Shown in pieces: positions 1-64,000 of a stretch of DNA of 64,000 nt. The stretch comes from a virus. Where the stretch lies: IMG/VR virus record IMGVR_UViG_3300046170_000505; one strand, 5' to 3'. The number at the start of each line of letters is the position of its first letter. Position 1 is the first letter of the stretch. The notes under the pieces are model-generated. The model had not been told where the DNA came from. It saw nothing but the letters and a program-made list of their open reading frames with translations, and ran no database searches. The translations under genes and the position numbers were made by a program.

Positions 1-1
1 T

Positions 2-157
2 AAGCCAGCAAGCAGAGAAGCTCACGTTTTTGTATGCAATACAGTAAATGAAGCTATGCCTTTTCATATTCATCCAACGGTTGGCACCATGGGCACACTT
101 AATATGGGCTTAAATAATCGATCAATTTTTAATACTACCTTTAGGAAACAGGCTTAA
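2..157 (+). CDS. 3' end of upstream hypothetical protein (partial)
   Basis: Open frame from the window edge to TAA at 155-157, overlapping the next ATG (TAATG). Confidence 0.55.
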   Translation, partial: KPASREAHVFVCNTVNEAMPFHIHPTVGTMGTLNMGLNNRSIFNTTFRKQA

Positions 158-309
158 TGAACGATCAAGACAATATATTACATTCAGGATACTCAGGAGC
201 AAATTCATCTCTAGTAGAAGAAAATTTTAAAATTTATTTAAATTTAAAAAATAATCTGCCTGACCCTCAAATCAATGGCTTAATGGCTGAGGAAGAGGAC
301 GACGAATAA
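157..309 (+). CDS. small acidic hypothetical protein (50 aa)
   Basis: ATG coupled to the upstream stop; MNDQDN...EEEDDE; not in the ORF track. Confidence 0.5.
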   Translation: MNDQDNILHSGYSGANSSLVEENFKIYLNLKNNLPDPQINGLMAEEEDDE

Positions 310-326
310 GGTCAAAATAATTTTTC

Positions 327-355
327 TTGACATAGACTGCTGCTTTTGCTATAGT
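327..355 (+). promoter_or_regulatory. sigma70-type promoter, leaderless
   Basis: TTGACA-17-TATAGT, ATG 7 nt downstream. Confidence 0.75.
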
Positions 356-362
356 CTTATTT

Positions 363-902
363 ATGTCAAACATATTGTACAAAACAAAAACCTACTTAGT
401 AGGACATATGCAATATCTTAGCGGCAGGGACTGGCGCGAAGAAGTTACAGAAAAATTAAGCTCGTTATCTATAACCTGTTTTGATCCATACAAAAAACCT
501 TTCATTAAAGATGTTGCTGAGGATAAAGCTTCAAGAAAAGACATGGAAACTTGGATGAAAACAAAGCAATACGATAGAGTTACTGACAAAATGAAAACAG
601 TTAGAGCTTATGATCTCAATTTGGTTGATCGCAGTGATTTTATTATTGCTCATCTTGTTCCAGATGTAGCTTCTTGGGGTTCTGCTGAAGAGATAGTTAC
701 CGCAGTACGTATGAAAAAACCTATTTTTATAAGCATGGAGGGAGGCAAAGCAAAAACTCCTCTTTGGATGCTTGGCATGCTTCCTCATAAATATATTTAT
801 AATTCGCTTGACGAAGTTATTGAAATGTTGTATGCTATAGATAATGGAATTAAACCAATAGACTCAGATAGATGGAGATTACTAAGAAAGGAATATAGAT
901 AA
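363..902 (+). CDS. nucleoside 2-deoxyribosyltransferase-like protein
   Basis: YLVG..DWRE..FDP..DL..VDRSDFIIA..GSAEE pattern typical of the NDT-like fold. Confidence 0.65.
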   Translation: MSNILYKTKTYLVGHMQYLSGRDWREEVTEKLSSLSITCFDPYKKPFIKDVAEDKASRKDMETWMKTKQYDRVTDKMKTVRAYDLNLVDRSDFIIAHLVPDVASWGSAEEIVTAVRMKKPIFISMEGGKAKTPLWMLGMLPHKYIYNSLDEVIEMLYAIDNGIKPIDSDRWRLLRKEYR

Positions 903-1006
903 TGGACCCAACAACAATGATAATAATAACCGTAATTTGCTCTTTTCTTCTTATAGCAAGAGGAGGAGAAGTTAGAAAATTTTAATTATAAAATTATAAT
1001 AATATT

Positions 1007-1264
1007 ATGCCTGATACAAAAAATACCGAATGGACTGATAGAGAAATTGGAGCCTTATGGCTTAACGTAAACCAAAAGACACAAGAAAAGTATCTTACTG
1101 GAAAAGTTAATGGAGAAAAAGTTATTCTCTTTAAGAACAAGTATAAGTCAGAAAATGAAAAAGCTCCTGACTTTAGAATGTACAAACAAAAAGACCAAGA
1201 TTCATCCTCTAGTTCTTCTCAAGCAAAAGAAGAATCTTTCGATGATGATGAAGATATGATTTAA
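1007..1264 (+). CDS. DUF736-like small beta protein with acidic tail (possible ssDNA-binding)
   Basis: IGALW..YLTG..LFKN..APDFRMY motif; acidic C-terminus. Confidence 0.55.
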   Translation: MPDTKNTEWTDREIGALWLNVNQKTQEKYLTGKVNGEKVILFKNKYKSENEKAPDFRMYKQKDQDSSSSSSQAKEESFDDDEDMI

Positions 1265-2367
1265 TGAATACAAAATACGGATTAGTTTGCATATCAAAAA
1301 TCCTACAAGAAGAAGACGCTAACAATCGTTTCGTAGGAATTAGTCGCAAAGCATACACTGAGCTTGCATCTCAACAAGGCAATGAAGTAGCTTTAGAGAA
1401 ACTTCAAAAAGAGATAATTCACAACTTAAAATTAACAGTTAAAATTATCGACTTTTGTAGGGCTAGCGGTATTGATCATTACAGGTTAAATACTTCTATT
1501 TTTGGTATTCTTTCTGACCCAAGTTTAGGTATCGAAATTAAAGATTTGCCAGATAATGAATCTGTAATGGAATCAATAAGAGAAATAGGCAGGTCTTCGA
1601 TTACTAAAGGGGTGTCCGTATCATTCCAACCTGATAAATTCTGCAAGCTAATAGACGACGATGAAGATCTCGTAGAAAAATCAGTAAAGGAAATAGATTT
1701 TTATTCTTGGTTTTTGGACGCAATTGGAATGCCAGAAAATCTTTCTGCTCCAATTAGTTTGCATTTAAATTCTCAGCCAGAAAAAGATGATCACGATACT
1801 TATTGTAACTTCGCAGATCAATTTTATGAAAATTTCAAAAAATTATCTGCTTCTGCACAGAAGCGCTTAGTATTAAAAAACGCTGACAGTGGGTCTTGGA
1901 GCGCTTTTAATTTATTTAAATATTTACATGTTTATTGTTTTGAAGAGCATGACTTTGGATTTCCCTTGGCTTATAATAATCTCTACGATACTTTAAATCC
2001 TTCAATGATTGATACTTCCACTGTAGAGCAGCAAATCAATATAGGAGCGTTTCACGAGACTTGGCAGGGCGTTGTCCCTGTCTTTACATGGACTGAGTCT
2101 AAAGATTCTACAAATCCAAGGTCCCATGCTGCTGAACTTTCTTCACCAATACCTGATTTCGGCTATCAGATCAAATGGGAAGTTGACGTTACTGATAGAG
2201 ACATAGCTATATTAAAATTGTTTGATGAAGATGAAGCTAGTAGAATTTCCGAAGCCGAACTTAGAAAGCTTACTCGTGGAAGATACGAAAAAGTCACAAA
2301 TAATTATAACGCTTTATATGAAGCGGCTAGACAAAACATTTCTTCTTTAAATAGTTCTGAGGACTAA
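1264..2367 (+). CDS. UvdE/UvsE-family TIM-barrel protein with degenerate catalytic residues
   Basis: Colinear with 30344..31333 (YGL.C, HNL, YR, RL..N, VF.W.E, RSHA) but metal ligands are substituted. Confidence 0.75.
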   Translation: MNTKYGLVCISKILQEEDANNRFVGISRKAYTELASQQGNEVALEKLQKEIIHNLKLTVKIIDFCRASGIDHYRLNTSIFGILSDPSLGIEIKDLPDNESVMESIREIGRSSITKGVSVSFQPDKFCKLIDDDEDLVEKSVKEIDFYSWFLDAIGMPENLSAPISLHLNSQPEKDDHDTYCNFADQFYENFKKLSASAQKRLVLKNADSGSWSAFNLFKYLHVYCFEEHDFGFPLAYNNLYDTLNPSMIDTSTVEQQINIGAFHETWQGVVPVFTWTESKDSTNPRSHAAELSSPIPDFGYQIKWEVDVTDRDIAILKLFDEDEASRISEAELRKLTRGRYEKVTNNYNALYEAARQNISSLNSSED

Positions 2368-2388
2368 TATCCTGTGTAACTATATTTA

Positions 2389-2399
2389 GTTCTTTAACA
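2389..2399 (+). promoter_or_regulatory. boxA-like antitermination element upstream of the tmRNA
   Basis: GTTCTTTAACA, close to the bacterial boxA GCTCTTTAACA; preceded by GTGTA at 2374. Confidence 0.45.
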
Positions 2400-2405
2400 T
2401 TTTAT

Positions 2406-2802
2406 GGGGGTGTACTGGATTCGACTATTATTGGATTCATGCACTGCAAGCAGGAGTGCGTCTGGCTCCTCAAAAAGGCGCAAAATGTTACATGGCAAAA
2501 CGTCACGTTTCAAAGCTTTCGGCTTCAAAAAAAGCCGTGGGCTTGCTTTAGCAGCTTAAGTCTGCTACCTCTTACCTTTTGACGCAGATAAAAGGGATAA
2601 GGGGTCATTGATCTGCAAAACAGAAAAGGTTTACCTGTTCATAAACTGTATCGCTGAGTATTCGGAGACCTCATTTTGAGTGAATAATTGTAATAGGTAG
2701 TTCGATGTTAGTATCAATAACTTAAAAAGAAACTAAATAAGCTTGTAGACGTGTATTTTTGAAAATCTTAGGACGCGGGTTCAACTCCCGCCACCTCCAC
2801 CA
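2406..2802 (+). ncRNA. ssrA: tmRNA; tag reading frame 2494-2559 (A)GKTSRFKAFGFKKSRGLALAA
   Basis: 5' GGGGGTGTACTGGATTCGAC; 3' GCGGGTTCAACTCCCGCCACCTCCACCA; G3-U70 acceptor pair; pk1 GGAG/CTCC + TGCGTC/GGCGCA; tag ends LAA-stop. Confidence 0.95.
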
Positions 2803-2827
2803 ATTTAAAAGTGTATATATCATATAT

Positions 2828-4855
2828 ATGAAGTTATTTTTGTTAGTTTTTCTTTCCACTGTTAGTTGCTTTGGCTCCACCCTTTACTTCAAGGATGGAA
2901 ATTCTATTGATGCAAAAATACTAGAAGCTAATGAAACACACGTAACAGTTGCAAGAGAAAAAGATTTGCAACAGTTTCGTTTTAAAATCAATTTTCTAAC
3001 AATAGATTCTAAAAAACAAATAGAACTATATCACTCAAAAGACAGGTACAGCACGATACCTTCTGTAAAAATACCCATAGATGATAAAACGTTAAAAAAT
3101 TACACGTCTTACATCGACCAATTGATTGACAACAATTTAAGATCAAAAAGGTTGCAAAAAACAAAACCTCTTGATGACCACGCTTATGTGAGACGAGCTT
3201 ATCTTACAGTTATAGGTAGAATACCTACCCAAAATGAAACTTTATCCTTTCTAGAAGATAGAGATTCAAATAAAAAAGATAAATTAATACAAAAATTATT
3301 GCATTCAAATGGTTATGTAAATCATCAACTTAATTGGTGGAGCGATATGCTTCGTATTAAAGACAGACCACAGGGAACTAACATCAATGTTGGATCAGTT
3401 TACAGGCAGTGGTTAAGAGAATCCTTACATAACAAAAAGAAATATGATGAAATAGTAAAAGGTTTAGTGGGTAGTACTGGTAAACTGCTTGATGGGGGAG
3501 CTGCTGTTAGCTATTATTTGAGAGACAGAGGGATGCAGGAAGACAACCTTTCTCATACAATCAGAATCTTTTTAGGCACCAGACTTGAGTGTGCAATGTG
3601 CCACGACCACCCATTTGACAAATGGAGCCAAAAGCAATTTTATGAAATGACCGCTTTTACATCAGGAATAGGTAATGTTAGATTGAGAGATGGTGGTAAA
3701 GCCATCGGCGCCTTAAGTAGAGCTATCAATGCTGATGGAGATGTAAATGCAGGAACATTCAATAATTGGAGAAATCAAGTTAGAGATTCCATACAATTCG
3801 GAATAGAAAATAATGGTACTGGGGTTATTAAACTACCAGTTGATTTTGCAGAGGACAATGGGCAACCTGGCGAAGAAGTGTTAGCTAAAGCAATTTTCAC
3901 CCCCAAACCAACTGGAAAAACTAAAGGTAATAGTAGAAAAATTTTTGCAGATTGGATTACAAGTAAAGATAACCCTCGCTTTACCACAATGATATCCAAT
4001 AGGATTTGGAAGCAAATTTTTGGAGCAGGTTTGATAGAGCCTATTGATTCAATGATGGATGATACTGTGGCCAGCAATCAGCCTTTAATGAAATATGTAG
4101 AAAGACTTATGGTCAGCGTAAACTATGACTTAAGAGAATTTCAAAGGATATTATTGAATACAAAATTATTTCAAAGGCAAAGCAAGCAGCATGACCACAA
4201 AAGCTTAGAGGAGTATAATTTCGAAGGTCCAATACTAAAAAGGATGACAGGCGAACAGCTTTGGGATTCATTAGTTACTTTAGCTTACAACAATATTGAT
4301 TCCAAAGAAAGGGTCTACCTACATAATCAACAAGACTATTATCCTATCTATGAAAGATATAAAGATATGACAGGCGAAGAAATTTACGCAGATTTCAAAT
4401 TACTAGCGGAACAGAACAAGGGTAACAGAAACTTACTAGGAATAATTAATTCAGAATACATTTTTAATAAAAAATTTAAAGATAGAAATTTAGTTCGCAG
4501 TAGTTACTTACAGTATCCAGCCCCAGGAGGCCACCTAATAAGACAGTTTGGTGGTAGCGACAAGGAGCAAATAGATAATAGCAATTCAGAACCAAACACA
4601 ACACAAGTTCTTAATTTATTAAACGGTTTTGTTGAAACTAATATTTTAAATAAAAAAGACGCCGACTTTATTGTGCAGATGCAATCTGAAAAAAACAAAC
4701 AAAGCCAAGTTGAAAACGCCTTTCTTTCTATCTTATGCCGTAAACCCAACTCAAGAGAATCTAGTATATTAAAAGATTTCATAGACGAAAAAGACGGCTT
4801 TAAGCATGTATCTTGGATACTACTAAACAGTCATGAGTTTATTTTTATAAAATAG
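2828..4855 (+). CDS. secreted DUF1549/DUF1553 (PSD1/planctomycete cytochrome-like) protein
   Basis: Signal peptide MKLFLLVFLSTVSCFG; YVRRAYL..GRIP; CAMCHDHPFDKW; NRIWKQIFGAGL; LLNSHEF. Start moved from 2759 because that extension lies inside the tmRNA. Confidence 0.9.
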   Translation: MKLFLLVFLSTVSCFGSTLYFKDGNSIDAKILEANETHVTVAREKDLQQFRFKINFLTIDSKKQIELYHSKDRYSTIPSVKIPIDDKTLKNYTSYIDQLIDNNLRSKRLQKTKPLDDHAYVRRAYLTVIGRIPTQNETLSFLEDRDSNKKDKLIQKLLHSNGYVNHQLNWWSDMLRIKDRPQGTNINVGSVYRQWLRESLHNKKKYDEIVKGLVGSTGKLLDGGAAVSYYLRDRGMQEDNLSHTIRIFLGTRLECAMCHDHPFDKWSQKQFYEMTAFTSGIGNVRLRDGGKAIGALSRAINADGDVNAGTFNNWRNQVRDSIQFGIENNGTGVIKLPVDFAEDNGQPGEEVLAKAIFTPKPTGKTKGNSRKIFADWITSKDNPRFTTMISNRIWKQIFGAGLIEPIDSMMDDTVASNQPLMKYVERLMVSVNYDLREFQRILLNTKLFQRQSKQHDHKSLEEYNFEGPILKRMTGEQLWDSLVTLAYNNIDSKERVYLHNQQDYYPIYERYKDMTGEEIYADFKLLAEQNKGNRNLLGIINSEYIFNKKFKDRNLVRSSYLQYPAPGGHLIRQFGGSDKEQIDNSNSEPNTTQVLNLLNGFVETNILNKKDADFIVQMQSEKNKQSQVENAFLSILCRKPNSRESSILKDFIDEKDGFKHVSWILLNSHEFIFIK

Positions 4856-4868
4856 TGTATTAATTATT

Positions 4869-6135
4869 ATGAACGACGAAATATCGAGAAGAAGTTTTGC
4901 GAAACAAATCGCGAAGAGTTACTTAGGTGTTAGCGCCCTAGTTTATGGCTCAGATTTAATAGCTAATTCAGTCAGGATACCAACAGCCAGACACGTTATA
5001 TTCCTGAACATGACTGGGGGCATGACTCATCTGGATACTTTTGACCCGAAACCAGAAAACAAAGAGGTCATGGGCGAAACTTCTGCGATTGATACTTCTG
5101 CAGATGGAATTCAACTAGGTCATTGGCTACCTAAGACTGCAAAACAAATGCATTTAGGGTCACTTGTTCGGTCCATCAACAGCAATCAAGGAGCTCATGA
5201 CCAAGCTAATTATTTATTACACACTAGTTATCAAAAAAGAGGAACCATTATTCACCCTAGCATGGGCAGCTGGGTCAGCAAGCACTGCGGTAAGTTAAAC
5301 GAAACATTACCAGATAATGTTAAAATTAATGGAGGTAGTGGCATTATTGGGGCTGGCTATTTCGAAAGCAAGCATGGCCCACTTCCTTTAGGTAACCCTA
5401 ATGCAGGAATACAAAACGTTAAAAAATCTGAATATGTTGAAAAAAGCATGTATAATCGGCGCCTAGAAGCTTCTCGATTATTAAATAAAGATTTCAACGA
5501 AGACTTCCCTCAAAAGCAAGTCCGAGCCTATTCAGATTTATATGATAACGCCATAAGCCTGATGCAGAGCAAAGACTTAGAGGCTTTTGATTTAACTAAA
5601 GAGCCCCAAGTATTGAGAGACAGATATGGCTCAGATAACTTCGGTCAAGGCTGTTTGCTTGCGCGAAGATTGATTGAGAATAAAGTTCGATTTGTTGAAG
5701 TTTCTTACGGCGGTTGGGATATGCACAACGATGTTTTCGGAAATATGGAAACAAGAGGCGAAGTTCTTGATACTGGTTTAAGTTCCTTACTAGAAGATCT
5801 TAATACAAGGGGCTTACTGTCTGATACCATGGTTGTAGTCGCTAGTGAATTTGGAAGAAGTCCAGAAATCAAAGCTGGCAGAATAGGCAGGGATCACCAC
5901 CCCTCTGCTTTTAGTGCTTTTTTTTGCTGGGGGAGGAGTTAAAGAAGGTTTTGTTTACGGAAAATCAGATGATAGAGCTCATTATGTAGAAGAAAATGGG
6001 GTAGATATTGAATCCATAAATGCTACAATAGCTTATGCTATGGGTCTTAGTGTCGAAAAAATTACATACTCTCCAAGTGGTCGCCCCTTTAAAGTTTCAA
6101 ACGGCAAGCCTCCTATTTTAGACATTCTTTCTTAA
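4869..6135 (+). CDS. DUF1501 family protein with Tat signal, split by a +1 frameshift in a T8 run at 5918-5925
   Basis: SRRSF Tat motif; GGMTHLDTFDPKP; GQGCLLARRL; GWDMH; SEFGR; RDHHP..F|AGGGVK. Removing one T joins ORFs 4869..5942 and 5914..6135. Confidence 0.88.
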
Positions 6136-6759
6136 ATGTTTTATACGGCTCTAGATACTTTGCGCACTAGAGAGATTCGCACTGTTATTAATCTGGAGAC
6201 TCAACCTATTCCAGAATTATTAAAAGCAGAAGGCAAAAACTTAAACGATAAACAAACTAAAAAAGAATTATCTAATCATAAATACAACTTTATATCTAAA
6301 ATTTTTATACAACAATCTCCTGGGTCAAAGATAATCATTGATTTAAACACTACGGATTTAATAATTAATTCAAAAGAATTTATAGCTCCGCAAAAATCTA
6401 GTGAGGTTCCAGAGTGTGAATACAAAAAATATTTCAAGTCATTAAAGTCTGCTGAATTAGATAAAATAAAAGTCAATTCTTTTAAAGTTCAAGGCGTTTC
6501 TTTTCTTAGGCATCGTTTTATTATATCTAATAGACGTACTCACGGTGACCTTAAGAAATTTTTTACTTATTCACGAAGAAATTGGGACATTAATGTGTCT
6601 AATATATTTTTAGACGACTCGATAATTATTAAAACTAATTCTAGAAATAATCAGTTTTCATTATCTTTTCCACATGAATGGAAAAAATTACACGGCGCTC
6701 TTGTTGAAGAGAGTGACTCGAATGAAATATCGTTTATTTCTGAGTGTACTAATATATAA
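6136..6759 (+). CDS. hypothetical protein
   Basis: 207-aa ORF abutting the upstream stop. Confidence 0.6.
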   Translation: MFYTALDTLRTREIRTVINLETQPIPELLKAEGKNLNDKQTKKELSNHKYNFISKIFIQQSPGSKIIIDLNTTDLIINSKEFIAPQKSSEVPECEYKKYFKSLKSAELDKIKVNSFKVQGVSFLRHRFIISNRRTHGDLKKFFTYSRRNWDINVSNIFLDDSIIIKTNSRNNQFSLSFPHEWKKLHGALVEESDSNEISFISECTNI

Positions 6760-6776
6760 CAACCAGATTAAACGTT

Positions 6777-7520
6777 ATGGCTACTTATTATTATCAATTC
6801 GACAGAACTTCTTCTAACTTTAATTTTACAACGACAACAACTATCCCCGATAGCGGTTACGATATATCAGAATTTAATGGAGATTCTAGAGGGATTCCAA
6901 GAGTTGCTGATTGGACTGACTTTTCCTCTTTTAACCTTTCTCAGTTTAATAAATTAGTTGATTCTTTTGGCTTGACTAGCAATAGTTCATTGGGTTATTT
7001 CAGTTGGAATAGCGACCCGCAACGATTAAATGGAAATAAATATTATCGTGATTCAAACTCTAATCGTGCATATTATCTTGGAATGTCTTTCGGTTCTGAG
7101 TATAATGGTGGATGGCATTCATTGAATACTATATCTTCTAGTCCAATCAAAAAGCTTCATGTGGGTTCTTGGAGAGGCGCAAGACCTGTTTTAGTTTACT
7201 TCCCCGACTATCAAGCAAATGGGGGGCATTCTACTTTGGTAATAAATAATTCAATTACTACAACTTGGGATAGTACAAATGAGCAATTTTCATCTTCGGG
7301 TGGAAGCACAACTTTGTCTCACAATGGAACTACTTGGGTTATAAATAACAATGGAAATTCTTCTAGTGCCAGCTTAAGTAGTTCAAATGTTGGCTCTCAT
7401 GTTGACCCTGCAAGTTCGGATATAGTTTGGCAAAATAATTCTTCTGTAACTATTCCATCAGCAGGAGGTTCAGGCGATCCAATGATCGAAACCTTTGACG
7501 GTAAAAGCTATAGGCTTTAA
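6777..7520 (+). CDS. Ser/Asn/Thr-rich putative virion/adhesin-like protein ending in a VWD-like GDP..TFDG motif
   Basis: Composition; C-terminus GGSGDPMIETFDGKSYRL. Confidence 0.55.
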   Translation: MATYYYQFDRTSSNFNFTTTTTIPDSGYDISEFNGDSRGIPRVADWTDFSSFNLSQFNKLVDSFGLTSNSSLGYFSWNSDPQRLNGNKYYRDSNSNRAYYLGMSFGSEYNGGWHSLNTISSSPIKKLHVGSWRGARPVLVYFPDYQANGGHSTLVINNSITTTWDSTNEQFSSSGGSTTLSHNGTTWVINNNGNSSSASLSSSNVGSHVDPASSDIVWQNNSSVTIPSAGGSGDPMIETFDGKSYRL

Positions 7521-7729
7521 ACTCCGCCTTTTATATCTTTTAGCATTTCTAATCTGTCCTTGGCGTCTTTCATAAGCGCCAAGGCTTTTTCTGCGTCTGT
7601 ATAAAAATCTTCAGCGGAGTGCCCGCCAATACCAGTTTCTTTTTCGCCAAGAAGTTTAAGGGTTAATCTTCCTTTTGCGTAATCTGCTTCTGCAGATGTT
7701 TTCAACATCAAATATAACTCTTCGTTCAT
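7517..7729 (-). CDS. hypothetical protein
   Basis: 70-aa ORF co-oriented with and downstream of the cysC fusion. Confidence 0.65.
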   Translation of the reverse strand: MNEELYLMLKTSAEADYAKGRLTLKLLGEKETGIGGHSAEDFYTDAEKALALMKDAKDRLEMLKDIKGGV

Positions 7730-7735
7730 AATAAT

Positions 7736-8566
7736 TTATTCAGGTCTTTTTCCTGTAGGTTTTCCGTCTTGACCTATCTCTCCAGCCCTAATTTTCGTGG
7801 CTGATACAGATTGAAGCTCTTTACTTAATTCAAGTTGTTCAATATTATAACCAACACCTCTTCCATAAAATACGTCGGTAATATTTGGAAGTTCAACAAC
7901 TTTAATTTTATCTCCAAATTCAACGCATGCGGCATGAATTTCGGCTTTTACTTTTTGAAAATCATACGGATTGCTTTCATCTATGCCAGCGACATCTCTT
8001 AATGCTATACAGCATTGACCTGTGCGCTTAACCGATTCTGCAACCAAAGTCTTATGCCCTACATGAAAAGGCTGATACCTGCCTATAAGAAGAGCTGTAG
8101 GAGCCTGATTGTTCCATTTTTCAGTTTCAAAAATGTTTTCTAATGCGGTTTCACACCATTCTTCTGGGGTGCCTTCTCTTAATATTAGGTCATGCTCGTC
8201 CCATCTTTCATCTTTTGTCGGGTCTTCAAAAAGTTTATTGGTGTCTTCGTATCTTCCTTCTTTTATTCTATCTACCCAAATTACAAAATCTGGATTAAAA
8301 GCTTCTCTAGTTTCTTCAGTTGGACAACAAAAGTCAGATATAACATATCCTCCCCCTAAAGCAGCCCAGTCTGAAAGCTTTCCCATTCTTCTAGCATGCT
8401 CTGTACGATCTTCTGCTGAGAACCCCAGGTCTTTGTGTATTTCTTGTCTCACTGCATCTGCATTGAACCAAACTGCGTTTAATTTAGCTACTAACTTTTC
8501 AGCTAGAGTTGTTTTGCCTGAACCAGGCAAACCCATAATAAGTATCTTGCGTTTAACTTTCATCAC
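7736..8566 (-). CDS. cysC: adenylylsulfate kinase fused to a C-terminal HxGH nucleotidyltransferase domain
   Basis: GLPGSGKTT P-loop; NADAVR..DLGFSAEDR; FCCPT..R; second domain GRYQPFHVGH..SATKIR. Confidence 0.85.
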   Translation of the reverse strand: MMKVKRKILIMGLPGSGKTTLAEKLVAKLNAVWFNADAVRQEIHKDLGFSAEDRTEHARRMGKLSDWAALGGGYVISDFCCPTEETREAFNPDFVIWVDRIKEGRYEDTNKLFEDPTKDERWDEHDLILREGTPEEWCETALENIFETEKWNNQAPTALLIGRYQPFHVGHKTLVAESVKRTGQCCIALRDVAGIDESNPYDFQKVKAEIHAACVEFGDKIKVVELPNITDVFYGRGVGYNIEQLELSKELQSVSATKIRAGEIGQDGKPTGKRPE

Positions 8567-8650
8567 CTATATATAAGTACATTCAAAAATTGAAAATGGG
8601 CAAAAAAAAGCTTGACTTTATTTCTTATATTTTATATTATCTCTACATTA

Positions 8651-8857
8651 ATGAGAATCATTAGAAGAAATATTATCAAAGGCAAAGATTCATTCTATGT
8701 CGTAACGAGAGATAATCGTAGGGTTGAGCCCCACAATTATAAAGCAAAATGGGAAGCCGAAGAGCGAGCTGATATATTAATAAATATGGTTAACAATTTT
8801 GATCCAAAATCAAAAGTGGCTATAGTTTATACTTCCATTCCAGAAAAAGTCAGATAA
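8651..8857 (+). CDS. hypothetical protein
   Basis: ATG downstream of TTGACT-17-TATTAT (8612-8640). Confidence 0.6.
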   Translation: MRIIRRNIIKGKDSFYVVTRDNRRVEPHNYKAKWEAEERADILINMVNNFDPKSKVAIVYTSIPEKVR

Positions 8858-9285
8858 TGAACGTAAAATATAAATTACTTAATGCATTAGCTTCACCCCC
8901 AGAAACAGCGAACACTGGAGATGCGGGTTTTGATTTAAAAGCTACGGCAATAACTTATCCATCTGAAGGCGTAGGTGTCTTTATCGAAGTCTGTACTGGT
9001 TTATCTTTTGAAATTCCTAGCGGATATGTTGGTTTAGTTTTTCCTAGATCTAGTATATCTAATACCAAGCATTTTCTTAGAAATTCTGTGGGCGTTATTG
9101 ATAGCGGCTATAGAGGTGAAATTAAATTAAGGTTTTCTATGGATGACAGTAACACCGCTTATCAAATCGGAGATAAAGTTGGCCAAATTGTTTTCCTTAA
9201 ATTGCCTAAAGTAAATTTAGTTCAATCAGAGGATTTGTCTTTAACTTCTAGAAATACAGGAGGGTTTGGTAGCAGTGGACAATAA
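8857..9285 (+). CDS. dut: trimeric dUTPase
   Basis: AGFDL, PRSS, GVIDSGYRGEI, Q, RNTGGFGSSG motifs I-V. Confidence 0.96.
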   Translation: MNVKYKLLNALASPPETANTGDAGFDLKATAITYPSEGVGVFIEVCTGLSFEIPSGYVGLVFPRSSISNTKHFLRNSVGVIDSGYRGEIKLRFSMDDSNTAYQIGDKVGQIVFLKLPKVNLVQSEDLSLTSRNTGGFGSSGQ

Positions 9286-9482
9286 CTTATTAAACTATTG
9301 TGCAAATAAATTCTGCCCATATATAATTATATCGTGTTTTTTATTTTATAATTCTGGGTTAGAGGTTTGGAAATCAATAATCATCTTAGGGATGTGTGTT
9401 TTTATTGAAAAATTTAATTTCAAGGCTGGATATAGCCTAGCTTATTGCGAATTAAATGGTATTGATTTAGATAACCAAAAAG

Positions 9483-9737
9483 ATGATTAAGACTTTGATA
9501 AATAAATTAAATAGTTTCTCTAATCGCGTAAGAAATAATTTCCACAAGTATTATATTGTTTACAGATGCCAAGATGGAAAGACGAAAACTTATATGGTGG
9601 GAGATATCAATCTTTACAATTCCTTCAGCAACAAAAACGAAAAAAGAGATAATGCAGGGTTCAAAGCTTATTGTTTTGCCCGAAAACAAATTCGTTCTTT
9701 CCGACATGATAGAATAGTATCGATCACTAAAAAATAG
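9483..9737 (+). CDS. stand-alone WYL-like domain protein
   Basis: Y..DG.....AYCFARKQIRSFRHDRI; paralogue of 57941..58171. Confidence 0.6.
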   Translation: MIKTLINKLNSFSNRVRNNFHKYYIVYRCQDGKTKTYMVGDINLYNSFSNKNEKRDNAGFKAYCFARKQIRSFRHDRIVSITKK

Positions 9738-9739
9738 TT

Positions 9740-10318
9740 TTGTTTGATTTAGTTTTACCCTCGTTATTACTAGCGAGTTTGGCTTTTTTTGCCTATTTTT
9801 ATTTTTCTCGTGTAAATAAAAACAGCTCCATTGATTTAGAGAAAATACTAGAGAGAGAACAAAAAACCAAAATAGAATTTGAAAAAAAACTTGAATTATT
9901 ACAAAACCAAGTTATTACTTTAAAAGAAAACAACGTAAAACTAGATTCATCTTATTTAAACTTAAACTCAAATTACAAAGATTTAGAATCAAGTTCCCTA
10001 AAAAATGTCAAATCCCTCGAAGAGCAACTCAGTGAATTATCAGAGGAAAAAAGAAAAATCGTCTCACAAAAGAAAAGTAGCGAAGTCAGGCTTGGTCACA
10101 TAGCCGAAACACTAGCTCCTTTTCTAGATCAATTCAACTTTAACCCAGAACATTGCATTTTCCTCGGAAGACCTATTGACTACATTTCTTTTGGAAGTAA
10201 AGAAATCACCTTTATTGAAATAAAAAGCGGCAAAAGCCAACTAAACTCAAAACAAAGATTAATTAGAGACCAAGTCCACAATAAGGAAGTAGCTTGGAAA
10301 GAGATTAGAATAATTTAA
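9740..10318 (+). CDS. membrane-anchored Holliday-junction-resolvase-like PD-(D/E)XK endonuclease
   Basis: N-terminal TM and coiled coil; G.IAE.LAPF..FLGRPIDYI..FIEIKSG..L...Q. Confidence 0.8.
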   Translation: MFDLVLPSLLLASLAFFAYFYFSRVNKNSSIDLEKILEREQKTKIEFEKKLELLQNQVITLKENNVKLDSSYLNLNSNYKDLESSSLKNVKSLEEQLSELSEEKRKIVSQKKSSEVRLGHIAETLAPFLDQFNFNPEHCIFLGRPIDYISFGSKEITFIEIKSGKSQLNSKQRLIRDQVHNKEVAWKEIRII

Positions 10319-10332
10319 CCCACAAACTAAAT

Positions 10333-10980
10333 ATGAAAAATAAAATCGTATCACTGTTGACCGCCCTAGGGCTTTCTTTTAACGTCGCTTCTGCGAGTAA
10401 CTCTGCGAGTATTGGATATGCATCTGATTTCTTTTACAGGGGATCTCAAAAAGCAGAAGAATCTGTAAAAACTTCTGTAATGCTTTCGCATTCTACTGAA
10501 TTAGCTAGCTTGAGCGCTCATGTATGCTCTAACCAAGCTGTTTCTTCTGGAAATGATAGCTACCATATGGGATTTGGAGCCAGCAAATCTTTTGCCGATC
10601 TTCTCTCTGTTTATGTTGGATTTAATCATTTTGAAGATGTCCCAGGCTCTTCATTATCTGAAGTTGAGATGTCTTTTAGTCTAGACAAGGCTTTCTCGCC
10701 CAAGCTCTCTGTTTATCGTGACTTAGACGAGTCTATTTACACTGTAGAGGGTGGAGTATCTTATTCTGTGGACAGCCCTATTGGCTTTGTTCAACTCGAT
10801 GCTTTGGCTGGTAACACAGAGCTTAATGAAGTTTCTGATTTAGACTATTATGTTCTAGGAGCTTCTGTCTCTTACGATCTCTCAGAATCATCCGCTTTAG
10901 GTTTTTCGGTTGACTATGTTGACCCAGAAAACACAGATGAAGAATTCGTCGTTGGCACTTCTTTGAGTTTTAATTTCTAA
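10333..10980 (+). CDS. outer-membrane beta-barrel protein
   Basis: Signal peptide; YASDFFYRG; alternating beta strands; terminal LSFNF. Confidence 0.75.
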   Translation: MKNKIVSLLTALGLSFNVASASNSASIGYASDFFYRGSQKAEESVKTSVMLSHSTELASLSAHVCSNQAVSSGNDSYHMGFGASKSFADLLSVYVGFNHFEDVPGSSLSEVEMSFSLDKAFSPKLSVYRDLDESIYTVEGGVSYSVDSPIGFVQLDALAGNTELNEVSDLDYYVLGASVSYDLSESSALGFSVDYVDPENTDEEFVVGTSLSFNF

Positions 10981-11005
10981 TTTAAACCCCCAACAAACTA
11001 AAATT

Positions 11006-11245
11006 ATGGACAAAATCACAGAAACCTTAAAAGGCACCATCGGTGGTCTTTTTACATTATTAACCTCGGTCATTGGACTACTTGTATTAGCTTCAGTAGT
11101 CTTTGGCGAAAAAGCTGGAATGAATGTTATCAGCAATCTCCAGGGAATCGTCAATGGCTTTGTCGGCCCAGAGTCAAGCCTTGCAGGCCTCATTACTCTA
11201 GTATTGATTGTCGGCTTACTCATGAAGCAAAACGAAAAGAATTAA
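11006..11245 (+). CDS. small two-TM membrane protein
   Basis: Two hydrophobic helices. Confidence 0.7.
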   Translation: MDKITETLKGTIGGLFTLLTSVIGLLVLASVVFGEKAGMNVISNLQGIVNGFVGPESSLAGLITLVLIVGLLMKQNEKN

Positions 11246-11267
11246 TCTCTTTTAAATTTTGACGATT

Positions 11268-11298
11268 AGGGGGGCTTTTTAGCCCCCCTTTTTTTTTT
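11268..11298 (+). terminator. intrinsic terminator
   Basis: AGGGGGGCT-TTTT-AGCCCCCCT followed by a T run. Confidence 0.9.
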
Positions 11299-11357
11299 CG
11301 AAAAATTTTCCGCAGATTAAGTTGAAATACAGTGGACTATATATTATAATAGAAGAA

Positions 11358-11573
11358 ATGAGTGATGAAAATTTTTATGTTGGAGGGCCAAGAGACTACG
11401 ATGAGCAAACTGATGCTTTTCGCTTCGATTTAGACAGTTTAGTTTATAGATATATAGATGAATTTGATATTAATACATACGTTATGGTAGGAGCTCTTCA
11501 AGAAAAAATAAAAGAGTTACTAGAAGCTAATGACAGTGAAATAGAAATGGATTTTGAAGACGATGAAGACTAA
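11358..11573 (+). CDS. acidic hypothetical protein
   Basis: ATG start preferred over the upstream TTG. Confidence 0.6.
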   Translation: MSDENFYVGGPRDYDEQTDAFRFDLDSLVYRYIDEFDINTYVMVGALQEKIKELLEANDSEIEMDFEDDED

Positions 11574-12132
11574 AGTTATAGGTATTACTGGTTTTGCTAG
11601 ATCAGGAAAAGATACTTTTTACAATTACAGCTCTAAAATTTTAGACAAAGCTAATTGCACAAGATATGCTTTTGCAGACGCACTTAAGGATGAATGCGAT
11701 TCTTTCTTAAAAGATAATGTTGGTATTTCTTCTTTTACGGAAGATTTAGTCGATAAAGAATTTATAAGACCTTTTTTAGTGACATATGGAACGCATCTAA
11801 GGAGAAAAAAAGACCCAAATTGTTGGGTTAAAAAAGTTGAAAGATTAATACAAGAAAATATTTCAGATTCATCTAAAAATTTTGTTTTTATAACTGATGT
11901 GAGGTTTAAAAATGAAGCCGAATGGGTTAAATCGCTAGGGGGTTATATATTTCAAATCACAAGAGAGGGTTTTGGTCCTGCCAACGAAGAAGAGCACGTT
12001 CAATCCGCGTTAATCAAACCTCTTGTTGATTTTCATGTTATGTGGCCTACGCTTGGAGAAAATATTGATTCTTGCGTAAAATACATAAAACCTATTATCA
12101 AAAAAAATTTCCGCGAGCATACTAGCTCATAG
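11554..12132 (+). CDS. deoxynucleoside monophosphate kinase (phage type)
   Basis: GITGFARSGKDT; FADALK; R.FL..YGT; ITDVRF.NE. Confidence 0.88.
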   Translation: MKTMKTKVIGITGFARSGKDTFYNYSSKILDKANCTRYAFADALKDECDSFLKDNVGISSFTEDLVDKEFIRPFLVTYGTHLRRKKDPNCWVKKVERLIQENISDSSKNFVFITDVRFKNEAEWVKSLGGYIFQITREGFGPANEEEHVQSALIKPLVDFHVMWPTLGENIDSCVKYIKPIIKKNFREHTSS

Positions 12133-12142
12133 TGGACTATAT

Positions 12143-12313
12143 ATGAAAGAATCTTCTCAAAAAAAATATCTTAATACTGAAAAGGGGAAACAATCTCTTT
12201 CTAAAGCTCAAAAAAAATACGATTCCGAAAATATTGAAAAAAGAAAAGAGCAAAAAAGAAATTATATGCGCAGAAAAAGGGCTGAAAACCCTAATTACTG
12301 CAAATGGAAGTAG
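12143..12313 (+). CDS. small basic hypothetical protein (56 aa)
   Basis: MKESSQKKY...YMRRKR..; not in the ORF track. Confidence 0.55.
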   Translation: MKESSQKKYLNTEKGKQSLSKAQKKYDSENIEKRKEQKRNYMRRKRAENPNYCKWK

Positions 12314-12359
12314 ATTATCCTATTGACATGTATAGTTAAATATGTTTTAATATTTAGCA

Positions 12360-13229
12360 ATGAAAAGCAATCGAGGTCGAAAAAGAAAATCAATCCAAGG
12401 AAAATTGCGCAATCAAAACTTTTCCTTTGATCAATACTGGTGTCTGCATTTTACGGAAAAATATACAGACCAATCAGAAAAAGACTTTAAATGCATAATA
12501 AAGGCTAGGTCAGCTAACTTTGCAAGAAAAATACTCTCTTTAAAAATTAAAGAAGAGTATCCAAAGACTAAGATTAAGTCTATATCCTGTACAATGCTTC
12601 GAAAAAAATCCGAGATTAATACAAAAAAACTTACCTTAAAAGACTGGGATTGCGTAAAAAAATGCTCTTTTCCCAATGAAGTTAATATTTTATTCAAGCA
12701 TAATAACCCAAGACCCGATGGTTACACAAATAGATTTAACAGTCAATCTTCTCCAAAAAATGGTTTCCAAAAAGGAGAGGATGCGAGGAGGGCTCCTAAA
12801 AGAAAAATTTATACAAAAGAAGAAAAATCCCATATGCTATATGACGGTTCTTGGAAGCCTTGGCCTAAAAAAGATCGAGACGGTTTGTTAGAAAAATTAA
12901 TCATATCTTTCAAGCTTCATGACAATGTCCGATCAAAAGTTGCTAAAAACCTTGGGATAAGTATTAAAGAGCTTAAAAGCTTGCTTACTAAAAAATTCAT
13001 AGAAATTGACTGGGAAAAAGACTACCCAGTTTCTCGCGAAATAAAAGAAAAGCACAGGCTTCTTTTAAAAAAGGGCAGACAAGAAAAAACTTTGTCCCGC
13101 ATCCTAAAACTACAACATATTATAGAGGGATACATAACGTCCAATAAAACCAAAAAGTTCATGAAAGAATCACTAGGCATATCTCATGACTTTTTAAATA
13201 AGTGCATAAAGCATTATGAACTCAATTAA
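12360..13229 (+). CDS. basic putative HTH DNA-binding protein
   Basis: RSKVAKNLGISIKEL and KESLGISHDFL HTH-like segments. Confidence 0.5.
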   Translation: MKSNRGRKRKSIQGKLRNQNFSFDQYWCLHFTEKYTDQSEKDFKCIIKARSANFARKILSLKIKEEYPKTKIKSISCTMLRKKSEINTKKLTLKDWDCVKKCSFPNEVNILFKHNNPRPDGYTNRFNSQSSPKNGFQKGEDARRAPKRKIYTKEEKSHMLYDGSWKPWPKKDRDGLLEKLIISFKLHDNVRSKVAKNLGISIKELKSLLTKKFIEIDWEKDYPVSREIKEKHRLLLKKGRQEKTLSRILKLQHIIEGYITSNKTKKFMKESLGISHDFLNKCIKHYELN

Positions 13230-14106
13230 AGAAAATTTATTCAATGACTGGCTATCTGAATATCAATCAGACTTTGCAAAAATTGTCGGCAAACATAGAT
13301 TAGACAGGCACCCCCTTAGTGCTGAAGAAATTATTTCTGAAATAAATATTGGCATCTTGAAGAAAAAAGATTCCCTTATTTATGGGGAAGGTTCTGTTAT
13401 GGACTGCCATTCTACCTTTAAAAAGGTTGCTTATGCTTTTGCTAGAAATTTTGTTTCTTGGACTGCTGATGGAGTTAGTTTAAAAGATAAAAAATATCTC
13501 ACTTTAAGAAAGGATGGAGTTGTTTCTACAGAAGACGAAGGAGAAATTTCATTATTTGAATATGTTTCTCAAACTATTGGGTCCGAAGATCCTTTTTTCA
13601 AAAAATTTAACACTTCAAAAAAATTCAGTAATATCATGAAGTGGATTTTACAATACAGTGAATTTCTTAGCCCTCATCAAAAAAATCTACTGGAACTTGT
13701 TGTTTCGGGTCAGAAATTCAATGTTATAGCAGACTTAACAAATGTTACTCATCAAGCAATATCTGCAGCAATGATCGATATATTCGATAGCATTAAGAGT
13801 CATGTAAAAATAGATTTACTTGGCGATGGAAATGATGGTCAAAAAATAAAAGAAGGTCATGAATCAGTAAGATATCTTTTTGGAAAGGAAAGAGTTGCTG
13901 AACGTTCCTCAAACAAATCAGATTTAGATAAAATTTTAAGTCTGGTTGTGAATAATCCTAAAAAATTTACTGTTCACGATTTAGAGTCAAAGCTCAGTAA
14001 TCGCATGAGTGCTAAGCAAATTTGCGCATATTTATGCAAAAGCAAACATCACGAATTCTTAAAATATACCAGTAGGAGAAAAATCAGCGCTCAAAACAAA
14101 GCTTAA
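13216..14106 (+). CDS. sigma-factor-like protein (region-4-like HTH)
   Basis: LSPHQKNLL..G.KFNVIADLTNVTHQAIS. Confidence 0.5.
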   Translation: MNSIKENLFNDWLSEYQSDFAKIVGKHRLDRHPLSAEEIISEINIGILKKKDSLIYGEGSVMDCHSTFKKVAYAFARNFVSWTADGVSLKDKKYLTLRKDGVVSTEDEGEISLFEYVSQTIGSEDPFFKKFNTSKKFSNIMKWILQYSEFLSPHQKNLLELVVSGQKFNVIADLTNVTHQAISAAMIDIFDSIKSHVKIDLLGDGNDGQKIKEGHESVRYLFGKERVAERSSNKSDLDKILSLVVNNPKKFTVHDLESKLSNRMSAKQICAYLCKSKHHEFLKYTSRRKISAQNKA

Positions 14107-14121
14107 TGTGTACATTTATGC

Positions 14122-14349
14122 ATGAGGCTTTCAATAACTGAATTATTTTTATGCGGCGCAATATTTTTATTGTGTTTTTTGGTTTATAAAAATGGCTCTG
14201 AGTTGAATTACGCAAAAGAAACCATATTAATTCAAGGCGAAGCTATAACCAAACAGCAAGCCTTAATCAATCATCAAATCCGCTATATTCATATGCTGGA
14301 AGCCAACGAACAAAATAACTACAGCCCTGTTCACAAGCTTCCATTATGA
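14122..14349 (+). CDS. membrane-anchored hypothetical protein
   Basis: N-terminal TM; GTGTA-N9-ATG start. Confidence 0.6.
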   Translation: MRLSITELFLCGAIFLLCFLVYKNGSELNYAKETILIQGEAITKQQALINHQIRYIHMLEANEQNNYSPVHKLPL

Positions 14350-14735
14350 CCGTATTAGAATACTTAAAATCAAACTCTTATAAATCGATATTTAATTACA
14401 TACAAAAAGAATTCTACCCTTCAGACATTTATAAAAATGAAGAAATAATGTCTAAAGACATGTTCTTTCATAGATTGTATTTATCTTTATGTTCTTTAGA
14501 TATTGAACATTTAAGCAAGCACAAGTTGTATGTCACTCAATTTTACGACAAAGAAGAAAAAATTGACATTTGTGTTTTAGAAGAAATGGAAGATGCACTT
14601 TTGCCTTTAGATTTGTTTTCATGCAGCCAGCTTTTATCCTTAAACGTAGAAAAAGCTTTAAAAATAAAAGATTCAAATTGGTTGGCTTTTTTTATGTATA
14701 AAATTACTCAATTTAAAGTATCATTAAATCTATGA
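14346..14735 (+). CDS. hypothetical protein
   Basis: Translationally coupled ORF. Confidence 0.6.
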   Translation: MTVLEYLKSNSYKSIFNYIQKEFYPSDIYKNEEIMSKDMFFHRLYLSLCSLDIEHLSKHKLYVTQFYDKEEKIDICVLEEMEDALLPLDLFSCSQLLSLNVEKALKIKDSNWLAFFMYKITQFKVSLNL

Positions 14736-15247
14736 ACATGTATAACTTGCCCACCCATCCTCAAAGCCCAAAAATAGTTAGATCTGTTATTGAAATTGAA
14801 GAAGGGTCAAAAAATAAATATGAATACAACGGCGACCTAGGAGTATTTGAATATGATAGATGCCTGACTTCTGCCATGGTTTACCCCGCCAGTTATGGTT
14901 TTGTACCAAACACCTTATGTGATGACGGAGACCCTTTAGATATATTGGTTGTTAGCCCTGAACCCATAAAAAGAGCTACAGTTGTAAACACAAAGGTTTT
15001 AGGTGTTTTAGATATGGATGATGAAGGTGCCAAGGATTACAAAATAATTGGCGTACCAACTCATTATTCAAAAAAATATTATAACCTTAAAAGCTTAGAG
15101 CCAAGCTTCCTTCAAATTGCTAAAAATTTCTTCTCTCATTATAAAGATTTATCTCTTAGCGGCGAAAAAGTAAAAGTTTATCAATGGCACAGCAAAGATA
15201 TCGCTTTTGATATAATTAAAGAAAGTATAACAAAATGGACTCACTGA
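14732..15247 (+). CDS. ppa: family I inorganic pyrophosphatase
   Basis: NKYE; YPASYGFVPNTL; DGDPLDILV; DYKII; FFSHYK. Confidence 0.95.
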   Translation: MNMYNLPTHPQSPKIVRSVIEIEEGSKNKYEYNGDLGVFEYDRCLTSAMVYPASYGFVPNTLCDDGDPLDILVVSPEPIKRATVVNTKVLGVLDMDDEGAKDYKIIGVPTHYSKKYYNLKSLEPSFLQIAKNFFSHYKDLSLSGEKVKVYQWHSKDIAFDIIKESITKWTH

Positions 15248-15362
15248 TTGTTATTTTTGCGCTTGGCGTTCTTTATTTTATAGCTTGTAAAAACAAGTAT
15301 GAATGGGGAATAAGGTCTGTATTAAATAAAACAAGCCGCAAGTAAAAGTGTAATCCACTTAC

Positions 15363-16967
15363 GTGGATATCGATAAAATATTTGTTATAAATCTTAATGA
15401 CCGCAAAGATAAGTGGTCTAGTTTTGAAATTATACATGACAAAGTCGAAAGATTTGAGGCTGTTGACTCAAGAACAAATCAATTCATAAATAAAGACTTT
15501 AATTTAAAACTTTTCCCAGTCGGCTTAAATCAAGAAATTTATTTTTCTCAATTTCCTGGTGCAATAGGATGCTATTTAAGTCACTATTTGCTTTGGCAAA
15601 AGATAGTCAAAGAAAAAATACAGACTTCTTTAATTTTAGAAGACGATGCTAACGCTTGCGATGTAGATTATTTTTTAAAATCAAACCCTTCGTACTCAAA
15701 ACACTACGACTTAATACAACTAAATAAACGTAGCCCTAAAAACCCTCAATTTTTTAATGGTACTGAAAGTTATATTCTAACTTTAAAAGGCGCCAAAAAA
15801 CTTATTAATTTAACAAATAATCATTCTTGCTTCCAAGGATTATTTCGCTCTTTACCGCCAAGTAGAGCTGGCTATAACTATTCAAAATATGCTTGCTATA
15901 CACAAGAAGGTTCTCAAAATTGGTGTGAACCTAATTCTATTTGCGCAGCAGTTGATAGATTTATAGGCTTTTGTTCTTTCGAATCTATTTCATTTAGAAA
16001 TCGTTTAACAATTAATTTTGATCGGCGTATAGGTTTATCAAAATTAAATTCAGATTTAAAAACTGAAGATGTCAAACCCTACTGGCTGATGACTGAGAAT
16101 GAAACAAGTGCGTTCATTGATTCCAAAGATTTCAAATGGTGGGAAAATCAAAAGAGTATAAATAAATTTTTTGTAATAAATCTTGAAGACAGGCTGCATA
16201 GATATGAAGAATTTAAAAAAATTGGAGACATAGAGAGGTTTCCAGCTATAGATTCTAGGTCAAATTTTCACGTATATAAAGATTACGGTTTTGATCTAAA
16301 CTTAATGGGCTTAGCTAGTGACCTTTATTTTTCTCAAGCACCTGGAGCTGTAGGAATTTATTTAAGCCACTATTCTATATGGAAAAAGATGATTGAAGAA
16401 GATATCGAGCTTTGCATGATCATGGAGGACGATGCCGAGACTCAGGACGTTTCCGATTACTTGTCTAAAAATAATCAATTTGATATTGATAATTATGATT
16501 TTTTTCAGTTAGGTAAGCGTTGCTCAAACGAATTAAGAGAATATTGTGGAAATTTTGACGGTTTAGAATCTTATGTGCTGACAAAAAAAGGTGCTGAAAT
16601 ACTTGTTAATGCTACCCATGATAATTCTTATTTTAATAATATTATCCATATAAAACCAAAAGGCTGGTTTCAAGGCGAAAACCCAAAGAAGTTTGATATT
16701 TTTAAAGATGAACCGCGCCAATTATGGGATAAAAAAAACTCTATAGCCTGTGCTGTCGATAAATTTATAGGTTATTGCGCCCACCCTAAAATAAACGCTT
16801 CAAAAAGATTGAGAATTAAAATAATGCCCAGAATTAATTTGCATAGTCAAGAAGTTAGCTCTGATGTTATGAATTTGAAAGATGCGCCTTGGTGGAACAA
16901 GAGCGAAGAAGAATTAAATTCTTTTTTAAATTCTAAACAATTCAAATATTGGGAAAATGAATCCTAA
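15363..16967 (+). CDS. glycosyltransferase family 25, internally duplicated (two GT25 domains)
   Basis: FVINL..R..ERF.A.D..G..G.YLSH..W....EDDA occurs twice. Confidence 0.85.
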   Translation: MDIDKIFVINLNDRKDKWSSFEIIHDKVERFEAVDSRTNQFINKDFNLKLFPVGLNQEIYFSQFPGAIGCYLSHYLLWQKIVKEKIQTSLILEDDANACDVDYFLKSNPSYSKHYDLIQLNKRSPKNPQFFNGTESYILTLKGAKKLINLTNNHSCFQGLFRSLPPSRAGYNYSKYACYTQEGSQNWCEPNSICAAVDRFIGFCSFESISFRNRLTINFDRRIGLSKLNSDLKTEDVKPYWLMTENETSAFIDSKDFKWWENQKSINKFFVINLEDRLHRYEEFKKIGDIERFPAIDSRSNFHVYKDYGFDLNLMGLASDLYFSQAPGAVGIYLSHYSIWKKMIEEDIELCMIMEDDAETQDVSDYLSKNNQFDIDNYDFFQLGKRCSNELREYCGNFDGLESYVLTKKGAEILVNATHDNSYFNNIIHIKPKGWFQGENPKKFDIFKDEPRQLWDKKNSIACAVDKFIGYCAHPKINASKRLRIKIMPRINLHSQEVSSDVMNLKDAPWWNKSEEELNSFLNSKQFKYWENES

Positions 16968-17850
16968 AATCACTATAGCAATATGCACCTACGACAATTA
17001 TAAAATTTTGTCCATCTGTTTGCGTTCTTTACTAAACCAATCTTGCCAAAGGTTTTTTTATGAAATTTTAGTTTTAGACAACACTCCGCACAAAGACTCT
17101 ACCTATAAAAACGAATGTATTGATATCTGCAATACGTTTGGTTTTGTTTATTTAAACAAGGAAACAAACGGTTTATCTGGAGCCAGAAATGAATGCGTTA
17201 AAAACTGTCGCACAGATCTAATACATTTTATAGACGATGATACAGTTTTGCCTGCAAACTTTATAGAAGAGTCAATAAATTGTTTTTATCTAGATGAAAC
17301 TCTTGCTGCATTCGGAGGGAAAGTTGTTCCCGACTGGAGGTTTGTTGATCGCCCTGCTTGGCTTAGCGATGATTATTTAGGTTTTTTGTCCATGGTTGAC
17401 TTTGGTAATGATAAGAAAATTTTTGGAGATGGTTTTAATTGGCTAGCTGGAGCAAATATTTGTTTTAAAAAATCTGTTTTTGAAAACTATGGTTTTTTTG
17501 ATGAATCTTTGGGGAGAAAAGGCGGGACATCTAGCCTTCTTGGCGCCGAAGAGAATAATTTATTAAGAAACATGATCAAAAAAGAAAAAGTTATATACAA
17601 TCCATTTTCCATGCTTTCTCATATTGTCCCACCAGAAAGAGTTTGTCAATCTTGGTTTATTAAAAGAGCTTCCTGGGGTGTTGTTTCAGATATACTTATT
17701 AATTGCCCTTGGGGTTCTTACTCTAAAGATTTCCTTAAAGACAATATGCACGTGTTGTTAGAAGAAGCTCAAGATGAAGAAGTTTTTAAATTAAGAATGA
17801 AATTAGCCCATGAGTTAAATTATGGACTTTTAAAAACAGGATTATTATGA
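16957..17850 (+). CDS. glycosyltransferase family 2
   Basis: IAICTY; VLDN; GLSGARN; FIDDD; GANI; GAEE. Confidence 0.92.
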   Translation: MNPKITIAICTYDNYKILSICLRSLLNQSCQRFFYEILVLDNTPHKDSTYKNECIDICNTFGFVYLNKETNGLSGARNECVKNCRTDLIHFIDDDTVLPANFIEESINCFYLDETLAAFGGKVVPDWRFVDRPAWLSDDYLGFLSMVDFGNDKKIFGDGFNWLAGANICFKKSVFENYGFFDESLGRKGGTSSLLGAEENNLLRNMIKKEKVIYNPFSMLSHIVPPERVCQSWFIKRASWGVVSDILINCPWGSYSKDFLKDNMHVLLEEAQDEEVFKLRMKLAHELNYGLLKTGLL

Positions 17851-18503
17851 TTATATCGCACAAGCATAAGTTCATCTTTATTCATATTCCAAAATGCGCA
17901 GGAAGCACGATTTGTTATAGCTTGATAAACAATTTGTATTTAAAAAATTCTCCTCATAAAGGTAGTTTCAATCAATTAGATCCAAGTATAGCGGAAGTGT
18001 TTAAAGTAGTCGTAAATCAGGGCAATTCACATGAATTAAATCAACACGATACCCTGAAAGATATTAAAAGTTATCTAAGTAAAAAAAATTTAAACATCAA
18101 TGATTATTTCAAATTTTCGTTTATGAGAAACCCCTGGGAAAGAAGAGTATCACAATATTTCTATGCAAAAAGAATGGCAAAAAAAGATTTTGAGTGGGCA
18201 AAAAAAATTTCAGCAATATCATTTTATGAATTTATTACAAAACGAAATTCAGATTCACAATTAAATTGGGTGAGTGATAGAAAAGACAATATTGCAGTAG
18301 ATTTTTTGGGTTCAGGTAAAAATTTGCAAAATGAATTTAACGTTGTCTGTGAAAAAATAGGAATTTCACACATACAGCTCCCGTATAAGAATGTTACGAA
18401 GCATAAACACTACACCGAATACTATAATGACGAAACCCGCCAAATAGTCGCTGAAAAATGCGCAAAAGATATTGAGTATTTTAATTATGAATTTGGAGCA
18501 TAG
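17847..18503 (+). CDS. sulfotransferase (Sulfotransfer_2-like)
   Basis: FIHIPKCAGST 5'-PSB loop; RNPWERRVS 3'-PB motif. Confidence 0.9.
   Translation: MIISHKHKFIFIHIPKCAGSTICYSLINNLYLKNSPHKGSFNQLDPSIAEVFKVVVNQGNSHELNQHDTLKDIKSYLSKKNLNINDYFKFSFMRNPWERRVSQYFYAKRMAKKDFEWAKKISAISFYEFITKRNSDSQLNWVSDRKDNIAVDFLGSGKNLQNEFNVVCEKIGISHIQLPYKNVTKHKHYTEYYNDETRQIVAEKCAKDIEYFNYEFGA
18402..18488 (+). repeat. 87-bp exact direct repeat, copy 1
   Basis: Identical to 19011-19097. Confidence 0.9.
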
Positions 18504-18518
18504 AACAGAAAAAACAAT

Positions 18519-19112
18519 ATGAATAATAAAAAATTTTTACATACAATTTCAAGCAACATAATATGGTATCTTACACCGAAGTGTGGTAGTAGAACATTAC
18601 ATAATATATTCAGAAAAAACAATATAAACTTTCCAACTGAGAGATATGATCAAGTTCCAAACTTTGCTAAAAATTATTTTTCCTTTTCAATTGCCAGAAA
18701 CCCGTGGGATCGTTTGGTTTCTTGTTGGATGCAAAAAATAATTACACAAGAACCTACAGAGGAACAATTTAGAAGAGGCATTAGATGGGAACTAAATTAC
18801 CAAAAACCAAGTTTTAAAGATTTTATAAAAATAATTTCAGATGATGAAAATATCACAAAAGATAGTCATTGGGATCTATATTTTAATATAATTCCAGTAA
18901 GTGATATTGACTTCATTGGTCGTTTTGAAAACCTCCAACAAGACTTTGACATCATCTGTGACAAAATCGGAATTCCACAACAACAACTTCCACATAAAAA
19001 CAAAACAAAACATAAACACTACACCGAATACTATAATGACGAAACCCGCCAAATAGTCGCTGAAAAATGCGCAAAAGATATTGAGTATTTTAATTATAAA
19101 TTCGGCGAATGA
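18519..19112 (+). CDS. sulfotransferase (Sulfotransfer_2-like)
   Basis: PKCGSRT; RNPWDRLVS; FIGRFENL. Confidence 0.9.
   Translation: MNNKKFLHTISSNIIWYLTPKCGSRTLHNIFRKNNINFPTERYDQVPNFAKNYFSFSIARNPWDRLVSCWMQKIITQEPTEEQFRRGIRWELNYQKPSFKDFIKIISDDENITKDSHWDLYFNIIPVSDIDFIGRFENLQQDFDIICDKIGIPQQQLPHKNKTKHKHYTEYYNDETRQIVAEKCAKDIEYFNYKFGE
19011..19097 (+). repeat. 87-bp exact direct repeat, copy 2
   Basis: Identical to 18402-18488. Confidence 0.9.
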
Positions 19113-19732
19113 GCTACAAATATGTATCTTTAGTTTCCGACCAAGAGAAATATGTTTTCTACAAAATCTACAAATCTGGGTCTTCTACAATTTCTAAAAT
19201 ACTGCGCTCTCACACAGAAACTAGCTCATTGCCCTACAAAAAAGTTTTATTTAAAAACTCTATAGAGCAGTTAAATACATATCACCCCAACCTTGATCTA
19301 TATTTCAAGTTTGCTTTCGTAAGAAACCCTTGGGATAGACTAGTTTCACTATATTCAGAGAAAATAGTAAATCATAAAAAAACCATAAACAAGATTCCTT
19401 ACTACAAACAATTTATTGGTTTATCTTTTGAATCTTTCCTGGATCGAATAATTTATTCCGATTTAGAGACCTGTATTCCTCATCACCGTTTGCAAACCCA
19501 CCTTATGCCCCTGAACAAAATGAATTTCATAGGCAAATTAGAAAATTTTAATAAAGACATCCAAGTTGTATTTAATCATCTAAAAATTAAAAACTGCAAA
19601 ATTCAACACCTCAATCGATCCAAACATTCCCATTATTCTGACTATTATAATAACCGCTACAAAAAATTAGTTGAATCTAAATACGCAGAAGATATAGAAA
19701 ACTTTAATTACAGCTTTGACAAACGTGTATAA
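19109..19732 (+). CDS. sulfotransferase (Sulfotransfer_2-like)
   Basis: KSGSST; RNPWDRLVS; FIGKLEN. Confidence 0.9.
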   Translation: MSYKYVSLVSDQEKYVFYKIYKSGSSTISKILRSHTETSSLPYKKVLFKNSIEQLNTYHPNLDLYFKFAFVRNPWDRLVSLYSEKIVNHKKTINKIPYYKQFIGLSFESFLDRIIYSDLETCIPHHRLQTHLMPLNKMNFIGKLENFNKDIQVVFNHLKIKNCKIQHLNRSKHSHYSDYYNNRYKKLVESKYAEDIENFNYSFDKRV

Positions 19733-19753
19733 ATATATTATATAAATAACGAA

Positions 19754-20020
19754 ATGAGTTCCTCAGAAAGACCTTCGAAAGAAAATTTATCTAAAATTTT
19801 AGAGATGAATAAAGCTATAGTGCAGCTTTTACCCAAAGGCGATGCTATGCGTCTAATGTATGAAAAGATGACAACCAGACTCTCTGAACGGATAGAAACC
19901 TACGACCAATTTTACGTAAACCCCTATTCTACTCATACTTCTAACTTTTCTTATCACGGAGATAAAGATATTATAGAGCATGGCGGCGAATATATATCAG
20001 GAGATGACAGGTCCTACTAA
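19754..20020 (+). CDS. hypothetical protein
   Basis: ORF downstream of a TTGACA promoter. Confidence 0.55.
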   Translation: MSSSERPSKENLSKILEMNKAIVQLLPKGDAMRLMYEKMTTRLSERIETYDQFYVNPYSTHTSNFSYHGDKDIIEHGGEYISGDDRSY

Positions 20021-20498
20021 AATCAGAATGGAGGCAGTTTACCCCTTTATTCGCTCAAGCCCTTTAAATTTAAATTCAAATATTGATATTGTAAATTTTG
20101 ATTTCTCTAAAAACCACATTGAAGTATGGGAAAAAATACAGTTTGCAAGCGACGATTCATTAGATAAATCAGAAAAAAAATTTTTTACCAAACAATTCGG
20201 AGAGAATTTAGGGCTCGCTCCAGATAGGTTATTTTTTGCTGCGAATAAATTAACAGGAAACATTATAGGCGCTTGTGCGAGTTGGCTTAAAGGTGACCTA
20301 GGAAGAGTTCATTGGGTTGCCGTAGTTCCTGATTTTCAAGGCTTTGGGGTGGGAAATAATTTAATGCATGAATGCATTTTACGTTTCAAAAAATTAGATT
20401 ATAAGAAAGTTTATCTTCATACTTGGAGCGATAGAAATATAGCGATAAATCTTTATTTGAAGTTTGGGTTTAAAAAAGTAAATTTATCCTTGACCTAG
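19980..20498 (+). CDS. GNAT-family acetyltransferase
   Basis: VAVVPDFQGFGVG; AINLYLKFGF. Confidence 0.9.
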   Translation: MAANIYQEMTGPTKIRMEAVYPFIRSSPLNLNSNIDIVNFDFSKNHIEVWEKIQFASDDSLDKSEKKFFTKQFGENLGLAPDRLFFAANKLTGNIIGACASWLKGDLGRVHWVAVVPDFQGFGVGNNLMHECILRFKKLDYKKVYLHTWSDRNIAINLYLKFGFKKVNLSLT

Positions 20499-20529
20499 TT
20501 GCTATATTATGGTAGCCTTAGTGATTGTT

Positions 20530-20790
20530 ATGAAAATTACTAAAGAATTAAAAAAAGCAACCTTCGAATACGACGAAGAGACTAAAAAATTCCTCATAAT
20601 AGATGGCGAAGACGGAGGAGTTGTTGAATTAAACAAAGTTTATGCTTTTGCGTTTATGCGTTTCGTTGTTCGCATGGCTCAACGCAATTGGTTTAGAGTT
20701 AAAAAGGCTACTAAAGCCGAAACTTTTGAAGTTGAAGGTCAAGAAGACCCCAATCAAGTAAATTTTTTAGAATCATCTATTTATGAATAA
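20530..20790 (+). CDS. hypothetical protein
   Basis: ATG downstream of TTGACC-17-TAGCCT. Confidence 0.6.
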   Translation: MKITKELKKATFEYDEETKKFLIIDGEDGGVVELNKVYAFAFMRFVVRMAQRNWFRVKKATKAETFEVEGQEDPNQVNFLESSIYE

Positions 20791-21211
20791 AGACGACTCA
20801 ATAAGACCTTGGGGGCATTATGAGGTGCTCCTTGATACAGATTATTGTAAAGTAAAACGCATAGTAGTTAAGCCTGAACAAAGGCTCAGCTATCAGTATC
20901 ACCATTATCGCCAAGAAGCTTGGACTGTAGTTCAAGGCATCGCTAAGGTTACGCAAAACGATGTAGATAAGAATTATAAAGCTGGAGAGACAGCCCTTAT
21001 AGGTCTTGGTGATAAGCACAGGATGGCGAATCCAAGCTCGACTGACGATATGGTATTGATAGAAGTTCAAACTGGAACTTATTTTGGTGAAGATGATATC
21101 GTTAGACTAGAAGACGATTACGACAGACCAAAAGAGCACAAAATCGCTGATGTTAACTACCCACCTTACGAGTGGACAGAAGATGTTGAAGATGAAGAAG
21201 GTCGCAGTTAG
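20783..21211 (+). CDS. type II phosphomannose isomerase C-terminal cupin
   Basis: RPWG; LSYQYHHYR.E.W; HR..N; IEVQTGTYFGEDDIVR. Confidence 0.92.
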   Translation: MNKDDSIRPWGHYEVLLDTDYCKVKRIVVKPEQRLSYQYHHYRQEAWTVVQGIAKVTQNDVDKNYKAGETALIGLGDKHRMANPSSTDDMVLIEVQTGTYFGEDDIVRLEDDYDRPKEHKIADVNYPPYEWTEDVEDEEGRS

Positions 21212-21596
21212 TGGTTATTTTGATCCCATTCACGTGGGGCATTTAGAATATCTTCGTCTAGCTAAAGAGCTTGGTGATTATTTGATAGTGATCGTAAATA
21301 ATGACTACCAATGCGAGCTTAAAAAAGGCAAATCTTTTATGGCTGAAGAAGATCGTGTTGAGATCGTAAAAGCCTTAGGGATAGTTGATGAAGTTTTCCT
21401 TGCCGTAGATAAGGATAGAAGCGTATGCGCTTCTTTGGAACGCTTAAGGCCCGATATATTTGCTAATGGTGGAGACCGCAGCGTCGGTGAAATACCCGAA
21501 TCAAAAGTTATGGAAAAATATAATATTAAAATGGTTGATGGCTTAGGGGATAAGATAAGAAGCTCCTCAAGCTTAACAGGATTGAAAGAGAAATAA
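21192..21596 (+). CDS. cytidylyltransferase-like (TagD/RfaE2-type) nucleotidyltransferase
   Basis: SGYFDPIHVGH; KKG; FANGGDR; SSS. Confidence 0.88.
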   Translation: MKKVAVSGYFDPIHVGHLEYLRLAKELGDYLIVIVNNDYQCELKKGKSFMAEEDRVEIVKALGIVDEVFLAVDKDRSVCASLERLRPDIFANGGDRSVGEIPESKVMEKYNIKMVDGLGDKIRSSSSLTGLKEK

Positions 21597-22381
21597 TGCA
21601 AATAAATAAAACATTCATAGACAAACTATTGGTCTTTGGTAAAGAATTGGGGCAAGAAGTATTAGAAATTCAGCTTGATAAATCCAGCTTAGATGTTCAA
21701 ACCAAAAAAGATGATAGCCCTTTGAGTAGGGCTGACTTACATTCCAATAAAAGAATTAGAGCTTTTTTATCAGAAAACTCTGATGTTCAAAATTACATTT
21801 CAGAAGAAGACAAAGAAGTCTCCTATGAAGATCGTAAGAATTGGGGGTATTATTGGCTCATTGACCCCATAGACGGTACTAAGGAATTTATAAAAGGGGG
21901 TAGCGATTTCTGTATTAATATAGCTTTGTGCAAAGGTGACTCCCCTATTTTTGGTTATGTTGGATGTCCTGCTTTAGGTGATCAATATTACGCGATAGAA
22001 GGTAGGGGCGCATTTAAAAACAGTGAAAGAATTTTTTGCAATTCCATTGACCCTGATTCAAATACTTTAAATGTAGTTGCATCAAAGTCTCACATGAATG
22101 ATGAAACTAAAAATTTCATAGATAATCTTTCTGATTCTTTTGGGGTTGAACTTCTCAACGTGGGGAGCTCTCTCAAGTTCTGCATGTTAGCTGAAGGTAA
22201 AGCTGATGTTTATCCTCGCTTTGGCCCAACAATGGAGTGGGACACTTGTGCCCCCCAAATCATAGCTGAAGAAAGCGGTGCCGACGTTTTTATAGCTGAT
22301 AGCTTAGCGCCATTGACTTATAATAAAGAGAATTTACTTAATCCATTTTTTATTGTCACAAACACTACGTTGATACATTAA
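21596..22381 (+). CDS. cysQ: 3'(2'),5'-bisphosphate (PAP) nucleotidase
   Basis: SEE; WLIDPIDGTKEF; SKSH; GSSLKFC; YPRFGPTMEWDT. Confidence 0.95.
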   Translation: MQINKTFIDKLLVFGKELGQEVLEIQLDKSSLDVQTKKDDSPLSRADLHSNKRIRAFLSENSDVQNYISEEDKEVSYEDRKNWGYYWLIDPIDGTKEFIKGGSDFCINIALCKGDSPIFGYVGCPALGDQYYAIEGRGAFKNSERIFCNSIDPDSNTLNVVASKSHMNDETKNFIDNLSDSFGVELLNVGSSLKFCMLAEGKADVYPRFGPTMEWDTCAPQIIAEESGADVFIADSLAPLTYNKENLLNPFFIVTNTTLIH

Positions 22382-22419
22382 AATATTTATTTTTTTTAAA
22401 ATTTAGTTATAATATATAT

Positions 22420-22605
22420 ATGAAAAGTACAGATTTAGTATATGCAAGTGAAGTAGAAGAGTTTTTTTGGGAAGAAGATGATGTATCGGTTCCAGAAGGA
22501 ACGCCTGTTGGCTATGAAGTTGAAGTTGGGAATTCGGTTGACTTTATTTTATTTAAAGACATTTACTGGAGGTTTGAAGATGACTACGAAGAAGTACCAG
22601 AATGA
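22420..22605 (+). CDS. small acidic hypothetical protein
   Basis: ORF track. Confidence 0.55.
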   Translation: MKSTDLVYASEVEEFFWEEDDVSVPEGTPVGYEVEVGNSVDFILFKDIYWRFEDDYEEVPE

Positions 22606-22828
22606 ACCTCTTAATTTATATAGAATCAAATATAATATAGGATCAGATCACGCGGCAGTGAATAGTTATCATTATTATCAAGCATTGACCTCCCAACAAG
22701 CTTTAGGATTTCACGAATTTAGTATGAATAAAAAAAGTTATTCCTGCCAAACTTTGTCTATAGAAAAGAAAAACATCTATTCAAATAAATGGGAGGATGA
22801 AAGTGATATTCTCAATCAAGAGGTCTAA
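22580..22828 (+). CDS. hypothetical protein
   Basis: GGAGG then ATG at 22580. Confidence 0.55.
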   Translation: MTTKKYQNEPLNLYRIKYNIGSDHAAVNSYHYYQALTSQQALGFHEFSMNKKSYSCQTLSIEKKNIYSNKWEDESDILNQEV

Positions 22829-22976
22829 CCAAGTATTTTCCTAAATTTTGACTCAAAATTTTAATATTTTTCATCATTGTGGCTTTTGTTTTTCGGCTTT
22901 TAATTTTCTTAGCTTTGTCATACAAATCAAGTATATAATCAGCCGTTACTTTTTGCCTTACAACACCTTTTTTCAT
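22812..22976 (-). CDS. small basic hypothetical protein (54 aa, MKKGVVRQKV...)
   Basis: Missed by the ORF track; GTGTA-N9-ATG on the minus strand. Confidence 0.6.
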   Translation of the reverse strand: MKKGVVRQKVTADYILDLYDKAKKIKSRKTKATMMKNIKILSQNLGKYLVRPLD

Positions 22977-22995
22977 AAAATTATTTACACTTAAA

Positions 22996-23498
22996 ATGCT
23001 AAATTTTTCTGATCAAGTAATTTATTCTGAACATGATGTAGACGAATGCTTTGAGTATAAAGATGGTAGAGGGAGAGTCCCTGACGGTATAGCTATTGGA
23101 TACATTAATAAAACCTACATAGAGCCCAAGATTAAAAAAGAATCTTTATTTCTTTTTGATGACATAAAATATAGCGAATATAACCACCAATACTGGGATA
23201 ACAAAGAGCTTGAAGAAGACGAAGATAGAATAGTATTACCATGATAGCTTTTAGAAAAGACCACGATTCAAATAATGAAAAAAGTAAAGATTTAGTTGAA
23301 AAATTGCAACAAATTTTAGATATAGTTTACGAAAAAGAAAAAAATTATCCTGGATCTTTGCACGAACAAGTTAATATTTCTGACCTTATTGATATTGTTC
23401 ATGATACATTGTATATAAAAAATAAAAATAGCATACAATTGATCGTAAATAAGAATAAAAATAATAGCCTAGATATCACCATAGACACTATCAATTAA
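22996..23498 (+). other. two small hypothetical CDS (22996..23244, 23241..23498)
   Basis: Coupled ORFs. Confidence 0.55.
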
Positions 23499-23499
23499 T

Positions 23500-24045
23500 A
23501 TGGGAAATAAAGATTTGATAGATTCAAAAATTGATTATTTTGAAAAAATATCCTTAATCCGTAAGCCCATTTTAAATTTTTGCCGCTCAAGAATCTTCAA
23601 CAAAAGTGATGCTGCAGATGTAGCTCAAAATGTTTTTGTAATTTTATCTAAAAAAAAATCTACTTATAACGAAAGTAAAAGTTTTTACGGCTGGGCATTC
23701 TCAATATGCCGTTTTCAAATAATGGCTTTTCTTACAAAAAATAAAAGATCTAAAGAAAATGCTTCTTATGACTCTATTTGTCATTCCTTTTTTCTCTCTG
23801 ATGAATTATGCCCACTTAATCAAGTTTTAAAATTAGAGTTAAAAAAAGAAAGAGATTTATTTATGCGGGAAAAAGTTAAAACTCTGCCTAGAAGACAAAG
23901 GCACTTCATGCTTCACAGTTTAGATGGCAAATCTAAAAGTGAAATTATGTACTTAATGGATATATCTTCCATGAATTATCACGCGATTAAATTAAGAAGC
24001 ATAAGATCTTTAAAGTCAATATTAGAAAATGAGTCCAACAAATAA
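23500..24045 (+). CDS. ECF-type RNA polymerase sigma factor
   Basis: DAADVAQNVF..Y..SF.GW..I region 2; LP.RQR..G.S..EI region 4. Confidence 0.82.
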   Translation: MGNKDLIDSKIDYFEKISLIRKPILNFCRSRIFNKSDAADVAQNVFVILSKKKSTYNESKSFYGWAFSICRFQIMAFLTKNKRSKENASYDSICHSFFLSDELCPLNQVLKLELKKERDLFMREKVKTLPRRQRHFMLHSLDGKSKSEIMYLMDISSMNYHAIKLRSIRSLKSILENESNK

Positions 24046-24140
24046 ATCAAAAATAAATAAGGTTTATAAAAAAATAAATTTATTATCTTCAGAACTGTTG
24101 AAGCAAAAAAAAATCCTACAAAAACTTAAAAGAAAAAAAT

Positions 24141-24533
24141 ATGAATAAATCTTTATTTTTTTATTCTTTATCTAATATAAGAGTTATTGATGGCGACACT
24201 ATAGACTCAAATATAGATTTAGGTTTTAGCATCTCCATAAGACGTCGCATAAGATTGCTTGGTATAGACGCTCCAGAAACAAGACTTCAAAGCAAAATAA
24301 AAGACTCAACTTCTAGAGAAAAAGAAAAACAACTAGGTATTGATTCGAAAGATTTCTTAACAAAAATCTGCAACTCCAAACGAGTATATTTATCCAGTCA
24401 AAATTTAGACAAATATGGAAGAGTCTTAGGCGAAATATTTTATATAGAAGATGATCTAGGGGTTGAAGAAAACTATGTCAGCATAAATCAGTTAATGGTT
24501 TCCGAAGGGCATGCTACAGTTTATGGCAAGTGA
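24141..24533 (+). CDS. thermonuclease (SNase-like)
   Basis: VIDGDT; RIRLLGIDAPE; DKYGRVLG; INQLMVSEGHA. Confidence 0.92.
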   Translation: MNKSLFFYSLSNIRVIDGDTIDSNIDLGFSISIRRRIRLLGIDAPETRLQSKIKDSTSREKEKQLGIDSKDFLTKICNSKRVYLSSQNLDKYGRVLGEIFYIEDDLGVEENYVSINQLMVSEGHATVYGK

Positions 24534-24952
24534 TTCATCGTCACATATATTTCGACGCAGATAATTTGTTTGCTGAAAAAATTTCAGTGTTTCATGAATT
24601 TTTTGTTCAAAGTTTCTTGATTACTGGGGTCGATAAAGAAACATCTTCTCTTGACGAAATAAAAATGACAAAAAACCCCAGTTTTTCTATGCTTTATTAT
24701 AAAAGAATAGTTGGCGGGATAATGGCTACAAAACCCCTATTAACCATCCAATCTTTTATTAAGTCAAGCCTTCATACTTCGTGTAATATATATTATCTTA
24801 ATAATAATAACGATATCGATGACTTCTTTCTTTACCAAAAGGTTCGCAATTGGAATGGTTCTAATAAAACTTGCCACCAGCTTTGGAAAATGGAATATGT
24901 AAGCCTCAAAGATATGCACGAATTTTGGCTCGAAAATGAGGAAATGCAATAA
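24530..24952 (+). CDS. hypothetical protein
   Basis: Coupled ORF. Confidence 0.5.
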   Translation: MIHRHIYFDADNLFAEKISVFHEFFVQSFLITGVDKETSSLDEIKMTKNPSFSMLYYKRIVGGIMATKPLLTIQSFIKSSLHTSCNIYYLNNNNDIDDFFLYQKVRNWNGSNKTCHQLWKMEYVSLKDMHEFWLENEEMQ

Positions 24953-25127
24953 ACCTTGGTGGATTTTAGATTATAATAAACGCAAACATGTTAGCGGCAA
25001 ATATAGAGCTACCGAAAAAGAGATTTCAGAAAAAAAACTTTCTGGAGACTGGAGCGAAGTAAAAAGATTAAAATCATTAATCAGAAGAGTTTGGTGGGGC
25101 ATAAAAAGATATAAAGACAAATAAACC

Positions 25128-25700
25128 ATGCCTCGCAAGCAAAACAACAATAAAGTTAAAGAAAATATTTTGTTATTAAGATCGCAAGGCAAGAGTTATA
25201 ATGAAATAGCGAATGAACTTGGTTGCTCAAAGTCAACTATTTCTTACCATTGCGGAGATGGTTCCGAAAAGAAAAGAACCTCCAATAATAATAAAAGAAA
25301 AACAAAAAAATCAAAAATTTGTCAAAAAATTAATAGCTTCAAGTCACGTGTTTCAAGAAAAGTTTTTCGTGGAAAAGTAAAAACTTTTAAAAGACGTAAA
25401 ATAAAAAGTAGGAGTCACACTAAAGTAAATAATATATCTCAAAATTATACTTATGAAGATGTTATTAAAAAAATTGGATCTGACCCAAGATGTTATCTTA
25501 CTGGTAAGCGTATTGATTTAAATAAAACAAATACTTATAATTTTGACCACATAATACCAGCGTCAAAAGGAGGCACTAATGATTTAGATAATTTAGCGCT
25601 ATGCACTCCACCTGCTAATTACGCAAAAGGAAACTTAAGTTTGACTGAATTATATAAATTATGCGAAGATATTTTGAAGTGGCGCGATTCAAATAAATAA
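25128..25700 (+). CDS. HTH-HNH endonuclease
   Basis: GKSYNEIANELGCSKSTISYH; CYLTG; DHIIP..GG.N..NL..C..AN..K. Confidence 0.88.
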   Translation: MPRKQNNNKVKENILLLRSQGKSYNEIANELGCSKSTISYHCGDGSEKKRTSNNNKRKTKKSKICQKINSFKSRVSRKVFRGKVKTFKRRKIKSRSHTKVNNISQNYTYEDVIKKIGSDPRCYLTGKRIDLNKTNTYNFDHIIPASKGGTNDLDNLALCTPPANYAKGNLSLTELYKLCEDILKWRDSNK

Positions 25701-25717
25701 CATGTGTACATACCTGT

Positions 25718-26122
25718 ATGAAAGCAGATGAACTTCAACATAAACATGTTTTATTTAACGCTACTTTTGAAAAAACTCCATTTCTTAAAGAGTCTTTTAC
25801 CTGCGATTGGATAAATAATGTTGTTAAACTTATAGATATGGAAATTTTATACCCCCCAAAGGCTTGCAGGTGCGATCTAAAGGGTAACGAAGGCTTAAGC
25901 GCTTTTTGTTTGATAACTACTAGTCATATAGCGCTTCATTCTTGGGAAAAAACTGAACCAAACTATGTTCAACTTGATGTATATAGTTGTAAGGATTTTG
26001 ATCATTTATTAATTATTAATGAACTTAAAAGTCTTGGCGGCAAGAGGGTAGGATGCACTACCCACAATAGAGACTTAGAAAACACCAAGGGCTGGATTAT
26101 GGCAGATGAAGGTTTACTTTAA
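25718..26122 (+). CDS. speD: S-adenosylmethionine decarboxylase-family pyruvoyl proenzyme
   Basis: GLSA..LITTSHIALHSW; QLDVYSC. Confidence 0.85.
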   Translation: MKADELQHKHVLFNATFEKTPFLKESFTCDWINNVVKLIDMEILYPPKACRCDLKGNEGLSAFCLITTSHIALHSWEKTEPNYVQLDVYSCKDFDHLLIINELKSLGGKRVGCTTHNRDLENTKGWIMADEGLL

Positions 26123-26879
26123 ACATTATACTGGGGCAATTACCGCTTACGATTATTTATTTTTTGATTGTATGGCTGAAGTTTCCCTGGAAGAAGAAGA
26201 TCAAGCTTTGGAGGAAGGCTGGCTCCCAGACGATTATGTTATCAAGAGAGATTCTGAATACGGAATTTCCAAATCTCATTGGTATCAAGCTAGGCAAACA
26301 AGGATTGACTTGTCAAAATTTTGTGATAACGCTAAAACGCGTCAATTAAGAAATCGATGCTCCGAAATAAGTACTAAAATATTTAATTGCAAAGATGTGG
26401 ACATGGATTCACTCAGAATTATTTTCTCTAAGTATTTGAATTACAAAGATTTCAAATATTGGGATTTGGACAAAGTAATTATAAGTGAACCTGAAAGAAA
26501 ACATTTCTTAATATATTATTACCTTGGCAAACCTGTAGCTTTTACTTTCTTGAGAGATGTCGGCACTGCTAGTGTTTACTCTGTTCAATTTGCTTGGGAT
26601 TACGAAGAACCGAAACTTTATTTGGGCAAATATGCCAATTTAGCAGAGATAGATTATTGCATGGGCAACAATAAAACTCACATGTATATTGGCTTAGGAT
26701 ATGAAAACGCTTGCCGATACAAAGCTGACTACAAAGGTTTTGAATTTTGGAACGGGGAGCTTTGGTCTTCAAATAAGAAAAAATACAAAGAACTTTGCAA
26801 AAGAGATTCCGATATTAAATTATTAAGTGATTTAGAAAAGTGCAAAGATTATGATGATCAAAACGTTTTTAAGACATGA
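26106..26879 (+). CDS. ATE1/Bpt-like aminoacyl-tRNA-protein transferase
   Basis: ALEEGW; WYQARQTRI; FAWDY..PKL.LG..ANL.EI; Y.G.GY....YK..Y.GFE. Confidence 0.75.
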   Translation: MKVYFKHYTGAITAYDYLFFDCMAEVSLEEEDQALEEGWLPDDYVIKRDSEYGISKSHWYQARQTRIDLSKFCDNAKTRQLRNRCSEISTKIFNCKDVDMDSLRIIFSKYLNYKDFKYWDLDKVIISEPERKHFLIYYYLGKPVAFTFLRDVGTASVYSVQFAWDYEEPKLYLGKYANLAEIDYCMGNNKTHMYIGLGYENACRYKADYKGFEFWNGELWSSNKKKYKELCKRDSDIKLLSDLEKCKDYDDQNVFKT

Positions 26880-27337
26880 TTCAAGATTATATTGATCATA
26901 TAACTAAAAAAAGAGATGAAATTGGAGGTCATGCTATATGCCCATACGCCAACGCTTTTTTAAAAAAAACAAACTTCATAGAGTCAAATAATTTCAGAAG
27001 CGATGCCTCAAAAATATTTAGAAGTTTACATCACCCAATGCTTTCTGTTATTTATGGTGATCCTAAAAAATATAATAAAAAATGGCTATGCGATTTCTGC
27101 GAAGAGTATCAATGTTTTGCAACAGGTAAAAATCTTTGGTTAATTTGGGATCATCCAGATCAAATAAATAAAATAAATGGGGTGCAAACAAATAACAATG
27201 AATATGCTATTTTACTAATTCAGAAATTAGATGAAACTAAAAAGTTTTCTAAAAAATTAGAACAGAAAACTGATTATTATAGTTATTGGAGCGCAGGATA
27301 TTTTGAAGAGATAGTAGGAAAAAGAGATTCCTTATGA
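26876..27337 (+). CDS. DUF1415-like hypothetical protein
   Basis: ICPYA; DHP; Q....L...YY..W. Confidence 0.5.
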   Translation: MIQDYIDHITKKRDEIGGHAICPYANAFLKKTNFIESNNFRSDASKIFRSLHHPMLSVIYGDPKKYNKKWLCDFCEEYQCFATGKNLWLIWDHPDQINKINGVQTNNNEYAILLIQKLDETKKFSKKLEQKTDYYSYWSAGYFEEIVGKRDSL

Positions 27338-27504
27338 ACAATAATGAATTCATCTTTCTTTGTGATTTGTGGTGCGAACATAGATATCTTGAAGTTGGAA
27401 ATATCATCAATAAAGAAAAATGGGAACCTAAAAAAGTTGCTGAATTTTGCGCTTATTTGTCTAGGTATTTAGGGGTTAATGAGCTTTATATTCTTTATAA
27501 GTTT

Positions 27505-27681
27505 TTATAACAACTTTCGTTTAACTTTTTTTTCTATCTCATCCCTCTCTTCTTGCGACATATTTTCAAATAAATCTTTAGCCTTCATCCAAGCGTCTAA
27601 CATTCTTCTTCCATTAGCATGCTCAAAATTTTCATCTTCCAAAACCTTAAGCACCAAATAGTGCATAATACTTTCTTTCAT
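27505..27681 (-). CDS. small hypothetical protein
   Basis: GTGTA-N9-ATG gives the start at 27681. Confidence 0.6.
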   Translation of the reverse strand: MKESIMHYLVLKVLEDENFEHANGRRMLDAWMKAKDLFENMSQEERDEIEKKVKRKLL

Positions 27682-27741
27682 ACTAAATAGTACACTCACA
27701 ATAAAGTTGATTTTTAATAATTAGTATATGATAATAAACAA

Positions 27742-28104
27742 ATGAGCAATTTCGATTTAATTTGGAAAACTTTTGAATTTCATTCTTTTGAGGGGTCTAA
27801 GCTCGAAGAAAAACATTACGCAAATATGTTAAAAATTCAATCTTTTAAAGAAAAAGGCTTTGGTTCTGAAAAAAATCTACCATCCTTGAAGCGGAAAATG
27901 CTTAAAGATATCACTATACTTAACAACTGCTACTCAAAACAATTAGATTCTATAAACGAATTAATTAATATCCATGATTCTAAATCTTTCCCCGAAGGCA
28001 TGGAAATCAGCAAAAGTACCTTATGCTCTCTAAAGAACCTAATAGAAACTCTTCTAAAAGAGACTAAAATATATTATTCAGATATTGAAGATTTCTTGAG
28101 CTAA
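27742..28104 (+). CDS. hypothetical protein
   Basis: ORF track. Confidence 0.6.
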   Translation: MSNFDLIWKTFEFHSFEGSKLEEKHYANMLKIQSFKEKGFGSEKNLPSLKRKMLKDITILNNCYSKQLDSINELINIHDSKSFPEGMEISKSTLCSLKNLIETLLKETKIYYSDIEDFLS

Positions 28105-28113
28105 ACATTCTTT

Positions 28114-28710
28114 ATGATTATAACTGCAAACCAATATGTTTCCTACAAAAACTATTGTAGGCTTATGATTGCTAAAAATTGTGTTATATTTGGTAATTTC
28201 AAATCCCAAAACGGCTCACAGACAATAAACAGAATGTTTTTAATGAGAAGAATGCTTTTTAACGCAGACTTTATTGAGAAAATTTCTCTATGTATGCTTT
28301 ATAAAATAGAGTCAAAAATAGGTAATTTTAACTTCCAAATAGGAGGCTTAGAGACAGGCTCTACCGCTCTTTCTTTGGGCTTGTCTTATGTAGCTAAATC
28401 TCGTGGAATTAAGATAAACTCTTTCTCTGTTAGGAAAAAGAGGAAGAGCTATGGAACAGAACATATAATAGAAGGAATTTTAAATAATAAACCTATCTTA
28501 GTTTGTGATGATTTAATTAATAGCTTTAATTCGATTAAAAATTGTAAAAAGATTTTGCAAAAAGAATCTTCTTGCGATATTTTGCCTTTTGAAATGAGTC
28601 CTCTTGTCCGTAAGCCCCTGAGTTCTACTATAAACTTGTTTGTTTGGTCAGATTTTACATCTTCTAAAGTCAAGCGTATTTCAACTCCTTTTGATAACTT
28701 AAATAAATAA
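28114..28710 (+). CDS. orotate phosphoribosyltransferase-like type I PRTase
   Basis: GLETG; VRKKRKSYG..IEG; ILVCDDLINS PRPP motif (degenerate). Confidence 0.72.
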   Translation: MIITANQYVSYKNYCRLMIAKNCVIFGNFKSQNGSQTINRMFLMRRMLFNADFIEKISLCMLYKIESKIGNFNFQIGGLETGSTALSLGLSYVAKSRGIKINSFSVRKKRKSYGTEHIIEGILNNKPILVCDDLINSFNSIKNCKKILQKESSCDILPFEMSPLVRKPLSSTINLFVWSDFTSSKVKRISTPFDNLNK

Positions 28711-28757
28711 TTCAAAATTAGCTTGACCCTTGCTTCTTATTATATTAATGTCAAGGC

Positions 28758-28979
28758 ATGATAAAAAGAGGTAGACCAAAAGGACATAGCCCATATATAT
28801 CAGTTCCCTATGACGAATTAGGTGATTGGCTTGGGCGCAAAAGTAAAGTTCTTGTGTGCAGGAAATGGTACAACAAGATATCCGAGGATTCAGATGGAGA
28901 GGTTCAAGAAAAACCAAAACAAAAAGTATCTCTTCTCGATGAAGAGCCTAAGATTGAATACACCCTAACACACTTATAA
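28758..28979 (+). CDS. small AT-hook-like DNA-binding protein
   Basis: KRGRPKG; leaderless promoter TTGACC-17-TAATGT. Confidence 0.55.
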   Translation: MIKRGRPKGHSPYISVPYDELGDWLGRKSKVLVCRKWYNKISEDSDGEVQEKPKQKVSLLDEEPKIEYTLTHL

Positions 28980-28981
28980 TT

Positions 28982-29914
28982 ATGAACTACTTCAATGGAC
29001 TAATAGGTCAAGACTCTGTCAAGAAAAAACTATCTTTTTACATAAAAGCTTTTGAGAAAACTTCTCAAGCTCCATTTCTCCTTTTATCGGGAGCTAAAGG
29101 TTTAGGTAAAACTGAATTTGCAAAAGCTTTTGCTACCAATCTATCTAACACAGAAGGAGACAAGAGGGCATTCCTAGAATTAAACTGCTCAACTATAAAA
29201 AATAATGAACAATTTTTTGAGCAAATATTCTTACCATTAATTATGGATAATGAAATAACTATTCTTTTCGATGAGTGCCATGCCTTGCCCAAAGATTTAA
29301 CTATGGCTTTTTTGACTATATTTAATACGGAATCAAATTGCAAGAAAAATTTTGAATGGAATGGTGGTAATTTTGAATTTAATTTTAAAAATCAAACTTT
29401 CATTTTTGCCACAACTGAAACTGACAAAATCTTTCCACCACTAAAAGATCGTCTAACCACCATAGATTTCGATTCTTACTCCGAAACTGAGTTAGCTGAA
29501 ATAGTTCAAGCTTGTTTGCCCGAAATCGAATTCCTAGATGGTTGCGCTACTGAAATTTCTACAACCATAAGAGGTAACGCTAGGAGTGCGGTAAAACGCG
29601 CAAAAGAAATTGAATTATATTGCGGAGCTAAAGAGAAAAGCACATTCAATCTTTCTGATTTTAGAGACTTGAGCGAGCAAATAGGTATATTGCCAATGGG
29701 TTTAACTAATACAGAAAAACAAGTCCTAAAAGTCCTTAAAGAAGTTGGGTCAACAACGCTAACAGGTCTTTCTGCAAGATTAGGTTTAAGCAAAACTTGC
29801 CTACAAAGAGATCACGAATTATTTTTGTTAAATAAAAACTTGATTGAAATTGATGGTCAAAGAAAAATTACCATGCAAGGTCGTCAAGTTTATAATCAAA
29901 TATTGAATAATTAA
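28982..29914 (+). CDS. ruvB: Holliday junction branch-migration helicase RuvB-like AAA+ ATPase
   Basis: IGQ; GAKGLGKT; FDECH; FATT; PLKDR; RGNAR; C-terminal winged helix. Confidence 0.88.
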   Translation: MNYFNGLIGQDSVKKKLSFYIKAFEKTSQAPFLLLSGAKGLGKTEFAKAFATNLSNTEGDKRAFLELNCSTIKNNEQFFEQIFLPLIMDNEITILFDECHALPKDLTMAFLTIFNTESNCKKNFEWNGGNFEFNFKNQTFIFATTETDKIFPPLKDRLTTIDFDSYSETELAEIVQACLPEIEFLDGCATEISTTIRGNARSAVKRAKEIELYCGAKEKSTFNLSDFRDLSEQIGILPMGLTNTEKQVLKVLKEVGSTTLTGLSARLGLSKTCLQRDHELFLLNKNLIEIDGQRKITMQGRQVYNQILNN

Positions 29915-29944
29915 ACTTTTAATTTAAAATTAATTTGATACAAG

Positions 29945-30301
29945 ATGAAGAGTTATTTATTTATATCTTTTTGGTTAATTTTAATAATTTCTTTGCCTAT
30001 TGACAATAAAGAAAACATTAAAAATGTTGATATTAGCTTTAAGTCTAATTTGACAAAGCCAAGTCAAGAAAAAAAAACAGAAGTTCAATTAAATCGAGTT
30101 CCCCATCCATTTAGCATCAATGGTTCATTCGGTTTCGTAGTTTGGGTTGATGGGCAAAGGTTAAATTTAAATTCTCTTCAACTTAAAGAATTAACGGACT
30201 TTTTAGAAATAAATTATGAGCGCCCAAAAGACACCCAAGAGATACATGGCGGAGAAGGATGGCTAGTACCCTTGAATGTGGGAACTACTTTTTCTGAATA
30301 A
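29945..30301 (+). CDS. secreted/membrane hypothetical protein
   Basis: N-terminal hydrophobic segment. Confidence 0.55.
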   Translation: MKSYLFISFWLILIISLPIDNKENIKNVDISFKSNLTKPSQEKKTEVQLNRVPHPFSINGSFGFVVWVDGQRLNLNSLQLKELTDFLEINYERPKDTQEIHGGEGWLVPLNVGTTFSE

Positions 30302-30343
30302 AAATCATTGACATAATCTTTTAACATTGCTAATGTTGGTAAC

Positions 30344-31333
30344 ATGACTTACGGACTAACCTGCCAAAGCGAAATGCTTAAAGAAATCGACAAGAAAAAG
30401 TATTCTTTTCAAAAGATGACTAGGAAAAGATTCTTAGACCTTAAAAAAGAAAACGGCAAAACTTTTGCCCTCAAAGAGCTTTCCGAAAGGATTATGCACA
30501 ATCTAAGGGTTATGCAATATCTTGTAAGGCATTGTAGCGAACAAAACATAGGTCATTATAGAGTAAGCTCATCACTCTTCCCTTTAGTTACCGACCCCTC
30601 TTTGAGTATTGAATATTCTGATTTACCAAACCATAAGGAGCTTGACGAACAACTTAATTTTATTGGAGAGATTTCTAGGAAATTTAATATCAGCATGGGT
30701 TCTCATCCCGATCAATTTAATGTGTTAGCATCTTTAAATAGGGATGCAGTAAATAAAAGCATTAACGAATTAAATTTTCAAGCAAGCGTTCTCGATAAGC
30801 TAGGCTTACCTCAAGACCATACTGCACCAATGAATATTCATATTAATTATACCCCAAAGATGGATGAAAGCTTGCAATTAGTTGCTACTAGATTTTTCCG
30901 CAATCTCTCTATATGCAATAAAGGTGTTTACAAACGCTTGACTATTGAAAACGAAGATAAAGGTTTTTTTAATGTAGATAATTGCATCAAATTTAGCGAG
31001 TATTTATTTGAGACATTCGGGGCTAATATCCCTGTTTGCTATGACAACTTACACGATTTCTGCAACCCATCAGAGGATCGCAATGTTTCATTTCAAGCAG
31101 AGCGTTGTGCATATACATGGGTCAATCAAGGAGAGGGGGACGATACTTTTCTAGCTCCTGTTTTTCATTGGAGCGAAGGCAAACCCGAAAAACCTCGCTC
31201 TCATGCTGAATACTATGCCCTCGGTCATCACCCCCCTCATATTGCCATAGACCCCGATAAAGAAGTTAAATGGGAATGCGAGGTAAAAGGTAAAGACAAG
31301 GCTATAAAACTCTTGCGAGAACAACTTTCTTGA
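30344..31333 (+). CDS. uvsE: UV-damage endonuclease
   Basis: YRVSS; HPDQF; NIH; IENED; YDNLH; FHWSE; SHAE; EVKGKD intact. Confidence 0.92.
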   Translation: MTYGLTCQSEMLKEIDKKKYSFQKMTRKRFLDLKKENGKTFALKELSERIMHNLRVMQYLVRHCSEQNIGHYRVSSSLFPLVTDPSLSIEYSDLPNHKELDEQLNFIGEISRKFNISMGSHPDQFNVLASLNRDAVNKSINELNFQASVLDKLGLPQDHTAPMNIHINYTPKMDESLQLVATRFFRNLSICNKGVYKRLTIENEDKGFFNVDNCIKFSEYLFETFGANIPVCYDNLHDFCNPSEDRNVSFQAERCAYTWVNQGEGDDTFLAPVFHWSEGKPEKPRSHAEYYALGHHPPHIAIDPDKEVKWECEVKGKDKAIKLLREQLS

Positions 31334-31818
31334 ACTTAAATAGCGTATACGATAAGGCTGAAAAAAAATTTGCAAGAATTTGTCTTTCAAAAAACTTTAA
31401 AATTATTCACGCCACTAAAAACCAAGATATATACGAGCATTGGGATTGGAAAATAATTAACCCAAATACAAATAAAATATCCTTAGTGGATGTCAAAGGA
31501 GCTAGAAAGAAAAGTCGCTCAGATAATGAATTAGATTACAAAATCACTTGGTTAGAGCTTAGAAATGTGCATGGAAAAAAAGGCTCTTTATTAGGCAAGG
31601 CAGATTATATAGCTTTTGAGCAAAAAAATTATTTTTTAATCTGCAAAAGAACAGATTTAATTTCTTGGTTAAAATTAAAAGTTACAAATAAGACTCTTGT
31701 TGAATATAGCAGGGAAGCTATGTACAGATACTACCAACGCTATGGAAGAAAAGATATAATAACTATGGTTGTAATAAATGACATCAAAAAAGACTTAAAG
31801 CATTGGGAATTTGCTTGA
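31330..31818 (+). CDS. PD-(D/E)XK nuclease-like protein
   Basis: E..F..QD..EHWD..VDVKG; W.E..N..G..G..G.AD. Confidence 0.65.
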   Translation: MNLNSVYDKAEKKFARICLSKNFKIIHATKNQDIYEHWDWKIINPNTNKISLVDVKGARKKSRSDNELDYKITWLELRNVHGKKGSLLGKADYIAFEQKNYFLICKRTDLISWLKLKVTNKTLVEYSREAMYRYYQRYGRKDIITMVVINDIKKDLKHWEFA

Positions 31819-31850
31819 CTATTGATTAATAATTTATCATTATCATTAGC

Positions 31851-32342
31851 ATGATCGACCTTATATATGGAAATTTGCTTGTTTTCCCAAAATCCATTAA
31901 TCGCATTGCTCACTCTTGCAATACTTTAAATATTATGGGGGCAGGAATTGCGAAGCAAATAAAAGATAGATTTCCTTATGCTTGGCAAGCTGATTGTATT
32001 GCTCATAAAAATAATGAAAATCATCTAGGCTCTTATTCTTTTGGTTGGGTGGATTTAGACTCTCAAGCTTGCGAGCAAGGTATTTATAATCTCTATACCC
32101 AAGAAAGTATTGGCGGTGGTAGAGAAGTAAACTATGAGGCTTTTTATAGCTCACTATCTTCCGTTAGAGATGTTTTAGAAAAAGAGTGCTTGCATTCTGG
32201 TGAAGAAATTATTTTAGGCTTACCTTACGGAATATCTTGTGGGTTAGCAGGTGGAAGTTGGAGAATAATTTATGCAATGATTGAAGATATTTTTATTGAC
32301 AGCCCTATTAAAATATATATAGTTGAATATGATGGCAGATAG
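31851..32342 (+). CDS. macro domain protein (ADP-ribose processing)
   Basis: GNL; HSCN...MGAGIAK; NLYTQ; GISCGLAGG.W. Confidence 0.9.
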   Translation: MIDLIYGNLLVFPKSINRIAHSCNTLNIMGAGIAKQIKDRFPYAWQADCIAHKNNENHLGSYSFGWVDLDSQACEQGIYNLYTQESIGGGREVNYEAFYSSLSSVRDVLEKECLHSGEEIILGLPYGISCGLAGGSWRIIYAMIEDIFIDSPIKIYIVEYDGR

Positions 32343-35125
32343 ATTTGATTTAGAAGATGCAATGAGCGCCCTATATGGCATGGGTGACGATATAGATGCC
32401 ATTCTTCACTCTTATATGGATGCCAAAGTTCGCCCAACAGAAGATGAGATGGGTAATATGTTGATTGGCGCAAAAGCCTTACATAATGCTAGGTATCAAA
32501 AAATGTGGGAAGTTTTTGAAGAATTAATTAAAAATGGAACTATTTCAAGTAAAAATACTGAAAATAATGATCTTAATCCCATAACTAAAAGCCTCTATGA
32601 TGACGGCACATTAAAAAACAATAATTCAAATGATTAATACAATAGAAACTTGGAAAGCGCCCAAAGAAGTAGCGTTAGCTATTATTGATTTAGCTTTAGA
32701 ACATATCAAAAAAGTTGAGCTTAACCCCGAAGTTGAAACCGAAGGAGATAACTTTGATTATTGGAATAGCTATGATTTAGGAGATGGCAATTATATAGAT
32801 TATAATATTCATTGTGGAGATGAGTGGTGCGTACTTAAACAAGATGGTTCGGGAGAGTATGAATATACTGACCCTAGCACATGGTCTTGGGATGCTTGCG
32901 CCTATGCAGTTAATCCACCAACTAAAGAAAATAAGTATCATCAAATAGACACAGATAGAGAACATTATTTATTTAATTACAATAAAAAGGGAAATAAAGA
33001 AGTAGTTTTTGAGGCTTAAAAGTGTATATTCTTGTATGGATTCTGACGCTTTAATATACGGCTTTACCTGTTTTTTGTTATTTATTTTTTTGCTTGATAC
33101 TTTTTTAAAATAAAACCTTGACAAGAATAAATTATTCCCCTACTATATGGGAATTATGAGCGGAGAAGGTTTATCAGTAAGTTTTAGAAGAACGCAAAAG
33201 ACTAGCAAGTCTAATCAACAACTCCTTAGAGAGTTTCAAAAGATTATCTATGCTAGTCGAGTGACTACTCACATGAAATGGTATGGCGAAGCTCATAGTG
33301 TTGACATACTAGAGCATGGTGACGACAATCGACCAAAGTTTCAACAAGAATATGTTGCGATTAAAGACACCTTTCAATTTGAAATTAGTGTTTACGATTC
33401 TTGGTATCAAGATGCAGACCTATATGAATCCCATGAGAGAGAAGATAGCTTTGTTTCTTTTGCTAGAAAATTTGCCGAAGATAATAATTTAATGTATTTC
33501 CCCGAAGGTTATCCTGCTGAATGGATAGAGCAAGAAATAATTGATGGAAATAAAAATTGGAATCATTTTAATGTAAAACCCGATGATAAAAACATTGACA
33601 AGATATGCGAAATATACCATGATTATAGTATGGCTAGGCTTAAAGAAGATAAAAACGAATTTTGGTACGAAGCTAGAGATAAAATAAAACAATTAATGAA
33701 TCAAGAAGAAGTTTTAAATTATTAATTTAATACCATGAAAATAGACAATACACCCGAACATAAATACATTTTAATTGACACTAGCGCAAAAGCATCTTAT
33801 GCTTTTATTAGTTCTGCCATATTAACAGAGTATGAGGCTCAAACAAAAAATCGAGCTTTCGCAATGAATCGTGCTAACAAAAAATATGTATTAAATAAAG
33901 ATTGGAAATGAGTTTTATATCCTACATTGCGGTTGATTGGGGTAAACCAAATTCAATTTTACCACAAAGACCAATTTTGATGACTAAGACAGAAGCATTT
34001 AATTTAAACAAACAATTACTTTTAAATAACGAAAAGAAAAGATATGTAAGAGAAGAATTAGGATTAAGCTTAAATAATTCAAATAAAAAACAATATGAGT
34101 AAAAAAGATAGCCACTTAACAATAAGAGAAGATTTACTAGAAGAAGACCCCGACATCGCTGTCCCTATTAGATTTCTTGACTATCAAGAAGATGCTTGGA
34201 TTGGGGATAGTGATACCTTAAACATAGATGAAGAATATTCTCCCGAAAATGGAGAGCAATTAGATGATATGTCGGGTTACAACATGATTATTAAAATTAC
34301 CGATCCAAATCAATTAGATAAATATGGCAATCCTTGGAAAGAAAGATTAGCATTTGCTATTTCAGCAGATTTTGACTGGAACTAATCATAAATTTTCATA
34401 TCATAAAGTATGATTAACTATATTATTTTATTCCTCTTCTTATTTTTTATAAGTTGCAATCAAACTAAGAATATCGAAGCGATTTCTTCTGATTTAAATC
34501 AAAGCCTTTCTGAACCAAGTAACATTCAAAAAGAGATAGATGATTTACTAGCTGAAGATAAGAAGAATAAAATGCTAGAATTAGAATATCTTGAACAAAT
34601 AAGATTGGCGCAAGAAAACAATGATACAGAAGCCTTTGAATTTTTCTTTCAAGAATATGCTGATGTCGAAAGGTTGAAAATTCCCGAAGAACTTAAAAAA
34701 GAACCAAATTATTTTCAAGGCGGTATAAAAGTTAAATATTAACGAGTGACAGAGCAAATCATAGAGCATATTAATTACCAAAAGGGTTATGAAAAGGGCT
34801 ATTCTGACGCTCAAGAAAACCTTGCAAAAAAATTTGAAAAAATTTTAAGTAAAAACGCTAACCAATCATACGATAAAGGTTTCCGAGAAGGAGCAAATCA
34901 AAAAAATAATAAACCATGTGTTTGTGGTTTTTGGGGCGAAGAAAAGAAATAGAAATGATTAATCGTGATAAAACTAGCAAGTAAAATGCTATATCATGTT
35001 GGAGATTTGGTTTCTTGGTTTTTGCGCTTCACTTGTTTTAGTTGGTTGTATCCACTTTATAGAAAAATTATGATATTAAGTTCTGAGCTTGACAAAGATG
35101 GAGAAGTATGGGAGAATGCAAATAA

Positions 35126-35425
35126 ATGATTAATTGGATTAAAGTTGAAGAAAAAACTCCCGAAGAGGGAAAGAGATTGCTTTACTTCTTTGAAGGCACA
35201 GGAGTATGGACAGGTTTTTATTATGGTAGGGATGAAGGCTATCCTAGTTCAAATAACCATGTATTTGGTTGCGAAGCAGGATTCTTAACAGGAGATGTTA
35301 CTCATTATTGCTATATTGATTACCCCGAAGGTGAAGATGCAGAGTGGAGAGTTGACGCAGATAGAGAATTTTCTGAAGAAACCAAACTTCAAATAAATAA
35401 AATGAAAGAACCTATTGATTGGTAA
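35126..35425 (+). CDS. DUF551-like phage protein
   Basis: WIKVEEKTPE....VTHY. Confidence 0.55.
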   Translation: MINWIKVEEKTPEEGKRLLYFFEGTGVWTGFYYGRDEGYPSSNNHVFGCEAGFLTGDVTHYCYIDYPEGEDAEWRVDADREFSEETKLQINKMKEPIDW

Positions 35426-37701
35426 ATAATGAAAACATTACATAATACTAAAAACTGCAAATACAGAAAATTCTTGCATAGAAAACTAAAGCACGGCAAA
35501 ATAAGTGGCAAGTTTTATAAGTTTATTTGCAGAAATTTTCCTTATCGAGTTACTGCAAGAGAAGTGACGATATGTGTCAGAAAGGTTCTTGATGGTGAAA
35601 TGACTGAAAATAAAGCTATCTTCACTTTACAAGGAGCAGAAAGCGAACTAAAGTATCAACAAGAGTTATACAAGTCAAATGTAGAATGCAGAAAGAAAAT
35701 TGAAAAACCTAATAAACGAATAAATATTAACACAAAAGACTCTTTGTACGCTTACAATAAATGAAACTATTAAAGTGGGCTTGGAATAGTGTTTGCGCAA
35801 TTTTTATAATATGTTATTGTATTTATGCTAGTTTTAAAGAGTGCTTATTAGGGGAAGAATAAAATGAAAGAAATTATATTAAAAACTTTAAAAGAAATTG
35901 CTTGCGGTAGCACAGGCTCTTGCCAAATAAACTTACAATCCGAATCTGCCCAAATAACGATAGCTGAAAAACTAGAAATAGCTCTCAGACCTTATGTTTC
36001 TGAATTGATAGAGGAGATTATTTGCCCATCAGATGTGCCAACTAATGACTTATGATGAGCATTATAAAAATATAAGAAAAGCTTCTAGTCTTGTTTCTAA
36101 AGCTATATCTGAATGCGATCTCAGTTTAAAAGAATTAAAACTTTTGCACTCTAAACTCGGTTTCCTAATTAAAAATTTAAATTATTGGAGTGCGTATGGA
36201 AATAAATTTAGATACCACTATGATCTAAAGCATTTCGTCCTTTGGGTATTAAAAACCTTTAGTAAGGAAGGTAATTAAATACGAAACCTAAGCCTGTGCT
36301 TGCCATTGTAACAATAGTGGTAAGCATAAACTTTATTATATTAAAACAATCTTTTTCTGTAAGCATGATGTAAATAACGATGCTTGACTAGATATGGATC
36401 ATTTTTTTTATTGACATTGCTATTATATTATTTTAACCTCTTTTACATCAGATGATTTGTTTAAATTCACAAGGACTACCACTAATCGAGGAACTAAAAG
36501 ATTTAAGAGCTATAACCTTAGAAGATATGGAAAAAGAAAAAGATATAATAGAAAAAACAGGAGATGAAAAGGAAGCATTAATTGAGGAAATAGTAGAGTA
36601 TAATATTAACAACGGAACAAGCGTTATATTTCTCGAACCTAAAGACATGTATGACCAAGCTATTCACGGATATAGTAGACAAGGCAATGTGATTTATTCG
36701 TACAACGAAATAATTCAATCTCTCATTGATAATAACAATACATATGAAGAAGCAATCGAATGGGTTGATTTCAATACTTTTGGAACTTTTGACCACATGA
36801 GCAATGTGGATTGGATAAAAGATAACCCCAACACTAATCCCCCTATTTTTATGTACGAAGAATGAATACCGAAACACTAGAAGAACAAGACGCTGATACC
36901 ATATCAGTCAAAGTTAATTTTAAAGTTGACAAGCATGGGAACAAAATATACAACCTTGATTTAATTATTGAGAATTTCATCGAAGAAACTCAAAACTTAT
37001 TTTGGAAAAATATTAAAAGCGATGAATAATTTAATAGAAAAAGAAATAGTTTGGTCTAAAGGCAAAACTAGGAAAGAAATGTCAAAGCAAACTTTTTGGT
37101 CTAGCTCGAAAGATTGTAGTGGTCTTAGCGGTCTTGAAGTTAGAGCATACGACTTTAATGTTCATGTTGGTTGTACTGCAATCACAAGCCAAGGAAGAAG
37201 TCATAATAAATATTTTCAAATCCCTGTTGACAAGATCGAAGAGTTTTGTAATGCTTTGATGGAAGCTAAAAAATTAATGGAAAGTAAAAGTAATGAAAAA
37301 ATATAGATTATCAGTAACAGAAGAAATTGGTGGATACATTATAGTTGAAGCTAAGAATGTAGATGAAGCAGAAGAAATTGCAGAAGAATTACTTGACGAA
37401 CATGGTTGTCAAGATCTTTTTTACAATCATAATTTAACTAAATATCATGGCGATCAAACTCATGGAGATAGAGGAGTTTTTAGTTGCGAGGAAATAAAAT
37501 GAAAAGATTTGAAATAGAAATAGCAAGCACAACTTATCGCACTTACTTTATTGATTCAGAATCGAAAGATGATGCAGTCAGTAGGGCTTTTGATGAAGTT
37601 GATGCTGATTGGGAAATAAGCAAAGCATGGAAACAAAATGCTGAAGTTAGTTTTGTAGAAGAGCAAGAAAAAGAATCTGAAGAAGATTCAATGGAATTAA
37701 A

Positions 37702-37986
37702 ATGAAAGTTTCAGAATTAGAAGTTAAAGAAAGTTTTGATGGCGAACTATATTTTCGCTTACCCGATGACTTGCTAGATAGACTAGGATGGGAAGTTGGT
37801 GATGACTTGAAGTTCATCCCACAAGATGAAGCATTTATTATTAAAAAAGTAAAATATGAAACGATTGAGCTTGACTTTGATAACGAAGAATTGCTAAAAT
37901 ATATGCAGTTCGCACATGAAAAAAATATTACATTTAATGAGCTTTGCGAACAAGCGATAAAAGAAAAAATAAAAGAAAATGAATAA
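37702..37986 (+). CDS. AbrB/MazE/SpoVT-type DNA-binding protein
   Basis: LYFRLPDDLLDRLGWEVGDDL. Confidence 0.7.
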   Translation: MKVSELEVKESFDGELYFRLPDDLLDRLGWEVGDDLKFIPQDEAFIIKKVKYETIELDFDNEELLKYMQFAHEKNITFNELCEQAIKEKIKENE

Positions 37987-39893
37987 ATGCGAAGAGATAC
38001 AAAAAATAGATAGTTTGTTTGAAGTCGAGAGCGGATTAGATACTCGTCTTTTCGAGTTAGCAGGTTATCCTCTCATAGAAGACCTTGTAGAAAAAATGTT
38101 CCAATTAAAGGAGCAAATGAATAAGAGGCTCAATGATCGAGCAAAACTTTTAGGCATAGGTGGAGAGTTTGGTGTTGTTCCACCCGATACATCTCATTTA
38201 AATAATGATGATTTTGGCGCATTTATCAGAGGAGAGATTAGTGTCGATGGAAAAAAGATTAAGACTCCATTAAAAAACTCTTGACATTAGTAGACACAAC
38301 ATTTATCGTAAAAGCATGAAAAAAATTATAGGAGACGATTACCCAACTTACGAAGATTCAGCAAAACTTACTCTTGCCGAAAGAGAAGTGCATAAAGATA
38401 ACTTGGAAAGGTTACTATTAGAAAACCTTCAACTTAAACATCGCTTGTCTTGCGTTGCCGATGACATAGAAATCATAGATAGGCACATTAAAAAGAATTG
38501 CAATAAAAGATTTAAAAGACCAAGTCTTAATAAGGATGGTAGTGTGTTTGCCGAGGAAGCATGGCACAACATCACTAATATAGAAATTGCTTGCGATTTA
38601 TCTGACGAATCAGTTGATGAATGGGGTTCTGACCTAGCACAAGAATATAGGCAAAAGTTAATGACCCATGAATAATATCGAGCCAACATATTTGCTTAAT
38701 AAACTTGACTCAATCGAAAAAGATTTAAAAATATTAATTGACCATATCGAGCAAAATTGCAACGATGCTTTTGAAAAACCAACCTTATCTCAAGATGGCA
38801 ACATCTATTATGAAAAGGCTTGGCATAATATATACAACATAATGTTTACTTGTCGTTTTGGCATCAAAGATCATGTGGAATTACAGAATAATACATTACA
38901 ATAGCGACAAAGGTATGGGCTTAAAAGACCACTATGGTCTTTATGAAGTTATATATAATGATGAAGGTAAAATATCTGCGCATACAGAAGAACCCGAAGT
39001 GATAGCTGATACTCCCGAAGAATTGATAGAATCTTTGGAGATGATGTTGGATGATGCAAAAAAATGTAAAAATAAAATACTTGACTATAAGACAATAGAG
39101 TTTTATCCTTTGACTAATGACGATAAAGAAGAATCTGTAACCTTAGAAGAATTATTTAATAATGAAGGAGAACCAAAAGAAGAAAACTAAACAACCTAAG
39201 CCAAAAACATCTACTCAAAATGGCAAAGGCGATTCTCCTAGAAATATTTCTGATAAATTTAAAAAAAACTATCAACAAATTAATTGGTCTAAAAAGTGAA
39301 AATAACAATAAATAATTATAATAAAACTTATAGCGCTGAAGTCGATGATGATATGGATGTTGAAAGCATAGCTGACATCTTTAAAGGTTTGCTTGTGAGT
39401 ATGGGATACCACCCATGCAATGTAGATGAATTATTTAATACAGAATATAAGTGGTTTACACAAGCGGAAATAGATAATAACAGGCAAGGTCATTTAAAAA
39501 GAGACATCCAACCCTTTATGAACGCTTTTAAAAAAGGCTATGAAGCTAAAGAGCTTCAAGAGCAAATGTACAACCAAGACCTTCAAGAAAAATCATATCA
39601 AGAAAAATTAAATAAAATAAAAGATAATGAGTAAAAAGAGAGAGTATTGTGTTGGGATTAAAATAATCAACTGCTTTTATGTCGAGGCTGAAAATCGAGA
39701 CGAAGCAGAGCAAATAGTCAGAGAGTATGATCCATACAAAACTCTTGACGATTGTGATTTTAACATCGAGTATGCCGATCCTACAAATGGAGAGATAGCA
39801 TGGAAGATAAAAGCAGATGAAGTAGATTGGAATGAACTTCGTGATAAAGATGACGATTGGACTAATCATCTTCACGATCAACAATAAAATATT

Positions 39894-40343
39894 ATGCCAA
39901 ATTGGACTCACAATATAGTAGGCTTTGAAGCCCCAAAAAATAAATTGCAAGAAATAAAAGCAAAGTTATTTAGCGATAACAATGTTTTTAATTTTAATAA
40001 AGTAATACCCATGCCCGAACATTCTGAAAAATTTCACGCTAAAGGGAATCTTGGTGATGAAGAGCGAAAAAAATTCGGGGATAATAATTGGTATCATTGG
40101 TCGGTATATAATTGGGGAACTAAATGGAATTCGGTAAGAGCAGAAGTTTCAGAAGAAAGTGATAATTGTATTAACTACCACTTTGATACGGCATGGGATG
40201 CTCCTAGACCAATCATTCAAGAAATATGCACCAATGGTATGCTAAAAAATTGTTCTGATTTCTATTGGACTTGTTACCATGAAAACGAGGAAGAACCCGA
40301 AGAAATAATTAAGACAATAGCGTGTGCTGATTATGTAACATGA
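39894..40343 (+). CDS. DUF1281/YubB ferredoxin-like phage protein
   Basis: MPNW; FNKVIPMP; WY.W...NWGTKWN; FDTAW. Confidence 0.75.
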   Translation: MPNWTHNIVGFEAPKNKLQEIKAKLFSDNNVFNFNKVIPMPEHSEKFHAKGNLGDEERKKFGDNNWYHWSVYNWGTKWNSVRAEVSEESDNCINYHFDTAWDAPRPIIQEICTNGMLKNCSDFYWTCYHENEEEPEEIIKTIACADYVT

Positions 40344-43300
40344 ACTTCTCTATCTTAAATAAAATTCAGCAACAAGCTGAAGAAATAAAAGATATTATTG
40401 ATCAAATAAAAGCCCTTGAAGAAGGGCTTAATTATTTAAATTACCCAAAACATCTTGATTATTTAAAAGAGTCAGACAAAGAAAAAACTCGCTTGACAAT
40501 CCAAAGACTACATGAAAGACTAGAATCCGATTATCCACATTGGAAAGAATAAATAAAAACAAATATGAAATTAACTAAATATCAAAAATCTGAATTACTT
40601 AAACATGATTGGGATGTCTATGAGGCAGAACATGGTCAAAATTGCGCATGGATTAGAATTGAACCTTCCGATGGGGAGATATTTGGACAAGTCGCTGAAG
40701 AATTAGGTTTAACAGGAGATGATGGAGATATTAAATTATTAATTGTCGGAACACAACAAGGAGATTAAATATGAGAACCACACAAAGAGAACTTAGAGAA
40801 GGTAACCCTACTATTGAAGATATGAGATATGATCTTGCGGAACAAGAAGCAATGAATATGAGTGTCAGTCAAATGATTCAATATATAATAGATGGGTTTG
40901 AAGGATTAGATAATATTCCCGACATTGAAATAAAAGAAGAATGGGAAGAAATTTTTGGAGAATTAAAAAATTGGGAGACAAATAAATGAATTTAGAACAA
41001 GCAATAGAATTAGTTTTAGAAGAAGCAGAAACATCTGCTATTGGCGATTTAGGAGAAAATCCCCATAGTCAATCGGTTATGTCTGCAATCGAATTAGTGC
41101 AATCTTTCTACGAAGAGCATGGACATCATTTCTCAAACTTTTCTCTTGACAAGGATTGCTGATCATGCAATTATATGTCTATCGTTAAATTAATAAACAA
41201 AAATTATTATGAAAAATTATTTTGAAACGCAAAGAGTTAATTGGAAAACATGGAATCCTAGCCAAATTATTTTTAAGAGCAATCGACTTATTAAAAAGTT
41301 AATGCCCGAAGAAAATGTTTTGTCTTGGACTAGTAAAGGTGATCGCAATCAAAAAATGTGCGAATTAACAAAAGGTAAAGTGCAAACAGGCTATCAAGGC
41401 AAAACTTATCATGGTAGTGAAAATCTTAAAGGTGTTATGGTTCAACTCAAAGATATGAATAGCGAATTTCCATCTGCTAACATTGATTTCGTTGATTATA
41501 CCCATCGAAAAGATAGTGTTGGAAATAATGTTGGAAGACTTGATGTATTAGTTTATCTAAATTCTTATCATGCTCCTTGGGAATATGTAAGATGTCTACA
41601 AACCAATAATTGGATTAGAAAACCAAGGGGCAATGTAGCGCCACTAGAAGAAGGTTATCGTATTTGTTATGGTGGACAAGGTGATTCTAATTCTATGTTA
41701 TTCGATGAGTTTCAAGAATTAATTCAAATAACAGAGGCAGTTAAAAACTTTCTTGTCGAAGTTCTTGTTCCTGTCAAAAATGGAGAGTATGACTATTCAG
41801 AATTAATGGTTGCATAATTGATGAAAGAATTAGAGATAAATAAAGAAGATCAAAGTGGGGAAGAGTCTCACTTATATAATATTATTAGTGCTTGCGAATT
41901 AGTCCTTGACGATATGGAGCATGGAGCAAAGTTATCTGAATCGAGTTTTAATTTACTCGGTTATGCAGATGGAATAATGCTTCGTATTCAAAAAGATGTT
42001 AGCAAGCAAAATATCCCAACAAACATAAGTGAATAATTTACTAGAGAGTTTGCCCGATGTATTTTATGCTATAAATATTATAGCAGGATGCGCCTTAGTA
42101 TTGCTCTTTCTTTTAATTATTACTAGCATAGATTCTGACTAATGAATATAGACTACGAATTACTAGAAGAACAAAGAAATCATTTGTTATCTATCTTGTG
42201 GCATGACAATAAAGACCCTCTTTTGAAAAAGAACTTTCGCCCCGAATTAGATAGCGAAATAGGTTGGGGCATTATTCATCTTTTAGATGCTCTATTGGAT
42301 GAAAATGAGAAGAATAAATAATGATTACAGAAACACAAATACAAAATTTTCTTTATGATATTGATGATGAATTAAGTGACGATCAAATAAATTCATTAGC
42401 ACAAAAAATATATAATAATCAAAAAATATTATTGGAGTTAATTAAAGATGGCACATGATGAATTTAATAGTGGTGCAAGTCATGGATTTAGCATGGCATT
42501 GTATGCAGTAAGAGATGTTGACAGAGAAATAGAGTACCCAAAAGAGGGGTTCGATAAAACAGATTATATAAGATATAATTCTCAAAAAGATTTATTATAC
42601 AAAATATATGAATCAATTAAAAAGCAACAAAAACTAGAAGTACATGAAAACGATTATTAAATTATTCTTGACATTTTCTTGTTTTTTTCTTATAAGTTGT
42701 TCTAGTGTAAAATTATCAAATAATTGCTTTTGCGTAGAAACACTTATCGACTGCGACATTTGTAAAAAACAACTTAAAAAATATGATCGTAAAAACCATT
42801 AAAAAACTAATTTGGTCTTTCACTCGTAAGCGAGAAATCAACAAAGTCACCAAGGATAGCATGATTAAGAACGAAAAAGTTCTTGAGCATTTAAGTGACG
42901 AAGCAGATTATGATGGGATGGGGGATTGGGGTAGATTTCCACCAATCAAAAAAGATAAATAATTATGGTTGACCTCACTTTATTTGAAAGAATAAATTCT
43001 CAAATACAAAGGTTAAGCGATGATCATAGCGAAGAAAATACTGATTTAATAAATAATGTATTGTTGCCTATGTTGCAGTACATCAGAGATCACGAAAAAA
43101 TAATGGAAGAAATTGCTAGAATTAGTAGTAAACATGGAATTTAATATGAGCCAACCAATGCAATGTCAAATTAATTGGGTAAAAAATTTAAATGAGTTAA
43201 TTAAACAACAAACTGATAGAAGAAATAATTGAAAACTTATTTAAGTAAAATCTTCTATTTCTTAGGAGACTTAGTCTCTCATCTTTTGCGTTATAATATA

Positions 43301-43725
43301 ACAGGCGCAATCTTTTATCCATTGTATAGAAAGCTAATGTTAATTAGTGTTAGCCTTGACACAAATAATATTGTGTGGGAGAATGCTCAAGATAAAGAAA
43401 GTTTAAAAATAGATTTAATTAGTAAAAGTAAAAGATGAAAATACAATTAGGGATAAGAGGTAGCATAGATGCAATCAACCATATTATCATTAAACTAGAT
43501 GATCTTATGCTTGTAACTGCTGACAATTTATTTCTCACAGGAGAAGAGGGTCGAATTAAAACAGGAAAAAATTTAGTCGAATTATTAAATGCTTTATCAA
43601 AGGATCATAAAATATCTGTCGGTGAAAGTATAGCTAAAGAAATTGAAAGAGAATTAAATTTAGAAAACAAAGAATTGCAAAAATTTATTGTTGACAAGGT
43701 TTAATTTTTGCCCTACTATTAATGT

Positions 43726-44229
43726 ATGAAAAAAGAAAACGCATCCGCTTTAGCGCTTGTTTACTTACATAAGCATAACTTACTCCAAAATGGTTGGAGA
43801 TTTAATTGGCATAGTAAAAAAGTTGCTCTTGGGACTTGTAATTATAATAAGAAAAAAATTTACTTATCTAAATGGTATGTCGAGCTTAACGATAAATTAG
43901 AAGTTGTTGATACTATTTTGCATGAGATCGCTCATGCTTTAGCTTACCATCGTCATGGAAGCGCAGGTCGTGGACATGGTAAAATATGGAAATCTATTTG
44001 CAGGGAGATAGGAGCAAGACCCGAAAGGTGCAATAAGAAAAAATTAAATAAACCAAATGATCATTATAAATATGTTGACACTTGTTGCGGAACAACTTAT
44101 AAAAGACACAGATTAAGAAAACACGCTAGATATTCTTGCCCAAAATGCGGGGTTGTTTTATACAAAGGAGAGAAGGCGAAAATAGCAGATCGCGCCACAA
44201 AAGAACTATTAAATGATATATTAAGATGA
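43726..44229 (+). CDS. SprT-like zinc metalloprotease
   Basis: LG.C; I.LS; ILHEIAH; HG..W; C..C. Confidence 0.88.
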   Translation: MKKENASALALVYLHKHNLLQNGWRFNWHSKKVALGTCNYNKKKIYLSKWYVELNDKLEVVDTILHEIAHALAYHRHGSAGRGHGKIWKSICREIGARPERCNKKKLNKPNDHYKYVDTCCGTTYKRHRLRKHARYSCPKCGVVLYKGEKAKIADRATKELLNDILR

Positions 44230-44620
44230 GAAAAGGACACTATATATGGAACAGAGCAGACAGAGTAGACCCCTCTGTTATGCCACAAGTAGTTTTAGAA
44301 TCTTTCAATGAATGGCGCAAAGATTTAATGAAAGAATATAAATGCGGAAATGAAGATAGAAAAGCTCAAATATTGCGCACAATAAAAAAGCAAAAAATTA
44401 ACCTCGTTTATAATTTAGAGAGACTAGGCTATGAACAATATAATTGAAGTAAAAGAAAAGAAGTATAAAAATCGCAAAGATTCTTTGTGGGTCGTAACTT
44501 CTAATCATGCAGAAAATATTAATTTATTAACTCGCAAAAAAAGCCTTGACAGGGTTGATTTACTATGCTTAACTGATCTTGGTTTTAAAATAAATCATAA
44601 ATAAATAAGGAGAAAATATT

Positions 44621-45040
44621 ATGGGATTAGATATGTACGCATACGCAAAGAACTCCAACGGAGAAGAAGAATCACTTGCTGATTGGCGCAAGCATAATCG
44701 CTTGCATGGTTGGATGGAAGACCTTTGGGAAGACAAAGGTAGACCATACGAAGGCAACTTAGATGATTTAAATAATGGGGGCATGGGGGAATTTAATTGT
44801 GTCCCTGTTGAGCTTACCTTGGAAGACCTTGATCAACTAGAGATTGATATTAAGGAAAAAGTTTTGCCCGAAACAGGTGGATTCTTTTTCGGTGACGATT
44901 CTTTTGATTGGGAAGACGATGATGGTAATAAGCCAAAAGCAGGAGACTATTATTACAAGCAAACTGATCTACAATTCATTGAAGATGCTCGCAAAGCAAT
45001 TAATGAAGGGAAAAAAGTTTATTATAGTAGTTGGTGGTAA
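44621..45040 (+). CDS. conserved phage hypothetical protein
   Basis: MGLDMY..WRKHN.LHGW..GFFFG..YSSWW family pattern. Confidence 0.75.
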   Translation: MGLDMYAYAKNSNGEEESLADWRKHNRLHGWMEDLWEDKGRPYEGNLDDLNNGGMGEFNCVPVELTLEDLDQLEIDIKEKVLPETGGFFFGDDSFDWEDDDGNKPKAGDYYYKQTDLQFIEDARKAINEGKKVYYSSWW

Positions 45041-45045
45041 ATTTT

Positions 45046-45120
45046 CGCATGGTAGCCAAGTGGTAAGGCAGGAGTCTGCAAAACTCCCATTCATCAGTTC
45101 GATTCTGATCCATGCGTCCA
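45046..45120 (+). tRNA. tRNA-Cys(GCA)
   Basis: Acceptor CGCATGG/CCATGCG; anticodon arm GGAGT-CTGCAAA-ACTCC; T arm ATCAG-TTCGATT-CTGAT; U73; encoded CCA. Confidence 0.95.
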
Positions 45121-48100
45121 TTTAAACAAAATGACTGATTATCAAATATATGTTACTGCGCTATTAATGCTTTTTATAATAATAGGAATTTTAGAATAAA
45201 ATATGAAACCAATTACCACAAAAGAGATTGAAGCAATCGAACATCTAGGAGATTACATCCGTGATGGATTAGAAGAAGTCAAAGAAGAAATCCATAATCT
45301 TTCAAATAGTGATGTTGTTCATGCGCTTGATGACATCAGATCAGTTCTTGATGAAATGACTAACGAAGTTTCCGAACTACGAGTATCTATGAGAGACATC
45401 GCTAGATCACTAGAAATTATTGCTAATAAATAAAAAGTGTTGACAAGCTAATAAAATAATTCTAACATAGCTTCCATGAATACAACAGAAGCATTCCTAG
45501 ATAGCATTAAACAATCAATTTCTAACGCAGAGAAGATAGCGAACTCGATTCCTCGCAAGGGTCTAAATGTTTATCTTGACAAGTCAACTATGGTCATGCA
45601 ACAATTTGCTGATCCTAGTGCATTTGATCATGCCAAGAAAGTTACCGCAAGAGCAGGGCAATCAAGTTGCCTTCGCAATGTATTAGATGCAGGGGGCAGA
45701 ACACAAGCAAAAGCATTATAAAAGATGCAAAATAATTGTTTAACTATATAAACACAAACTTCTTATTAATAACATAACAAAACGCTTAATATATCATGCA
45801 AAATTTACCAACATACGAAGAGTGGACAAAAGATATGTCCTTGGCAGATCAAATAAAATTTTATTTTGATGTTGACATTGACAACTATTTAGGTGATCCT
45901 TGGGAAATACTCGCAGAATGTGCAGTTGATTCACATTGGCTAAGTGAGTTTAAAGTTAATTTTAAAGAATATTTACAAGAAAGAGAATATATAAGATGAA
46001 TGAATTAAATTATTATCGAGTTGACTCAATTCCTTATTTTTACATTGCAGAAATTGTTAAACAAGGTCATGCCCTTTATAGCAAAAAAGTGAAAGTTGAT
46101 GCTTTTACTATTGACAATACTACGAATAAGATTCACAATTTAGGTTGGGATAGAGCAATAAAATCTCATGTAGAAAAAATTAATAACAAGAAAAGAAAAG
46201 ATCAGTTATATTTACCATGAAAGAATTAAAAGAAAAATTAAAAGAAAACATTCAATATCATGTGGATAGAGTGGCTAAAACAGGCTCATCAAGTTTCTCT
46301 ACTTGCGACTATCGTGGATGGGATAAAGATATTTGGAATCACAGACATTCTATCATTGACAAACTAGTCAGCACAGGCTATCGTGTTGAAAGTGCAGTTA
46401 ATCATGGAGTATTAGATGTAAAAATAACTGCAAATTTAGAATTATGAAAGTAAATAAAGTTTGGAATATTGAGCCACAAAAAATGTTAGATTATATTCTT
46501 GAAGCGGACAGATCAAATGGTTTGCACAAAGAGGGAGATTATAGTCCTGCATTTTATGTTGGAAAAGACTTAGATTATATTCGTGAAGTTTATGAAGATT
46601 ACAATGGTCTTGATAGTCTTACCGAAGCAGAGCAAATAGAGAACGAATATTACCGATTGGAGATTGCATAATGAAAGTAACAAATGTGAGATATTTTGAG
46701 ACAAACAGAGGTCTCGGTTATCAATGCAAAACCAACATCGAGGGCATCGAAATATGGAACGATGGAAATGGTGGAGCAACTTATTTAGATGGTGCATATA
46801 AATATACAAAAAATTTCGAGCATTTATCTGAATCATACTTGGAAAATTTAATTGACAAATACGAAAAACTATGAAAAACCAAATAGAAGAAATAGTTTAC
46901 CACAAAGATCAAATGTCTCTCGATTTTAATTGGGAAGAAATTGATGACGAATTAATTAAGAGAGAGGCGACAATTTCCGTAGCAAATGGAGAGTATGAAG
47001 ATTGGGATCATGCTTATGAATCCCATTGGGATATGTGGGAAAGTGGAGATTTAATCTTGACAGAATCATTTTAAATCTTTATGGTATCGACATATTAAAA
47101 TAATATCTTTATAAAAACAAAAAATATCGACACATGAACATCAATCACATATACGAAGACGAAACTACTGAAGAAAAATTTTGGTACGATAGTTTCACAG
47201 GTACTTACTTTCTCGATGATGAAGAATGGGAAGAGCCAATGGAATTTACCGAAGATGAATTAATTAACGAAGGAATTTATTTAAATGAGTTCAACCAAAG
47301 GGTATAGTGCGATAGAAGGTTGCATAAGGCAAAGCTCAGACTTGCCAATAGAAAAAGACATTCAAGAAATAACCTTGACAACAGAAGACTTACATGATCT
47401 ACTTGGTCAACTTTTTATTATTAAGAAAATCAAAAACAAAGAAATAAAGCTAATATTATCAGATGAAAGAATATAATATAAATCTTGGCTTAACTAATCA
47501 AGACATTAAAGAAATTACGGATGGCGGAATTAAGTTACATTTTTTGCCAACTAGCGATACTGATTATGATGAAAAAATCACTATCTCAATCGGCAAAGTT
47601 GACGATGATGCGCCTTTGTCAGAGTGCATGGATTTAGTTGTAGGTCAATTTCAAGATTCAGAAAGTGAAGAATTATCCTTGACAGGGTTATCTTGATAGG
47701 TTAATGTATTGGTATGAATTACATAACAGAAGAAATTAAATTTAAAGTTCCACAAAATGGTGGAGATCAATATCGCTTATATGAGTGCGTAGATCAAATC
47801 GCAGACCTCATTGATATGTATTTCGGTACTGCAATAGAAGATACCACAAATATACATAGATTAGTTGACGAAGAACTTGTTGTGGCAATGAGAAGGCAAG
47901 CTAAAGAAAATGAACTAGAAAATATAAATGGGGGTAGCAGGTAATGGGTAAGAAAGCAACAAAAAAGGGGGTGACTCCAAAAGAAAAAGGTCAAAAACTC
48001 CACATGATTTCTAAAAAATCATCTCACACAGGCGCACAACCCTTGGTAGAGCATATAGATATGCCAAATGTCAAGGTCACACAAAAAATGCGTAAAGCTC

Positions 48101-48445
48101 AAGAAAGTAAAAGAAATTTAGATAAGTAAACTATTGCTCAATTAAAAAAATTTTTAATTTTCACATTAGTTTATTTTATAAATATTATTATACAAAACAG
48201 ATGAAAGAGATCGTCAATTTAATTAAACAAAAAATCGAAGAGAATAAAAATCTCTCGATCACCAATCAAGAAGATGAACAAGTTTACATCTTAGAAATCG
48301 CTTGCATGAAAGAATGTTTAGATTTCATAAACAACTATGATTGGGATAGTTACAACAAATTAAAAAAAAAGTGTTGACAGACGAACAAAAGTTTTCTATG
48401 ATCTGAATCATAATTTAATTATCAACAACAAAACAAAAAACGAAA

Positions 48446-50746
48446 ATGATAATCACACAAGAAAAAACAAAACAAGTTGTTCAATCGCATGATTTCGAGC
48501 AAGTAAACTGCACGATTGATGCCGAAGATATGCGCTATGTTGCATCTCTTCTTAGAAACAACTATTCTAATCCTGCGCTTGCAGTTGTTAGAGAGATTAG
48601 CGCAAACGCATTGGATGCCAATACCGAAGCTAATTCTACTAAAAGAATTGAAGTAAAATTGCCATCAAGTATGAGTCCAAACTTTTCTGTTCGTGACTTC
48701 GGTGGTGGATTAAGTGAAGAAGATATTTTTGGTCTTTATTCCAAGTATGGTAAGTCAACCAAAAGACAATCAAACAATTATATTGGTGCTTTCGGTATCG
48801 GTAAGTTTGCTCCACTTTCTTACGGAGATAGTTTTACTTGCGTTTCTTATTATGGTGGAAACAAAACTACTTACAATGTTTTCGTCAATGAAGATGACGA
48901 TACAAAGATTGCAAGAATTGGTGATCCCGAATCAACCAATGAACCAACAGGTCTTTGTATTGAAGTTGCAGTTTCCGAATCTGATCGTGACAACTTTAGA
49001 AACATCGCTCAAAATTTCTTCAAATTCTTTTCAAAGAAAGATATGCCTAATTTTGTAGGTACTGAAGAAGGTTTTATTTCTGCACCCGAAATTTCAATCG
49101 AAGCAAAAGATGGTTCATGGTTTTTTACTGAGGAAGAAAATCGTTACAATTATTATAATAGAAGTCAAAATCGCCCTAAAATTCTCATGGGTAGAGTTTC
49201 CTATCCACTAAGTTCAGACTCTATTGTAACTGATAAGTTTTTTAAAGACGATAAAAAGAAAAGAATTGTAGATTCAATCTTGCAAGCATCAAACTTTCAT
49301 TTGCGATTACCTCTTGGTTCTGTAAAGTTGCACCATAGTCGTGAGATGTTGGAGTACAATGAGTCAACACAAAGAGTATTGTGCAAGTATCTCAACAAAG
49401 TTGTAGATGAAATCCAAATAATTGCACAAGAAAAACTTGCCGATTCAGATGATTTGTTCTTGGCTAAAAGAAATTATGCTAAGATAATCAATACCATGCC
49501 ATATCATTGTAAGGATATTTTTAACAATGCTTTCTCATGGAATGGGATTGAAATTAATAGTCCTGCTTTTTCTCGTCCACACGATATGTACGAAGATTTG
49601 ATTATTACAGAATTTACTAGAGATTCCGATACAAGTGCAAGAGATGGGTTTAAGGTTAAATCGGGCAAAGTAAACAGATTATTGTGTCAAGATAATTGCT
49701 TATTTATGATTCAAAATTTAGAATCTGCTCATGGCAATAACTTGAGGGTTCGCACTCTTATGACTGAAGATACTGACCTTCAAGTAGTTTATGTCGTGAG
49801 AGCAGTTAATAGTTCAGCGGAAAATGTTCTTTGGACTCAATGGGAATTTAATCGTATTTCAGATGATCATATTAGATATTCTGATAATGTGGAAAAACAA
49901 AAGCCCAACAGAAGTGGAGTGCGTAAGTCTAACGGAAGTCGAGCAGACATTGCATTATTCAGCATGAAACTTGACAGAAGTAGTTGCTATCGCAATGCCG
50001 ACTATTGGGAAAATGCTTCCTCAAAGATTAATGAAATCGAAGATGGTTCTGAAGTCGATGGTAATTTTGATGGAAAATTGATTTATGTTCCAATCAAGAA
50101 TTACAAAATTGATTACCCTCTTGATGGTTTTAGTTCTGAACTTGATGCGATGCGCTCAAGAATGAAGAAAATTAATGACTCAATTAAAGAAGATGCGCCC
50201 AAATATGCTTTGTTCGGTGTTCGCAAGATTGACATTAAAAAATTAGACAAAGACTTATGGATAGACTTTAAAGACTTCTACAAATTAATTGCTAAAAAAT
50301 TATTGCTCGATAATATTGACGAAGCGAATCGTATCTATACCGCCAACTTAATTAGCAAAGATAAAGATCACGATAGTTTTGATAGAGAGTTTTACCAACA
50401 TTTGTACAAAGTCTTTGTCGCCAATGGTTTAAACTTCAAAAACCTTAAAGATAGTTTGTTTGTAGAATGTTTAAATTTATATAAAAGTTATGGTGATCGT
50501 AATTCTAATCTTCTTATTTATGTGAATTATTTATTGGAGTGCGACAAGACTTGGGTTGAATCCAACTTAACTGAAAAGATTTCTTTTGCCGATTATAAAA
50601 GCAAGATGATTGCTTGCCATGAGAAATATCCAATGATTTCACTTGTCGGTTGTCATTATTCTGATTGGAGAAACGATGCGTTCACTCACATTGAATCTGT
50701 AACCATGATCGAAAATTACATTACCATGTGTGAGCTTTGTGGCTAA
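48446..50746 (+). CDS. rIIA: rIIA-like protein with N-terminal GHKL/HATPase domain
   Basis: YSNP..AVVREISANALDA; VRDFGGG; YG.STK; GAFGIG; adjacent to rIIB. Confidence 0.85.
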   Translation: MIITQEKTKQVVQSHDFEQVNCTIDAEDMRYVASLLRNNYSNPALAVVREISANALDANTEANSTKRIEVKLPSSMSPNFSVRDFGGGLSEEDIFGLYSKYGKSTKRQSNNYIGAFGIGKFAPLSYGDSFTCVSYYGGNKTTYNVFVNEDDDTKIARIGDPESTNEPTGLCIEVAVSESDRDNFRNIAQNFFKFFSKKDMPNFVGTEEGFISAPEISIEAKDGSWFFTEEENRYNYYNRSQNRPKILMGRVSYPLSSDSIVTDKFFKDDKKKRIVDSILQASNFHLRLPLGSVKLHHSREMLEYNESTQRVLCKYLNKVVDEIQIIAQEKLADSDDLFLAKRNYAKIINTMPYHCKDIFNNAFSWNGIEINSPAFSRPHDMYEDLIITEFTRDSDTSARDGFKVKSGKVNRLLCQDNCLFMIQNLESAHGNNLRVRTLMTEDTDLQVVYVVRAVNSSAENVLWTQWEFNRISDDHIRYSDNVEKQKPNRSGVRKSNGSRADIALFSMKLDRSSCYRNADYWENASSKINEIEDGSEVDGNFDGKLIYVPIKNYKIDYPLDGFSSELDAMRSRMKKINDSIKEDAPKYALFGVRKIDIKKLDKDLWIDFKDFYKLIAKKLLLDNIDEANRIYTANLISKDKDHDSFDREFYQHLYKVFVANGLNFKNLKDSLFVECLNLYKSYGDRNSNLLIYVNYLLECDKTWVESNLTEKISFADYKSKMIACHEKYPMISLVGCHYSDWRNDAFTHIESVTMIENYITMCELCG

Positions 50747-50767
50747 ACTTTGTTGTTATATGCTATT

Positions 50768-50807
50768 GAAGAGGGAGAGGTTTATCGTTTACCCTCTCCC
50801 TCTTCTT
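50768..50807 (+). terminator. hairpin/terminator
   Basis: GAAGAGGGAGAGG...CCTCTCCCTCTTC. Confidence 0.7.
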
Positions 50808-50900
50808 AATCTTTTAAAAAAAACTATTGACATAACATTTAAAATCTACTAGAGTATTAAACATAGCTCAAATTACTGAAAGTTAAAATTAAAAAATACC

Positions 50901-52202
50901 ATGAATAAAGTACCATACATAATTAACGAAAATTCTCTCACCATCTTTTGGGAAGGTAAACCTTATACCTTACGCAAAGATCATGTCAACTTCAACCTTG
51001 CAAAGAGTGCAATCTTGGAAGCTAGATATGATGATCTAGGAGATTTGCTAGACATTGCCAAAGCAGTTGAAAATTTTGTTGAAGGAGATGTTGAAGTCAA
51101 AGACGAAGTTGTTTACTACAAAGGTCATCGTTTGCATGGTGTTGTGGTTGATAAATTGCTTGAAATGCTTCGTGCAGGAATGAAAGATTCTGCTCCTCTT
51201 GTTAATTTTATCACTAGGTTGCAAAGCAATCCATCTGCAAACTCTGTAAATGAACTTTATTCTTTTATGAGTTATAAGTCTTTGCCAAACACTCCCGAAG
51301 GTAAGATTTTGGGATACAAAGGTGTTCAATCAGATTTTTGGTCTAATACAGGCAATGCTGACACTATTGTTTTGCAAGGTCAAACCAATGAGCGCCATCA
51401 AATTTTCAACGGAGTTGGAGAAACGATTGAAGTTGCTCGTAGATGCGTAGACGATAACAAAGATCATCATTGTTCTTTTGGTCTTCACATTGGCTCATAC
51501 GATTATGCCAATAATTGGGCAGGAGAAGATGGTCGTTTACTTATCGTAGAGTTTGATCCCGAAGATGCAGTTTCAGTTCCAACCGATTGCGATTTCCAAA
51601 AACTTCGTGTTTCTAAGTATCGTGTTATTTCAGATATAACTGACACAAGAAAAGAACTCGATAAACCTGTCTATGAAGCTAACAAACCAATCTACGGATC
51701 AAACGATACTGATCTTGAAGTTGATTATGACGAAGATTATGACGATGACGAAGATTATGTCGATGAAGATGATTCTGATTTCGAGGAAGAAAGCACTCCA
51801 CAATCTTTATTCGTTGACTCTGACGAAGAACCAATCATAAATGGTTGCGGAGATGATTCGGATGATGACTATGATTTCGGTGATGCAGATGACGAACCCG
51901 AAGTTATTCTTCCCGAAGGATATGATGACCCTGCTTTTGATGGAAATGAAGGTTCGGGGCAAAACGAAGACAAAACTACATCAGATAGTCAAGACATGAT
52001 TGATTTAGCAATTAAGAATTATGTTCAAAATAAATTTGAATCGGGCATAAAGCCAACAATCAAAAATATTGCTGACCTTAAAATTTGTCGTAATAATTCT
52101 GTTCGTTGCAAAGAAATTGGATTTTTAGTTGAAAAACTTGGATTTCAAGTTGAAGATAACAATAACAAAATCTTTAGTAATCTACAAATAAATGGAATTT
52201 GA
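50901..52202 (+). CDS. rIIB: rIIB-like protein with a long acidic linker
   Basis: NPS..S..ELY.F; GYKGV; CSFGLHIG; DAVSVP.D...K.RV..Y. Confidence 0.85.
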   Translation: MNKVPYIINENSLTIFWEGKPYTLRKDHVNFNLAKSAILEARYDDLGDLLDIAKAVENFVEGDVEVKDEVVYYKGHRLHGVVVDKLLEMLRAGMKDSAPLVNFITRLQSNPSANSVNELYSFMSYKSLPNTPEGKILGYKGVQSDFWSNTGNADTIVLQGQTNERHQIFNGVGETIEVARRCVDDNKDHHCSFGLHIGSYDYANNWAGEDGRLLIVEFDPEDAVSVPTDCDFQKLRVSKYRVISDITDTRKELDKPVYEANKPIYGSNDTDLEVDYDEDYDDDEDYVDEDDSDFEEESTPQSLFVDSDEEPIINGCGDDSDDDYDFGDADDEPEVILPEGYDDPAFDGNEGSGQNEDKTTSDSQDMIDLAIKNYVQNKFESGIKPTIKNIADLKICRNNSVRCKEIGFLVEKLGFQVEDNNNKIFSNLQINGI

Positions 52203-52413
52203 TATAAGAGAACGAATCATTCATCATGCAATCGAATTGCGTGAAAAATCAAGAGAAAGCGGAAAAATAATTTCCGAAATTCAAAACGACAAAAAAGCAC
52301 TTGAAGAATATTTCAAGAAGGATGCTGAAGAGAATACAAAGTTTATGACTAGGTTTTTTGCTTTACTAGATGAGTATGAAGCAATCAATGGTAAGATAAA
52401 AACAGATTTGTAA
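52192..52413 (+). CDS. hypothetical protein
   Basis: Overlaps the rIIB stop. Confidence 0.55.
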   Translation: MEFDIRERIIHHAIELREKSRESGKIISEIQNDKKALEEYFKKDAEENTKFMTRFFALLDEYEAINGKIKTDL

Positions 52414-52741
52414 TTTTATAATAAAAATTTATGTTTAATATTTGGTATTGTGGCGCAGTTTTTTTCATTGGATTTCACGATCTAATGTTGTTTCCTGTGG
52501 TCAACTTTCATCACCACTTGGGTAATCACATAAAAGCCTAAGACTCTTTTTATTCATTAATACATCATTGACATATACAATAAGCTATAATACAATATAT
52601 AGATAGAGTAATATACAATGAATTAATAATAGATTATGTGTGAATTGGTGAAAATGTGGGTTGGCAGACTTAATTTTATAAAATATTTTGTTAAATTGTT
52701 TTATTTTATTTACGGAAAAATCGGTACAAACAGAATCAAAT

Positions 52742-64000: not shown

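What the first reader, a model, noticed from the sequence alone, without database searches (positions are those of the whole stretch)
7736..22381. Apparently self-contained phage PAPS cycle feeding a sulfated-glycan pathway
Seen: APS kinase fusion, Ppa, double GT25, GT2, three sulfotransferases, GNAT, PMI cupin, cytidylyltransferase and CysQ within 15 kb. Established: CysC makes PAPS, sulfotransferases release inhibitory PAP, CysQ hydrolyses PAP, and Ppa pulls the unfavourable nucleotidyl-transfer steps. Inference: the phage builds sulfated (possibly acetylated) glycans on its virion, on the host surface (superinfection exclusion) or on DNA. PVC bacteria are specialist sulfated-polysaccharide degraders, so a sulfated virion coat could act as a food-mimic lure.
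Basis: partly seen in the sequence, partly recalled or inferred. Interest (0 to 1): 0.8.

Follow-up and report, generated by a model that had tools for sequence, protein, structure and literature searches.

The report
Phage sulfation toolkit with compact PAPS-synthase candidate
A large uncultured marine phage and its relatives carry many sulfate-adding enzymes plus helper genes for the sulfate donor PAPS, including a 276-residue two-domain enzyme that probably makes PAPS unaided and whose second domain may be the ATP sulfurylase that SAR11 bacteria appear to lack.

Summary
The gene list is real. 14346-22381 is one tightly packed, same-strand block of soluble enzymes. The "APS kinase fusion" lies 6 kb away on the other strand.

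Six large relatives (100-220 kb contigs, three rated complete) all keep the fusion at 71-91% identity. Each has 5-11 Sulfotransfer_2 matches. The five searched have no canonical ATP sulfurylase, CysD or CysH. The glycosyltransferase/sulfotransferase block is a variable insertion into a conserved NTase-Ppa-CysQ core.

The fusion is an APS-kinase-like domain joined to a 120-residue NMNAT-like HxGH nucleotidyltransferase. In one relative it sits directly upstream of CysQ.

In SAR11 genomes the same nucleotidyltransferase lies beside APS reductase aprBA, where other Alphaproteobacteria have canonical Sat. That looks like non-orthologous displacement, and it supports sulfate adenylylation.

"Self-contained PAPS cycle" is therefore plausible (about 0.55) but has not been assayed. 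One complete relative with 10 sulfotransferases has no CysQ. Many phages carry the fusion without any sulfotransferase.

The acceptor is unknown: virion, host envelope or something else. The PVC-host and "food lure" ideas have no support.

Novelty: new variant of a known kind. Interest 0.72.

The parts
7736..8566 (-). 276-aa fusion: APS-kinase-like P-loop kinase (about 1-150) plus NMNAT-like HxGH nucleotidyltransferase (about 157-276). Candidate compact PAPS synthase.
   Evidence: Pfam and NCBIfam. Alignment to PAPSS1 APS kinase keeps the P-loop, D38, R40, the LGFS Phe and the EDR Arg. AF2 pLDDT 92. Foldseek and VIA rank APS kinases first, Z 17.4. GRYQPFHVGH, YGRGVGY and SATKIR motifs. 71-91% identical in six relatives.
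14346..14735 (+). Unknown 129-aa ORF whose end overlaps the Ppa start by 4 bp. It travels with the NTase-Ppa-CysQ core in relatives.
   Evidence: No Pfam or PHROG hit. 26-36% homologues just upstream of NTase/Ppa in L003-L005, L061 and L062.
14732..15247 (+). Family I inorganic pyrophosphatase (Ppa).
   Evidence: PF00719 E 7e-47. DGDPLDI signature. 55-79% identical and next to, or near, CysQ in relatives.
15363..16967 (+). Tandem double GT25 glycosyltransferase (534 aa). First gene of the variable insertion.
   Evidence: PF01755, two stretches. Both copies keep EDDA. Nearest solved chains are procollagen galactosyltransferase 1 and mimivirus R655. Found in only one relative flank, L009 at 41%.
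16957..17850 (+). GT2 glycosyltransferase, soluble.
   Evidence: PF00535 E 1.6e-16. AglG/HpsE-like by NCBIfam, below cut-offs. DDD motif and no TM segment.
17847..18503 (+). Sulfotransferase 1 (Sulfotransfer_2).
   Evidence: PF03567 E 7e-13. IPKCAGST and RNPWERRVS motifs.
18519..19112 (+). Sulfotransferase 2 (Sulfotransfer_2). Its 3' end is nearly identical to that of sulfotransferase 1.
   Evidence: PF03567 E 1e-18. phrog_3347. TPKCGSRT and RNPWDRLVS motifs. Identical 29-aa C-terminal stretch. 183-nt direct repeat.
19109..19732 (+). Sulfotransferase 3 (Sulfotransfer_2).
   Evidence: PF03567 E 7e-16. YKSGSST and RNPWDRLVS motifs.
19980..20498 (+). GNAT acetyltransferase.
   Evidence: PF00583 E 3e-14. 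No homologue in relatives' flanks.
20509..20790 (+). Conserved 93-aa ORF of unknown function.
   Evidence: 52-60% homologues beside CysQ or the fusion in L002, L004-L009, L011 and L059. No family hit.
20783..21211 (+). Stand-alone cupin domain of type II phosphomannose isomerase.
   Evidence: PF01050 E 4e-32. TIGR01479 positions 358-466. 68-82% identical in relatives.
21150..21596 (+). 148-aa HxGH adenylyl/cytidylyltransferase, RfaE-domain-II-like. Part of the conserved core with Ppa and CysQ.
   Evidence: TIGR02199 77 bits, below the 181.5 cut-off. phrog_7878. HVGH motif. Contiguous with Ppa and CysQ in L003, L004 and L061. Only distantly related to the fusion's NTase domain.
21596..22381 (+). 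CysQ-type 3'(2'),5'-bisphosphate nucleotidase (PAP phosphatase).
   Evidence: TIGR01331 220.6 bits, full length. PF00459 E 5e-46. DPIDGT and WDT motifs. 53-67% identical at the syntenic place in 10 IMG/VR contigs.

Best explanation
This phage lineage runs its own sulfation system.

Shown:
- It encodes several PAPS-type sulfotransferases with intact donor-binding motifs.
- They are packed with soluble glycosyltransferases, a GNAT and sugar-nucleotide enzymes.
- The block is inserted into a conserved core of a small nucleotidyltransferase, pyrophosphatase and CysQ.

Inferred:
- The conserved 276-aa fusion supplies the donor. Its NMNAT-like domain adenylylates sulfate (ATP + sulfate -> APS + PPi).
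- Its APS-kinase-like domain phosphorylates the 3'-OH of APS to give PAPS.
- Ppa pulls the first step by removing PPi.
- The sulfotransferases move sulfate onto a carbohydrate acceptor built or modified by the GT25/GT2 enzymes in the cytoplasm.
- CysQ removes the inhibitory product PAP.

The sulfotransferase/glycosyltransferase cassettes differ between close relatives. The product is therefore probably a surface glycan under diversifying selection: a decoration on virion proteins, or a change to the host's envelope glycan precursors. The acceptor was not identified.
For: 1. Family assignments and intact catalytic or donor motifs for all enzymes.
2. Genes 14346-22381 overlap or abut and have no TM segments.
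3. Five relatives found through CysQ have the fusion at 80-91% identity and 5-11 Sulfotransfer_2 matches each. They have no PF01747 or PF01507 and no second APS-kinase-like gene. A sixth relative, complete at 222 kb, has the fusion at 71% and 10 sulfotransferase matches.
4. Ppa and CysQ are adjacent in L003, L011 and L061, and they bracket sulfotransferase cassettes in L005, L008 and the window.
5. The fusion is immediately upstream of CysQ in L010 (stop 9998, start 10001). It is also adjacent to a CysQ homologue in an alphaproteobacterial genome, L035. In two other viral contigs a canonical PUA-Sat-APS-kinase protein holds the place next to CysQ, with TauE, a sulfotransferase or a GT25 nearby.
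6. The kinase domain is closest to APS kinases by sequence (profile E 1e-17) and by fold (Z 17.4, against NRK1 at 11.0 and dephospho-CoA kinase at 10.3). The family conserves the P-loop, D37, R40, F49 and R54.
7. NTase domain in 61 Pelagibacteraceae genomes: 21 of 22 AprB-positive genomes have it and only 2 of 22 have Sat. In 9 genomes it lies 1-4 kb from aprB. In 7 of those it is there without the kinase. Locus L140 reads MFS, kinase, NTase, TenA-like, unknown, AprB, AprA, unknown, TauE.
8. All 9 AprB-positive Alphaproteobacteria outside SAR11 have canonical Sat, mostly 1-4 kb from aprB. None has this NTase.
9. A 2023 preprint states that most SAR11 lack ATP sulfurylase (10.1101/2022.09.23.509140).
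Against: - No activity was measured.
- By sequence the NTase domain is nearest to NMN adenylyltransferases (MJ0541, E 5e-11; NCBIfam). It does not hit the ATP-sulfurylase model.
- The kinase matches only the first 60% of the APS-kinase model and has a shortened lid. DGD reads NAD, and the score is far below the TIGR00455 cut-off.
- The fusion family is much wider than sulfation. At least 447 IMG/VR relatives exist, and 75 distant ones have no sulfotransferase, CysQ or Ppa within 10 kb. Four large distant contigs have none anywhere.
- Xylella and Xanthomonas Casjensviridae phages carry it next to a COG3236-type gene (NADAR family, from my own knowledge).
- 29 of 61 SAR11 genomes have it but only 2 have Sulfotransfer_2.
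- One complete sulfotransferase-rich relative has no IMPase-family gene at all, so CysQ is dispensable.
- The SAR11 co-occurrence test is not corrected for phylogeny.
- The fusion is not part of the operon in this window.
Confidence: 0.55

Rival explanations
1. The fusion has nothing to do with sulfation. It would be a NadR-like NAD salvage enzyme (kinase plus NMN adenylyltransferase), or it would make another 3'-phospho-adenylyl compound. The sulfotransferases would then use PAPS made by the host, and CysQ and Ppa would be general helpers.
For: The NTase domain's best sequence matches are NMNATs, and phrog_3462 NMNAT is a weak hit. Casjensviridae phages carry the fusion next to a COG3236-type gene (NADAR family, from my own knowledge) and without a convincing sulfotransferase. 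Most fusion-bearing viral contigs lack sulfur genes nearby.
Against: The kinase is APS-kinase-like in sequence and fold and stands well above nicotinamide riboside kinase. The acceptor-site Arg and Phe residues are conserved. The NTase sits beside aprBA and TauE in SAR11 and replaces Sat there. It is adjacent to CysQ in L010 and L035.
Confidence: 0.2
2. There is no common pathway. The region would be a patchwork of independently acquired accessory cassettes that happen to lie near each other in this genome.
For: The components are scattered in relatives. The GT25, GT2 and GNAT genes are absent from most relatives' flanks. The sulfotransferases look like mobile cassettes with a shared 3' end. 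The fusion is on the other strand, 6 kb away.
Against: Fusion and sulfotransferases co-occur in all six large relatives. Ppa and CysQ are neighbours across the lineage, and sulfotransferase cassettes repeatedly land between them. The genes in 14346-22381 overlap like an operon. Unrelated viral contigs show the same logic with canonical enzymes.
Confidence: 0.1
3. The cysC-like and cysQ genes are assimilatory-sulfur auxiliary genes that raise host cysteine or methionine supply, as proposed for viral cysC and cysQ. They would not serve the sulfotransferases.
For: Kieft et al. list viral cysC (mostly marine and freshwater) and cysQ as organosulfur auxiliary genes. The fusion is widespread in phages without sulfotransferases.
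Against: Five relatives, three of them rated at least 90% complete, have no PAPS reductase or CysD family gene. Sulfotransferases are the only PAPS users found, at 5-11 matches per genome. The closest cellular homologues are in SAR11. The papers read here describe its assimilatory sulfate reduction pathway as incomplete, and most of the genomes sampled lack ATP sulfurylase.
Confidence: 0.1
4. The glycosyl- and sulfotransferases modify phage DNA (hypermodified bases) rather than a glycan on protein or lipid.
For: A dUTPase, a dNMP kinase and nucleases lie nearby. All the enzymes are soluble and cytoplasmic. A nucleoside deoxyribosyltransferase-like gene sits next to the fusion in L010.
Against: Sulfotransfer_2, GT25 and GT2 members are annotated as acting on carbohydrates or proteins. 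No base hydroxymethylase was seen in the region. The nearest solved GT25 relatives are protein or lipooligosaccharide glycosyltransferases.
Confidence: 0.05

Closest known systems
Bifunctional PAPS synthases (Sat-CysC fusions: human PAPSS1/2, Aquifex 2gks, and the viral 584-586 aa proteins in L015 and L016)
   Same: One polypeptide joins an HxxH-superfamily nucleotidyltransferase to an APS-kinase fold. It is a genomic partner of CysQ. The motif order HxxH, GR(D/G), (I/V)S(G/A)TxxR is colinear with Sat in L015/L016.
   Different: 276 aa instead of about 580. There is no PUA domain and no PF01747 match. The NTase is NMNAT-like and about 120 aa. The kinase comes first and has a shortened lid. The activity has not been tested.
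Viral cysC and cysQ auxiliary metabolic genes (Kieft et al., bioRxiv 10.1101/2021.01.05.425418)
   Same: APS-kinase-like and CysQ genes on marine and freshwater viral genomes, including roughly 200-kb phages.
   Different: That work reads them as assimilatory sulfur metabolism and never mentions sulfotransferases. Here the lineage has 5-11 sulfotransferase matches per genome and no reductase, and the 'cysC' is a two-domain fusion.
Bacterial sulfated-glycan loci (rhizobial NodPQ/NodH, recalled from memory; sulfated capsule locus of Cobetia marina, PMC11766843)
   Same: Dedicated PAPS supply genes combined with sulfotransferases and glycosyltransferases to make a sulfated surface glycan.
   Different: Those loci use canonical CysDN/CysC. 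Here the genes are on a lytic-type large phage, with a non-canonical activation enzyme and with sulfotransferases in swappable cassettes.
Virus-encoded glycosylation machineries (chloroviruses and Megavirinae, PMC10117803; glycosyltransferase clusters of pelagimyophages, PMC7029224)
   Same: Large viruses carry soluble glycosyltransferases and sugar-nucleotide enzymes in variable islands. These are thought to decorate virions or alter the host surface.
   Different: Neither paper was found to describe sulfation. The pelagimyophage paper has no occurrence of 'sulfotransferase' or 'sulfat'. The Megavirinae paper was seen only as a search row and was not opened.
Campylobacter jejuni phosphoramidate donor pathway (Cj1416 nucleotidyltransferase plus Cj1415, an APS-kinase homologue). 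Recalled from memory, not checked here.
   Same: A nucleotidyltransferase makes an NDP-X compound. An APS-kinase homologue then phosphorylates its 3'-OH to give a PAPS-like group donor.
   Different: The nucleotide, the transferred group and the NTase family all differ. It shows that an APS-kinase fold does not by itself prove sulfate chemistry.
NadR / NadM (NMN adenylyltransferase fused to a kinase or Nudix domain)
   Same: The GRxQPxHxGH and SxTxxR motifs of the NTase domain, and fusion to a P-loop kinase.
   Different: The domain order is reversed. The kinase is APS-kinase-like, not AAA_28/NRK-like. The genomic partners are aprBA, TauE and CysQ rather than NAD genes.

Membership tests
APS kinase (CysC, PF01583 / TIGR00455) | P-loop GxxGxGK(S/T) | tested here: met
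   GLPGSGKTT at residues 12-20. G12, G17 and K18 are invariant in 50 family members.
APS kinase (CysC, PF01583 / TIGR00455) | DGDxxR and LGFSxEDRxENxRR acceptor-site motifs | tested here: inconclusive
   The sequence reads NADAVR and LGFSAEDRTEHARR. The second Asp, both Arg residues and the Phe are kept across the family. The first Asp is Asn here, the ENxRR Asn is His, and many members read DWDFSxxGR.
APS kinase (CysC, PF01583 / TIGR00455) | Full-length match above the curated cut-off, including the lid (KGLY) | tested here: not met
   Only model positions 5-91 of 152 match. TIGR00455 scores 47.9 against a cut-off of 138.7. There is no KGxY, whereas the canonical viral proteins have it.
APS kinase (CysC, PF01583 / TIGR00455) | APS-kinase fold | tested here: met
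   AF2 pLDDT 92. APS kinases rank first in Foldseek (E 5e-8) and VIA (Z 17.4, rmsd 2.6 over 129 residues). Gluconate kinase is tied within 1 Z.
ATP sulfurylase (Sat, PF01747) | Match to the ATP-sulfurylase model, with the QxRNPxHxxH motif and the PUA domain | tested here: not met
   No PF01747 or PUA_2 hit for the fusion, and none in five relatives' contigs. The motif reads GRYQPFHVGH.
ATP sulfurylase (Sat, PF01747) | Works like Sat: genomic partner of APS reductase or APS kinase | tested here: met
   The NTase lies 1-4 kb from aprB in 9 SAR11 genomes. 21 of 22 AprB-positive SAR11 genomes have it and only 2 of 22 have Sat. All 9 AprB-positive non-SAR11 Alphaproteobacteria have Sat and none has this NTase.
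NMN adenylyltransferase (archaeal / NadM type) | GRxQPxHxGH and SxTxxR motifs | tested here: met
   GRYQPFHVGH at 162-171 and SATKIR at 255-260. Profile hit to MJ0541, E 5e-11, over the N-terminal half only.
NMN adenylyltransferase (archaeal / NadM type) | Full-length match above the curated cut-offs | tested here: not met
   NF003786 scores 29.8 against 397. TIGR01527 scores 20.5 against 181.
CysQ 3'(2'),5'-bisphosphate nucleotidase | Full-length match to the CysQ equivalog, plus IMPase metal motifs | tested here: inconclusive
   TIGR01331 scores 220.6 against 228.8 over positions 4-249 of 250, just under the cut-off. It scores far above HisN, SuhB and Hal2. DPIDGT and WDT are present. PAP specificity was not assayed.
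Sulfotransfer_2 (PF03567) PAPS-dependent sulfotransferases | Pfam gathering score, plus the 5'-PSB (PKxGxT) and 3'-PB (RxPxxRxxS) motifs | tested here: met
   49.8, 68.6 and 59.6 bits against a cut-off of 22. The motifs are present in all three.
Family I inorganic pyrophosphatase | Pfam match and the D-x-D-P-x-D signature | tested here: met
   PF00719 scores 159.5 bits. DGDPLDI. The NCBIfam equivalog scores 147 against 200.
GT25 glycosyltransferases | Pfam match to both halves | tested here: met
   PF01755 scores 111.6 bits in two stretches. EDDA is present in both halves.

The most novel reading that the evidence does not exclude
The roughly 120-residue NMNAT-like nucleotidyltransferase is a previously unrecognised type of ATP sulfurylase. 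Fused to a trimmed APS kinase it would form the smallest known PAPS synthase (276 aa). That enzyme would feed the lineage's sulfotransferase repertoire, and its family is carried by hundreds of uncultured phage contigs. On its own, beside aprBA, it would be the 'missing' ATP sulfurylase of SAR11 sulfite oxidation.
Probability: 0.4. Interest if true: 0.85.

Novelty: new variant of a known kind. Interest (0 to 1): 0.72.

Why it matters
- Sulfation by bacteriophages is essentially undescribed. Full-text searches found viral cysC and cysQ reported only as sulfur-assimilation genes, with no link to sulfotransferases.
- A phage lineage with up to about ten sulfotransferases per genome and its own donor supply points to sulfated glycans on marine virions or infected cells. 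That bears on host recognition, superinfection exclusion and the fate of viral organic matter.
- The comparative result on the nucleotidyltransferase makes a standing gap directly testable with one small protein: what handles APS in SAR11, most of which lack ATP sulfurylase.
- A 276-aa PAPS synthase would also be a handy tool for enzymatic sulfation.

Tried and rejected
- Nucleotide search of 14700-22400 against 50,697 phage records found no match.
- The search for related loci with the GT25 protein in IMG/VR found nothing.
- An exact 40-mer from the window is not in IMG/VR, and no whole genome is held. The phage's own remaining genome could therefore not be searched. Relatives were used instead.
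The contexts of distant fusion homologues came from the search for related loci instead.
- Neighbours of the fusion in 75 distant viral contigs were 2OG-Fe(II) oxygenase, SNase, CHAP, HSP20 and unknowns. A tblastn query with the Xylella phage Bacata COG3236 protein found nothing in any of the 80 fusion-bearing viral loci. None of this gave a functional clue.
- Extra-domain fusions: DUF4118-kinase-NTase (P0122) and DUF4118-kinase (P0187, P0206), noted but uninformative. One chorismate-synthase fusion is probably an artefact.
- ORFs 12360-13229, 13216-14106 and 14346-14735 have no Pfam or PHROG hit. The ESM Atlas was queried for 12360-13229 only and gave only weak HTH-like leads. I treat the first two as not part of the system.
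- phmmer of sulfotransferase 2 against PDB sequences gave no meaningful hit.
- The VIA wide search listed the NTase domain only once (PPAT, Z 10.0), because the kinase domain filled the list. That says nothing about other folds.
- The idea that the small RfaE-like NTase (21150) is a paralogue of the fusion's NTase was rejected. hhalign gave probability 38% over the HxGH region only.
- DUF1501 as a host marker: found in 3 of 61 SAR11 genomes. The host remains unassigned.

Full report
**What the window is**

The window is from a large tailed phage.
- It carries rIIA/rIIB (48446-52202), a clamp loader and two UvdE-like endonuclease genes, all matching phage families.
- It has about 70 mostly same-strand ORFs of at least 100 aa, a tRNA-Cys and a predicted tmRNA, and about 33% G+C.
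- No whole genome is held. It has no nucleotide-level relative among 50,697 deposited phage records.
- IMG/VR holds at least ten syntenic relatives of 40-214 kb, and further ones were found later.

**The observation**

The list, in order:
- an APS-kinase-like/nucleotidyltransferase fusion, 7736-8566, minus strand;
- Ppa, 14732-15247;
- a double GT25, 15363-16967;
- a GT2, 16957-17850;
- three Sulfotransfer_2 genes, 17847-19732;
- a GNAT, 19980-20498;
- a PMI-type cupin, 20783-21211;
- an RfaE-domain-II-like nucleotidyltransferase, 21150-21596;
- CysQ, 21596-22381.

The sulfotransferases keep both PAPS-binding motifs. Ppa and CysQ keep their metal-site signatures. From 14346 to 22381 the genes overlap or abut, with a single 115-bp gap, and none has a membrane segment. 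This stretch is therefore one operon-like block of cytoplasmic enzymes.

The fusion is not in that block. It lies 6 kb upstream on the other strand. The genes in between are a dUTPase, a resolvase-like nuclease, a dNMP kinase and unknown ORFs.

**What relatives show**

A tblastn table of window proteins against the relatives' flanks shows a conserved core: an unknown ORF, the small NTase, Ppa and CysQ.
- In L003, L011 and L061, Ppa lies next to CysQ.
- In L005, L008 and the window, sulfotransferase or glycosyltransferase cassettes lie between them.
- The 5.8-kb GT25/GT2/sulfotransferase/GNAT block of the window is therefore a variable insertion.

Whole-contig searches of five relatives gave these results:
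- The fusion is present once in each, at 80-91% identity. That is more conserved than CysQ, at 62-67%.
- Each has 5-11 Sulfotransfer_2 matches scattered along the genome.
- None has an ATP-sulfurylase match.
- None has a CysD/CysH-family match.

Three of these contigs are rated at least 90% complete. A sixth, complete relative of 222 kb has the fusion at 71% identity and 10 sulfotransferase matches but no IMPase-family gene. CysQ is therefore helpful rather than obligatory.

An earlier unchecked note (e1-5740213) reports three more sulfotransferase-like domains and about ten glycosyltransferases elsewhere in this same genome. I could not verify that.

**The fusion protein**

Kinase half:
- It aligns to APS kinases over the P-loop and the acceptor site. 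GLPGSGKTT, NADAVR and LGFSAEDRTEHARR correspond to GLSGAGKTT, DGDNIR and LGFSPEDREENVRR of PAPSS1.
- In a 50-member family alignment the P-loop, D37, R40, F49 and R54 are 90-100% conserved.
- The lid is shortened, and the match stops at model position 91 of 152.
- The AlphaFold model is confident, pLDDT 92. APS kinases rank first by Foldseek and by the independent aligner, Z 17.4.
- In the same search gluconate kinase scored 16.5, nicotinamide riboside kinase 11.0 and dephospho-CoA kinase 10.3.

NTase half:
- It carries GRYQPFHVGH, YGRGVGY and SATKIR.
- By sequence it is nearest to archaeal and NadM NMN adenylyltransferases.
- It does not match the ATP-sulfurylase model.
- The order of its three motifs is the same as in the canonical Sat domains of two viral contigs, with shorter spacers. 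Both families belong to one superfamily, so this is only suggestive.

**Genomic company of the fusion**

- In relative L010 the fusion ends 2 bp before the CysQ start.
- In a marine alphaproteobacterial genome (L035) a CysQ homologue is also its direct neighbour. That genome has one Sulfotransfer_2.
- In two unrelated viral contigs, one of them a giant-virus bin, the place beside CysQ is held by a canonical PUA-Sat-APS-kinase protein. It is flanked by a TauE-family transporter, with a sulfotransferase or a GT25 nearby.

Viruses therefore do assemble PAPS modules. In this phage lineage the 276-aa fusion holds the position that a PAPS synthase holds elsewhere.

**The SAR11 test**

The closest cellular homologues of the fusion (42-57% identity) are in Pelagibacteraceae. 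There the two domains are usually adjacent separate genes, in ordinary chromosomal context.

In 61 sampled Pelagibacteraceae genomes:
- 29 have the pair or the NTase at E <= 1e-40.
- 2 have Sulfotransfer_2.
- 3 have Sat.
- 22 have AprB.
- 21 of the 22 AprB-positive genomes have the NTase, against 8 of the 39 AprB-negative ones. Fisher p = 9e-9, not corrected for phylogeny.
- In nine genomes the NTase lies 1-4 kb from aprB. In seven of these it is present without the kinase.

Locus L140 reads MFS transporter, kinase, NTase, TenA-like, unknown, AprB, AprA, unknown, TauE.

Outside SAR11, a sample of 251 Alphaproteobacteria gave nine AprB-positive genomes.
- All nine have canonical Sat, in six of them 1-4 kb from aprB.
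- None has the NTase domain. The profile hits there cover only the kinase part.

This is the pattern of non-orthologous displacement: the small NTase stands where Sat stands. The literature read here says that most SAR11 lack ATP sulfurylase although AprAB is core and under strong purifying selection. I found no paper that proposes this NTase for the role. The library does not include most subscription journals.

One of the 61 genomes (G055) is unpublished. It contributes one count to the cell without the pair and without AprB, and no claim depends on it.

**Limits of the PAPS-synthase reading**

- The fusion family is far wider than sulfation. At least 447 IMG/VR relatives exist.
- The 75 distant relatives have no sulfotransferase, CysQ or Ppa within 10 kb. 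Their neighbours are generic accessory genes.
- Four large distant contigs have no sulfotransferase or CysQ anywhere.
- Cultured phages carry the fusion too. Stenotrophomonas phage DLP_6 also has a sulfotransferase, far from the fusion.
- The Xylella and Xanthomonas Casjensviridae phages have it beside a gene annotated COG3236 / GTP cyclohydrolase II. I recall COG3236 as the NADAR family. They have no convincing sulfotransferase.

So the enzyme is a general phage accessory gene that the sulfotransferase-rich lineage also depends on. Alternatively its product is broader than PAPS. An NAD-type or other 3'-phospho-adenylyl product is not excluded.

**What the system does**

The shown parts are the gene families, the intact motifs, the operon-like packing, the conservation across the lineage and the variable cassettes. 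The inferred mechanism is as follows.
1. The fusion makes PAPS, with the NTase forming APS and the kinase phosphorylating it.
2. Ppa removes PPi, which pulls the unfavourable first step.
3. The sulfotransferases sulfate a carbohydrate made or extended by the GT25/GT2 enzymes. Sugar-nucleotide input may come from the cupin and the small NTase.
4. CysQ removes PAP.

All the enzymes are soluble. The acceptor must therefore be reachable in the cytoplasm: virion proteins before assembly, or lipid-linked envelope precursors.

Close relatives differ in their cassettes, and sulfotransferases 1 and 2 share a near-identical 3' end. This suggests recombination-driven turnover, as expected for a surface structure under diversifying selection. 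I cannot tell virion from host envelope. DNA modification seems unlikely.

**Comparison with what is known**

- Viral cysC and cysQ have been catalogued as sulfur-assimilation auxiliary genes without any mention of sulfotransferases.
- Glycosyltransferase islands are described in pelagimyophages without sulfation.
- PHROGs already contains families for the fusion ('kinase', phrog_10255), the sulfotransferase (phrog_3347) and the small NTase.

What appears new is the reading of these parts as one phage sulfation system. Also new is the candidate non-canonical sulfate-activating enzyme, and its link to the SAR11 gap.

Nothing here supports a PVC host or a food-mimic lure. The DUF1549/DUF1553 and DUF1501 genes are real. 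DUF1501 is rare in SAR11. No host assignment was achieved.

**Verdict**

- It is a new variant of a known kind.
- Interest is 0.72.
- The decisive experiment is a simple enzyme assay and mutant complementation with one 276-aa protein.

Noticed in passing
L140:2322-8843 and L139:3902-8550 (Pelagibacteraceae genomes G012 and G036): In SAR11 a stand-alone NMNAT-like nucleotidyltransferase, sometimes with an APS-kinase-like gene, sits in a cluster with aprB, aprA and a TauE sulfite exporter. It is a candidate for the ATP sulfurylase that most SAR11 are said to lack.
   Followed up: yes
L015:7886-20133 and L016:4504-13920 (IMG/VR contigs, one a giant-virus bin): Viral contigs with TauE-family transporter, CysQ and a canonical PUA-Sat-APS-kinase protein side by side. 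A Sulfotransfer_2 (L015) or a GT25 (L016) lies nearby. This looks like a canonical-enzyme version of a virus-encoded PAPS module.
   Followed up: partly
window 18319-18501 and 18928-19110: Sulfotransferases 1 and 2 are divergent over most of their length but share a 183-nt repeat at the 3' end (83% overall). It encodes an identical 29-aa C-terminal stretch. This suggests gene conversion or cassette exchange.
   Followed up: partly
window 2759-5942: Adjacent DUF1549/DUF1553 (698 aa) and DUF1501 (357 aa, E 7e-85) genes on a phage. DUF1501 was found in only 3 of 61 Pelagibacteraceae genomes.
   Followed up: partly
window 2406-2802: ARAGORN predicts a tmRNA with a long basic tag. Its 3' end overlaps the TTG start listed for the DUF1549 ORF at 2759.
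   Followed up: no
window 1264-2367 and 30344-31333: Two genes match the same phage endonuclease family (phrog_8420). The first matches much more weakly (E 2e-13 against 6e-39).
   Followed up: no
P0122, P0187, P0206 (metagenomic proteins): Some relatives have an N-terminal DUF4118 membrane domain fused to the APS-kinase-like domain. In P0122 the nucleotidyltransferase follows too. These are membrane-anchored versions of the enzyme.
   Followed up: no
L026:6565-7741 (Xylella phage Bacata) and L027:4998-5729 (Stenotrophomonas phage DLP_6): Cultured phages carry 36-42% identical single-gene homologues of the fusion. In Bacata it overlaps a COG3236-type gene (NADAR family, from my own knowledge). 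DLP_6 also has a sulfotransferase 90 kb away.
   Followed up: partly
G075 (IMGVR_UViG_3300021964_009390, 222,461 bp; locus L063): A complete relative with 10 Sulfotransfer_2 matches and the fusion has no IMPase/CysQ-family gene at all.
   Followed up: partly
L010:16293-20773: Beside a sulfotransferase, this relative carries Exostosin/GT47-like, PhyH dioxygenase-like and TylF O-methyltransferase-like genes. The lineage's glycan-tailoring repertoire therefore goes beyond sulfation.
   Followed up: no

What the first reader, a model, noticed from the sequence alone, without database searches (positions are those of the whole stretch)
7736..8566. CysC-HxGH fusion may be a minimal one-gene PAPS synthase
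Seen: a 276-aa protein with an APS kinase domain followed by a roughly 120-aa GRYQPFHVGH...SATKIR domain; no Sat or CysDN in the window. Established: Sat-type ATP sulfurylases belong to the same HxxH nucleotidyltransferase superfamily and are fused to APS kinase in PAPS synthases, but are much larger. Inference: the small domain is a stripped-down ATP sulfurylase.
Basis: partly seen in the sequence, partly recalled or inferred. Interest (0 to 1): 0.7.

Follow-up and report, generated by a model that had tools for sequence, protein, structure and literature searches.

The report
Phage mini PAPS synthase candidate
A large uncultured phage that carries several sulfate-adding enzymes also encodes a 276-residue two-part protein, a trimmed APS kinase joined to a tiny NMN-adenylyltransferase-like domain, which most likely makes the sulfate donor PAPS from sulfate on its own, using a kind of ATP sulfurylase that has not been described; no enzyme assay exists.

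Summary
Window 7736-8566 (-) encodes a 276-aa protein with two parts. The first is an APS-kinase-like P-loop domain (residues 1 to about 150). The second is a roughly 120-aa HxGH nucleotidyltransferase (NT) with GRYQPFHVGH, YGRGVGY and SATKIR. No Sat or CysD lies in the window.

The reading is partly supported. The small domain is not a cut-down Sat. By sequence profile it is NadM/archaeal-NMNAT-like, and it gives no profile match to Sat.

Context argues that it does Sat's job:
- The window also encodes three sulfotransferases, a CysQ-like PAP phosphatase and a pyrophosphatase.
- Five related phage contigs carry 5-10 sulfotransferases each and no Sat, CysD or CysH.
- The fusion also occurs in Alphaproteobacteria, Pelagibacteraceae and Saccharibacteria, and as two adjacent genes in SAR86. 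It often sits directly beside sulfotransferase genes.
- 22 of 50 such genomes have no Sat, CysD or CysH, and 16 of those 22 still have sulfotransferases.
- Kinase-only relatives nearly always co-occur with CysD/CysH (12 of 13).

Best reading, about 0.6: a compact PAPS synthase with a non-orthologous ATP sulfurylase domain. The activity is untested. This scan reached the same reading earlier on other phage genomes. I found no paper on this fusion.

The parts
7736..8566 (-). Whole gene, 276 aa: APS-kinase-like domain fused to a minimal HxGH nucleotidyltransferase. Stop codon at 7736-7738.
8117..8566 (-). N-terminal domain, residues 1 to about 150: a lid-shortened APS-kinase-like P-loop kinase. 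The P-loop G12-T20 lies at nt 8507-8533. D37, R40, F49 and R54 are conserved.
   Evidence: Pfam APS_kinase, 51.4 bits. The family profile matches PDB APS kinases at E 2e-17, with a deletion of about 23 residues in the lid. The top Foldseek hits are all APS kinases.
7739..8116 (-). C-terminal domain, residues about 151-276: a minimal HxGH nucleotidyltransferase and candidate non-canonical ATP sulfurylase.
   Evidence: Domain model pLDDT 91.5. VIA Z-scores: PPAT 9.9, NadM 9.7, MJ NMNAT 9.6, Thermus ATP sulfurylase 8.3. Profile hits are NadM/NMNAT only.
8054..8083 (-). GRYQPFHVGH motif, residues 162-171. G162, R163, Q165, H168 and H171 are invariant in 56 homologues.
7847..7867 (-). YGRGVGY, residues 234-240 (family consensus YGRDVGY). 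G235, R236 and G239 are invariant. It resembles the GRD-loop of ATP sulfurylase, but the structural equivalence was not verified.
   Evidence: The motif list for canonical ATPS comes from PMC6607087.
7787..7804 (-). SATKIR, residues 255-260: the ISxTxxR-type motif of the HxGH superfamily. R260 is invariant.
   Evidence: It aligns to ISGTxxR of Sat in hhalign.
7517..7729 (-). 70-aa ORF directly downstream on the same strand, probably co-transcribed. Function unknown.
   Evidence: No Pfam hit. Conserved next to the fusion in L003.
14732..15247 (+). Family I inorganic pyrophosphatase. It would pull the PPi-releasing sulfate activation step.
   Evidence: Pfam E 7e-47. Present in 4 of 4 near-complete related phage contigs.
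17847..19732 (+). Three tandem Sulfotransfer_2 genes (17847-18503, 18519-19112, 19109-19732). These are the PAPS consumers.
   Evidence: Pfam E 7e-13 to 1e-18.
21596..22381 (+). CysQ-like 3'(2'),5'-bisphosphate nucleotidase, which removes the PAP by-product.
   Evidence: TIGR01331 at 220.6 bits against a cut-off of 228.8. Over the cut-off in two related phages.
15363..17850 (+). GT25 and GT2 glycosyltransferases lying between the pyrophosphatase and the sulfotransferases. They probably build the glycan that is sulfated.

Best explanation
The gene encodes a compact bifunctional PAPS synthase.

Proposed steps:
1. The C-terminal ~120-aa HxGH nucleotidyltransferase transfers AMP from ATP onto sulfate, giving APS and PPi. 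This is an ATP sulfurylase reaction, inferred only.
2. The N-terminal lid-shortened APS kinase phosphorylates the 3'-OH of APS to give PAPS. This rests on homology and on conserved APS-contacting residues.
3. The phage pyrophosphatase removes PPi.
4. The phage sulfotransferases use PAPS, probably on a glycan built by the neighbouring glycosyltransferases.
5. CysQ removes PAP.

The NT domain descends from the NadM/archaeal-NMNAT branch of the superfamily, not from Sat. It has lost the roughly 25-residue segment between strands 3 and 4 and the C-terminal helical subdomain. It has gained two family-specific conserved arginines, R190 (near-invariant) and R236 (invariant).

Shown here: the domain architecture, the folds, the conserved motifs, the linkage to sulfotransferases, and the absence of canonical sulfate-activating enzymes in many carriers.

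Inferred: the substrate of the NT domain, the order of the reactions, and any channelling between the domains.
For: 1. The kinase domain is a true APS-kinase relative.
- The family profile matches PDB APS kinases at E 2e-17, and the best Foldseek hits are all APS kinases.
- K18 and R40 are invariant and D37, F49 and R54 near-invariant, aligned to the DGDxxR...F...R block of human PAPSS1.

2. The NT catalytic motifs are invariant in 56 homologues at 31-89% identity: H168, H171, R163, Q165, R236 and R260.

3. The window holds three sulfotransferases, CysQ and pyrophosphatase but no Sat or CysD.

4. Five related phage contigs, four of them at least 90% complete, carry 5-10 PF03567 genes each. None has PF01747 or PF01507.

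5. Sulfotransferase-like genes lie in the flanks of 58 of 161 loci.
- They are directly adjacent and co-oriented in 13 bacterial and 6 viral loci from different lineages.
- Ten of these were checked with Pfam. All hit Sulfotransfer_1, _2 or _3.

6. In SAR86 the two domains are separate, overlapping, adjacent genes beside a sulfotransferase. So the pairing is under selection.

7. Of 50 carrier genomes, 22 have no Sat and no CysD/CysH.
- These include a 4.0-Mb chromosome-level assembly, four MAGs of 5.3-5.6 Mb, all four SAR86 genomes and a Saccharibacteria genome.
- Only one of the 22 has AprA.
- 16 of the 22 carry Sulfotransfer_1 or _3 genes.

8. Kinase-only relatives co-occur with CysD/CysH in 12 of 13 genomes. 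Fisher p = 0.004 against the fusion carriers.
Against: - There is no biochemical evidence.
- The NT domain has no profile-level similarity to Sat. It lacks the QXRN and PFR motifs of canonical ATP sulfurylase.
- Its closest detectable relatives are NMN adenylyltransferases. PPAT scores highest by structure.
- Many carrier genomes are MAGs or SAGs of unknown completeness, so absences are soft. Restricted to genomes of at least 2.5 Mb, the contrast with kinase-only carriers is not significant (p = 0.14).
- About half of the carriers do have CysD/CysH, so the fusion is not always the only route.
- Some carriers show no sulfotransferase of the families searched. Xylella phage Salvo was searched for PF03567 only. 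Genome G010 was searched for PF00685 and PF13469 only.
- ATP sulfurylase is thermodynamically demanding. A 120-residue domain doing this reaction is unprecedented.
Confidence: 0.6

Rival explanations
1. Only the kinase half acts in sulfation. It is an APS kinase that uses APS made by the host's own ATP sulfurylase. The HxGH domain is a nucleotide-binding regulatory or oligomerisation module, or it acts on an unrelated substrate.
For: About half of the carrier genomes have CysD/CysH. The NT domain has no Sat signature. Fungal ATP sulfurylase sets a precedent for a kinase-like allosteric domain (established knowledge).
Against: 22 of 50 carriers lack Sat and CysD/CysH. Only one of the 22 has AprA, and 16 of the 22 have sulfotransferases. 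The catalytic HxGH and SxTxxR residues are invariant. The pairing is kept even when split into two genes in SAR86. Kinase-only forms go with CysD/CysH.
Confidence: 0.17
2. A permuted NadR-like NAD salvage enzyme. The P-loop domain phosphorylates nicotinamide riboside, and the NT domain adenylylates NMN to give NAD, for example to counter NAD-depleting host defences.
For: The best sequence relatives of the NT domain are NadM and archaeal NMNAT (E 4e-8 to 4e-7; NCBIfam NMNAT/Nudix E 3e-7). NadR structures appear among the structural matches (Z 8.1-8.7).
Against: Scores lie far below every NMNAT equivalog cut-off: 29.8 against 397, and 20.5 against 181. About 25 residues are missing between profile positions 68 and 90, relative to MJ0541 residues 64-109. 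By my recollection that segment helps form the nicotinamide pocket. The kinase domain is specifically APS-kinase-like. Neighbours are sulfotransferases; no NAD gene turned up among the neighbour clusters annotated.
Confidence: 0.05
3. A PPAT plus dephospho-CoA-kinase-like pair, or another 'adenylylate X-phosphate, then phosphorylate the 3'-OH' pathway. It would make CoA or some other 3'-phospho-ADP-linked cofactor.
For: PPAT is the top structural match (Z 9.9). The chemistry, adenylyl transfer followed by 3'-phosphorylation of the adenosine, has the same logic. Some automatic source names call homologues phosphopantetheine adenylyltransferase.
Against: No pantothenate or CoA genes were seen among the neighbours annotated. 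The conserved residues match the APS-contacting block of APS kinase. Linkage to PAPS-dependent sulfotransferases and to CysQ is strong.
Confidence: 0.05

Closest known systems
Metazoan bifunctional PAPS synthase (PAPSS1/2; PDB 1x6v, 1xjq)
   Same: One polypeptide, with an APS kinase at the N-terminus followed by an HxxH-superfamily adenylyltransferase. The APS-kinase domain is the best structural match. The proposed overall reaction, sulfate plus 2 ATP to PAPS, is the same.
   Different: PAPSS is about 620 aa, with a Sat-type sulfurylase that has a PUA-like domain and the QXRN, VGRDHAG and PFR motifs. Here the second domain is about 120 aa, NadM/NMNAT-like, with no profile match to Sat. The kinase lid is about 23 residues shorter.
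Bacterial Sat-APS kinase fusions (Aquifex aeolicus 2gks; Thiobacillus 3cr8) and CysN/CysC
   Same: Fusion of sulfate activation with APS kinase. The kinase domains are homologous.
   Different: The domain order is reversed (Sat, then kinase). The sulfurylase is of Sat or CysDN type. Neither type is present in the window or in the related phages.
NadM / archaeal NMN adenylyltransferase (PDB 2qjt, 2qjo, 1f9a, 1ej2)
   Same: Closest sequence relatives of the C-terminal domain. They share the GRFQPxHxGH motif, the NP motif after strand 2 and SGTxxR. VIA Z is 9.3-9.7.
   Different: About 25 residues are deleted between strands 3 and 4, and the C-terminal helical subdomain is missing. Scores lie far below the family cut-offs. 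There are family-specific conserved arginines, R190 (near-invariant) and R236 (invariant). The context is sulfation, not NAD metabolism.
NadR (NMNAT domain plus P-loop ribosylnicotinamide kinase)
   Same: An HxGH nucleotidyltransferase fused to a small P-loop kinase. It is a structural match at Z 8.1-8.7.
   Different: The domain order is opposite. The kinase here is of APS-kinase type, not RNK type.
Stand-alone APS kinase CysC (PF01583, TIGR00455)
   Same: The P-loop, the D..R...F...R APS-contacting block and the fold are shared.
   Different: Only the first 91 of 152 Pfam positions match. The score is 47.8 bits against the equivalog cut-off of 138.7. The lid is shortened and an NT domain is fused.

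Membership tests
Sat-type ATP sulfurylase (PF01747) | Profile-level sequence match to the ATP-sulfurylase catalytic domain | tested here: not met
   No PF01747 hit at E up to 1. The family profile finds no Sat among PDB sequences at E up to 10. hhalign against three Sat domains gives 2.8% probability and aligns only ISATxIR with ISGTxxR.
Sat-type ATP sulfurylase (PF01747) | HXXH motif | tested here: met
   H168-V-G-H171, both histidines invariant in 56 homologues. This motif is shared by the whole superfamily.
Sat-type ATP sulfurylase (PF01747) | QXRN motif just before HXXH (sulfate and phosphate anchoring; PMC6607087) | tested here: not met
   The sequence reads G-R-Y-Q-P-F before H168. An invariant R and Q are present but in NMNAT-type order and register.
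Sat-type ATP sulfurylase (PF01747) | VGRDHAG GRD-loop | tested here: inconclusive
   The family has an invariant G235-R236 in YGR(D/G)VGY after a strand. H-A-G is absent. I could not obtain a residue-level structural superposition to show equivalence.
Sat-type ATP sulfurylase (PF01747) | PFR motif and N-terminal PUA-like domain | tested here: not met
   There is no PFR in residues 150-276. The domain is about 120 aa and nothing precedes it except the kinase.
Sat-type ATP sulfurylase (PF01747) | HUP/HxGH nucleotidyltransferase fold | tested here: met
   VIA Z 8.3, rmsd 3.4 over 119 residues, to Thermus ATP sulfurylase 1v47. This is within about 1.6 Z of the best matches, which are PPAT and NMNAT. 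The result is at superfamily level only.
Sat-type ATP sulfurylase (PF01747) | Sulfate-dependent APS and PPi formation | not testable with these tools
   This needs an enzyme assay.
APS kinase (CysC; PF01583 / TIGR00455) | Walker A P-loop and fold | tested here: met
   GLPGSGKTT with invariant K18. The top Foldseek hits are APS kinases, E 8e-8, with TM up to 0.75 by target.
APS kinase (CysC; PF01583 / TIGR00455) | Curated score thresholds | tested here: inconclusive
   The Pfam cut-off is passed (51.4 against 21.1 bits). The TIGR00455 equivalog cut-off is missed (47.8 against 138.7).
APS kinase (CysC; PF01583 / TIGR00455) | APS-contacting block DGDxxR...DLGFSxEDRxE | tested here: met
   The P0001 segment NADAVRQEIHKDLGFSAEDRTEH aligns to [23 protein letters not shown] of human PAPSS1. 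R40 is invariant and D37, F49 and R54 are near-invariant.
APS kinase (CysC; PF01583 / TIGR00455) | Full-length lid segment between strand 4 and the C-terminal helix | tested here: not met
   Profile positions 94-107 face residues 104-140 of A. fulgidus APS kinase, which is about 23 residues shorter. The Pfam match stops at position 91 of 152.
NadM / archaeal NMN adenylyltransferase | GRFQPxHxGH and SGTxxR motifs | tested here: met
NadM / archaeal NMN adenylyltransferase | Equivalog-level score and complete central segment | tested here: not met
   Scores are 29.8 against 397 bits (NF003786) and 20.5 against 181 bits (TIGR01527). 21 profile positions face 46 residues (64-109) of MJ0541.
Bifunctional PAPS synthase (functional class) | Kinase and sulfate-activating domain in one protein, serving PAPS-dependent sulfotransferases | tested here: inconclusive
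   The architecture and the sulfotransferase, CysQ and PPase context are met. The sulfate-activating activity of the second domain is inferred only from missing-gene logic.

The most novel reading that the evidence does not exclude
The ~120-aa NadM-like domain is a third, previously unrecognised class of ATP sulfurylase, beside Sat and CysDN. It would be the smallest known.

Together with a lid-less APS kinase, it would be the sole route to PAPS in many marine phages, in SAR86, in some SAR11 relatives, in Saccharibacteria and in many soil Alphaproteobacteria. These organisms are currently scored as unable to activate sulfate.
Probability: 0.55. Interest if true: 0.85.

Novelty: new variant of a known kind. 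Interest (0 to 1): 0.72.

Why it matters
If the small domain really activates sulfate, three things follow.

1. Sulfate activation has a third enzymatic solution, one that current annotation pipelines miss. They call the protein 'kinase', 'KTI12', 'cytidyltransferase' or 'adenylylsulfate kinase'.

2. Genomes and phages scored as lacking ATP sulfurylase could in fact make PAPS and sulfated glycans or metabolites. These include SAR86, Saccharibacteria and many Alphaproteobacteria. That would change sulfur-cycle and cell-surface inferences drawn from metagenomes.

3. A protein of about 270 residues that makes PAPS would be a handy tool for regenerating PAPS in enzymatic sulfation.

For phage biology, it would mean a large marine phage carries a self-contained sulfation pathway: activation, transfer, by-product removal and PPi removal.

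Tried and rejected
- **Close annotated phage relative.** Megablast of window 1-20000 against annotated phages found no match, so no deposited annotation could be borrowed.
- **Window's own genome.** No whole genome is held for the window.
- **Foldseek on the isolated C-domain.** It gave only weak hits (best E 2e-3), led by NMNAT, PPAT and PanC with other folds further down. ATP sulfurylase was not among the 50 rows shown. VIA-align places Thermus ATP sulfurylase at Z 8.3, against 9.9 for PPAT. Fold alone cannot pick the substrate.
- **hhalign against a three-sequence Sat alignment.** No significant match.
- **Alternative architectures.**
  - Some homologues carry an N-terminal DUF4118 membrane domain, but their contigs are too short to give context.
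  - The NT-plus-chorismate-synthase protein P0265 looks like a gene-calling chimera.
  - Contigs of the stand-alone NT proteins P0225 and P0255 were also too short.
- **'CysA' neighbour cluster.** It turned out to be a mixed bag of ABC ATPases. Only the representative checked, from kinase-only locus L155, has the CysA C-terminal domain. I dropped the sulfate-transporter linkage.
- **Baseline for sulfotransferase frequency.** I tried the window's dUTPase as a query, but it retrieved only the same phage clade, so no independent baseline was obtained.
- **Second small HxGH gene at 21150-21596.** I considered it as the real sulfurylase. It is HldE-domain-II / TagD-like and accompanies the fusion in only 2 other loci, so it is more likely a sugar-phosphate nucleotidyltransferase.
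- **AprAB as an alternative APS source.** A true AprA is present in only 1 of the 22 genomes.
- **Literature.** Three searches found no paper on this fusion. A fourth search, for the NMN-pocket residues of NadM, gave nothing usable.

Full report
**Observation.** Window 7736-8566 on the minus strand is an open frame of 276 codons. It starts at a GTG that is followed at once by an ATG, and homologues begin at that M.
- Residues 8-89 match Pfam APS_kinase at 51.4 bits against a cut-off of 21.1. Only profile positions 5-91 of 152 are matched.
- Residues 160-184 match CTP_transf_like.
GRYQPFHVGH is residues 162-171 (nt 8054-8083). SATKIR is residues 255-260 (nt 7787-7804).
- PHROG 10255 ('kinase') matches the whole length at E 1.5e-54.
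- The big protein collection holds 6669 hits, many on marine contigs of 150-210 kb.
- AlphaFold gives pLDDT 93 and pTM 0.76.

So this is a real, conserved two-domain protein. In-house HMMs for Sat and CysD find nothing in the six frames of the window.

**The window.** It is phage-like: small co-oriented ORFs, about 33% G+C, dUTPase, UvdE, a resolvase, a dNMP kinase and one tRNA. No close cultured relative exists.

Between 6 and 14 kb from the fusion lie:
- a family I pyrophosphatase (14732-15247);
- GT25 and GT2 glycosyltransferases;
- three tandem Sulfotransfer_2 genes (17847-19732);
- a GNAT, a PMI-type cupin and a second small HxGH gene;
- a CysQ-like phosphatase (21596-22381), at 220.6 bits against the equivalog cut-off of 228.8.

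**The kinase half.**
- A profile of 56 full-length homologues hits PDB APS kinases at E 2e-17. The best Foldseek matches of the model are all APS kinases.
- The block NADAVRQEIHKDLGFSAEDRTEH aligns to [23 protein letters not shown] of human PAPSS1.
- K18 and R40 are invariant, and D37, F49 and R54 are near-invariant.
- The lid differs. Profile positions 94-107 face residues 104-140 of A. fulgidus APS kinase, about 23 residues fewer. The TIGR00455 equivalog cut-off is missed.

I read it as an active but divergent, lid-shortened APS kinase.

**The small half.**
- Folded alone, it gives pLDDT 91.5.
- VIA-align puts PPAT (Z 9.9), NadM NMNAT (9.7), M. jannaschii NMNAT (9.6), NadR (8.7) and Thermus ATP sulfurylase (8.3, 119 residues aligned) close together. 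The fold is that of the HxGH superfamily and does not name the substrate.
- By sequence profile, the only significant relatives are NadM and archaeal NMNAT (E 4e-8 to 4e-7). These matches cover only the first ~60 residues plus SGTxxR.
- 21 profile positions face 46 residues (64-109) of MJ0541, a deletion of about 25 residues.
- No Sat appears at E up to 10. hhalign against three Sat domains gives 2.8% probability.
- Canonical ATP sulfurylase is defined by QXRN, HXXH, VGRDHAG and PFR (PMC6607087). This family has HXXH, a GR(D) that may or may not be equivalent to the GRD-loop, and neither QXRN nor PFR.

So it is not a stripped-down Sat. It is a stripped-down NMNAT-like domain. Its catalytic residues are invariant (R163, Q165, H168, H171, R260), and it has two conserved arginines of its own, R190 (near-invariant) and R236 (invariant).

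**What it does: context.**

Related phages:
- Five related phage contigs, four of them at least 90% complete, carry 5-10 Sulfotransfer_2 genes each.
- Four of four near-complete ones have the pyrophosphatase, and two of four have CysQ.
- None has Sat, CysD or CysH.

Loci examined:
- 80 viral loci and 80 bacterial loci were examined.
- Iterated in-house HMMs found sulfotransferase-like genes in 58 of the 161 loci.
- These genes were directly adjacent and co-oriented in 13 bacterial and 6 viral loci.
- Ten were checked against Pfam. All hit Sulfotransfer_1, _2 or _3, eight of them above the cut-off.

Carriers:
- The bacterial carriers span Bradyrhizobium, Xanthobacteraceae, Hyphomicrobiaceae, Inquilinus, Acetobacteraceae, Pelagibacteraceae, SAR86, Saccharibacteria and Melainabacteria.
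- In SAR86 the two domains are separate genes whose ends overlap. They sit in a chromosomal setting beside tyrosyl-tRNA synthetase, or directly beside a sulfotransferase.
- Other neighbours in the phage loci are typical hypervariable-region genes and say nothing.

**The missing-gene argument.**
- Of 50 carrier genomes, 26 have any PAPS_reduct family hit (CysD/CysH). Four of those are weak partial hits only. Three genomes have Sat.
- Twenty-two have neither. They include a 4.0-Mb chromosome-level assembly, four MAGs of 5.3-5.6 Mb, all four SAR86 genomes and a 0.7-Mb Saccharibacteria genome.
- AprA, which could make APS from sulfite, is truly present in one of the 22.
- Sixteen of the 22 carry Sulfotransfer_1 or _3 genes. 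These families ring in only 2 of 14 control genomes.
- PAPS-dependent sulfotransferases need APS, and in these genomes the fused or adjacent HxGH domain is the only candidate left.
- Conversely, relatives that have only the kinase domain co-occur with CysD/CysH in 12 of 13 genomes.
- The contrast is significant over all genomes (Fisher p = 0.004). It is not significant when limited to genomes of at least 2.5 Mb (p = 0.14). It is not corrected for phylogeny or for completeness.

**Caveats.**
- There is no enzymology.
- MAG and SAG absences are soft.
- Half of the carriers also have the canonical pathway.
- Some carriers show no sulfotransferase of the families searched, so the product may have other uses. 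Xylella phage Salvo, a complete 55.6-kb genome, was searched for PF03567 only. Genome G010 was searched for PF00685 and PF13469 only.
- The equivalence of YGR(D)VGY to the GRD-loop is a resemblance, not a demonstrated superposition.
- The role I give to the deleted NMNAT segment, the nicotinamide pocket, rests on my recollection of the archaeal NMNAT structures.

**Rivals.**
- Kinase-only function with a regulatory NT domain: 0.17.
- A permuted NadR-like NAD salvage enzyme: 0.05.
- A PPAT/DPCK-like pair: 0.05.

Each is argued in its own section. None explains the sulfotransferase linkage together with the missing sulfurylase.

**Comparison and novelty.**
- It works like the animal PAPS synthase, with the same domain order and overall reaction, at less than half the size.
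- It is not a member of the Sat family.
- Four of the five literature searches asked about this fusion or about Sat motifs; none found a paper describing the fusion.
- Earlier follow-ups in this scan reached the same reading for homologues on other phage genomes. That is agreement between similar analyses, not independent evidence.
- I class it as a new variant of a known kind: a bifunctional PAPS synthase with a non-orthologous candidate sulfurylase. Confidence in the full mechanism is 0.6. Confidence is higher, about 0.85, that the protein's role is PAPS supply for sulfotransferases.

Noticed in passing
window 2759-5942: A PSCyt2/PSD1 (DUF1549/DUF1553) protein of 698 aa lies next to a DUF1501 protein of 357 aa inside the phage-like window. 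This pair is typical of Planctomycetes and Verrucomicrobia and is unusual as phage cargo. It may hint at the host.
   Followed up: no
window 2406-2802: ARAGORN calls a tmRNA here that overlaps the start of the 698-aa ORF. It is probably a false call, but I did not check it against Rfam.
   Followed up: no
window 21150-21596: A second small HxGH nucleotidyltransferase of 148 aa, HldE-domain-II / TagD-like. Its stop overlaps the start of CysQ. It accompanies the fusion in only two other loci (L005, L061).
   Followed up: partly
L158, L160, L162 (about 7998-8811 in each locus): In SAR86 chromosomes the fusion is split into a 136-aa kinase gene and a 130-132-aa NT gene that overlap by 8 nt. In L158 and L160 they lie directly after a 370-aa Sulfotransfer_3 gene.
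   Followed up: partly
P0122, P0187, P0206 (metagenomic proteins): Some family members carry an N-terminal DUF4118 membrane domain in front of the kinase, which suggests membrane-anchored forms. Their contigs are too short to give context.
   Followed up: partly
L097, L115, L119 (next to the fusion): In Inquilinus and Rhodospirillales the neighbour is an arylsulfotransferase (ASST) family protein. ASST enzymes are generally regarded as PAPS-independent, so this pairing is unexplained.
   Followed up: no
window 26106-26879: A 257-aa ORF gives a weak match to the C-terminal domain of arginine-tRNA-protein transferase (ATE_C, E 7e-7).
   Followed up: no
L001 (Xylella phage Salvo, record 15167-15913) and its relatives: Cultured Casjensviridae phages (Salvo, Sano, Bacata, Seregon, AhaSv, Bhz60, Suzuki) carry the fusion at 36-39% identity, annotated 'kinase' or hypothetical. 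In the records of Bacata and Bhz60 the gene beside it is annotated as COG3236 / GTP cyclohydrolase II or riboflavin biosynthesis. Salvo, the only one searched, has no Sulfotransfer_2 gene.
   Followed up: partly
window 7517-7729 (-): A 70-aa ORF lies immediately downstream of the fusion on the same strand. Together they form the only minus-strand cassette in a plus-strand region. It has no family match and is conserved in L003.
   Followed up: no
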